Assembly: GCF_000150275.1 (NCBI RefSeq)
Contig: NW_002060944.1
Location: forward strand, 1,784,911 to 1,848,910
Length of the DNA: 64,000 nucleotides
Reading direction: 5' to 3'
Source: Trichoplax adhaerens
Lineage: Eukaryota > Animalia > Placozoa
Shown: positions 1 to 64,000 of the stretch, piece by piece
How the letters are laid out: each line of letters opens with the position of its first letter
Numbering within the stretch: the first letter of the stretch is position 1
Notes under the pieces: model-generated
Seen by the model: the letters and a program-made list of their open reading frames with translations, nothing else
The model's database searches: none
Told to the model about the DNA's origin: nothing
Position numbers and translations under genes: made by a program

Positions 1-37
1 TTCGCTATTCATAGATTATATTAATAACCTAATTTAG

Positions 38-1565
38 CCTAAAAATAAGGAAAACACTGACAGAACAGATGATCAGCGAATTAATGACTTTTTCAATAGT
101 CCAAGCTTTTTAACAGTATCAGGGCAGCTTCATGCTGAAGCTCTTATGAGGTTTTACTTTACTCATAAATGGTATTGATCAGTAAAAGTAGAATTACAAT
201 AGTATTGACCATTTTTGCTTTGTATTTCAGTTCACTATCACATGTATATACCTTTGGTCCGGCTTTCAGGGCTGAAAAATCTCATACACGCCACCACTTA
301 GCAGAATTTTACATGATCGAAGCTGAATCTACTAGATTCGATAATATGGAAATACTAATCAGTGTGAGTGATCATATGCACCATACTATATATACTCATC
401 CATACATATATATTCTTTTATGCTACTACGAAGTATCGTTTCTTATATCGGTAATAAAAATTTGTGCGCTACTTAGAGTACAGAACACTTCGTTAAAGAA
501 ACTATAAAAAAGTTATTGGTGATATGCCAGGATGACCTAAGCTTATTTGATGGATTTGTTCCTCCAAATCATAAGGTTACATTAAAGATAATATATATTA
601 AATAATACAGCATATCTTGATTTGGGAGACATCTCATTCGAGATTAACACAGACTTTTCATTGGTATATACTTCACAGTCATTGATACTTACTTTCATTT
701 ATAGATAGCCTTGGATGACTTCCTAAATTTCTCATGTACCAGGTGAAGTTAATGCTCTTAGTAAATTCACGCAGGTATTTCCACCCATCTAATATGTTGT
801 TATAATGTTTAGAATGACTTATAAGGACGCAATAAGTGCTTTGGAAGCCACCAGCAAAAAGTTTACCACATATCCTAAGGTGGATTAAATAGAATTTGTT
901 ATGGCTTTGCTCTTTCAATTTTTTATGCTTATGTACATATTTCTATATATCTATTTAGTGGGGCGAAGAATTACAGAGTGATCATGAAAATTATTTGATT
1001 CAAATGAGCGGAAATAAAGGACTTTTTATAACAGATTTTCCTGCTAAATTAAGGCCTTTCTACTGTAGAAAAAATGATGATGACAAAACAGTTAGTGATT
1101 ATCGGTCCTAATTATTAGATCTAATTAACTTATTTAGATTAAGCTGTATTACCACGTTTATTTTAAATAAAGCTAAGTGACTGTACTGGGCTAAATTTAT
1201 ATTAGGTTGCAGCTTTTGACTTTTTAGTGCCTACTATTGGAGAACTAATAGGCGGAAGCCTTCGTGAAGAAAGATTTGATTTATTATTAAACAACATGAA
1301 AACCTTTAATATATCGCAGGAATCCTATTCCTGGTACAATGGATGTCATATTTACTAACCTAAGAGCTAGCCTTCCTTAATGAAGGTATTTATTTAATTA
1401 TATTTATAATTGGTCGCTAGGTATATTGACTTAAGAAGATATGGTACTATCCGTCACGGCGGCTTTGGAATGGGGTTTGAACGATTCCTACAGTTTATCT
1501 TAGGCCTTGCAAATATCCGCGATGTCATGCCATTTCCTAGATATTCTGGATCGTGTAAATTATAA
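38..1565 (+). CDS. NARS2: Mitochondrial asparaginyl-tRNA synthetase, 3' part (multi-exon; gene begins upstream of the window)
   Basis: Spliced exons (38-150, 231-363, ..., 1421-1565) give [45 protein letters not shown] (class II motif 2), [12 protein letters not shown] and [40 protein letters not shown] (motif 3). Stop TAA at 1563-1565. Confidence 0.93.
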
Positions 1566-2305
1566 AAGAGCTAAAGTACAGTTTACGTATGCATTTGCAA
1601 TAACTTATTTTGCGAAACCTAAATATTCATGTTTAGTTTAAAATCTGAAAGCTGCTAGTATTTAAGACTATGCGTATTGTCCTAATGTCATAGTGAAGTT
1701 TGGAACGTCAACGGTAAATTGCACAATGAATTGATAGAAAGATCTACTATTAATGAATATAATTAACTTTTGGACCGGCAGATACATTGTTTACTCTTTT
1801 GATATGTACTACTGCATGTTTCAAAAAAGAAACACAGCTTTGTTGCATAACTTAAATTGCACATTTCTGTTTGCTGATGTATCTGAAACAAATTAAGTCG
1901 TGCGCGAGTAAACGTGAAGATTTACATATATGAAGATATACTCATATCTTTGCTATTGGTATGATGAATAATTAAGTTTTGACTTTTAAAATATCAATAG
2001 TACACTTGATCAACATCATCCAAAAAAGATTCTAAGTTTCTAGGATAAGGTTTAGTTTTTATTGAACCAATAAAATAACTGTATAATCATACTTGGGTTG
2101 AAATGTAATGGCTAATAAGACCTTTGAAATAATTGCTGAATTGCACATGGACATGCATATTACAGGCAGTTATTTAAATACTATGGTACTAGCAGGAAAC
2201 TCATGTTTTTATGAAATGTAGAAAAGAGCAATATTTCAGATATGTCTTTTATATCAGAATATTATTAAAAATATTTAATTGTAAATTCATGAGCATGTGA
2301 TTAAT

Positions 2306-3417
2306 CTATGACTTTGGTTGCGGTCCAGGCATTGACGGTAGCGCCCCCAACCCTTGAGTGCTCGGCCCATAACCAGAAGCGGCTGCATTCGGACCTAAGA
2401 GGATCTGTGATGAAAATAATGTAAATGCTTAATTCCAACAAAAACTTTTAGAGCTGGAGGAAAATTAAGCAAGAACCAAACAATAAAGACGATTGTCTAA
2501 TTCACCTGTCTTTGTTGCTGTAGCTGCTGTTCTTCTACAGTAACACGTTCAATTTCTAACATTACGGGCAAAACAAGCATCATGAATGAAGTACTGGTAA
2601 TCCATATCGCTTTAGATGTGAACCATATTACATTTTTTCCACCTCGCATTGAAAATGTCGCTATTACACTAATAGAATTTTGTACAATTTCTGGAAACAT
2701 ATCGGTTAATCCCCACAATCGTTCACCGATAGTTTCTTCTATGAATTCATCCTCTTCCTTTAGGGATTTAATAAAAGAATTTCAGAAAGTAATAGAGCAC
2801 ATAATGTGTCAACAATATTGCGAGTGAATAGTCACGTTAATGTTAATAATATGTTAAAATAACAGACAGAATAGTTAGAATTATCGTATCGTCAAGGTAT
2901 CGTGCAATGATTTTATGAAGTTTCTACACAAATTTGAGTGTGAACAGTCTGTAAATTCAAGATCGTAAAATAGGCTACTCATGCAGAAAATACCTAGTAA
3001 ATTAAAGTAAGAAAGCGAAAATCAATAATTTGCAATTAATCATATACATCGAAATATACGGTGTTTCAACGCTAGATAAACTGCATGTGTATTTTAGAGA
3101 GATTTGACCTATCTACTATAGCACTATAAATCATCGCAACTCGTCGTTCTGCTGACTCTTGAACGACACGAGACAGCAAGGAATCTCGTAGGATTGAATA
3201 TTGTAATACGCGTAGCCTAATTAAAATCGATTTGCGTCATAACAGAATCGGTAAAGATGCAGAGTATTAACGAATTATATTAAATATTATACATGTGCTG
3301 TGCTTACTATTGTTTTATCCCTTATAATAAATAAACCGAACATGTAAATCTGCGCCTCACCTCAGTTATCGAGTGATTTTGATCATCGGTTTCTGATTCA
3401 CTAATAAAGCTCACCAT
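2306..3417 (-). CDS. TOMM22: Mitochondrial import receptor subunit Tom22 (3 exons: 3417-3361, 2757-2506, 2404-2306)
   Basis: GT-AG spliced product MVSFISESETDDQNHSITE|EEDEFIEETIGERLWGLTDMFPE...WITSTSFMMLVLPVMLEIER...QQRQ|ILLGPNAAASG... contains the Tom22 signatures ERLWGLTxMFP, the TM segment and QILLGP. Confidence 0.95.
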
Positions 3418-3511
3418 CTTGTCATTAGTCCTTGCACCGAACGTGCTGCGATCAACTTGGGACGGTAGCTACGTACTTTGGAGTGCAGCTGTAATGTCAG
3501 CCCGCGTTAAA

Positions 3512-3811
3512 TGTACAGTACAGTACATATGTACAGTACATACAGTATGTACCGTAAGTACTGTACAGTACAGTACAGTACAGTACAGTGTACTGTAGTG
3601 GCAAAAGACTAAAAGAACTGTACAGTACAGTACTGTACTGTACAAGTGCACATGGGCCACTACTGTAGAAGTGAGCAGAGACCATACTGTACTGTACTGT
3701 ACTGTACTGTATGGAAAAGAAGAACTGTACTGTACAGTACCGCAGACTTTCCTGTATTGTACTGTACTGTACTGTACTGTACAGTACAATAAGTGTACAG
3801 TGCAGTACAGC
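3512..3811. repeat. GTAC[A/T] (CAGTA/TACTG) pentamer array 1, in the TOMM22/NAA60 divergent gap
   Basis: Runs such as CTGTACAGTACAGTACAGTACAGTACAGTG (~3561-3590) and TACTGTACTGTACTGTACTGTACTGTA (~3685-3711), interrupted by short unique spacers. Confidence 0.95.
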
Positions 3812-4064
3812 ACATCGTTATAACCACCTTCAATTGAAATACAACGTTAAGTCGGTGATACCATACTAAAGTACTAAAAGGAAGAAATTATTAAATCGTA
3901 AATCATAAAAATACTGTTTCCTCTGTCCATGTCCAATCTCCATTTTACTCGCTACGTCTCCATACGTAGATGGACAAATGAGTGCAACTAATTGAATAAG
4001 TGAAAATGCATGGACAATTGTTAAATAGCTATATTTATGTGTTGCGAAAGCATTTATTGATCTG

Positions 4065-7000
4065 ATGGAAGGCTTAAGTTTTCGGTCTCTGCGATCTGAT
4101 GATTTCAATGAGGTTCAACATGTCTGTCGGTTGTTATTCCCTTTAAAGTAAGTTACGTCGTCGTGTATATTATATATAAGTTACCTTTAACATGATATTA
4201 CAGTACCAGTACATAACCGAACCTTTTACTCTGCGGTTATTACCAAAACACTGCTGTGTATCCGTCATCGTTGTTGAATTTTACTGTTATGTATGGCACA
4301 TGTTGCTATTGGTAGTCCCTGTTGCTAGTCTACTACATTATTGGTTTTGTTTGTTTATTGTGTATTTTTGGGTTTTCCTAATGTTCGTTTGCAACATTGC
4401 AAATGCAGTCTTGAAATTACGGTTCTGTACTTCACGCCTTCTACATACTGTACATTAACAGTATTAGCGTTTACTCACTCTATTGTATGCTAGACAAGCG
4501 AGGTGATGCCATGCAGCTAAAAGAAACTTAGAGGTTTAGTATTTCCTTTCAGCCTATATTTTATTCTCGCCGTCTGTACGCGGTATATCTAACTGATTCG
4601 GAGTCGGTTTTGATTATACTTATTCGAATTTTTAGTGCATTGTAATTTCTTATTTGCGGTTAGTAAATAAATGAATGAATAGGCTTATGACAACTTTCTC
4701 GACTTTACTGGCCTACCTAAGTTGTGTTGAACATTTTTTTTGTCTACTCACAGTAATTAGTTAACCCGTATTTGGCAATTTAAGTGCATTTGGCGTTCAG
4801 ATCTACGTACGCGTATAAATGTGTACATTTACTGATGGCTCTAACAGCTATAGTTTGGGTTCATTTACTAACTTAAACACGAAAAATCACACACTTACTA
4901 CTTATTTTTACCGTTTAGCTACTCTGATGAGTGGTATAGGGATATAACGTCATCGAGTAAGTACTACACAAGAGCAGGAATTGACAATTTATCCAGGATA
5001 ATAGCTCTGATAATTGTCGAAATTAAATCCAAAAACGATTGTCAAAGAGAGGTATATAAAACGATATATCCTTTGTGTTCAATGTGCTGTGCAGTACAGC
5101 AGATATTCTACTGTATTTTGCTGCTTACAGACATACAACTAGTCACTAGGGATCATTTTCTACGTGTACATATATAATATAATAATCCTATATTTCTTTA
5201 AAAAATTTTGGTACATTTTTCGCCAGAGTTCTGCCAACTAAATACAGTCATACAGCACTGTATGTAGCATTGGCTCGATACGAGTATGAATAGTGAACAG
5301 TTTCAGAGCTGATCTGGTATCATGTCATTCATTGTATTACGCACGGATACCTGAATGTTGTGATAGGAAAAGAAACTGTTTTATTATTTCGCTTTAACTA
5401 TATTATTATACCATTTAGTTTTTACTAATCGATCTTGCATACCTAGTTATGCTTTATCTAACAATAAATAAATGAATTGTATTATTTATTCTCTCGGTAT
5501 GCAAGCGTTTTAACCATCCGCTTACGCCCTAAAAGCTATTGTTTACAGTGATAAAATATTACGTTGTAGAACTTCGTATGGATTTACTTGCACAGTACTA
5601 CCGTACTATCAAATTAGAAACGTAATGCGACCAAAGAAGATATCGTCCATTGGAGCAGAAATTTTGTATATACAGTATTTTGTGTTAGGGCGATACTGCA
5701 ACAAATTCTGGCTTATAAAGCTCATAAGGATATCAAACGTTTATAAATAGTGCAAAATGTACAATACAAGAAGCAGTTTGTATGAGGCTCAGCTGTATAG
5801 AATATTGCTATCCAGAGTTAATACCAGGAACCGTGTTGAAAGTTCCTACTATTCTCAATTAATAGGACTAATACTGTACGTGTATATATAGTAATACATC
5901 ATATTAGTACACAATCTAACAAATGTAGCCTAATATATAATATCATCTTACTGTAGTATGCTATGTATGCAATGTTAGCGTGAAAAAATTACTAGAGTAT
6001 AAGTGAATTCTGATCAAAATATACGTACACTAGTACTGTACAATACGTAAATCTCATTATACTGCATAAAACGCAGCTAATCCTAGAACGAGGTGTTTCC
6101 ATCAGCAACGTGGCAGGTATTTATCTACTTTCCCTGCTGTGTAATGATAATGCTAAAGTTGACGATTACGGCTGCAAGGTGCTTGCTATCGAAAATTGCT
6201 CGAAATAAGTATGCGATTATTTATGAACTTATGACTTTCTTCGATCTTAATACGCTTGCAGGACTATGGATTACTTTATGACGATTTATCCGATCAAAAC
6301 GTCGAATTAGCTTATGTACTAAGTTTAGGAGTAATTCCTGATTATCGCCGTTGTGGTATTGGTAAGTTAAACGGTTAAATCTTATAAATGCGTTACAATA
6401 CGAAGCTATACTTCCTATTTTTAGGTGTAGCAAGTACATGGATTTAATAAAAAAATTTTGATATCTCGCTTCTCATCGATTATGTGATTTTAGTTGTCCA
6501 ATTGAATGGATAGTTTCTAGTAATTAATATTCACTAATAACTTTGCAGATAGTAATTTAAATGTTGGCGAGTTAGCATTGATGTAAGGAAGACCCGTTAG
6601 GGTAACGGGCGTTTTATAACCTCATATTACTAAGTGCAGGTTAATTTACAGTTGAATTTATTGATATCATTTAATGATGTTCTATTCTGAATTCATATCA
6701 TGTTTACTTCAGCATCATTTCTTCTAACGAGCCTCATCAGATTTTTAAAGCAAGAGAGACTAGACTGCAAAGCGGTTTACCTTCACGTTTTGACATCAAA
6801 TATCCCAGCTATAAACTTCTATGAATATCACAAGTTTCAATTATTCAAATATTTACCACAATACTACTTAATTAGTAATCAATCCGCAGATGGGTACTGT
6901 TACGTCTGTTATATCAATGGTGGTAAAGGACCAATATTTATAAGAATTACATATCCTTTTAGGCATTTATTGATTAATGCTATAACGGTTCACTTACAGA

Positions 7001-7290
7001 TGTCTGGTGTGATAGTTAAATTAACAAATTACTAAAACAATGGACAATTTCTGTTTCTACGCATAGTTAAGACTGTAATAAATAACGTAATGTAAATGTA
7101 TGAATATGTAGTAAATCGATTATTTTCCATAACATTCCTTAAAAACTTTCTTAAAGGTGTGTACGATATTATAAAGACATTGCAGCCGCTATGCCTAACC
7201 CGATTAAGGAAATCCATTCGAAATATGTGCGAATTGATTACTAATATGTTTAAAAATACATCCAAAGACAGATTTGTTTTCAAAGTCTAA
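4065..7290 (+). CDS. NAA60: N-alpha-acetyltransferase 60 (NatF), GNAT family; exons 4065-4147, 4919-5051, 6262-6361, 6713-6950, ~7134-7290
   Basis: Spliced product MEGLSFRSLRSDDFNEVQHVCRLLFPLN|YSDEWYRDITSS...|...AYVLSLGVIPDYRRCGI|ASFLL...CKAVYLHVLTSNIPAINFYE...YLPQYY...DGYCYVCYINGG matches NAA60 motifs. The last intron appears to be AT-AC, and its 3' boundary is less certain. Confidence 0.92.
6951..7133 (+). other. Putative U12-type (minor spliceosome) AT-AC intron of NAA60
   Basis: ATATCCTTTT begins at 6951, a few codons after the conserved YINGG. An AC at 7132-7133 restores the frame into the terminal ORF ending at 7290. TTTTCCATAAC and TTCCTTAA branch-like words lie at 7123-7142. Confidence 0.7.
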
Positions 7291-7650
7291 CCTCTTTTAA
7301 CACAGGTAATGAGAGTATTAATTACTAATCGTTGCGTAGCGTGTAATTAGCGGTTATTACATCAATTGTTTTTGTATTCATAATCTATGTTCTCAGAGCG
7401 TTTGTTACTTTCATTCACAATGGGTTAATAATTATTATTATTCTTACTTGGTATATTTAAGTACTTTTTTACGATAATACGTAACTAAAACTTCGTTGTT
7501 TATTGTTGTAGCTTAATATAATTATGTTATATTAATTACAAAAATGAACATAACTGTTTCATATGAATCTCGTTATTGCAGCTGCATAACGAGTATATAA
7601 ATTCTATCACCCGAGGTTAATTCGATACGAAATGAAGCCAGCTTTCGTAT

Positions 7651-10600
7651 CTACATTTTTAATGCAAAAAACGCATAACATTTACGTCTCTTATTTATGT
7701 ATTTCCAAATTTCTGCTTCTGGTATATGTTTGCTCGCCTTTAACCTATTCATTATTAGAATAATATTATGTGAGATAGATAAACGTTACAATACGCAGTA
7801 TCATGCTGCACTGATATTCATTAATTTTTTAATTTACAGCAATTCAAAAATGTAGTAAATACTTTTGTAAGCATAGAGAATAAAGTTCCATATTTATTAA
7901 CGTAATTGTAAAGATGTGATAGCCATTTATACTATCTTAGCATTATACACATAGGTAAGCAATCGGGTTTTACATTAATACAATCCTGTATAATACACAT
8001 TCGTAAATTGACGAACAGGTACAGAAAAGCAATTCTACATAAAAACATAGTGATTTAACTTATCACATTTAATTCACGATGTCGTAGTAAGTTGCCTTGA
8101 ACTTAGATCACAGGTATGTGATTAGTCGAGATTTTATAAGTAACTCATCCCTTACCTTGCTAATTCACCAAAATCACCACCTGCAAGTAGAACTATAAAT
8201 AGAGTTTTCGTCTGAAGAGCATTATATATTCTTCCTATATTTTGATCACTTTTTGATAACGCATCCTATGAAGTATAGATAGCTTCTTGGCAAATCGTCC
8301 CAAATAATGACGTTTCGTAAGCTAAACGATTATGCACAGATCTACATAAACTAATAGCGAAAAGCTATGGAATATACAGCAGCGATCACTATAAGAAATA
8401 TTAACTACCCGGATCAACTTACTAAAAATTTTGGACTGCATTCAACCTCTTCGTTGTTTTCAGAGCAGCATGACGCTGGAATAAACATCAGTTTAATGCA
8501 TGATTACGACATTGAAAAAATGATCTAATCCGTGTATATTGGTATGTTGAAACGTACACACTGTGATGCTAGTAATAATTATTACAATACCTTTTCTAAC
8601 TATCGCCGGTTCATGGAGTTGAATCCAAGTAAAATCAGCCATCCCCGAAGAAGCGTTTTTGCAACTTTGTCCCACAATCTTGTATAGAAATTATACTTTA
8701 ATGACATTGCTCTGAACTGGTAGAAGCTCTAAATTGTACTTATAATTAATCTAAGTTTTACCTGATCATCATTGAAACATGGAAAACAATTAGAAGATTC
8801 AGTGTAGTATTGATTTATAACATGATAGTTATCAATTAAAGTTCCTATTGGGAGAGATATAGAAATTTCCTATATTTCTACCTTATATACTGTAACTCTT
8901 TAATAAAAGAAAGACAAGGAGATTTATTTTATGTAAATTATACCTTCCTTATTACATCTTCTTATAACATTAAGTACGCTGTGACACAAAAGAAAATACA
9001 TTGAAATGTTTTACTACATTAGAAACCTCTACTTAAGAAATAAGTGAAAAAAATTGAGACGAAATTGAGAATATAATTAAAGACCTTTCAGAATCGAAAT
9101 TACACCGACCAAATTCTGGACCTATCAAAGTAATTCCTTAAAATTTATATCGACAATCTATAGTATTTTATGTATCAGAAGCTCTTATAACATGCCTTTA
9201 GCAATTCGTAAATGAATCAACTTCATACAGGTAATAGCATCTTCTACCGGAGAATGGCCATTCTCGTTTTCCTGAATTTGGCATCTATGACGTAAATTAA
9301 AGAATAGTCGGTAACAGTTTTCTTTCAAATGTTGCAGAATTTTTGGATAATTAACATCGTAATGATTCTATATCCGCATTTGATATGGTACTACTTATAG
9401 CAATATAAGAATCGAAATACAAAAATACCTACCAAGTTTGAAATAATAGTAGTATCATATATTGATTGCGCAAATAGTCAACTAAAGCTCAATACATACA
9501 AATCAAGCTACTAGACGTTACCCACACGTATTAGACGCTTACTGAAGGTACTCTGAAGCAAGAAATTTTAAACTTGGCTTGCTTGTTGGGCTCTTAGGAT
9601 TAGAAAATTGTACCGATGTGTCGATTATGTTATTCCAGATCATCTAATAAAATTGAATATGTGCCATAGTAAGTTACAATTTATCACATCAATCTCAAAC
9701 GACCATGCCATGAATTTCATAGTCTATATCAGTTACCCGCATTGCACGCAAATCGTTTTCTAAAGAGTGGCCAACCAAAATAGCGTCTTTAGGAAGTGCA
9801 GCTTTTAATAGTTCATGTACGTCGTTTAATCGAATTTTAACACCAATGAGGTCGTCTGAAGTTATGCCACTGTACCTAAATTACATTGCGAGATTTAAGT
9901 GCTGTACATCTGGCTACAGTTAACCAAAAATAAGAGGTTTCAAGCCTATGAATAAATGCAATGTCGTATCGTCTAGAATCATCATGACTCTTTCTTCACG
10001 TACAGTGATGACAATAGTTAGCATAAGTGAGTAACCAAGGAATTTCAACTTTAAAAGACATTTCATAAGAACGTGAGAGCGAGAGTCAAGAAAGTCATAA
10101 AATAATACAGTACCTTGTCCTATAATCAATGATCGGATCATCCGGTAGCACATATGTATCTACGATAACGTTGTAATACTCATCGACTAGGGCCACTCTT
10201 GCAATGGAATCACCGGTATTTGTTAAGCACTATATCGTCAATCGGTTAATGTATTCCAATATCGGAAAAAGGCTAATTAAATTAACTAATGTTACGTAGA
10301 CCGAACTTTACATAAAGAACTCCATATTTGAAAATCACCATTTCACAATCCAGCGCGAACATTGGACTCTTCGGCGTAGCTGACTCATTATGAATAGCGA
10401 AGAAAGCGGCGTCATCCTCTATTTAAAAAAAGGATTTGAGATAATGCTATTCGTTCTAACCTGATATGTTAATAGATACTAGCTACGATCTCGCCATGTA
10501 TATTTTTACACCTTAATTAAAGCGGTAGTAATATTTATGATTTAAAGTATTCCTTCATCGAATAAAGAATATGCACTAAAACTTACCGACATCAACATAA

Positions 10601-11596
10601 CCCGGGAATGCATTGCCACGAAGCTGAGGAATAGTTAGCAAATAGAAATTCCTTTGTGGCAAGTTACAATTCGACACACTCGCAATCGGAGTGATTTCCG
10701 TACCTATTAATTTTGTGATTAGTCATTTCAGTTTAGAACCGTTAATGTTACATGCTAAAGCAAATGAATACACGTAGCAAAGTACGTAGCCTTATATTAA
10801 CATATTGTACAGTATATGTCGAATTAGTAAAAATAATTAATCACCACGAGGCAAAAAAGCGAATTTAGAACAGTACTGTGTTGTGCTATACATGTAGTCT
10901 ATATAGTTTATATGCACGGGTATGTCGATAGATAACCTTTGGCTGCGGGCGTTCTATCGCAATCTATTCGCAGAATTGATCTTTCACAATTTTTTATATA
11001 AGGGGCTTTGGATAAATTACAGAATGGGCCTTCCTACATTGAGTGCAATTACATATGAAACGATATGCAGCGCAACAGCGTATTGTACGTAGCATGATTG
11101 TTAATTAATAAAAGTGCGCAATACGAAATCTACTGTACAAAAAAAGCTTACAGCCTGTCTAATCGATGTAATAATCCCAAAGCAATTTCGATTTTGATTG
11201 TAATCGTCTTCCGTTGCGCCATTAATAGCACACAAAACCACTTTGAGTTGATCCTTATTGGTAATATTGCACCAATAGGGTTTCTTTATAACTCCAGAAG
11301 GTAAAATAATATGCAATATTAATCGTCGTAAATCTAGTAAGCTTCTCCTGCTATCGCCAATTTCCTCAAGGAGAGGAGCGAAGTCTAATTTAGGCTTATA
11401 ATCCAGTTAAAAAAGTGAAGAGAGTTAGTTGATTATACTGTATAAATATAACAGTTCATTACATTTACTATTTTATTTTAGATCGTGGAAAATTATACAT
11501 GTATACGCGTAAGCTCGTCAGTATTAAAAATCCAATATTAGCAAGAATACTGCAGAAAGTACGATATGTACCTTTAATCCCTCCATTAGAAAGCAT
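7651..11596 (-). CDS. REXO5: RNA exonuclease 5 / NEF-sp-like DEDDh 3'-5' exoribonuclease (multi-exon)
   Basis: Exons give the N-terminal REXO5-type segment KKPYWCNITNKDQLKVVLCAING and catalytic motifs PMFALDCEM|CLT...ARVALVD, YSGIT, ILVGHSLENDLRAM, IIDTS and GHSPVEDA. Last exon 7744-7651 ends ...KCYAFFALKM*. The start at 11596 is inferred from splice phase. Confidence 0.85.
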
Positions 11597-11644
11597 AAAG
11601 TTTCTAGTAACGTTAATTCATGATTTCGTTTTTACAGGACGGAC

Positions 11645-11920
11645 ACTGTACAGTGTACAGTGTACAGTACTTACCTACTGTACAGTACACACTTATTATT
11701 ATTATTTATTATTATTATTAACTAATTACAGTACTGTATGCAGTACTGTAATTGCCGGTGTCATAGAAAATTCCCCAAAATTTAGAAAATTTACTGTACT
11801 ATACAGTACAGTGTACTGTACAGTACAGTGCAGCAGTAGTGTACAGTACTAGTGTACAGTACTGTACAGTACTGTACTAGTGTACTGTACTGTACTGCAC
11901 TACCGTACAGTACCACTGTA
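11645..11920. repeat. GTAC[A/T] pentamer array 2, in the REXO5/MAD1L1 divergent gap
   Basis: Examples: ACTGTACAGTGTACAGTGTACAGTAC (~11645-11670) and GTGTACAGTACTGTACAGTACTGTACTAGTGTACTGTACTGTACTGCAC (~11852-11900). Confidence 0.95.
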
Positions 11921-12112
11921 GAAAATACTGCATTAGTTCTCGTAGTTGTCAGTAAACACGACAGGTAGTGTTTCAAAGTGCTGTCTTGCTAAAAGTGAGG
12001 TCTCCCTCTATTCCGTTAAAATATGCTCGTACTTCGTCCTGAAACTTAGAATTTATATTTATCATAATAATAAAATCACTCATATATATGTAATTAGGTA
12101 ATAACAACGAAG

Positions 12113-15100
12113 ATGAATTTTTCTCGTACACCTCAAGATAGCACGGCTGTTATCCGATTTGTGGAAGGCTTCGACGGGTTTTTGAACAGTGAAGGAAAGT
12201 CTCCAATTTCGCAGCCTTCTCAACACTTACCAACAGTAGTTAGTGATGATAGCATGTGCAGTGGCAACACTGATATTTCGTCTCACATATTGGATAGTAA
12301 ATTTAATAATTCCTCTGTGAATGATATCAAAGTTAAGAGGTCAATAGGTAAGTCCAAATGTTCAGTAAATTCTCTTTCTGCTGTGAAAGGTTATAATTAT
12401 TATTGTTTACACTGTTCGTTTACGACTTCGTTTATACGTAATAATGCAAGCAAGATATTGACACAGGTATAAGTATACGTCTTGTAATTATGGCTCTTTC
12501 ATCGCATACGTGTCACTATTCTATTATATAGATACGTTGTGCTACCTCTGAAATTAAAGTAAATAAAATAACAGCGCTTTTACTCGTCAGATATGACCTA
12601 AAAATTAGATGTACAGTACGATTTGGATATACGCGTATACCGTTATTAGAGTAATAAAGAATGATTTTATATTATTAAATCTAATTCAGTCTTTCAGCTA
12701 CATACGCGTACATATTAAAATTCACAGTATAATAACCGTACGGTACTTTTACGCAAAATAGCACGAACAAGACATTTTCCTAGTAAATTATAAATAAAGT
12801 AGTGAAAGTAAAGTAGAGTTTAGGGCTTCGTCCGTTAAAAAATATACGCGTACTGTACGTAGACTACTGAAGTAAATTATTAAAAGTAGAACACAGTACG
12901 GTACTAATGCAAACTGAAATATTCTACTCTGCAAACAAGTACTGTATGCAAAGTATCATGAGCATGGGTTCAACTTGTAATAATACACAACAACCGCGAT
13001 GAAAATCCCCAAGAGGTTTCTCATCTGTTGAGATACACATGCATGTCTGTAACGTATATCACATACTTAAGTATGTATTACATGCATATACTTTACGCTG
13101 TCACTTGAATATTTCATACTGATTAATTTGATCAGAATTATAATGGCTTCGACGCAAAACTGAGATGGAAATTCCGAAACTCCCAAATCCGTTCCTTCCA
13201 TGTACTGTAATTATGACTTATCAATGAAATCTGACCTACTGTGTATTCTTTTTCAGATTTTGATAAATCAATCGAGATTTATCAACATAAATCGAAAATT
13301 GCTCGTTTGGAAAATCGTGTTGAGACTCTTGATGTGGAAGTCAAACGAGCCCGTATTGATACAAATGAAGAAATCAATGCAAGTCGTGCTGAGTTTTTAA
13401 ATCAACGTGAAAGTAAAGATGAACTTATGAGGTATAATATATGCTGTGTCAAATAAATATAAGAGTACATTACATAGCATCTACTAGATAGGGTTGGTTA
13501 GACTACGGCCAGTTTGAAGGTAATTATTTTTAGTTTGTATTGATTAAAGGAAGCCATCAGACGAAATTCTATATGTAGATTAGCAACGAGAATAATGGAA
13601 TTAATTAGCAATTATGACAGTGTTCCCTATATCTAAAAGTTTTGCATTCTATGCTGTACTTAGTTGTAAAAGTTAGAACTCTATCTGGAGCGCATAGTAA
13701 GTATTCGAACTGGAATAGTGCGTCTATCATATACAATATTTATTTATAAGGAATTGGGTTTCCATGACGTACTACTGTGTACTATTTATAATAAGCATCA
13801 GTTTTCCAACTCGTAGTATGCAACTGGAATGTATCTGCATTTCGAAACTCTTTCTTCATCCTTCAACTGTACTTTAAGCGCTAATTTTTCATGTAGGTTC
13901 TGCGGAACGAAGTGAAATTTGAGAACTTTCAATCAAAATACAGTATATTACAGCTTATAAATTTATTACCATGTATCGCATGTATAGATGATTTTGGACT
14001 ACAGTAGAAGAGATATTTAAACGTGAATTGCCTTAAAATTTCACTTTTACCTTCTAGTAACAGGCTGTTACCGCATATAACGCAAATAGTGCTATGAATG
14101 CTTCCTTCTGTGATATATAATATGGTCCATTTATATATTTAGGCGTTTAAAGCTTGTAGCTGAGCGTGAAAAATCCAATCATGAACAATTAAATGAATAT
14201 CGTATCAAAGTCGATCAAATGAAATCCAACTCAGAAAAGAAAATTGAGCAATTCATTGACGACAAAATTAAAGCCTCCGAGCAATTTGCAGAAGTACAGC
14301 TATAATTTGATAGAAATGCATTTACGAAATTGCAGTTTTAATACATGAGTTGCTTTAAATTATGTTCGAAATGATCTGAGGATACTTTATAGAAGTATCA
14401 ATGCAAATTACTTCGTATTATTGTTAACAGTAGGGTTCCATTGCTATGAGTTTAATTTAATTCCATCGGATGACACACTGAATCTATCTTATGTACTCTC
14501 CATTTTGTTAAATTATGTCGTATCTCTCTCTCTTATGAGTATAGTTACATGATGATAGTACGTACAGTATTGCGTTAGATCTAGGAGTTAATGGGCAACA
14601 GTTACGATTATAATCCTTGAACATTAACTCTTTAATAAGCTGTGATTTGCACCTCGTACAATATAGGAAGTGGCCAAATTACGGTCTGAAGCCAACATCG
14701 TTAAGGAAAAACTGCAAAAGTATGTGGCTATACGAAATTGATAGTTTGATATAATTTTCAATATACGAAATAAGAGCTGTAACTGTAAACTAATTGCAGG
14801 AGTGATTCAGAGATTGTGAAACTACAACATCTTTTAAAAGAGTCAGAATCAAGATTAAACCAACACGAGAAGTAAGCGATAGTAATGATACTGTAGTATA
14901 CTGTACTAAGCTGCTGTGATTCCGATACATGGTTAACCCAGTTATTTTGCAATTACTCCTATGTACCGGTATTCAGTTTACTTGAAAAATACAAGGAACA
15001 AGGCAAAGAATTGGATTGCTATAAGATGAAGGCCACCAAAGCAGATTTGAGGATTTCAGTAAGTAATAATGATTACGATCAAAAACGACTTGAACGTAAC

Positions 15101-18100
15101 ATACGCGCATTGCAATAGTACTGCAGTTCTAGTGCCGCGACGTTGAGCCTTTACGTATTAGGTGCCATATTTCACATTACTTCCATACCGTACTAGGCTG
15201 CAATTGAAACTGCAATAAATATAAGCTTTTTTAAAACGTTAAAACGAAATGTATTGGGCTAAATGTCCTATTTGTAATCAATATTTGACTGCACTATTTT
15301 TTATAACTTTAGGTACTTGAAATTGAAAACGACAAGTTAAGAACAGAGAAATCATTATCTAATACATCTGAAACTTTCTTAGGCAAAATAAAGGAACTTG
15401 AAGAGAGCTGTATGATATTGCGCGAAGAAAATCGACGCCTTATGTAAATTAAAAAACGATCGTAATTTACGAAAACGATCGATAGTAAATCGATTTTACG
15501 AATTGCGTTACTACTAATGAATCTATGATATTTTAATTGTCTGACAGTCAGAATAAGAGAAACAGTATGCTGCAAACGGAAGAAATTGAAAATCTTAAAA
15601 ACAAATTAGCAAGGATTGAACCACTTCGATTGGAGAATGCTGAATTAAAATCTCGTATTGAAGTATTACCTGAGCATTTTCATATTTCACATCGCTGATA
15701 TCTTGAATTATACGCGTACTTGCTAGTACATGTTTAATAAATGTGTTTATAGAAAATATAAATACATTTTTTCTTATTTGCAATATTTTGTCAAAACCTG
15801 CGTTTCTCTATTTTTGTCAGGAATACATGGCTGCGTTTAGTAAATGGAAAGCCATCGACGAGAACAGTAAACCAATGTAAGCGTAAACAAATTAATAACC
15901 ATTATGGTCAAGCTATGTACTAGCTTATTTATTATTACAGAATTTCGTATCTACATGTACATTTTTCTTTCATAAGATCCCCTGATTGTCTTATTGGAAC
16001 TGTAAGCGATCTACGGCGTAAAAATTCTTTGTTGCTGGAATCGAACGGAGAACTCAATAGCAAGTCTGTTATTATCTCATTGACTGATTAAGACACTTAA
16101 AGCCGTAAATCTAAATATAGTCTATCTACAGGGCTAGTCAGCAAAATACTGCATACGAAGCGTTAGTTACTAAATTAGCTACTGCTCAAAAGGACTTACT
16201 TGCTTTCAAGGTATTGCGCAAAATTTTAAAATATGTCTACATTCAAGCTCTTAAGTCTTGTTAAACAGTGCTAAAATCTTTAGGAAAAGGTTGAACTACA
16301 AGCTGAGTCCATAAAGCGATTAGAGAAAAGACTGTTATTCGTGACGAAAGTATGCAGAATTTATTAGGGCAATATAACTTCCTTAAAATATATTAAATAT
16401 AATACCCTGATACTTGAAGTCAATTTTTTGTACCATTAAGGAAAGAGATGGTATAAGGAATGTGCTGAATAGCTTTAATGCGGATGATATCTGCGACCAA
16501 GCTGCTTCTCAACTACTCAAGGTTGGTTGATCTTAAATGTTCATTTCAAGTGTAATTTGATAATAGACTATCCAGCTACCTGAACTAATATTACCATACA
16601 GACAGAAAAAGACTTAGAAGCTTGCTATAAGCGTATCGAACAGTTGGAGGTATGTTCGATGCTGCCACATTAAATAGTTCAATACATAGTAATATTAATT
16701 ATTGAAATGCATCAATTTGAAGAATACGATACTTTCGAGGTATTGGTGTGCTTAACACGGTCATTGCGTAATGATTTCATGAATACCCTTTACTACAGGC
16801 AGAAGTTGAAAGTCAGAGGACTTTAAGAAGAATTGATAACAGAGATCTTAAAGAGGTACTGTTCTTGTTCCTAATCTTAGCTTCGGAAATACACAAATCT
16901 TATTTCGGTAATTATAATTTTAGAGAACAGTTCATCTGGAGACGAAGTCTCCAAGTAATACTAGTAGTACCGAGTACGATGCTTTGCGTGAGCCTTGGCG
17001 AAGTATTAGGTGAGCAAAGTTCATCGAATTGTAAGATAGTTTCATAATAATGTAATGTTATCTCAAACATTTACAAGCAGGGAGCGGCTAGCAATCTTGG
17101 AAAGGGAAAAGGTCGAGTGGTTAGAAGAAAAAGAAAGCTATGAAGGAATAAAAGAAAAGAAGCACTTGCAGGTATATTCACAGCTACATAGTATAATTTA
17201 GAATTAGGTTAAATTATTAACCATGTTAGTGACTATTGTTATTTGTACTTGACTGTCTCAATAATTATGAAATTATAGGGCTACTATGATCCATTAACAA
17301 CCAAAATTATACACTTCCGCAACAACCCTGCTTTTTTAGCTGCTGAAAATCGAAAACTGGTATTACAACAGCTACGACGCGAATGTGACCGTTTGAAAGA
17401 AATCATTCTGGGGTCTGAATCTTCGAACCCTTCTAACTTAAAAATTTTACAGAAAGAGATACGAGGTATATATTGATATAGTTTTTTTGGCTTTAAAAAT
17501 CCTTGACGGAATACACGTTTAATTTGAGCGAAATCTTCTCAATTACAACTTAACTGGAAAATTCTTATATGGTCGTATGTGTACGTTAGAGTTACGTGAA
17601 CAACTAGCTAATGCAGAAAAATTTAATCAGCGCTTAAAAGAGGTTGGTGCATAACTCCTTATAAACTATTACTGTATTCTACGAGCTAAAACTTCTACCA
17701 TGTTTTAGAGAATATAATTCGTAATAACCCGCATTTTTCATTATTACATACCTTAGATAGTTAGAGAAAAGATAAAAGTATTTCGTGAAGCGTGCTATAT
17801 CTTGACTGGCTATAGAATTGATGATATAGGCGAAAATAGATACAAATTACAATCTATTTATGCGGAACATCCTGGCGATTACCTCATTTTTAGTGTACGA
17901 TGTTATTCTTCTTGACGTTTTTATTATTCAATTTTTAAAAAGTTGCGGACTATTGTCTAATGATTTCTCATGCCTTATCGTCTATAGATTGCAACTGGAG
18001 GGAAAGTTAATCTGCTAGAAACAGATTTTTTGAATACTATCGCTGACTTGCTAGACAAATATGTTTCTGCCTATAACGCTATTCCAGCACTATTAAGTGC

Positions 18101-18161
18101 TGTTACTATGCAGCTATTTAATTTACAAACTATACAGTTGACATCATCTGATGCGTTGTAA
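12113..18161 (+). CDS. MAD1L1: Mitotic spindle assembly checkpoint protein MAD1 (many short exons)
   Basis: Long coiled-coil exons, including IKRLEKRLLFVTK|ERDGIRNVLNSF, the Mad2-binding-motif region GYYDPLTTKIIHFRNNP, the RLK motif (NQRLKE), and C-terminal FREACYILTGYRID...YKLQSIYAE...IPALLSAVTMQLF. Stop at 18159-18161. Confidence 0.93.
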
Positions 18162-18782
18162 CTTACTCTTGTTTAAGCACGTTTTGAATTAAGTTAATTG
18201 CAACATTACATCATTGGTGATACTAATTTTATTATTACGGTTATCAGTCTAAAATAAAATCGATGTTGGCTTATACATGATAGCAATTTCTATTCATACT
18301 ACATTAAAACTGTCACTTGGCTTCGGCATACGATTTATACATTTTTGCAATCTATTCGAATTGCACATTGAAGTAAATGCTTTACTACATACTTCTTTCT
18401 AAAAGATTCATAAGTCCCTACAGAAATACCACTTAATAATGCAATATATATATAATATGTCTGATGCAAGGTGCCATACATCCTACATATAACCAATTTA
18501 CAAATACAAAGCGCTGTATTACATAACCTTTGACGTACACAGCTAGTACTATAAATTGTATGTTTGAGTTACTATAAAACTAGCGTTTTAATCTTTTATA
18601 ATTTCGTCAGGATTAGTTTTACAAGTCTATGCTCCATAAAGGAACATGTTATCTTATTTATAACCGGGTCAGTACGATATGCCGTATTGTCAGATAATAC
18701 CGTATAGAAATAATTGATTATCACTTATTGTCGATAGATCAGCCTTTATACTTACACATTCGATAAAAAAAATCTAAACTCG

Positions 18783-21700
18783 TTAAGCAGATACATCAAA
18801 AAATGTGCTAAGAGCATTTACCAAATCTTGTACTGAATACTTTACGTATTTGTCGCGATTCTTGGTAAACTGGCTATTCCCGTGCCTATTTTAATGAAAA
18901 TTGTACATGAGAGAGTTGAATGAAGGTGGTGATGTAATAAATTACACTAAATCCAATAAAAGTTTCCGATAAGATTTGTACGTACTTTTGGAGAAATGCC
19001 TCATATAATGGTACGACAGTATCAATATTTTCCTTTCTTATGTTGTTCCGCAACTGTTCATCAGGTATTGAATAATGCTGCTGAATCCTCTGAACTTCTT
19101 CGAAACCGGTATTAAAGGCCTATCGTGAATACATACACTTAGTTATTAATGCCGTAACGGTTATTGCGATGAAATCTGACTATCCATGAAAAGTTGTAAT
19201 GCCAATAATTTACCTTAAAACGATCTTTTATTATTTGTCGTGATCCTCTACTCATCTACAAATACAGTTATGCTAAATCTTAGAAATGGCGATTTAATTT
19301 CCTTTGAATAGCTGCAGAAAATACGCAAAAGTATAAACTTGACAAAGAATAAAGACTTATAAATTCAAAATATACCTTTGAATCATCCGAACCGCTATGG
19401 TAAGATTTATTTTCTTCAATTAGATTTTGAATAATCTTATTCCAACTGATTTAGGAAAAAATTAACCCCAATGTATTTCTTTTTCTTACTGAATGTTGTA
19501 CTATGTGAGTATTTGTATAAGTTAGTAACAAATTATTTGGCCTACCATTTCTGATAACTGTGTTGTTGATTAGCAATGAGCGCTTTGTAGTGTTCTTCAA
19601 GCGTAATTTCGCCATCTAATGCGTTTATCCACTCAATAAGACCAGATCTAATAGACAGAATTTAAAGGTTCAGATATCACATTAATGGCTAAAATCTTTA
19701 AGCAAGGAATGGGATTGACCTTTCTAAGGATTTTATTATATGATGGTAGTTGTTCATCAAGAATATGCTTTGCAAAGCCACATTTTCGTAACACTTGGCT
19801 TTCCTTTCTAAATTAAGACCTAATGCTCCGAGAACTCTGGCTGCAATAGCAGACAGAAAATGCGAAATATCCCTTATGAAACTGATTACGGCTGTAAATA
19901 TCGCTAAAAAGAGCTTTCAACCTATATACGATCCAAGAATAGTCTTGCATTGTCCGTGCCCAAGCTCTTGAGATAATGGTGCAGCAGAATCCGTCGCTAT
20001 AGGCATTATATAAAACATTTCAGTTCCATTTGCAAAAAAATTTGCAAAATAAACGCGGAAGGCACTGCACAGGACATCTTTTGATACGGTCTTGTAACTA
20101 CAGATACTTGCAAAAATACTGCTTTTTACAGACAAATCATTATATAGTAATGTAATACTCACTCTGATAATTGAGCATATCCCCAGCAATCTCTGAATAT
20201 TCCATGAGATGTTCCATGAATATTATCGTCTATTAAAGAGTATCAAAAAGTAATCAGTTATACTTCGAATATTTATATTGCTATAATATACGTATGAACT
20301 TGCAATATGAACGATAATGATGAAAATAAATCTCACATTGCTAGTAAGCTCATGGACGGTGCCATCCTTTGGTAGATTCGATTGTTTATCCGGATCGTTC
20401 TGAAAAGTTTTACACACGTAATTTGAAGTAGGGACTGCTGATTTTTTATTCGTACGATAGCAAATCAAATTATTACTGCATTATACCTTTATACTAGCAG
20501 TAAATTCCTCCAGACCTTTACCACCCTAATTACCAGAAGCAAACCTACATCAACTAAATAAATTGGTATTCCATGTAATGATCAATACTTACTGCCTCTT
20601 TGAAACTAGAAATCAAACTTTTTAACTTCATGCGAGCTGAGTTTGGAAGAGCCTACAAAATAATGGAAGTCATTGCAGTTTCATTCCCGTATTAAATCAT
20701 GCTAAATGTCCCACTGACCTTAAAGATTGCTTCATAATCGGAAGCCATATTTCTAAAGTGTCTTAATATTGGGCACGTATGCAAGATTGATGCGTATTCA
20801 TTCTTGGATATGCATACCTTCCTCACCGACGTAACTATTTTCTGACAAACATCCATTTCTATTATGTAATTGGCAATTTAATAGCATAATTACGTTGTAC
20901 AATACCTCGCCTTCTCCACAAATGAAAATCAATGCCTTTTTCAGCAGACTTGAGAAGGCTAAGCTCCAGTATTTATTTGGTAAAACTGACTTCGTCAATT
21001 CCATTTCGGTCTAAAATAGCAGGAGATTGATTCAATTCCGTGAAATTATCTAAACATGGTAACTACTTTATCACAATTACCTGTGACAATTTCACAAATG
21101 CAATGCATAGTAGCGGAAAGATATACGCTTGCTCTAGATTTCTGCATGAGATCGAAGCAACAACAAAAATAAATAAAACAAGAGACACCATTTATATCAG
21201 AAACATTTCAATATTACACAGAATCTTCAGCTCCCGCTCCGGTACCTTCTGAAGACAGTACGGTTGAATTCTTACGTATGGCTAGATTGATATCAATAGC
21301 TTAGCATTTTATAAATGTAGTTGTTCCACTTAAACCGATTTTGATATCAGCTAATGAAATAAAATTAACAAATGTGTAGGTTTATCTACCTGGCGATTGT
21401 ATAAACGCAGATGAGGGCATTCTTTTTAATCTAGCATAAAAAAACTTGCAATTACACGCTTGAAGAATGAAGGAAGCAAAATCGGTGACTATTTCTTACT
21501 CCTTGCGTTTCCCTGATGATTTATGCTTTTTTTTGCTTTCAGCTTCAATAGTCACTAATTTATGGATATATGAAAACGCAATTATTTATTATAGAAACTT
21601 AACCTACATAAATCTCAAGAATTTTTTCTTAATACTGACGCGAATTAAGTTTCTTGTTTTGTCCTGCCTGTGTTATTAAAATAAAATTTTAGATCTTAAA

Positions 21701-24700
21701 AATCACTTGCAATAATGACTACAAATGCTATGTAAAATCAATTTACGATGCTACTTACGACAGTCGATACCGTAATGGTAACACTTGTAGCTTTATGAAT
21801 ATGGTCCTTTAATCTGATCGCGAAATGGTATAAATATCATTAACAAATATATCGGACAAAGCACTACTAAATAAAATCGTCTGTCTACACATTACACAGT
21901 CAATGAACGCTCGAATATATCCGATCTGACTTGGGAATAGGCTTCGACAAAACCTAAAAATAGGCACTACCTAAATAAATGTTATCTATTATAATATACT
22001 AACGCTTAAAAAGCTTTTGTTTGTACCTTCATTACTAGCGACCTCTGATAGCCAATTAGCGATAAGCCTCAATTTATCTAAAGCAGATTCTGATAAGTTG
22101 CAAGAAATGAATGTTTAGTTTGTTCAAGATTTCTATTGCTTATTTTTTACTTAATTCTAAATATGACAACTTTAAAGGCAAAGTGACGTTAGGTAATTAC
22201 TAAGTCCTTACCACATATATGTTCAATTGCAAGTTCAGGCACCGCATCGATGCTGTTAGTTGATGTTAGAGAATTCAGTGATCCATGCGAACTGAGGGAT
22301 ATTGCATCTGCGGGTGATCGTAAAGAAAATCGGTTATTTGATTTTACAGTTAACCAATGAATTTTAGAATGCGTAAATCAATTTACCTAAGTCGTAATGA
22401 CTATTTATTATCTCCTGCAATTTTGCAGGCGCTACTGGTTTACAATTATGCATCAATATGACACGAAATTCTCGATTAAGATAATCAGCACCTTCAATAA
22501 ATAATGATTTCTATAGAAAAATTTAATGAAAGAATAAAAATGCTTCTTTATATTGAGATCAAGGAATTTATTCTATTGACGTTCCAATCTAAATGTAGGA
22601 GAGTGTTATGCAGTAGTAGAAAATGCAGAAAATTTCTTATTTATTACTGTACATAATGGCATACACATTTTTCCAAATCGTGGCTTCCCGGTTTGCTTTT
22701 CATGAAAAATTCGACACATTTTCGTAACTTTTCCAAGCTTCTCAAGTAGCTATCTATGTTGTCGGATGGCCTATAGAAAGCCAATAATATTAGTTAATTT
22801 TAAATCATTGATTCACAGTATTAATAATTATATACGGTCATATACACAATTTCATATTAGGGTTACACTATCGTAATTTTCAACAGTAGTATAGAGCGGA
22901 GCAACATTTCCTTTTAGATCTAAGTAAGAAATTCCTCTTTAAATCGATAACTTTGGAGTACATAATTTTACCCCCTCTTAACGTTATTTTCTTCTTCTTC
23001 TGGAATTTGATGTATACTGATAAGCTTATCAGTCATGGTTGACGCCTTTTCAATATCTTACTGCTGGTTAAGGTTGATCAACACATACAAATCTAGTATT
23101 TCTCGTATATTTAGGTCATTAAAGTTACATACTTATGCCCTTCGTAAACATATTAACTGCAGTAAAAGTTATATTCAAACAAATGGTAATGATACTCTCC
23201 TGCAGTAAAGTAAGATGTTCTGTTTCTTGATGAACTGGTGTTATTGCTTCCTCAAGTTTATGAAGGCGGCTTTCCATCGAAGTAAGGATGGTTATCTACA
23301 ATATACAGTATAGTATTGTTATTACAATGAATGTTGTATTATATTAAATTCTAAAATTATAAATACCATTCTGAGAAAAATTCAGATATGTGTAATTATA
23401 GACAATCGAAAAGATGAGATAGTAGTAAACAGTATATATAAAATTGTTGCTATTCATATAAATACTAATTTAGATCCTTCGAATCCAAGATGTAACATTA
23501 CATTAACAAATAAATCTAATAGAGGTCGATATTAGCAAAGGATAAGATATTTTCTATTTATGCTGCATTTACTAGCTACTAATAGTTTCTATATTTTATT
23601 TTTTAGTCTAATTTTTTCAATTGGTGTGATTTACTATATGAAAATTATTTCTGAAATGCCTCCAGTTTACTTCTTACAAAAAGATTTCATATCTTACCAT
23701 TCCAAAAGTCAGTTGTTCACTTTTACTAAGACTTTCCTTTAAAAGCGATAATCCATCTTCTTCCTGTTCAATGGAATCATGCAATAATACAATAATAATT
23801 ACCCTTGCAGATGTATGCTGCCAGCGAATAAAATATAACAAGTAACACAAATATCATGGCAGCATTAAACTATACATTACTGTATATTGCTATATGCAAG
23901 TTATCCTTTAGCTGTATTATTTTAAGTAATTAATTATCAATTCTTAATACAAAGTATTACCTTAAAATAACCTACATCATACCATTGATTTACAGTAATC
24001 TTACAAGCTAGGTGTATCTACTTGTATAATGATAACTAAAATATCGGAAAGAAGAAATCAATAATGGGGTACGGTAATATAATGCCTAGTGATCTGATCA
24101 ATTTGGAAATGGAAATGTTAAACTCCGATACAGTACACCAAAGGTAATTCAGATTCCCTAAAAATTAGGAAGTAGGAGTATCCCTACAGTGGATCACCAG
24201 CCGATAACTGATTGTAGTAGCTTATGAATTATATAGTTAAAATTTTTAGTTTTGGCTAGCATAAATTGCATTACTATGAATAACAATATTTCATTGCAGC
24301 CAGGATGGGACACCGTTAGCAATATCATTGTTACAGGCCTGATTACAGTACGATGTCAGGTGTAAATAATGTAATGATTATACCATTAAAAACGCTCAGA
24401 CTGAAAATCATATATCTGCATAATATATACCTATCACATTTTACTGTACCTTAACAGCAACATAAAACAAACATAAAATATAGCATGGATGTATTCGTTT
24501 TATCTCATAATAATACTACAGTATGCTACAATGCATAGCGCTGTAAATAAATGGTAGCAGTTGGTCTTCTAATGGAACTATTCAAATCCTATGTGAAAAG
24601 GACAGTACCTTATTCATACATGCGATTTGATAAAGTAAAATGTGACAGTATATGATTTTCTTTTCTTAATACTGATTAATTACAGGAGAGAATTGTCAAA

Positions 24701-25008
24701 GTATCTCATCATCAGATTTTTAAAATATTCCTTGACTGTCAAACGTCAAATTTGATCTCGATTTACAGTTAATGATTTTATTGTACCTTGTGCACTGACT
24801 ATAGTTATCTCTAATTTCAAAAGGATATTTACTGAGAGAATAAGCATTTTGTATAATACTATTTTACTCTAGTTAAATTTAAGATTTGTGGTATTCGTAG
24901 ATAGCGTTGCTGTATCAGCTGGCGTAGCAATAGCTCTCGAAAGGGGATTTGCCTAACCTGTTTTAATTTAATCTCTAGAGCTATTTTCTGGATAGAAATA
25001 TTCTCCAT
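18783..25008 (-). CDS. EXOC7: Exocyst complex component 7 (Exo70), multi-exon
   Basis: N-terminus MENISIQKIALEIKLKQ|EEDGLSLLKESLSKSEQLTFGM|ITILTSMESRLHKLEEAITPVHQETEHL; internal LPKDGTVHELTSN; C-terminus FTKNRDKYVKYSVQDLVNALSTFFDVSA*. All are Exo70 hallmarks. Confidence 0.95.
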
Positions 25009-25109
25009 CACAATGTTATGGATATTCCTGAATAAAGTTTAGAATGATAGCCAACGTTTAGTAGATACTAGAAATGCATCCGTATTCTATCGCTCGTCTA
25101 ATGATCAGC

Positions 25110-25531
25110 TGCAGTACTGTACAGTATTGCCTAAAGTAAAAAGAAATGAATAAAAAAGGACTATAAAGCAGGATTATGGCTATACTGTATTGTGGGCACA
25201 TCTGATCACGGTCTAGAACCAAACTGAGTACTGTACTGTACTGTACAGTATTACCTCGCCACACCCGAGAACCTGTAATTTACAGTACACAGTACAGTAT
25301 AGTAGTTGGCATGCTGTACTGTACAGTACGAAACAAACAACGCACAGTACATTATACTGTGGCTAACCGTACAGTATTGTACAGTACTGTACAGTACAGT
25401 ACTGTACAACAATTAGCTGAGATCATTACAGTAGCAGTACAGTACTGTACAGTACAGTACTGTACGTCTGAGTGAATGTACAGTACAGTACCGCTAGAGT
25501 TAGGTATGGTAGACTAGATACAGTACTGTAC
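25110..25531. repeat. GTAC[A/T] pentamer array 3, in the EXOC7/WBP11 divergent gap
   Basis: Examples: GTACAGTATTGTACAGTACTGTACAGTACAGTACTGTAC (~25369-25407) and CAGTACAGTACTGTACAGTACAGTACTGTAC (~25435-25465). Confidence 0.95.
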
Positions 25532-25827
25532 AAACGCGGCATTGATATTTCTCTTCTTCGTTAGCGCATTTCGATGCTCATCAGTTACTATAATTAATTA
25601 GATGTTAAGTTTTAAGTTCAATATTAATACGGCGCTTTCGTTTACTGAATAGCAGATCAAGATTGAGTAAAATTTATCACTGATACTCACGCTGCAGTTG
25701 AAGGGGCGTAATCTCGTAAGATTTCGTTAATTGTTAAATGTTCTGAACTCTAGCTGTTCCTTGAATGCATCTCTAGTAATTTCTTTAAATTAAGCAGCAG
25801 TAGTGAAAAATAGATCATACGAGTAAA

Positions 25828-28800
25828 ATGGGGCGACGATCAACATCAACTACTAAAGGCGGCCGTTACATGAATCCTACTGATCAAGCGCGTAAGATTT
25901 CTTTTGAGACTAGTCTTAAAATTAACATAAAATTGATACGAATACGTTAATTAATTGAGGCACTTTGCTAGATTTTACTTGGTATTTCAAATTATGCTAC
26001 AGTATAGTGAACGTTTAATTGTATTATAACAATAATATATCGTAATCATATACGCTCATATGATATATATTGGTTATTTGTTAAAATTTGAGGAAAATTT
26101 TCTGATAATTATGAGTAATTTTGTGAGCTTTCTCGCTTAAAATCATATCTCACGCTTTTATTAGGCAAAGAAGCGAGAAAAAAAGAGTTAAAAAAGGTAT
26201 AACAAGTAATAACAATAGCTAAATTGCACTTAAGAAAATTGTAGTGAGTTACCAAAGTAAGCAACACACGAATCATATTCATTTAATTTCTGCAAAGATT
26301 TAGCCACAGTGCAGTCTACTCATTAGCCAAGATTAAAAACATGCATTTATGATCATACATTGTCACTGTCCTTTAAATTATTCTACGACTCTATAAGGCA
26401 ATAATTATATTTTGAGAGGCGTAGAACTCGATGGTGATGAAACTTACGCTGAATGTACAACCTACAGTACTGTACTGTACTATACATACATACTTTCATT
26501 ACAGATACATGAATTTACCTATTTATCCTTAATATTGCAATCTACACTGAAGTTCGTAGAAATGCTAGTACATGCGCTTGTGCATTTCATATTCATACAT
26601 ATGTTACTTACTTCCTACACCTTTTAAGGCGTTCCTTCTTAATTATATGTACAGTACAAACCAGTTTTGCTGATCATAGTTTAAGTTAAGTATGATTCTG
26701 CGATAGCTAGCTGATGTAATTCTGCTTTACTAGAATAAGAAGCAACGAAAATTTGTGCGAGAAGCTGTATTGAGGAGTAGGAACCCTAAAAGTATACTTG
26801 AAGAAATTGAAAAACTGGAGCAACAAGGTTTGTACTTGCAAAATTGTAGTCATTTTCTGAACAACCCTGGTTTCTGCGTTTGTAAAGATTAAATAGGGTA
26901 CCAGCTTGTGTGTGCAGATTTATTGGAAAGGTGCTCAATTACATAGGACACGCATTGTGTATACTCACGAATTTAAGGATTCAGTATGCTGAACTTCGGT
27001 AGCATAGTATAGCTACTGAGTCGTTGTGTATAGGATTACTATAAATACTGTGTGTAAATGACTAACTGATGTAGATAAAGCTGCATTCTACGATTAAAAT
27101 TTATGAATTAATAGATAATTAAAATTGAAGTACGATGTTAATTGCGATATCTTATATGAAAATCACCTTCGTTCAGTGCCAAATTATTTAAATGTATAGA
27201 GCAAATCCTTATCGTTAGTGTTTCTAATGCTATAGCAATCTTTTTACATTTTAATAGAATTAGAAGCTGGACTGACGGCTGCATCAAACGATAAACCATT
27301 AAAAGAGAAAAGGAGAAAATTGAAAGAGTGTTTTGATAAAACTATAAAACTGTTCGTTAGTATCTTATCTCTATAATAATCAATAAATTATTAATAGCTA
27401 GTGACAGAAATATTAAAAACATAGCGAAAATAGCTATGACGATAGCAAGTGCTAAAGATTTTCAGTAAAAAATTTATAGCTTTTAGGTGGTGGCATATAG
27501 AGTATTATGTGCATAATCCTTGCACTTAAAGAATGCTGTTTGCTAGCCAATGTATTGTACGATTTTAATTTTAACCTATCGACTGCCATCCTACAGGAAA
27601 AGGAAGACCCTGACCGATATAACGAGTACAAAAGGTAACGAGTTCATTGTACTTGATTCTGTGAATTACTTTAGCGTTACTTAAGAAATTCATAGATATC
27701 GAAATTACAGTATATTGCTATCATACTCGAATACATTACAGGATGGAACTAGAATATGAACAACGGCGAAAGAAAGTAATATATTGCTATGGTAAGCTGT
27801 GGAAGATTTTTTTAAAATTTGCGTAGCTCTTTTGATACTAATATGTAATATAATGATACTTCCTTACTTAAAAGAATCTAAGCGCAAAGCAATGGCTCTT
27901 CCTTTAGATGATATTCCACTTCCTGATACAGTAACCGGTAAATTGAAGACTTAAATTTTTCTTACTCTTAAAATGCTACTAAGGAATGCCTGTCACGTAT
28001 GATCTATCGCACTTAATTTCATAAATTATGCACATATATGTAAACATTTAGATAACGACGTGCTCTCTGATGATATTCCTTTACCAGAAGAAGAATATGA
28101 GCTGAGGTAACTATAGCAATAATTAAAGTACAGATCTATCTCATTTTAATATTCAAATTCCTATTTCATTAGTGATGAACTAGCTACCGAAACGAATATC
28201 AAAGCTTCTAATGTAAGAAGTGCTGACGCTGAAGATCATGATGACAGTAATGATGATGACGACGAGAGCTCTAGTAGCGATTCCAGTGATAGTACTAGCC
28301 CACTCGATGAAGATCTATCAAATAAGTATATGAGTAATATATTTCATCTTGCTGAGCGATAATACGGTATCCCAATTAATATTGCTATGCAAGGCGTTTT
28401 GACGAATACTTTTTATGATATATGCAGAGTTTACGATGAAGTTCAAGGAGATCCATCCAGTAAGTTTCCACTGAGCTTTGATGATAAAACAAGCAAATTG
28501 AGCGATAATAACGCTGGGAGAATCCCAACAATTATTCCTGGTCCGCCATCACATTTCTTGGCGACGTTATCGCGGCCTCCATTCATGCCACAAATACCTC
28601 CAGGTCTCCCAAACCGCTTACCGCCTGGCCCTCCTCCTGGACCTCCACCTACTAATATATTACGGCCTGGAATGCCTCCACCAATGGCCACTTTTATGAG
28701 AAATTCACAACCATCATTAACTTTACCAGAATCGGCAACTCCTCAACCATCTACTACTAGCAATACTGATAGATCCGATGATGCACCAATAGACCTCAGT

Positions 28801-29064
28801 TGTAAAAAGAATTCAACAAGTGCAACTATTAGTGCTAAGCCTCAGTTGCGTAGTAATACATCTGAAGTAAAAAAATTTGTTCCACTGTCACTACGCGTTC
28901 GTAGAGATCAGGCTATAAAGCAGCAAGCGATGAAACCAATAGTCCAAAGTAGTATTTCTACTATGCCTGTAGCTACCTTGAATCAGTCCTCAAAAAATTC
29001 CAATAAGTTTTCTACAGATGTAGCATATGCAGACTTTATGAAGGAAATTCAAGGCCTTTTGTAA
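25828..29064 (+). CDS. WBP11: WW domain-binding protein 11 (splicing factor, SIPP1/NpwBP)
   Basis: MGRRSTSTTKGGRYMNPTDQAR|KEARKKELKK|NKKQRKFVREAVL..., proline-rich RLPPGPPPGPPP, ATISAKPQLR...KFVPLSLRVRR, and C-terminal YADFMKEIQGLL*. Confidence 0.96.
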
Positions 29065-30991
29065 ATACATTTTAGAATAAAGGCATCGTTGTTTTACCTA
29101 GCAGAGTGCAATGCATATTCTAGTGCTACTATTTTAATTTCGCTCTTCCGTCTAGAAGTTTTCGAAAAGTACGTTACCGTTGATAACTAACCAAGTAATT
29201 ATGGTGTCAAGCTGCTATACGTTAATAACTATAATAAAAGACGATTACTGAATATTTAGCTTATTTCAATACAAATATTGTGTTATGATATTGAATATAT
29301 AGTAGCGGAGCATTACTGCTTGAATCGATTGCACCTTAATAGACTAGAACTGATTTTTAGGAATAGAATTCATTCGTCTACAATTGCTAGTAACTTACAG
29401 GTAGTCGTTTGATTTATATAAGCATTTCGTAATGAATAATCCCCATTTCTTTCATGTAATGTGCAGCATATAAATATGTGGCTTAAAAGCTTTATAGGTA
29501 AATGTATTAATGTAATATTGACTATAATCAAAGACCGTCAGGCGACACGATAATTTTTGATACAGATCTCTCTCACTATTCTCACCAGGATTAATAAATA
29601 ATGATAGATTAAATCGCCTCGCTCATACTTGATTTTAAATGTATGAAATTAAGATCCAAGTTGTTAGAACAGCAATTAATGAACTGCTAAAATAATCTGC
29701 TTTAATTTGACAAAATTAAAATTTATTACGCCCCAACAGTCTTGCACCAATTCTCACTATATGCCAGATCAAAGGATTATAAGAACCTTTGGCCGGAGCT
29801 ATATGAAAGTAATATGTAACTCACTCATGTAGGAGTACAGTAGTTACATTGCAAGTACTTATCATTTAGATTGATAAGTTTTCAATTAAAGCCTGGAAGA
29901 TACAGCAACTTCCATTATACTAGATCGACACTGAATCTATAAGCTACAAAACAAATTGCATGCACGTATGAGCGAGCAAGTATTATTTAGTATAATCTAT
30001 AACATTACTTGAAGCTATTGTACTATTTTGTATCCAGCATACAGCTGTAAGTTGGATACTTCATCCAAAGTATAATTTGGATAGCAATAAAGTGCTAATA
30101 AGATATCCTTTAGCTAAAACAATCAAGTAAACTGGATTTCAGATCCTAATACAGTACAAGCAGAATATAGTTTATTTATTAAATATCATGGTATCTATTC
30201 GAACTTACACATCCAGCACTTACTAGTGCTGATTCAGATTATTATAGTAATAGCGTAAGTAGACATCAAATATTTAATGATGGATTTAATATATATACGT
30301 AAGGCTAATGCATTTTACAAGATGACTCTTGAGTCATCTTACGACTATTGTTCCAAGATATTTAGGAAATAAATAAGAAACATTAATTTATAGTAGCATT
30401 GCGTAACTACTATATAGATCGTTTTCATTTCTAAAATTATTATAACCACTTGCGCTATACAAGTGGCAGTCAGTAATTCAGTTATATTAATACAAAACCA
30501 ATCAATAGATTTAGTTGAGCCAGCTCTAAAGAGTCATTCTATACCTTTACTCATGTCAGTTACTGCAGTTAATATTTATAAGCATTTTAAGGGATTACTT
30601 AAATGTCTTTGGTGAAGCAATATTAAGATCAAATTAATTAAAGTAAGCTATTGCGAGTAAAGGTATAACGCCATGATTGTCGTCCTTACTTTAGAACTTT
30701 TGTAATATGTAAAAATGTAATGATTTATATATATCTGCATTAAACAAACTATTAATCCTTCAGTTCGTTCGTATTAAATTAAAAAATAAAACGACTACAT
30801 AGCCACTTAAAATGATGAAACTTAATTAATAGAATCAATCAGATGATTTCGAAAATATCATGATTTCCGAGAAATATGAATATAATCACATATGTAATGT
30901 AATAAATATCGTATTCAAATAAGGCGATAGTCTCAATGAAACTTAACGTTAATTCAACTATTATACTAAACATTCATGATTAGTGGTACAC

Positions 30992-34957
<3,966 letters not shown>

Positions 34958-35457
34958 CTTTTTTTCCCCCTACTGTTAGAGCAAAATGCATAGACTGAAT
35001 TAGTTTGTGACTATTAATAAGTTAGGCATTTACTATTTATAAATGGAAGATAATCACGATTGTATTAACCGTAAGATACCTTTCGGCTATAATCAGTACC
35101 AATATGTACTTATCCCTAACGCACGTCTCTTTGATCACTTTTCAGCACCGTGAACGTTTAATTCAGTAGTAAGATATAAAAAGCACTATAACTACAATTC
35201 AACATTAAAAGTTCAGTACAAGTGTACAGTAGTCGTGAAATAGTGTTTAAGCCAATAATTACGGCGCTTTCTGAATGCTGCTTGTACTTCGATGATCAAC
35301 CTTGCCGAGATAACGATACTTCGATACTAAGAGAAATTTACCAAAGTTAGGATATTGAAATAAGTTTACAAAACAATGATCTCGTAGTTAAAGATAATAA
35401 TAATAATAATAAAAATAAAGATTGCCAAGTTTCTAATGCAAAATATCGACGTCACTC

Positions 35458-35472
35458 GTTGCACATAGCAAC
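35458..35472. promoter_or_regulatory. RFX X-box-like palindrome upstream of FOXJ1
   Basis: GTTGCACATAGCAAC fits the GTNRCC-N0-3-RGYAAC X-box with one mismatch. A second X-box-like site (CTTGCCGAGATAAC, 35301-35314), a CRE-like GACGTCA (35448-35454) and an ATTGG/CCAAT box (35501-35505) are nearby. Confidence 0.6.
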
Positions 35473-35716
35473 AAAGTCATCAACAGTAAGCAAGCATGTG
35501 ATTGGCTGAAATTTTCGACAAAATATTATGCAGTTACAGCCTTGGTTGCTAAAAATAATAATAATATGTAATAATATGGGAGTTCACTTCATAGAGATAA
35601 AAGAAAAAGCTAGCTATAGTTCATTTGTTATCAAGAGTACTGTCAGGCCAGGGATTTCTAAGATCTTCTTCACAAAAGTATTCCCCCCCTCCCTCAGTCA
35701 CTTTGCATTGAAACGG

Positions 35717-35743
35717 TTAAATTAATTAATTAATTATTAATTA
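35717..35743. repeat. Short imperfect (TTAA)n palindromic microsatellite
   Basis: TTAAATTAATTAATTAATTATTAATTA, lying between the FOXJ1 X-box region and array 4. Confidence 0.7.
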
Positions 35744-35779
35744 ACTGTAAATTAAAATACTCCTGAAACAGTCCTAGTG

Positions 35780-36388
35780 CACAGTACCTTACACCTGTAC
35801 GGTACTGTACAGTACTGTACAGTTAGTGTTATGAATATCTTTTACATTTTACTGTAAAAGACTATACAGTAGTACTGTACAGTATATCACAAAAGTCTAC
35901 AGTATAGTACTGTACTGTACAGTACAGTACAGTACAGTACTGTACTGTACAGTACGTGTGTCAATCTGATACTGTACAGTATCAGTGTACTGTACTGCAC
36001 TCTACAGTATTAACTTACTGTATTTTAAGTTCTCACGAGCGAGTGCTACAGTACGGTACTGTACAGTGTACAGTACACTAATCACTATTATTGCAAAAAA
36101 GTACGGTGTACAGTACCGTACAGTGTACTAGTAGTACAGTACTGTACATGCGTCGAGAAAAATTTCTTTCCGTTATGTCGATCATTTAATACTGTACAGT
36201 ACAGTACAGTAGTCCCTGTTTCATACAGTACAGTATGACACAGTATACTGTGCAGTAACAAAAATTGCTTTCTGTTCATCTCGATCATTTAATACTGTAC
36301 TGTACTGTACACTACTGTAGTCCCTGTTTCATACAGTATGACACAGTATACTGTACGGTGTACTTTACAGTACTGCACATACCGTACT
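35780..36388. repeat. GTAC[A/T] pentamer array 4, in the FOXJ1/MRTF divergent gap (contains a ~100-bp tandem duplication)
   Basis: Example: AGTACTGTACTGTACAGTACAGTACAGTACAGTACTGTACTGTACAGTAC (35906-35955). Smaller patches occur at ~36655-36670 and ~36855-36970. Confidence 0.95.
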
Positions 36389-36675
36389 TAGCAATGATCC
36401 CCGTGATTTGATTTGGTCTTCTTTTAGAAAGCTGATAAGCAGATTTTCGAAGTAATCCGGGCATGGTGATAATAAATTCGGCAAAATTTCACTTAAACTC
36501 AGGCGGAATCAGCTTGCAAGATTCGAGTCCTATCGTCTTAGCTTTTTAAACTGTTTAATTAATTAAGAACACATCAGCAAGTCAACAGTAACTCGGCCCA
36601 AAGCAATATCCGTGCTTTACTAAAGTATCAAAGTCGCACCAAGAGTTCAAGTTGCTGTACAGTACAGTAGAGAAT

Positions 36676-39600
36676 ATGAGTTTCTCATATTTCAGTAGCT
36701 ATGACGTGAATGAGAACATCAACCAATATGTTTCACCCGAAGGTTGTCAAGGAACATCAAATCAGTGCCAGCCTTCAAGCAAGAACAATTTTGATCAAGT
36801 TCGACATGGCAAGTATATTATGCAATACTCTAATTTTAAATTGTAATTAATATTGATACAGTATAGTACATACATATTGTATACTGTATACAGTACATAG
36901 GGGTGGGTATACTATAATAAATAATTACTGTATACGCGGTGCAGACTAGTGCGACTGCAGTACAGTGGTACAGGTGTATCATGGCGAAAGTATGCTGCTG
37001 TGCTGTAACATCAGGAAAGATCGAAATTGCTGCAATACTTCCTTCACGATACTTACGATCTAAATGAATAAACTTAAGTAGAATAACGTTCTATCTAGAC
37101 TTGCTGAACTAGCCAAGCACTATGAACAAAGTATTACAGTATTGTTCACTGTTCAGCACTCACACTCCGATAGATACTGTAAAACATAGAAAAACTAAAC
37201 TAAAATCGTACAGGTAACCTACGATTCTTTTTTAATAAGAAGGCAATTCAGTAACTCGTATGACTCATTGTTTAATAACTTTAAATTGAGCGAAAATAGA
37301 GGGTGGCCTTTTTTATTATAAAGTAAATTTACATTCGTTATTAATTTGACTAACTCCATTCAAAGGTACATTTTGAAAGTACTGTAGTAACGATATTCAT
37401 TGCACGTCTATTCATATTACAACTTACAAGTTCGTAAAAATAAGGATGATAGAACTTTTCTCTGTAGACAGGAGTACCTGCATTCGTTACGTTTGAATGA
37501 TTATAATTGATAAAGATAGATTTCTTGATAAGGAATGGCAATATTTTATCCTATTGGCATGTATTTAACGACTTATACAGACTTACCATGTGCGCTTAGA
37601 TTGTATAGTTTTGTGTACTGTAGTATTCGAGTTAATTAACTACAAACGTACTCATGGCAGGCATGACTAGAAAAATAAAAATTTTATTTTCTGATATAAA
37701 TACTGCAAGATTGTTTCAGACAACCACGCCTTGTTTCGATCGCTTACTACTGATCTTCATTAACTAAGTTGAGTGCATTTAGATAATATCAATGTTAAAC
37801 ACCTGGCGAAATTATTAAAATCAGCTTATAAATGCTAATTGCCCAAACGGTTCTTACTAGAGTAACAATTGGTGATTTCGTAAGATACATGCCAGTAAAT
37901 TGCTACTTTATTTGAAGGGTTAATATTTTTTCTGGCTGATACAAGTAACTTAATAGCTGATGATGTGTCTGTTGTTATATGATACTTATTTTTATTTTAA
38001 TAAATCATGCTTTCCCAGAGCTATACTGAGCCAGATCGTTAATGTAATACAGTATGAACACGTAGTGCCTCATCCCTAGTCTGCTATTTTTTAGTTATGT
38101 ACATTTCTTTAATTAATTAAGCAAAACGTGCTGTATACAATAGAACTGTAAAGTGTAGATGAACATCCAAATATTCGTATCAGAATGTGACTCGTATGCT
38201 GTGCCCTTTACAAAGCATGCAGTAGTTTTATCATGGCAAGTTGGCGTACGTCCTAATCTTACGTCTTAATTTTATTAAGACGTAAAATATAGGACTAAAT
38301 CGAAACAACGATGATTCATGATCACTCGTGTTTATCGTCTTTTTTTGTACAGTATTGTATTATTAACATTGTTGTATTTACCTTCAAAGAACTATTATTC
38401 GCTAATTATGTCCTATCCATGTAATATAGATCGATTTTACTTTAGATTTGAAAACTCTTTCTCACATAATCTTTCCAAAAATTCTTCATATACAGTAATG
38501 TACGTATATCGTAACATTGAATCCATGGCTAGAGAGTCTGTAATGGAGATAACGGACTTACTAATGGGAAATTTGATTGTACAGTATTAGTTCTTCCTAC
38601 GGATCGTCTACTGATTTTACTATTGGTGTTTACTTTAGTATTCTAAAGTAGTTATTATCAACCATGCTCAATAAGAGCTAAGATCTTATAATGATCATTT
38701 TAAAATTCATTCGTACGTTTAACGCTAACTTAAAGTAACTTTCAATAATATGCATAATGCAAGTTTTTAAAGAAGTGCACAGAATGATAGAGCAGTACTG
38801 TACTGTAGGCTACTATCTAGCATTCTGCGAATTTATAATCATAAATTAATCATTACCATCTAAATTAATATTTAGATTTAGATCAACGTTTGCGCGATAG
38901 ACAACCACATAATAACTTGGTTGAACATGGAATAATACCTCGTAAGTACTAGTAGTCTTTAAACTAAACTTGATAAGAGAGATTAATTTTCGGCTTGATT
39001 TCTCAAGTTTTTGTCCTGTTTTCCCTTGTAATCTTGACATTCCACCTACTTAAAATAGTTTGAACCAAAATGGTCTAAATACTGGATGATACAACAGAGA
39101 TCGAAAAATTTTGTATAACTTTTTAACTTTATTGTATATTTCCTACAATCTGTAAGCTCGCGGAACCAGCGGATCAGTATTTGTAGCTGCTAGGAAGTTA
39201 CAGCTAATGAAAGTATGGTTCTTTTCCTTAATCTTTACTGATTTTCTATTGTTATAACTTTATTATGCGAAAAGAATATCTGATCTCTTCTTACATACAT
39301 ACTGATTCCTACGGTATAATTTTTAATCGTGGATTCTTAGACAAAAGATACTTTGAATAGGAGGATTAGCAACAGACCACAGAAGAAAGACTTAATGCAG
39401 AGAAACATATTAGAATGTACGTTCAATGTCTATTTCGGTTAAATAATGAATTTTTAACAGGTATTACTGTCATATCCTGATAGTATTACCGTATCATTGC
39501 AAATTGCAGTATGTGATACCTTCGTTAATTTTGGATCTCGTAGCCATCTCGTAATCTTCTAGACCTTAATCTATTATGCTTCAAGAAATATATTTTGGTG

Positions 39601-41872
39601 ATTATATGTGTATTTATGTAAATATATTCATTTTTATTAGCCGGTAGGATTGATCCAACGTTACAAGCTAACAGTAAAAAATTAAAAAGGTTACAAATAG
39701 TCAATGAACTGAAAAGCTTCATCAGAAACCGACCAACACCTGATAAACTTATCGAGGACAATATCTTACAACCTGAATTTTTAAACAACTTGCATATCAA
39801 TTCATGCCCTGACTCCCAATCAAACAAATTACAGAACATTGGACGTGACGAAAATTTCGATACCTCAGAATCTTTTCGATCATCACCATTTTCCGACTTT
39901 TCTGAAATCGAACAAAATCCTGTTAACAATCCTCACGATAGACTGATTGTAACTCCAGATGTGCCATATCCAGAATCAGATTTAAATGAGAATAGTAATA
40001 CACAGTTGTCTACAGGTCCATCTGAACATGGCTGTGTTGGTATTGATAGATCTGTGATGTCTAATTTAAGAAACCAAATTTCGACTATCAATGTAGGAAA
40101 TATCCCCTCCTCTAATTCACAGTATGTTGGTATTGGTGAATCTCCTCCATCTCAGCAATCCTTAAGCATATCCTCCTTTGATAGCACTTATTCTACAATG
40201 GATCATCGTCACCATAATGACAGTAACGTTATTTTGTGCCAACGGCCAAGATCATTTTCTAATCGCGATGATCTTTCTAATCCTATAATCACCTCTAACG
40301 CTAATTATTACGTAAGACACTCCCCAAATAACGCTGAAACTGTAACTTTATCGAATCAGTCAATACATAATCCATCTAAGGCTACTAATGTAACTCTTGA
40401 CAGTATCAATCAATTTTCTGAATTTTCTCAATGCCACACTAACGCTCATGTCAACAACAGATCCAATACATTAGTCTCTAGAGCCTCGTCAGGTGATCTA
40501 CATACGCGTAAAATAACTCACACTCAAGAAAATGGCCAGATGAATCACACGTCTCGATCAAGAGGCAAAAAAGGCCAAAAGAAAAATCAGAAAGAGTTAA
40601 AATATCACTTTGCGCAAGGTACACTAATTAAAGATCATCAAGCAAAAATTATATTTACAAATGAAAAGCCAAAGTTAAAAAAGGCACAATCTTGCTCTAG
40701 TATTAAGACACAAGCGCCAGTTGAAATCTCACTTCAATCTTCAGCAATTTTATCTCCTAATTGGCATAACAATGTTACTCAAAGAATTGCAGAACTAAAA
40801 ACGTCTGTAGGAGTAGCTGGTAATTCTCTTTCATAAATATAAAATATCTATTTTCCGCAAGATTGTATTATTTTGCTACCACTATTTTAACCTCATTAAT
40901 GATTACGACAGATGGAACAGATATCAATTTATTGCAAGTTGCAAAGCAAAGCCATAATCAACACGGTAAGAGATTCCTATTTTTATTTTTTGCGCTTGCG
41001 AAATGTATTATACATTCAGCTTAGTTGCATTAGTATGGAAATAAGACAGCCTTTGCTTCCAACTAGGAAATTCATCCAAGCTTCATGAAATAATTAATAC
41101 CTCAGCTGGTGATAATTCACAACCATCGCCTTTAGATCGATCCGAGGTGTTACCTTTATTTTTCAAGAATACATTGTCTGATAACTATCTGAATCAATTA
41201 CATCGAGATACAATTGTGCAGCCAAATCTTGAGGGTAATACTCATATTAATAACGGTACTTAGAATCGTCCCCCCCCCCCCGTAGTTCTATATCATAAGT
41301 GCACCTTGCTTTATATTTGCGGAAATACTACCGTATTCACTTTACTTCGGAATTAATCACGCATATTAAATTATAGTTATAACCTAAACGATTCATGTTG
41401 CTTTGATTGCATTTAGGAAGTTTCAATTACAATGAAAATGTACCTAAAGACGTAATTGCTGCTCGGGAGTTTCACTCAAATCAGGATTCAATTCAAGTTG
41501 ACTTTAATGCAGAAAATAATCAGTGTTCTACAACGAATGCAGCATCTTTTACTTTATCTAATGACGAAATTTATGATAATGAGGTAATTCACCTATCGTA
41601 TATATAAATAAAAGTTAACCGGTTATTAATATAGTAAGAAGATTTCATAGTATGCAATAACTTAGAATGGATAAACTTTTACCTCTCAACCAGGCGGAAT
41701 TTGATTTAGAAACTATAACCGACGGCATAAGCTGCGACTTTCAAAGAGGTAACGATAAGAGTTATACATATTCGATGTATTTCATCTTTCTGAAGTTATC
41801 TTATCTCGCTTATCTATTTTGTTAGAGTCTTATAGAGACGATTTGCACGAACTGATGCATGAATTAAACTGA
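36676..41872 (+). CDS. Myocardin-related transcription factor (MRTF/MKL family): three RPEL motifs, basic box, degenerate SAP
   Basis: Exons 38876-38941 DLDQRLRDRQPHNNLVEHGIIP (RPEL1), 39156-39211 PRGTSGSVFVAARKLQLMK, 39341-39416 TKDTLNRRISNRPQKKDLMQRNILE (RPEL2), and 39641+ SGRIDPTLQANSKKLKRLQIVNELKSFIRNRPTPDKLIEDNILQP (RPEL3). Basic box KKGQKKNQKELKYHF at 40567-40611. First exon 36676-36808 and the acidic terminal exons are inferred from splice phase. Confidence 0.85.
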
Positions 41873-43937
41873 TAACTTGGAACTTTTCAACTCAGTATGG
41901 CATTATCTTGGTTAGAGCGTATTAAGGCCACGAATAATTTGCCTAACCACTGTATCTCGAAAAAGTGAATTCAAGGATAAAGATTTCGTTGTATATTTAT
42001 GAAAATAATTTTATGTTCTTTTTACCTTTGGTATTAATGAAATACCGAAATTCTACCCAGTGTAATACATATAAAATCAAATATACATAGATGTATATTA
42101 TATAATATTGCCTAATCAATTTTCTGAGATCGTATTGATTCATGGGAAGCCAACAAATGTTTACACGCTTTCGGTATATGATCTGGACGCGTAATTTTAT
42201 ACTGTTTCTAATATTAATGTAACGCTCTACTTCGCTCTGGTAAGCATAAGGATGTTTACTTTAATATCTATTATTAATTTAGAAATGATTGAGGCATTTA
42301 ATAGCCGACTCTATGATGGATTTCGTATGACTCGTCACTCTAACATAAAACACTATATTTTAGCCGTAAGTAACTTTTACGGGTACTTCAACTTACAATA
42401 CAAAAAATAGTAGATGGTTTCGGTGAATTTCATTTCTATTACACTAACTTTAGTTGAAAAGATGTGTAATAATGTAGCGACAATTGATGCGTTCCCGGAA
42501 TTTGTTGTTTGTTTTAACTGTAAATGCTAATTTATGGTATTATGGACGGAAGAAGCAACTCATGATACCTACAAATAGAAATTGCTGCGGTATAAAATAC
42601 CATTCGTACTACACTTAATACAAATTATTAACTTAGTCAATAATTGCACCGTGATGACGTTATTGATGTTGAATGTATGAGCATGATAAGAAACTTAGCC
42701 AGTTTTACTAACAGTTCGTAAATATGGATAGGCCTTATGATTCCTAAGGTCAATTCAGATTAGATCACTTGGTTACTGTGAACAAAGCATTTCTAAACAA
42801 TTAGCTATTACAGAAAATGCTGTTTTATGCATTGCTCTTCTATTCTTGACTAAAGGTGTATATATATATTACAGTACAAGCTCTTTTCCATGATGCCTTT
42901 ACTAAACTGTATCATGTGTAACATCATATTATATCTATTCTGCTGCTCTGAGCTGAAGATCATGAAAATTATTATTTAAGTTCAAATAGCACTCACTCAT
43001 TGATAACAGTTTGCCTTCTATTACGGTTAGGTCCAAATTTTAGCGTGCTAAATTTAAATATGATCTGTGACTGATCATGCAATCTTGGATGATAATTACC
43101 GTACAACAAAATATATCCAACGTAAAGTCACTGGAAATAGTCGTTAGACATACTAACTTTTCTCGCTATTGATAGTGTGGTTACTGTATAAGGAAACAAC
43201 ATTAACATCGGTATAAAATCATATATTCTTAACACGTAATACCGATCAGGCATGATCTTCAACTGTGAGACATTGCAAAGTCATTACATAATTTATTAAT
43301 CTTAAATTATCAAAGATCTCGTTTAATAGCGAATCAAACAGTTTTGCATCGTTTGAAGGCAATCCCTAAGAACTGTCCCGGATATTACAGTATTAATGCT
43401 GTTTGCCCATAGCTTTTAGATTAAAACTTACTTTAAAGTTTAATTTAATAGTGCTTATATACCGCGAAAAGATATGCTACCAATATCATTTCGGTAATTC
43501 ATAGTACTGTACTGATTCGAATTTTTATCGATCATTTAGTAGCTTACTGGTTTCTGTTCTATATTTATAATTCTATAGGTATCTCGCCTTTATGATCAAG
43601 TTTAGGCAGGGTTACATAAAAGTTGCTCAAGTAAGACATCAGTAACCCTTTAAAAATAATTATAATTGCATGATAACGTGAAGAATAGAATTATTTACAG
43701 TTATTAATATAATAAACCATCAACCAATCAAAATTGCTGCAATCCAAACATTACAGTCTTGTAAATAAAATTTGGATATAGAAAATCTTATCTCTCAGTA
43801 TTACAGTAATACTGAACACATACACAATATCTTGCAATCATCGATCTTCTGAAAAGGTTTTCGCATTGTAAAGTAACCCAGAATGACATCGTTATCAAGT
43901 GTGATGCACCGTAACAATATTTATAACATTGGGTGTT

Positions 43938-46900
43938 TCAAGCTATGGCTTGATTTCCGTTTATCTCATCCACGCTATCTGTACCGTCAGGACCTAATGA
44001 TCATAATTATTATTAGAAGTACGTAGATAAAATATTAGAATTACACTAGTAAAAACGTTCACTATTTCTAAAGACATAAGCAATACAAATTTATAAATTA
44101 ATACACCTACCTTTAATTAAAGGTTCTTCATCTTCAGCATTTATTACAGTGGTCATACGTATGCTTTGCTTAGTTTTGTAGGTCAAATAGGTAATAAAAA
44201 ATAACCCAGAGCTGAGCAGATAGAGCCCTGGAAATAGTAGTATCAGAGCCGTCCTCAAACTTGTGCTTGTAGCAATAGGGGGAATCAGTAAGGGCATTAG
44301 TCCACCTACACAAAACATATCTGTACATTAGTGCCTACACGAGTTGAAACGAGATCATACGGACAAAAGAATATCATTCTTTTACTATTTTATGCCAAAA
44401 GAAAACTCATTCTTAATTTTATGCTACTCTTTACATTATTATTCGGAGAAATGACTAAAAACTACTTACCAATATTAGTAATGATGAAAAGGTAAATGGC
44501 TACTGCTACCGTACGAATATTACTTGGCACCACCTCAACTATAACTGCTAGGGTAACGCCAATCCACATTTCACCAATAATATTACTAGGTATAAGGGCA
44601 ATAAAAGCCCAGGGAGGCGGTAAAAGTAGAGTTAAGAGAGCGAATGGTGAAGCTACAGCCTAAAACACAAAAGTGAGAAGGCTGTCATCGAATTCTTGAC
44701 AAACAAAAATTTATCACCTCGAGATACATTATATCAATTGAAGATTTGTTTGACGTTATCCATTAAAGCTACCTGGCTCATAATTAGAACCCACAGACGT
44801 GCGCTAAGTCCCCGAGAACCGACCAACCGATCAGAAATGAATCCACCAAAAAATGCTCCTGCAGAACCACCAATTAAAGGAATCCAAGTTAGAAAGTCTG
44901 CGACTACAACACGCGGGTAGTACTTGTTGAAATATGGCTTCGTATTGTATGCCCATACATATCCCCCAGCATTTCTAACTGAGCCAGCAAGGATGAGCAT
45001 CAGCAGCGTTCGATCTGCGAACGGTTGTAATGCTACAAACAAATAACCGCATGTATAAGTATTAACGCAATATCTGAAATCTGGTAAGAGATATTCTACT
45101 CCACTTAAACTTAAATAAAACATTAATACACGCCTAGTCTCAGCCTTTCCCACGTAAATCTTGGGCTGTCGCTAATTTCGTTTCGCCTAGCCGGCTCTTT
45201 GACGGTAAATATAAGCAATAAGAATATCAAAACACCAGGGATAGAGGCCAGCCAGTAAACCCATCTCCATCCTTGATTTATGATATTTGCTCTAACAACA
45301 AAATCGCCCAATGCATATGATATACCGTAGCCAGTATAAATCCCCCAGTTATAAATACCAATGGCAGAAGCACGTAAATTCTATTGAGTTAATTGAAAAC
45401 AGGAGTTGTTACAAATTAATATACCTGTATACACTGCATGCGTATTTAATACGGTAAAAAAGAATTCACTAGTCACATATAATATTATAAGGTTCAGTTA
45501 TTACGACTTAATAGTTCCGCCTTACAGATTAATACAAACTACAGTATACTCCCTTACCACAGGAAAATAATCGGCAATTAGGCTTGTAGCGAATGGTGTA
45601 CAGCCTGCTTCACTATAGGATCATGACAAGATCAAAATGTAAGTATAATAATACTTCCAACATAGAAAGAATATCATCTTACTTACCCGATTCCTACACC
45701 GAATCTTAATAAAAGAAGTTGCCAATAATGTTTCGAAAATCCTGTTAGGAAGGTCATCACACTCCAAAAAAGTAAACAAATCGCCAATAGGTTTCGCCGG
45801 CTAGTTACATCAGCCGCAATTCCAAGAGGAATTCCAGAAATAGTGTAAATTACTTTGAAACAAGAGATAGCGTCTCATCATTATTTCAATAATCTTTATA
45901 ACTCAAAATTAGCTACAACTAGATAAAACTTTAAATTGTAACAGACTTAATAAAGTAGCCATCTACTTCCTCTGCTTAAGAATTTTTAGTCATTGAAGAA
46001 CTAAAATCTTCAAGTCACTACAGCGGTAAATTGTCCTACTGTATATTACATCCTGTGTCATCACCGTAACGGTTTCTAAGTATCTCGATAGGTAACGCTA
46101 TAAATTGATTTTATCACTAATCTACTTGCATAACCTTTACTGTAATTGCACGATGCGATAGCTGCTATATCTTTGTATTATACTAGCGCAGTGTTCAAGC
46201 GTATGCAATGAAAATGTATTATGCCTAGTTTCTGGGTAATGATGACAACGGGCTTAAACAAGGGATCAAGTCCATGATTTTAGTGTATTTTTCATTAGCA
46301 GACTAAATGTGAATCATTAATCTGCTTAATTTTACCTTGAGCTTGGCTATCTGTAACTTCGTTTGATGCGCTTGATATACTTGCTACTTTACTACAGCGT
46401 TTTACAACAAGTACAGTATACTATCGATCTCACATTATTGCAGTACACAGTAATATTTCATTTATGTATATTATATTATTAAGATAAGGAAGTCATAGAT
46501 CTATCTAATACGGTTTAATCACTCGTTTGTCACCGTTTCGTTCTGATATTGAAATGTGTAACTGTATAGCCGATTCCTTGCGATGGAGTCAAACTTTACA
46601 TAATCGACATAGTACATTTTATCTAGCGACTAAATTGGTGCCGTGCAGTGCCATAAATTTGATAATGTAATATGCCAATCCGAAATAACTGCAGGGCTAA
46701 CTAGTGTGTTGCAGTTAGCGTTAATTACAGTAAATTCTTGTGCATTACCTATAAAAACTGGTCCAGCTAGGAGTTGATACAATTCTCCTTGTCCGTTAAA
46801 GTCGTATTTGCAAACGCGGTAACCACTAGGGGAGATAATTTCATGACATCTACTCGGAATCGATTCCCGATCCATAGATGTTTCATCATATTTCATTATT

Positions 46901-47248
46901 CATAACAAATATCATATTTTTAACATTAATTTAAATCTTCTTGTATTATATGATTATAAATACTGTATAAACCGCAAGTAACTAACAGTCAAGAGAAACT
47001 TACATCGCTTCTGCTTCTGCAACAGGGAGCGTTCTGTTAATTGTACACGACGTGTTTCCAACTTCTGCGATACTATACGACATATTCAATAAGCAGTCTT
47101 TATCTCCCCAATGCATATCCTGTGCAATATACATTGACGTTACACCGATCGCATAGCGATCTAATTGATTAAGAAGGTACGTCAAAAGGAGCACGACCAA
47201 AACATACACTGGATACCATCCAATACCGCGTAGTAAAGATATCGACAT
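43938..47248 (-). CDS. Major facilitator superfamily transporter, Spinster-like (multi-exon)
   Basis: TM1 YVLVVLLLTYLLNQLDRYAIGV, GIPLGIAADVTSRRNLL, GWRWVYWLASIPG...VKEPAR, GGFISDRL. The last exon (43993-43938, GPDGTDSVDEINGNQAIA*) joins in phase after EDEEPLIK. Confidence 0.88.
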
Positions 47249-47499
47249 TTTATTTCTTTTTCATTAAAGTGTTCCAATGATATACTGTATAATTTTTATT
47301 TTTAAACGGTTTACTGACTTTACTTTATACCTTGTATCAAAACGTACGGTTAAAAGCTAATTGATTCAGTGATCATTAAAAACGTAATCCAGTTAGAAGC
47401 TGACCTTAAATGAGGATCAGCTTTAATAAAAATTCACCCGATAAAGTGTTTTCCTGAACCTTTTTATCACTAAAAATGTAAAATAAATAAATTACATTA

Positions 47500-47972
47500 C
47501 CGTACTGTACTGTACAAGACAATGAAATTTTCATATCGGAGTACAGTACAGTACAGTACTGTACTGTACAGTACTTAGTCCGCTGCTGGATTTGAAGCAC
47601 ATACAGTACTGTACAGTACTGTAACTAATGAAGTTTTTTATTGAATCATTTCGCGTACTGTACTGTACAGTACATACTGTAGAGTTAAGGAAGATACTCC
47701 AAAAACTAATGGCGTAAAGTACAGTGTACAGTACAGTACTGTACAGTACTTTTCCATCTAAAAATCCGAAAGAATTAGTAAATACTACAGTACAGTACTG
47801 TACAGTACTGCAAACAGTGCACAGTATACGGTACAGCACAGTACTGTACTGTACAGTACATTATAACTACAGTATGAATACTGTACTGTACTGTACTGTA
47901 CAGTACTGTATGCCTTAACTATTCTTGAGTAGATAGTTGAATACTGTACTGTACTGTACTGTACAGTATACA
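47500..47972. repeat. GTAC[A/T] pentamer array 5, upstream of the MFS gene and of the small + strand gene
   Basis: Example: GTACAGTACAGTACAGTACTGTACTGTACAGTAC (47541-47574). Satellite patches at ~48256-48280, ~48430-48452 and ~48610-48631. Confidence 0.95.
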
Positions 47973-49537
47973 AAAAATTCAGCCCGCTAGCTCACATGTT
48001 GGTGTAAATACGGTATTTTTGCATTAGTTTAAGTCCTAGTTTTTCCTTTTTCTTTATCTAAAGAGAAAATAAACATGCTGAGCATGTACAGTATAACAGT
48101 ATATTAAAAAAAGATATTTCTAAAGAGACGGAAGTCCTTGCTAAAAAGGTGCTACCGTTTACTGAGCCCACTAAATACCAATGAACTCGACATAAAGTTC
48201 TACTCAAGAAATACCAATCAGTGTCATGATCATTGTTGGTGCAGAAATATCACTCACAGTACGGTACAGTACTGTACTGTAATTCTAGGAATCACCTTCC
48301 ATTTGCACCTGCTAGCTCGTAACAATGCTCACCATGACAATAATTGAATGTTTTATTTATTTATTCATTGACAAACTACGTAAATGTGACCAATCCCATT
48401 GTTAATCCTAAATTCGGATATTGCCATCACTGCACAGTACTGCACAGTGTACATACACAATTGTGCACATAGTGTATTTTTAAAAGAGCATATCATTATA
48501 AAACAGGCTTGTCCAGCATTTATTACAGGAGACTATAATTCATTCAATCAAATTGTTAATATGCTGTAATTGTGTAGAATAGTATGATCGATAAAATATT
48601 GTAAATTAAGTACGGTACCATATAGTACAGTATATGGCAAACAAAGACAAAGAAATTTATACCAAGGCATGAACGTAAACGTAGACGAAGCATCGTGTAA
48701 CTCGACAATTTTTTTACCCTCTTAGGCCCTCTCTATATACTTTGAACAAAGTTACCGTATCCGTTTCATATTCCACTTATTCATGAGATTCGAATATATG
48801 ATCTATTAATATACCGTAGGCCATGCAGTATCCTGTTAATATGCAACGCTTATAAAATATGGCATTTGATCTATACTGGAGTAACGTCACGGCATGTACG
48901 AAATCCGTGCCGCCTTTACCTAATAAACTGGACCCTTGACTCTCTGGTTAACTAAAATTATACACGTCTATGTTATTAAAATTCGTTCTACAGAGGTACA
49001 GTACTATAGTGTAATGATAATAACTGCCTATTTAATTGTATATACGCGTATGAGGGCTGATATTAATTAATAGATGCTTTATCCTTACATTCAAATGAGG
49101 CATGTAACTTCTAATACAGAAATTTTCTTACTTTAGGATTAAACTTCTAAAGACAATCAACTAGAATATGATAAAAGCAGTAACATTGGAATCAATCCTA
49201 GCTGAGGCTTTAACTAAAAGTCTACTTATAGTTATCCGACGTGAAATGGATCTGGCTATAAATTAAAATTACAAACCACAGTTTTACTTAAAACGCTTAC
49301 CGCAAAAACGTGACTTTCGGTTAAATAGTATCCACCAATAATTAATTGCATCACTGCATTGTTTATTAAAACAGTATCAGTGCTTAAGATATAGTTTCAA
49401 AACTAAAGCAATTTACAATGATATAAACTCGTCATCAATCTGACACAGATTTTACATTCTAGGCTGTTATAGTAATATTTTCAGTATTTCATAAATTTTA
49501 TGCAATATCATACAAGTATCTTTCCTGTATTTCTGAA

Positions 49538-50272
49538 ATGGTATTGGATACAACAGCAGCAATAGCTGCGGTGATTATTTTATACGCTATGCTTATCTCC
49601 GATGTTCTTATTGATGGTCTGAGAATATTATCAACGAAATCATTGAATTCTAGCCGTAAAAGAAGGATTTACACAAGGTCAATTCCAAGCAGGCGCTAAT
49701 ATTATTACCTAAAGTGGAGATACAAGCCTAAATTTAGATATTTTTAATTAATTTTTATCGCCGAATTCACTCTATCAAAGAATTTAGATGGATTTGCACA
49801 GTAGCATATGACATCAGTACACTAAGTAATACAGTATGATGTTGTCTCTTTCTCATTCCTGAATCAACCTTCATATATGCATGTACAACTTAGGTATTCA
49901 TAAAGTCAACGACATCACTCCATAAAAACTCGATAATCTTAGATTCTAAAATATCTCCAATTTAAGATAGCATTTGACTCTTCTAAAGTAATTAATCCTA
50001 GATGATGTCGATCAGTGACGTTATCAAAACTGGCAATTTCTAAGTTGCATGATGACATAATCTCGTAAAATTTGCTATGATATTAACGAATTATTTCGCT
50101 TTTTCCTATTCTTAGGCGTTTTAAGAGGCGGCCGGTAATAATTATGCAACCAAAACCGAAATCCGAATCTTTATTAGCTAAACTATGCGGCAGAAAGTGC
50201 TATCAGCATGAATCGATGAGGCAAAGATCATCCAACAAAAGGCATTATGTTAGATTCGGCACGGCCGTTTAA
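49538..50272 (+). CDS. Putative small secreted protein / peptide precursor, 98 aa, exons 49538-49677 and 50116-50272 (absent from the ORF track)
   Basis: Donor AAG|GTCAAT and a strong acceptor TTTCGCTTTTTCCTATTCTTAG|G join in phase 2 to give MVLDTTAAIAAVIILYAMLISDVLIDGLRILSTKSLNSSRKRRIYTRRFKRRPVIIMQPKPKSESLLAKLCGRKCYQHESMRQRSSNKRHYVRFGTAV*: a hydrophobic N-terminus plus several multibasic sites. No homology recognised. Confidence 0.5.
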
Positions 50273-50518
50273 AAGTACTTAAAATGTGTTCGAATAATTG
50301 CGCAAAATATTGACGTAATAACGATAACATAAACAAATTTTTAAACAAGCATAGTACATAAAATTTGTATAGAATCACGATTTTTATCAATTTTATAAAA
50401 ATTTTATAAGATCTAATTAGTTGAAAAATGGGCTGCGATGGTGATCTACTCTTATGGATATATACGTACCAATTATAATATCCTTAGATCTTCATCAACC
50501 TGGACTGCTCAGGAATAA

Positions 50519-53500
50519 TTAATTTTTTTCACCGTCAAGTAGTGCTTGGATCTGTGAGAGTAAAGGTGTTGATACTTATCATTGAATATCTTACGTGAAA
50601 TCAAGGTTTTCCATCTCGGTCTCACTACAAAATGTACAGTTATATGCTAACAAAAAGGAAGAAATTACGAAAAGCCAAACTTTCATTTCATAAAACTGTA
50701 TTAATAGCATCCATAACCGTAATTTGCTGTTCAATGTCCTGTGTCATCATGTTTGTATCTTGTTCGAAGTATTACACTTTTGTATGTAATGAATTTCTAT
50801 TTATGTTTATGTTGTAGTTCATGTTATAATACGAATGCAATATCGTTAACTTTATACAGCGCTTTCGTTAATATAACCAATATAGGAGTAGGTTATAATG
50901 TTAATCAACAATAAAGGAAAGTGCAAATGAACTACGTAAGTCATTAAATTTAAAGATTAAGTCTTATAATCCCTAGGCAGCTTCTTTACCTTTTTTAAAG
51001 TATTCGATTGAAAAAGCAGTAATTGCTTTTCTAATTTTAAATATTCTTTCCTCAAACTTTTCTGTCTTTCAATCAAATCTGTCATGATACCAACATCATT
51101 CTATAGGTATAAATCATATGGTAATATAAACTTAATTCATTATTACCTAAATTGACCAGAAAGCAAATGCAAGATATATATTTTTATTTACTAACTGTAT
51201 CTATGCTAGTCATTACAAATTAAAAACTGCTTTTACAGGACATACTTTTATTCTTTCTACTTCAGGAGAAGTTACATCTTCGTCGTCACTTCCTATACCA
51301 ATCATATATCTACGACGATTAAAATAATGACAGAGCCATAAAATAAGCAGTAAAAGATATTCGGGCAGTTTTTAACTTCATGTAATAGTAATAACAAAAC
51401 CGAGAAATACCTTTCAAACTCTTCTGTTGTCATTGATAATTGATCAGCTTGCAGGTTATCAATAAAAGCTACAGCACAACACTAATAATGAAAACAATCG
51501 TAAATAAGGACCTTAATTTCAATATGGGAAAGTTAACTTACTAAGTTTGTAAAGTAATAACCCGCTTCGCCTGAATTAAGTCTAAGTGCGTTCGTAAATC
51601 GCATGATATATCTAAATCGTAAAGACATGGAGTTTAATTCAGCTATCATAAAAATTAGCAATTAGGCCAGCTAAGATGCGTACTGAATATCAGATTGAAG
51701 ATTTATCGGGTTTGCTTTGATTAAAACGTAAATTAACGCAGGTAGAAATACATCAGCATTAACAGACGTTGCAGAGCATACTTGAAGCATAGCTTTGAAT
51801 TAGTTAAGGAAAAATATCACATCAACCGAATTATCGAAATTTCGTAAAATGCAGCAAGAAACACAAATCGTAGGATACAAATCACCGTACGACAACATTT
51901 AGTGTTGCATGATAGCTTATCCTCAGGCGCCAAACTTGAATGCATTCTAGATATTTCTGTAGAAAAAATTTATATTTATTTATTTATATTTGATTAATTG
52001 AATTAACACGATTTATTAAACGAAAATCATTGAACCTTGTATTGCTTTGCTTAGTAGAGTCGCTACTTCCACGTTATCAAGAGTGACCTCTAACTCGAGG
52101 TGCCTCAAAGTTATCCATTGGAAACTTTCTATTCGTTCTTTGATTAAATCATTTTTTATTTGATCTTCGGAGTCTTTCTGGTTATACAAACTAAGAAAAT
52201 AGGAGTCACAATAAATTCTCGTGACGGCATACGGCAAAAGATTTTCAACAAATGCTTAGGGAACTCTTACTATTTATAAAGAGAAACTGTCAAAAATTTC
52301 TCGATCTTGTCCATCATTAGAGATGTATCACGTAGTCCTTCGAATCGTTCCAAAAGTTTCTATAAACATTCTTCAGAGTTAGACATAACTTACTTTCTAA
52401 GATTATTTTAACTGTATCCACCTCCGCTAACGCTAAGGAAGAATACGAAATTATTACAATACTGTATAGGGCTAAGAAAATTAGTAACCTGATAAAATGA
52501 TTGTATTAATTCACTTTTTTGTTCTATTCCTAAGCTGTCTTCCTTTATCTTGGTACTTGTACTTGAAGAATGATTTTAAAGTTTTAAGGTATGCTTTCAT
52601 TCGAATTTTAATTTAATATTTCGATGATAAACATAATATTTACACTGTATATTGCTGGAAAACCTCGGTGAATACAGAAGAATCACAAATGTTACTTCGC
52701 AAGAATTCTTGCAAACGGCGACTTGCAGCAATAGCTTCCGCTGGAAAAATATTAGCAGCACATTAAAAAATTTTGTTCACGGAATACTACGACAGATTAA
52801 ATAAATGCACAGGGTAGTATAACAACTCAATATAGCTAAGATTAAAACATGGGATAATTTTTCATGCCACTGATGATAAAATATCAAAATACTTTTGTAA
52901 TAATAATGAATTCGATTTTACCTACTAATACGGACTAATACTTTCTAAATGAGTAGCATCAAAAGAACACGCAATTACTCTATTACATGATCTAAATTTC
53001 TGCGAAACTTGTTTCAACCATTCGCATACTAGATACCTCCGTAGCGTAACCTACTAAACATTAATTTATAAATATTTTAATATTAGAACTTACTAGCAAC
53101 AGAATTATTATGTTCCGGAGTGTTCTTCTTCACAGCTTTCGAGGTCGTCATGCTATAAAATCCGTCATATCAATCTCCACAGATATTTGATATTGATTAC
53201 ATTTATACTATATACAAGGTATTATTGCAAAGTGCGCTATAATAAACGAACGAATTGATCCAATTCATTCTTCAACTCTGTTGATACTATACTTAATTTA
53301 AATTTCCAAAATTACATTAATATTTTAGGTCTAGTACAGTACGAGCTTAATAATGATAATAAATGCTGAAAGATCATATAATGAGCTAGTTTAATAACCT
53401 TCGCTTTCCATCCAAAGATAATCCAGATGCCTTTTCTAACTTATTAATTAGGCTAAAGCTCCTGTTCTTATTAGGTATCGTTTCGGCTTAATTTGTCATG

Positions 53501-54821
53501 CAACAAATATTGTCAAAGTTAGACTCAGAATTATCGGAATATGTTTCTGATTTTTTAGTCTGAAATAACCTACAATTTATCATGATTTACAGTTAATTAA
53601 AAGCTTGCAAACAAACTACACTATAATTTTACGGTCACTTTTATATTACATTGTATAGGCAATAGCAATTAAACATCTTGCCCTAAAAATACCACTATTC
53701 ATATCTCACTGAATGTAATGTATTGTAAACTGCTGTAAATTACCCTCGCAAATGTCATACGAAAACTATCCCGAACTAAAGAACAGATATAACATGGCAA
53801 AGTTTACGCCTAAGTACACGCATACCCATTACCTTTAATACTGTTATTTATATGATTCGATTCATCTTTCTTATTAGTTATCGGATATTTGGTATCGGGT
53901 AAAGATTTAGCTTTTTGGATCTTGTAACATTGTGAACAATAACCATCCCAAGAAGGATTACCATAGTAGCTACATCTAGTGGCATGTGCACGTAACAGCT
54001 TCCCATCAATATCAAGATATTATAGGCATTGAGTTTACACAAATAAGATAGATATATGTGCAGCATAAGAAATAGCAATTAAGCAGATGCCAAAAACTGC
54101 GCAATATTTTAATCCGTATCTGAGAAATATTCTGCCATCTGCGTTTATCGAGTTCAAGTATTAGTTCAGAAATATGGTAACGAAAATCGGGTATTAGTAC
54201 TATATTTTCTTACAATTGAATTTAAAACGAGCGTTACATTTACGCTAACTTAGTTTACTGTTAAATATCGAATGCTTAGAGTTATGATACAAATACGCAC
54301 TGTATCCACGTTGAGAAGGTTACATATTATCATTAGAACTATCAATTTCTTCCAATCTATAACAGTAGCTTAACAGATAGCTTTAACGCTAGCTGTGCGA
54401 GATCAGCCAACACAACATCAAAATTAACATCTACAGTACGTAAAACTATTTTTCTGCATACTGTAATGGCTTTAATTTTCTTACAACTAAGATATTTGTC
54501 CTACTAGCAGTAAAATTATTGGACTACCTCGGTGCCTCGATTCTAATCACTGATATATTTCTGAATTATATAATGCTACCTTTCATATTAGTATAGTATT
54601 TAAAATGCTGTACGAACAAATGAAGACTTGCTAAATCAAAATACTGTACAGCTTCATTAATATACGTAAGTCACCGTATTTCAACAGATAAAAGTTTACC
54701 CATTTTTGCATTTAACGCTAAAATAGTTCCAGCTTCGTCTGTTTAATTTCTTAGCCGAATTGTCTTGGCTAATCTTTGAAGATCTTAAGCTCGACGTATT
54801 GCTCTCTGACTCAGAAGCCAT
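50519..54821 (-). CDS. RABGEF1: Rab5 GDP/GTP exchange factor Rabex-5 (A20 zinc finger + VPS9 domain)
   Basis: A20 ZnF KCKNG|CSYYGNPSWDGYCSQCYK; VPS9 region IESFQWITLRHL, APEDKLSC, NADVFLPALIYVLIKANPINLQSDIQ|YIMRF...GEAGYYFTNL|CCAVAFIDNL; C-terminal coiled coil. The last exon (50551-50519) is inferred. Confidence 0.92.
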
Positions 54822-54825
54822 TTTT

Positions 54826-55147
54826 CTACTGTACTGTACAGTAGCTTTGACTGCACCCTAAAAATGTTAAAACACTGTACAGTACAGTACACTCAGTGTA
54901 CAGTACAGTATACTGTATACGCAAGTACAGTACTGTATTGTACTGTACAATACAGCAAAGTACTGTACACTGTATGTACAGTACCACGGGAGATCTACTG
55001 CACTGTACTGTACAGTACAGTACAGTACAGTACACAGTATACAGTACATACAGTACTGTACAGTACAGTACGGTGATGTTGCTCCATAGACTACCAGAAT
55101 ATTCTAAAATCTCAATCACACACTGTACTGTACTGTACAGTGTACAA
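54826..55147. repeat. GTAC[A/T] pentamer array 6, filling most of the RABGEF1/CCDC57 divergent gap
   Basis: Example: CTGTACTGTACAGTACAGTACAGTACAGTAC (55003-55033). The array begins 5 bp from the RABGEF1 ATG. Confidence 0.95.
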
Positions 55148-55251
55148 TTTAAATGATTTGGTATGTGGTAGGCGTTTAGTAAATAGTAAGTATGTTATTG
55201 ATGTTATACATCAATGAATAGTGGACAGTCTACGTTGTACAAGTGCTGGAC

Positions 55252-58200
55252 ATGCAACCAAGAAATTCACAGGACTTGCGAATTGTCAAATTACAAAATA
55301 CGTTACATCAGCGCAATAAGCAGCTAGATAATGAAAAAAATCGTTTTCAAAGACTGAAAAAGGACTTCTTGTATAACCTACGACTCCTTGAAGACAGAGA
55401 TCGAGAACTTCAAAAGTATGATGCGTTGATATCTAAATCAAATTCTTCCAATTCATCAGTCTCTGCAGAAGCCCGTCAATTGAGGATTGATAATGACAGA
55501 CTGAAAAAGGAGCTAGCACAACAAGAATATGAACGCGAAAGACTGCAACTATTACATCATCAAAGGATGGAAGAGCAACAAGTAAAAATTAACGAACATC
55601 GCGAAGAAGCTGGAAAACAACTGCAGGAGGAGCGCAGGCATCATCGCTTACGTTATGAAGAGTTACAGCGTCAAATGATGAACTCAAGAAAATCAATGAA
55701 ACCAAATAATAGTCAAGCCTTTCGTTACTTTAACAGCGAAATCAAAAGAGATTTAGATAAAATGAAGCACACAGCGTTTGACACATGGGAAGGTAATCTC
55801 AATATTATACTAACCGGGCTTGGAATATCGAAAACGAGTATATTTGCTTCACTTGTGCAGTACAACTGCACATAATAAACAAGGATGAATTCAAAATATT
55901 TTTTTACTCATATTATTAAAGCCACATTTACATTTCAAGAAGTGTCCGCTAATGACGCAAATTCTCGCTTTAGGTAGCAGAAACTAAAATTATAAATATT
56001 AATTCACAATATTTGTAGCATTTGACAGAATGCTGCAGTACTGTAAGTGCACTCGTGCAGATTCACTAGTCAGCGTTTACTTGACTAGATAATCCAATCA
56101 AAACAAATTTCGTTGTAATTGACTGACTGCGATAGTGCCAGAAACCTTCAAGTTTTCAATTCTGCACAGCCTAAATTCCAGAATGCAACTCTGAAAATGC
56201 CTTATAGAACTTTATTATTAAAATTTCTTAGAATTATCAAAAATACAGTAACTGAGAGAATATAACATTAGTTGAAGTATTAAACATATATATAGTGTAA
56301 CTATTAGTAATCCAGAAAACATAAATTCTACATCAATTTTATAATTTTACTAACAGCTACTTTAAATATTAGATAAAAACCACTGCCATGTTGTCGAACA
56401 AAATGAGGAAGATATTGTACGATTGAAAGATCTCATTCAAAATAAAAATTGTGAATTAGACAATACCGTAAGGGCGAAGGACAATCGGTAATTTCATTTA
56501 CATTGTAATTATTTAACTACAACGCTAATACCGTATATCCAAGTTATCAATGCTCACGTAAATAAGAGGTACTCAAACTTACTAAAATGATAAAGGTAAA
56601 TTTATATCGTTTCCACTTTGATTTACTTCTTTGTAAGCATCTTCGAACTTGAATCTGAGATTAAGACATTGAAAAGTCACATTCGTAGAGTTCAAGAAGA
56701 TTTCTTAGAAAAGAATTCTTTAATGGATCAAACGCTTCAAGAAAGAGAACAGGTGATAGCAGAATTGACGAAAGCTAAGCATGGGATGGAAATGAAGTTA
56801 AACGAGAAAAACCTTAACCTAGAATTAAGCTTAGACGACGCAAAATTCGAGAAACTTCGCTTACAACGGGAATGTAACAGTCATACAGAACAAGCCCAAA
56901 ATGACAAAGTTTCGTAAGTAAACTCCTTTCCTAAGTATTTCGATAATTTTATTCACGAGTTAACGAACTATTGCAAAACTGTAGATGATAATTAATATCG
57001 GTTGCTTTTTGGTTATCACTTGTACGCGTATCAACAGTTTTCAAAAACAGATTGCTGGATATCAATGCAAAATGGCTGAAGCAGAGAAAGAATATGACGA
57101 TACAGTTTCTATATTAAAACAACGAATCTATTCCTTAACAAAGAACCAAAAACGGCTAGAATCAGAACGAGATATGTGTCGTAAAGATCTGGAATCTTAT
57201 CAATACAGTTTAGGTAATACTCTTAAATGTTTTATAACTCTCGCTAGTTTGAAAGAACAAGCAGAAATTGATTGGAAATTAAAGCTAGAGGAAATTAGTA
57301 CCACTTGCTACAATCGCCAGGAGGAAATATTTTCTGCCTTAATAAAAGCTAAAGACGAGGTGCAATTAAGCTTTATCTTCAAGCTATATCATAAGCTTAG
57401 AGTAGCTATACTGTAATATTGGAATAACCACTGTAACTTCAACAGTTAACATTTCCACATTTGATAATTGTAATTTGTAATTTGCAGACTTTAGCAATAG
57501 CTGAAAAAAGTCATAGTAAACTGCAACCAACAGATAGTCACTTACAAGCCATTACACGAAATCAGGACGGGTATGCTCAGAATAAAACTCAATAAGATGT
57601 TTAAAATTGGATTTCCTAAAATAATTTCGAAAGTAAACATTGGCTGACTACACTTAAGATATTTTTATAATATTTAGAACGTAAATTATCCATTACTTGG
57701 TGCTATCACTTTCAAAATTTATTATATATCAACTGTAGCAGTAGTCGAATTTGTACGCGAATTAACAAGTATTACACTGAATGATTCTCTTAGAATATAC
57801 AACAACACGCCAATCTTGCAACAAAATGAAATATTAAAATTAGTTATTAAAGAAATGCGATATGAAATGGAAGCACTTACTAAACGTTTAGCAGAATCAG
57901 GTGATACCTCTACTACAGAGCATTTACAGAACTCAAAAATCAACGAACTAAGATATCATGAGACGATTCAGACGACTCCAGGCAAGTATTCTTAGAACAT
58001 TTTTACACGATAACATATGTCAGTAAATTAACACATTGTTATTCTTATTAACCATGACTTAAACAAGAATGTATGCTGGCTTTGAAGAAACAAGTACATC
58101 AGCTGGAATCCCTTAATGATACCTTAATTAAAACTATTCGCGAACTGGTAGCTAATATAAATAACGAAGAAGAATATTCAATTGGCTCAGGGTCAGTTAA

Positions 58201-59485
58201 GCATCCGACGTGGAGAAATCTGACTGAGCTTCTACGTGATACAGTTGGTACGAAAGATGCTTGCAGTATTTAAAACCAAATCTCTGCCTAATGAAATTAA
58301 TCTCAATATTTGCTTTGATCACAGTTGTCAGTACATCCTACTTATTATTCATCAGTTATTCATTGATCATTTAGAAACGTTGGAGAATCGGATATTAGCA
58401 AGGGAAATTGAAGTTGAAACCGCGAATACTAAGGCAATTTTGTTACCAAGTACTCAACAGAAAATTCAGCATGATGTACGTAGCTACAGTCAGCTCGTAC
58501 TTTGTGATAGTCCTGAGGATTAATTTCCTGTTTATTACAGGCAGATCAACGGAACCTCTCAATTTGGCAAATGCGACGTGATAAGACTCTACAGCGTTAT
58601 CGATTCGCAGAGAGAGAAAAAATGCTAAGCCATCATATATCTGAATTGCAATCACAATCAATTGGAATACGGCACCAAGAATACAAAAATAAATGCAGCT
58701 TAATGTCGGTAAGATAACACTTTTCAAATTCATCTAATTATAAATATAAGAATTGAAGTATTCCGGGGTAAAGGTAACGTTACTAAACACCAGACTTGAC
58801 TTCGTCTTAGTCAACTGACGAACGTGATGTTAATCAAAGCATGTACACTCATAATAACATCAATGAAAAAATTGAAAAAAATTTGAGTTTGTTGCAATGC
58901 GAAAATAAGAAACTAAAAAAAAGGTTAGGAAAAGCGCTGAAGTATATTTCCCAATTAGTAAAGGAAAGGGAAAAACTTTTGGATGTTGGAAATAAGTTAC
59001 GTTATCGAGCAATTCAACAAGATCAAGAAATTGTCCAATTATCGGACGTTTCATCCCGGCACGGTGATAACTATTGGGCATCTGATCAGATAAAAGACTC
59101 AAAGACTGAACCAAAGACTGAACCAAAGACAAAATTACAGTGTTTGGAAGAGCTGCACTACAATATAGCTTCAGAAGAATTGCGTAACGAAAACAGAAAG
59201 ATCAAGGGTAAATTGATTAATCAACAATCAAATGATAATATAAACCTGAGCTCAATCTCTCATGGAATTAAAGAAGTTCTACAAGCTACGAATTCTGACT
59301 TCAATCAGGAAGAGAAGGCACGCTTTGAGGATTTTCCTATGAGTTATGAGCCCTCAGATAATGACGTCATAAGTTTTTTGAATAGTAATATATCTTCCGT
59401 AGACGGAGAAGATAAAATTTTGCAGTCACTGTGGCAGATGATCGATGATAATAGGGATACCAATTCTAGTACTTTCTCACCTTGA
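55252..59485 (+). CDS. CCDC57: Coiled-coil domain-containing protein 57 (centriolar/ciliary), multi-exon
   Basis: LKKDFLYNLRLLEDRDRELQKYD resembles the CCDC57 N-terminal LQEDFVYNLQVLEERDLELERYD block. Later blocks LKEQAEIDWK, LQQNEILKLVIKEMRYEMEAL and LKYISQLVKEREKLLDVGNKLR also match the family. Termini are approximate. Confidence 0.82.
59102..59130 (+). repeat. 12-bp coding tandem repeat (KTEP x2.4) in the last CCDC57 exon
   Basis: AAGACTGAACCA AAGACTGAACCA AAGAC. Confidence 0.8.
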
Positions 59486-61748
59486 GTCTTTAAGTACGTA
59501 TATACTGTACTTTGTGCCGAAATGAACCTTAACCCCGTTGTGCTTACACCTGTCGATGCTTTGATTATATGAAATTTACAGTAGAATAAAGCTCTTACAT
59601 TTAGTACCACTATTCACCATCCAATGCCATTATTTTATAATGTATGTAAATCATAAATATGGAAATTTGCAATGTGTAATATATTATTGTAGATAGAAAA
59701 TATCGTTCGCATTGGAAATTATTACCCTGCTTGGTTTCTCATTGCTGATAATAAAGATATAGTATATAATTAATACACTTGCTTTTATTCTTTTTAAGTA
59801 GCTGAAATGCTAGTGCAACTGGAGTTTGATTTATTGATTATGATATTGATGCGTTCGATAATAGTTTACGCTCTAGATATTTATTCCTGCTAAAATATAC
59901 GCGTATAATCAAGATTTAAGTTCAGTAGCCACATACTGACGTAATAAATTTTCTCTTAAATTATGACTTATAAGGAAACAGTCACATTCGAAATCATAGG
60001 CTACAGTGGAATATCGCTTTTCAGTAATTCCGGGATACATACAGTATATACCTTCCTATGAATTTAAAAATATCTAATGTAATTATGTATTAACTAATAT
60101 TAAAATTAACGTTGACGGCTATTACTAATGTTCACTACCTTATTCCGATTTGAACCGATACAAGACTCTGTTTCTCGACATTAAGCGCAAAGATATTTAT
60201 TTTTCAAGTACTGTACTCCGAAGCAGAGAAAGTATTCGATGTGTAACACTAACCATGAACCCTAACATTCATATCAAACAAGGCAGAACTTCCATCACTA
60301 TCTAAGCTTTAATAGTAAATCTAGCGGATCAATCTAACTGGAATATAATGGACTATAAAATACTACATAAAACCTTAAAAACAGCACGAAATTGTACTGC
60401 TACGTATAAAACGGTACAGTTTTGTCGTGATTAATTCATCAATTAAACTACTACGCTATAAACTAGAAGGTATCTAATTTACTCCGGAATCTCTAAATTC
60501 TTTTACTTTGCATTACTTCTGCCACTCACATAAAGCCTTTATCGGTGCAGTCGCCCAAATAATTATAAAACTTTATACGAGTCCTTAAAAATATACGTAC
60601 TGTAAGTAGCAGGTATTCAATGCGTGCGCACTGCTCATGCGAGATTTACAACCTCCATCAAGAAGCACAAGGATCAGCTTCAATAGAATTCGTATGCATA
60701 TCCACTAGATTATTGATAGAGTAAGTCTACCGAGATCATAGAAATAAATTAAACAGAATAGTTAATCGATTGTCATAGCCTTCAGTATTCACAAAAGAGT
60801 ATCAAACTGTGCCAGCCAGATATAAACGTAATGAAATCTCAATAACCGCTCTATAACAACAAAGTCTCATGTTAGCTCCTACGATTTAAATACCGAAGTG
60901 AACTGATAATATATTTTAATATGCTTCATATAAGCAATATACGAACATCTCACGATAAGCGTATCGATGCGACGATACGTGTTGATAATGGGCCTTTCTT
61001 ATTATTATTAATTCTTATTTAAACAATTAATAAAATATCCCTTTAATTAATAATCGTATTATCGTATACTACTTGTAGATGTTAAGATTGAATATCTCCA
61101 GCTTAGTCTATATAATTGATTTAAGCATTCGATATTTTGCTAACACAGAGAACTCTACTGGAAAAAATACGAAAATATGTTCGTTTAAATCATTTTGTAT
61201 ACCTACTGAGATGGAAATGAACGGTGCCTTGTTTGTATTCGGACGTGCTATAGAAAGTAAATGTTATGAATACGGTACAGTCAAGTTCATTCTCTAAATG
61301 TTAACTCTGAACAATAATGTTGTTATAAACCTATTGTTTCCAGTCAGAATTCACATATAAACCATCATTAATAATTTTCATCATTAGGGCTTTGCTACGC
61401 TAATACCAGTTACTGATATAACCGTTTCTCCTTGCACTATAGTGATTATAATTATAGCGATATTCTCTCTATTTACTGCATAATGGAAATTCTAATAACT
61501 TAAAATTGTAATTAAACTACTCAAAATTCTATTGTTTCATTATTACAATACTATTGGTTTCGTTAATTATAATAACATTGATCAAGAAATATACCGTATG
61601 ATCCATTTACTACCTAATTATGAAAAGAAAATCAATGAGTAATAAACTAATGAATACAAATAACAACAACTATTATCCTCTATTCGTGCATATATTCGAG
61701 GATAAAATTTGAGATAAAATTTCTCGATATCAAATTTTGATCAAAGTA

Positions 61749-62993
61749 ATGGACAGTTACCAATATCCCGATAAATCAAGATCTCAATACTATTTTAGGT
61801 AAAATGCCATACACAGTCGATAAAATCACTTGAACACCCATATCTGTGTAGATAAACTTATGCCTGATTAGTAAAATACACTGATCAAAATCAGAATTAT
61901 CATACTAGTGCGAAAGTTCTTTTTTACTAGCCCTTGAATATCTCTGATAGAAACGATCTTCATTAACTTATGTTTATCTATTTTTATGACTTTACAGAAG
62001 AGTTAGCTATGGTATAAGAAACTTTTTCTACGGTGATCTCAGCGATGATGATGAAATAAAATGGACCAGTCGTCGCATGCAACACTGTTTAAAATTTTGC
62101 GGAGATATCGATGTTGATAAGTTACTGGAATCAGACTTAAAAGAAATAACCAATCAAAGCCAACTCAACATGGAACCATCAACTCAACCCTTCGATTACC
62201 GTATCCGAACATCTCAAATTGGACGGCGTCATACTATGAAATCTTACCGAAGTTTTCGTAGGGTAGGAAATATGGGTCCACTGCCACGATCGTTTCATAC
62301 TGATAGCGAAATTGACAATGTCTTGCAACGTAAAGTTAGACGATCATCAGCAATACAAGTCACATATTCAAAAGTGAAAAAGTTGGTAAAAAACGTAAGT
62401 CTTGTCAACTCTGATATACTGTATAAGCAACTTTATGGAATAATTACAGCTGACTAGAAACGAAACATTTCCGAACAACTATCGTCTTTTACTGGGAGTA
62501 ACAGATGGAATAATTATTCTTAGAAATCGTCACACGATCGAGAATACAAAGTAGAAGAGGAACAAAACCTACGATTAAATGATGATATTGAGGTATTATC
62601 AGAATTGCCATCGAGTATCAGTAGTAACATCGTAGCTTAAGAGGATTAGTTTTAAGCTATTGATACTAAATATGTAAAACCATTTGTATTGGTTAGTATT
62701 ATCCATTAACGAAAGAAAAATTAAATAGTAATAAACGTAATTTTTTACCCATCATCCAAAATTTTAACATTGTAATACACATCTAAAATTTTTTTAAAAT
62801 TTAGCTAAAAGAATTAAATATAAAAGAACCAGCTTCCATGATAGCTAGCCAAGAAGAAAATCTTCAACGAAGTTTAGATGTTATTGCTGTAGATTCACAG
62901 CATTATTCATCTCCGCGGACTGCTGCTTCTGAAGATCAAATGGATACCTTCAGTATAGCCACTTATACAACAAATCAAAGTTCGGAAAGGTAG
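61749..62993 (+). CDS. Uncharacterised multi-exon protein (orphan; may continue past 63000)
   Basis: Phase-consistent exons 61749-61798 (MDSYQYPDKSRSQYYFR), 61998-62394 (contains ORF 62077), ~62524-62592 and 62805-62993, with GT-AG sites. No recognisable domain. Confidence 0.55.
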
Positions 62994-64000
62994 ATCTTAA
63001 AATAAAATTAATTTCATCTAGACGTATTAAAATAATTTAAATTAATTAGTATGAATGTTAACTAATCAATCCCTAATAAGAAAATATATGACAAAGCAAC
63101 ACATTCTATGAATGATCTTTGTAATATGTTTTTATTTACGGCTACTCATGGCTCGTAGCCCTCACAGTGAGGATCGTTATGTTCTCTAGTGCGACACTAG
63201 GTTAATCACGCAATACTGGGTTAGACACTGCAAAGTAGCCTGAAGCGTGGAGTCGACTTCTTTATTCTAATTCCTAGACATTACCGGTCTATCATACATA
63301 ACAAGGATGAACAGCTAAATATACCTGTTCTCTTATTACACGCGATCCTTGCCTTTAACTATTACATTAACATCTCAACTAATACCGTATGAGCAGCGTA
63401 CAGTACAGTACAGTACATTAGACCATACGAGAATATGATCTAGCGTACGTTATACAGCTATCTCCCATCGCAATAACGTCTAACGTACGTGTACAGTACC
63501 ATGTCCTAAATCTTTAGCCAAATTTGTAATAGTACGACCGTACTAGTAAGTTATTGCACAGGCCTTTCTTTATTGAATGCTTATTTCAAGTATGTGTGTG
63601 CAAATACAACTGGGTATCAAGGTGGTTACGTTTACTTATAATACCTTTTCTTGTAAGGCCTATCTAATCGGGTGATACAGTCATAATACTTAGTATGACA
63701 AAGTTTATACTGTACTATACTAAATTTGCATCTTAAGTTAGGTTTCTCAAAAAGTGAGATATTTTTTCAGATTTGCACGTCTCTTTGTTGTGCTTACTTC
63801 CAAGTGTCTTATGTGCAAATCCCTGGTTGTACTCTTTGTGGATCTGAACCTTCAAGCTAGAGAACGTGATTTTTCACACCTTAAGATACCACGATAATCA
63901 TAATTATAATTAGTGATTTGAGGGCAAAAAAATCACATTTATTGCTTTTAAGAACAATAACATAGTCTTATTGACGAATTTCTTCGCGTTGAAATAGTAA

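Follow-up and report, generated by a model that had tools for sequence, protein, structure and literature searches.

GTAC[A/T] arrays between divergent genes of Trichoplax adhaerens are instances of the published promoter-proximal (ACAGT)n repeat

The closest described counterpart of the arrays analysed here is (ACAGT)n, the dominant microsatellite of Trichoplax adhaerens, which according to the accessible text of Wang et al. 2010 (Biology Direct 5:18, PMC2871265) accounts for 78% of pentanucleotide repeats, has 54% of its copies no more than 1 kb upstream of genes and was proposed to act as a binding site. After training on Trichoplax Micro-C data, the Chimaera network recovered repeated ACAGT de novo and computationally associated this pentamer, which is identical to the unit in our window, with insulation or fountain patterns of contact maps (bioRxiv 10.1101/2024.11.14.623548). 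The effect is that of an in-silico insertion, in a preprint without locus-level anatomy or experiment (10.1101/2024.11.14.623548). Kim et al. 2025 (Nature 642:1097, PMC12221973), in the portion accessible as text, describe GP1, a loop-forming, open-chromatin promoter group whose hubs have a common motif; this motif is repeated, occurs at ~3,000 Trichoplax promoters of housekeeping type, which come together in promoter–promoter hubs, and is common to four placozoan species. The same text associates the loop-anchor motif with Mutator inverted repeats and reports that Mutator annotations are enriched at GP1 promoters (PMC12221973). The Chimaera preprint gives the transposon-linked motif of Kim et al. 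as ACGG-like and lists it apart from ACAGT (10.1101/2024.11.14.623548).

Placozoans are among the simplest animals, their genome folding consists of thousands of promoter–promoter contacts, and no other sequence feature of Trichoplax promoters is as conspicuous as the arrays. Low-complexity promoter sequence has counterparts elsewhere: the (GA)n/GAGA elements of Drosophila are bound by GAGA factor and CLAMP and are thought to tether promoters, and GAGA elements, vertebrate CpG islands (which depend on DNA methylation) and yeast poly(dA:dT) tracts are all thought to keep promoters nucleosome-free. These systems are unrelated to the Trichoplax arrays in sequence and lineage, and the likeness is an analogy rather than membership.

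Anatomy of the arrays

The window, a stretch of 64,000 nucleotides of the T. adhaerens genome, was searched with the decamer GTACWGTACW, using 100 dinucleotide-preserving shuffles of the window as the control. The decamer occurred 262 times, compared with a shuffle mean of 0.58 and a maximum of 5. Clustering of the matches resolved six large arrays of 250–510 bp, each with 12–30 tandem junctions and 23–41 GTAC cores, and the remainder of the window held only small patches of 1–4 junctions. The six arrays reported by the first-pass annotation were thus recovered, with limits a few bases to ~80 bp from those given there. The arrays and two of the smaller patches are as follows, none with an assigned strand.

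3513–3788: array 1, 31 GTAC cores in six blocks, between Tom22 (minus strand) and a GNAT/putative NAA60-like gene (plus strand)
11662–11914: array 2, 23 GTAC cores, between a minus-strand gene (putative REXO5) and a MAD1-like gene (plus strand)
25114–25532: array 3, 30 GTAC cores, between Exo70 (minus strand) and WBP11 (plus strand)
35802–36311: array 4, the largest, 39 GTAC cores, between a forkhead gene (minus strand) and an MRTF/MAL-like gene (plus strand)
47502–47965: array 5, 41 GTAC cores, on the 5′ side of an MFS transporter gene (minus strand); the right-hand plus-strand partner, a small secreted gene in the first-pass annotation, is putative
54831–55139: array 6, 29 GTAC cores, between a Rabex-5/RABGEF1-like gene (minus strand) and a coiled-coil gene (plus strand; putative CCDC57)
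26467–26658: small patch, 3 tandem junctions, within the first intron of WBP11
63398–63500: small array near the window end, 4 junctions, 8 GTAC cores

Short blocks, five to ten per cluster, alternate with unique spacers. A block repeats the palindromic core GTAC with a 5-bp period, and the remaining, fifth base of the unit changes freely between A and T, so that the two strands look the same. A single long repeat that had decayed was considered and rejected, because blocks more than 30 bp apart no longer keep a common 5-bp phase.

Counts over the whole genome (105.6 Mb in 1,414 contigs), set against a reversed control, gave 16,635 triple GTAC[A/T] units versus 7 and 6,121 quadruple units versus 0. 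The pentamer with C or G as its fifth base (GTAC[C/G]) was found 210 times (2 in the control), and tandem (ACGG)3 was nearly absent, with 3 matches genome-wide. Perfect runs of 3–10 GTAC cores numbered 81 in the 264 kb examined. At 37% of junctions the fifth base switched from A to T or the reverse, and it was C or G in just 4.1% of units; mutation per core position affected ~2.8% of in-phase units, a rate close enough to the 4.1% that extra protection of the core over the fifth base is not evident. Only 735 of 2,688 runs of five GTAC cores (27%) kept a single orientation genome-wide, compared with 93% in 120 metagenome contigs from other sources chosen by the same five-GTAC pattern. The strand mosaic of the Trichoplax arrays is a departure from ordinary microsatellite behaviour.

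Repeat periods of 5, 7, 10, 15, 23 and 103 bp occur inside the arrays together with local duplications, including a 103-bp unit present in 1.9 copies at 36158–36354 in the array 4 region; the variants with periods of 7, 10, 15 and 103 bp are signs of ongoing slippage and duplication. Array 1 contains 30-nt perfectly complementary arms at 3558–3587 and 3758–3787, and folding of single-stranded DNA gave z = −8.2 for array 1 and z = −7.6 for array 6.

Position relative to genes, and prior description

Gene orientation was taken from Pfam or PDB matches on exons. Minus-strand genes were identified by Tom22, Exo70, Forkhead, MFS and zf-A20 plus VPS9 matches, and plus-strand genes by GNAT, MAD, Wbp11 and RPEL/MAL protein matches. 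The Tom22 exon at 2500–2781 (minus strand; Pfam Tom22, E 3e-13) is 98% identical to TRIADDRAFT_53049 of T. adhaerens. Start codons were read from open reading frames, with a check against a database protein for Tom22 only:

3400–3417, minus strand: Tom22 coding start (MVSFIS...), N-terminus in agreement with TRIADDRAFT_53049, ATG at 3415–3417

The remaining assignments rest on MAD at 17279–17473 (plus), Exo70_C at 18889–19119 (minus), a Wbp11 exon at 26734–26889 (plus; WBP11 ATG, MGRRSTS, at 25828), a Forkhead domain split over 34463–34969 and 31768–32091 (minus), RPEL/MAL on 39622–40833 (plus, E 6.5e-4), MFS_1 at 45126–45380 (minus), and zf-A20 at 53813–54019 with VPS9 at 51671–51790 (both minus) for the RABGEF1-like gene. 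No convincing plus-strand gene was found right of array 5 in 47966–51500.

The clusters lie ~100–400 bp upstream of the flanking start codons, with the forkhead gene at 845 bp, in the shared gap of divergent pairs. From array edge to start codon, the distances are 96 bp for Tom22, 113 bp for the coiled-coil gene (open reading frame 55222–55872, plus, right of array 6), 199 bp for the MAD1-like gene (12098–12469, plus, right of array 2), 254 bp for the MFS gene (47003–47260, minus, left of array 5), 296 bp for WBP11 and ~400 bp for the GNAT-like gene; the second, third and fourth of these ATG distances are approximate.

An array was present in six of six head-to-head gaps in the window and in none of six tail-to-tail gaps (one-sided hypergeometric probability 1/924), as expected from the earlier observation that the arrays sit between two 5′ ends and that large ones are missing from tail-to-tail gaps. 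The stronger wording, that every divergent promoter carries an array, applied to all six in the window but failed in the 200 kb upstream of it, where some apparent divergent gaps had none. By a coarse open-reading-frame strand map, arrays in this upstream region also occurred at one-directional promoters; together with the array-free gaps, this means that an array is neither an exclusive nor an obligatory sign of a divergent promoter. On a heuristic strand map, ~14 of 20 large arrays in 264 kb lay at minus-to-plus strand transitions and 0 at clear plus-to-minus ones. The description of the arrays as a promoter-associated, strand-symmetric sequence feature stands.

The window arrays are the published promoter-proximal (ACAGT)n repeat of T. 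adhaerens, a known feature. Rotating ACAGT yields GTACA, and its reverse complement corresponds to GTACT; the arrays contain ACAGT or its reverse complement in tandem, in perfect runs of more than 12 bp, with a strong genome-wide excess in the same genome, and are found no further than ~1 kb upstream of genes. In the accessible text of Wang et al. 2010, genome, unit, upstream location and the suggestion of a transcription factor site all agree (PMC2871265). The first-pass annotation had regarded the system as undescribed, which is incorrect: a 2010 paper had already described (ACAGT)n and placed it upstream of genes (PMC2871265, accessible text), and a connection with 3D chromatin features followed as a proposal in 2025 (PMC12221973; 10.1101/2024.11.14.623548). 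Its caution that transposon-derived promoter motifs had been discussed for placozoans was apt. As far as its accessible text goes, however, the 2010 account treats a simple microsatellite of which perfect repeats were counted, and includes neither the clustering of several blocks over 250–510 bp nor the A/T strand mosaic and head-to-head preference of the window arrays (PMC2871265). What is added here is anatomical detail and one testable re-interpretation, not a new kind of element; the new details are the strand mosaic, the unique spacers, the lack of target-site duplications, the four MULE matches and the inverted-repeat candidates inside arrays.

Origin and function

As to array function, we infer, with a probability of roughly 0.45, that these known (ACAGT)n/GTAC[A/T] promoter clusters act as factor-bound overlapping palindromic sites kept by selection. 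Each cluster of overlapping WGTACW palindromes would be bound by a putative dimeric or multimerising DNA-binding factor, which would keep the shared promoter region open both ways and might add to the insulation and promoter–promoter contacts of Trichoplax Micro-C maps. Blocks would arise and be replenished by slippage and local duplication, and selection would hold them at promoters. In favour of this reading are the head-to-head placement, the strand mosaic, the rarity of C or G at the fifth base and of core changes, which resembles constraint on a site, and the published link to chromatin; against it stand the near-equal decay of core and fifth base, the slippage and duplication variants, and the arrays at one-directional promoters. 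The roles suggested in the first-pass annotation, an open-chromatin mark, a platform for a multimerising protein or a loop anchor, are likewise candidate functions.

A less probable reading, though still a substantial competitor, is that the arrays are a mutational by-product, in which open, transcribed promoter DNA would be prone to replication slippage and to hairpin-mediated strand switching at the self-complementary GTAC repeat, and the products would persist without function. The several repeat periods and local duplications inside arrays are consistent with this, as is the strong self-complementarity seen in the fold scores (−8.2 and −7.6) and the 30-nt perfect inverted arms. Strand switching would also account for A↔T being the only common change at the fifth base; replication that switches strands within a self-complementary repeat could produce the A/T flips just as well, a point against the selected-site reading. 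Core and fifth base decay at similar low rates, mostly by G>A and C>T, a dominance expected in an AT-rich genome. However, (ACAGT)n in metagenome contigs is 93% single-orientation, indicating that the repeat is not strand-flipping by nature, and a strong promoter-specific process would be needed to explain the 16,635-versus-7 abundance and the avoidance of tail-to-tail gaps and introns; this growth mechanism is, moreover, compatible with function. Alternatively, and improbably in our estimation, the arrays could be a protein-independent DNA-structure element, modelled on the poly(dA:dT) tracts of yeast promoters and predicted to exclude or position nucleosomes, or to melt or extrude cruciforms under negative supercoiling, so that the promoter would be open without a dedicated factor. 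From its composition, the unit has two flexible pyrimidine–purine steps (TA and CA/TG) per 5 bp, hairpin potential is strong in the array 1 and array 6 folds, array length approximates one to three nucleosomes, and strand equivalence suits divergent promoters. A purely physical role nevertheless leaves unexplained the avoidance of C or G at the fifth position and the use of short blocks with unique spacers over one long tract.

The least probable origin, to which we give very little credence, is that DNA transposons, of Mutator type or another, inserted preferentially into promoters and left the arrays behind as their terminal inverted repeats or as remnants. Inverted repeats are abundant in the arrays, and the accessible text of Kim et al. 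2025 gives such a reading for the GP1 loop-anchor motif, which inverted repeats contain (PMC12221973). However, blastn of 20 arrays with pentamers masked and 300-bp flanks included found no sequence common to spacers or flanks, as the first-pass annotation had noted for the spacers, and the arrays are therefore not copies of one inserted element. These 20 arrays thus lacked the shared terminal inverted repeats and internal sequence that define MULEs. Around the 13 top-ranked inverted-repeat pairs, the only target-site duplications of 9–11 bp were matches of repeat on repeat, in flanks that are themselves pentamer repeat. The MULE transposase domain PF10551 had four matches in 105.6 Mb, none of which had a GTACW tandem at its locus (flanks of 1–3 kb); six MuDR fragments are listed for Trichoplax in the accessible text of Wang et al. 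2010 (PMC2871265). The window arrays show no transposon hallmarks, unlike the motif that Kim et al. attribute to Mutator, a comparison made by description, as the letters of that motif are given in figures rather than in the accessible text (PMC12221973). All formal inverted-repeat candidates in the window, defined as a 9-bp duplication plus a 12-bp perfect inverted repeat, fell inside arrays (nine of nine, with 0 elsewhere in the window and 0 in shuffles). Given that distribution, a Mutator label could be a structural artefact. EDTA calls such elements from structure. It is the program with which Kim et al. 2025 annotated transposons, according to the accessible text (PMC12221973), and structure-based transposon callers may mislabel arrays.

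Bearing on placozoan promoter hubs

A broader proposal, which we hold tentatively and consider more doubtful than the selected-site reading, is that strand-mosaic arrays, not transposon ends, would be the sequence basis of placozoan promoter hubs. The Mutator inverted repeats at ~3,000 looping promoters would then be structure-based mis-calls, and the arrays a lineage-specific, selection-maintained WGTACW platform for a putative architectural protein that defines bidirectional housekeeping promoters. If the arrays are the loop-anchor element, (GTACW)n with mixed A/T offers a concrete bait for such a protein, and the idea of transposon-seeded hubs would be corrected.

A minor observation concerns array extent: the wider limits drawn in the first-pass annotation include degenerate units, which Tandem Repeats Finder also reports.

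Arrays and head-to-head genes in the window

The 64-kb window contains 262 copies of the decamer GTACWGTACW (W, A or T), compared with a mean of 0.58 and a maximum of 5 in dinucleotide-preserving shuffles, and successive GTAC cores are spaced exactly 5 bp apart 149 times. Clustering yielded six large arrays, each with 12–30 tandem junctions and 23–41 GTAC cores, confirming those reported by the first-pass annotation, whose coordinates were right to within a few bases to ~80 bp. Outside these arrays, the window has just patches of 1–4 tandem junctions. Tandem Repeats Finder flagged identical places, with periods of 5, 7, 10, 15, 23 and 103 bp.

Large GTAC[A/T] pentamer arrays in the window, numbered left to right
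3513–3788, array 1
11662–11914, array 2
25114–25532, array 3
35802–36311, array 4
47502–47965, array 5
54831–55139, array 6

We verified the genes one exon at a time against reference matches, leaving exons unjoined rather than building spliced models. The Tom22 exon was 98% identical to Trichoplax adhaerens TRIADDRAFT_53049.

Genes recognized in the window
169–504, plus strand, class II aminoacyl-tRNA synthetase (gene match)
2500–2781, minus strand, Tom22 (gene match)
6691–7032, plus strand, GNAT acetyltransferase (gene match)
17279–17473, plus strand, MAD (gene match)
18889–19119, minus strand, Exo70 (gene match)
26734–26889, plus strand, Wbp11 (gene match)
34463–34969 and 31768–32091, minus strand, Forkhead, two exons (gene match)
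39622–40833, plus strand, RPEL/MAL (MRTF-like; E 6.5e-4)
45126–45380, minus strand, MFS_1 (gene match)
51671–51790 and 53813–54019, minus strand, VPS9 and zf-A20, Rabex-5 architecture (gene match)
55222–59482, plus strand, long coiled-coil open reading frames

The strands of these matches revealed a strict alternation of gene orientation, and arrays were present in all six head-to-head gaps of the window but in none of the six tail-to-tail gaps (one-sided hypergeometric probability 1/924), as the first-pass annotation had stated for the latter. Its placement of every array between two 5′ ends held for the six head-to-head gaps, except at array 5, where the search for a plus-strand gene on its right side confirmed none. 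Pfam and PDB searches of the window exons did not confirm the identities REXO5 and CCDC57, nor NAA60 as such for the GNAT-like gene. Measured to start codons inferred from open reading frames, the nearest array edge was 96 bp from Tom22, 113 bp from the coiled-coil gene, 199 bp from the MAD1-like gene, 254 bp from the MFS gene, 296 bp from WBP11 (ATG at 25828), ~400 bp from the GNAT-like gene and 845 bp from the forkhead gene. The Tom22 start is anchored by MVSFIS, the minus-strand reading of 3400–3417, which is the N terminus of the database protein. A smaller patch at 26467–26658 falls within WBP11 intron 1.

The roughly 13 recognizable genes in strict alternation form six consecutive head-to-head pairs, with no clear head-to-tail junction in ~60 kb of the window; this unusual regularity points to bidirectional promoter pairs as the local organizational unit. 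Within 59600–62990, plus-strand open reading frames at 61079–61294, 61990–62454 and 62805–62990 had no family match and either continue the coiled-coil gene or belong to a separate gene, the promoter of which would then have no array.

Block structure and strand mosaic

Perfect pentamer register covers about half of the array bases, the remainder being unique spacers (median 23 bp, GC 37.6%). As the first-pass annotation had noted, nothing is shared between the spacers of different arrays, and the search for a spacer motif or core promoter element returned weak k-mer enrichment only (for example, GCCCA, 6.8-fold from 8 hits). The 5-bp phase is random over spacers longer than 30 bp; each array is therefore made up of short blocks that are independent of one another, and a decayed long microsatellite is ruled out as the sole origin. 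GTACA is a rotation of ACAGT and GTACT is its reverse complement. Switches of the fifth base between A and T occur at 37% of junctions, adjacent fifth bases being alike in 104 of 164 pairs versus 82 expected under independence, and the arrays are strand-symmetric. Tolerance at this position is for A or T, with C or G in 4.1% of units, and the in-phase core carried one-base changes in 23 of 206 triples (~2.8% per site; mostly G>A and C>T). A polarity of GTACA and GTACT toward the gene on the same side fits array 1 and fails in the other five.

In array 4, a 103-bp unit of spacer and pentamer blocks is present in 1.9 tandem copies (36158–36354, 84% identity), and a flanking array at ~95,150 of the 264-kb stretch formed by the window and the 200 kb upstream contains a 55-bp duplication (89% identity), indicating that arrays also grow by segmental duplication. 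Heptamer variants, (ACAGTAC)n or (ACAGTGT)n with GTAC cores 7 bp apart, are found at 11643–11668, 25282–25296 and 55027–55048; 7 bp is the commonest core gap other than 5 bp inside arrays (29 cases, 20 arrays). A (TTA)9 microsatellite lies between pentamer blocks of array 2 (11693–11720).

Genome-wide spread and earlier descriptions

Across the 105.6-Mb assembly (1,414 contigs), in which the window occupies G000:C1413 1784911–1848910, GTACWGTACWGTAC was found 16,635 times, versus 7 for the same pattern read backwards; four-unit runs numbered 6,121 versus 0, and runs of five GTAC cores 2,688 versus 0. A further 14 large arrays lie in the upstream 200 kb. Most of these are at minus-to-plus transitions on a strand map derived from codon-scored open reading frames, which is too coarse for firm counts (the window's Exo70 block escaped it at the threshold used) and which we used only qualitatively. 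On the same coarse map, same-strand genes flank some arrays (for example, those at 94,935 and 193,385 of the 264-kb stretch), and some apparent divergent transitions lack one. The arrays are thus common at promoters but mark divergent ones neither strictly nor exclusively; the marking of every divergent promoter, true of all six in the window, did not appear to generalize upstream. About 195 kb before the window, an exceptionally long array extends over 1 kb (positions 4803–5805 of upstream segment L001; G000:C1413 ~1589713–1590715) and comprises 80 GTAC cores and 48 tandem junctions.

As a control for the strand mosaic, we scanned a metagenome collection with the same five-GTAC pattern, obtaining 120 contigs from other sources. 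Single-orientation sites made up 93% of sites in these contigs, compared with 735 of 2,688 five-GTAC runs (27%) in Trichoplax (Fisher p ~1e-221), and the first site was single-orientation in 105 of 120 contigs. Strand flipping is absent from ordinary (ACAGT)n tracts and present in Trichoplax arrays, a contrast that favours something specific to the Trichoplax genome. A minority of the contigs (among them L104, L106, L110 and L114) carried Trichoplax-like A/T-mosaic GTACW runs, 11 of the 120 having no single-orientation site; the letter pattern TAAATTAA recurs in L114. These mosaic-bearing contigs could come from other placozoans or represent an independent case. A 77-aa Logan assembly protein (P0002), encoded in a public run by contigs reaching 6.1 kb, is a fragment of Tom22 that shares 79% identity with its Trichoplax counterpart and probably derives from another placozoan lineage.

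The repeat itself is already known. According to Wang et al. 2010 (PMC2871265), pentanucleotides dominate Trichoplax microsatellites and ACAGT accounts for 78% of them, lying upstream of genes (54% within 1 kb, 85% within 5 kb) and being enriched at genes for translation and kinases; a transcription-factor site was proposed. More recently, ~3,000 housekeeping-type genes were reported to form promoter hubs with a common motif (Kim et al. 2025, PMC12221973), and the Chimaera preprint recovered repeated ACAGT from Micro-C data (10.1101/2024.11.14.623548). The first-pass suggestion of an undescribed system is not supported, Wang et al. having already reported both (ACAGT)n and its upstream position; the promoter-associated, non-transposon and strand-symmetric character of the feature is supported. 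The strand-mosaic contrast and a possible Mutator mis-annotation are modest additions to this known repeat.

Possible origins and function

We tentatively favour, at a probability of about 0.45, a reading of the arrays as clusters of overlapping palindromic WGTACW sites that would be bound by a putative dimeric or multimerizing factor. Such a factor may hold the shared promoter open and play a part in insulation and promoter contacts, with slippage supplying the raw material. A possible, less probable explanation is that the arrays are a mutational by-product specific to promoters. Selection on WGTACW and strand-switching replication are inseparable by sequence because both predict A↔T flips and a conserved core. 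That the arrays act through DNA structure, independently of protein, appears doubtful. Owing to the A/T mosaic they are strongly self-complementary: array 1 contains perfect inverted arms of 30 nt separated by 170 bp, and single-stranded DNA folding of two arrays gave z-scores of −8.2 and −7.6.

Descent from a transposon is very improbable, and we found no support for it in the arrays. The absence of sequence common to different arrays argues against copies of one inserted element, as the first-pass annotation had judged, and no target-site duplications surround the best inverted-repeat pairs. MULE-transposase matches numbered only four genome-wide, in agreement with the six MuDR fragments listed by Wang et al. 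2010 (PMC2871265), and none of the four loci has a GTACW tandem. The arrays can nevertheless resemble elements formally: a scan of the whole window for a 9-bp direct repeat plus a 12-bp perfect inverted repeat, 50–1000 bp apart, gave nine candidates, all within arrays, with none elsewhere in the window and none in shuffled sequence. EDTA identifies such elements by structure. Its use for transposon annotation by Kim et al. 2025 (PMC12221973), together with these array-only candidates, makes it plausible that what they annotated as 'Mutator' at looping promoters may be these arrays. The Chimaera preprint (10.1101/2024.11.14.623548) gives 'ACGG' as the transposon-linked motif and lists ACAGT separately. 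Tandem (ACGG)3 has 3 matches in the whole genome, and the idea that (ACGG)n forms a distinct motif beside the arrays was rejected, with 0 tandem occurrences in the 264-kb stretch. The GTAC[C/G] pentamer form occurs 210 times genome-wide versus 2 in the control, suggesting that 'ACGG' might belong to the GTAC pentamer family as a variant form.
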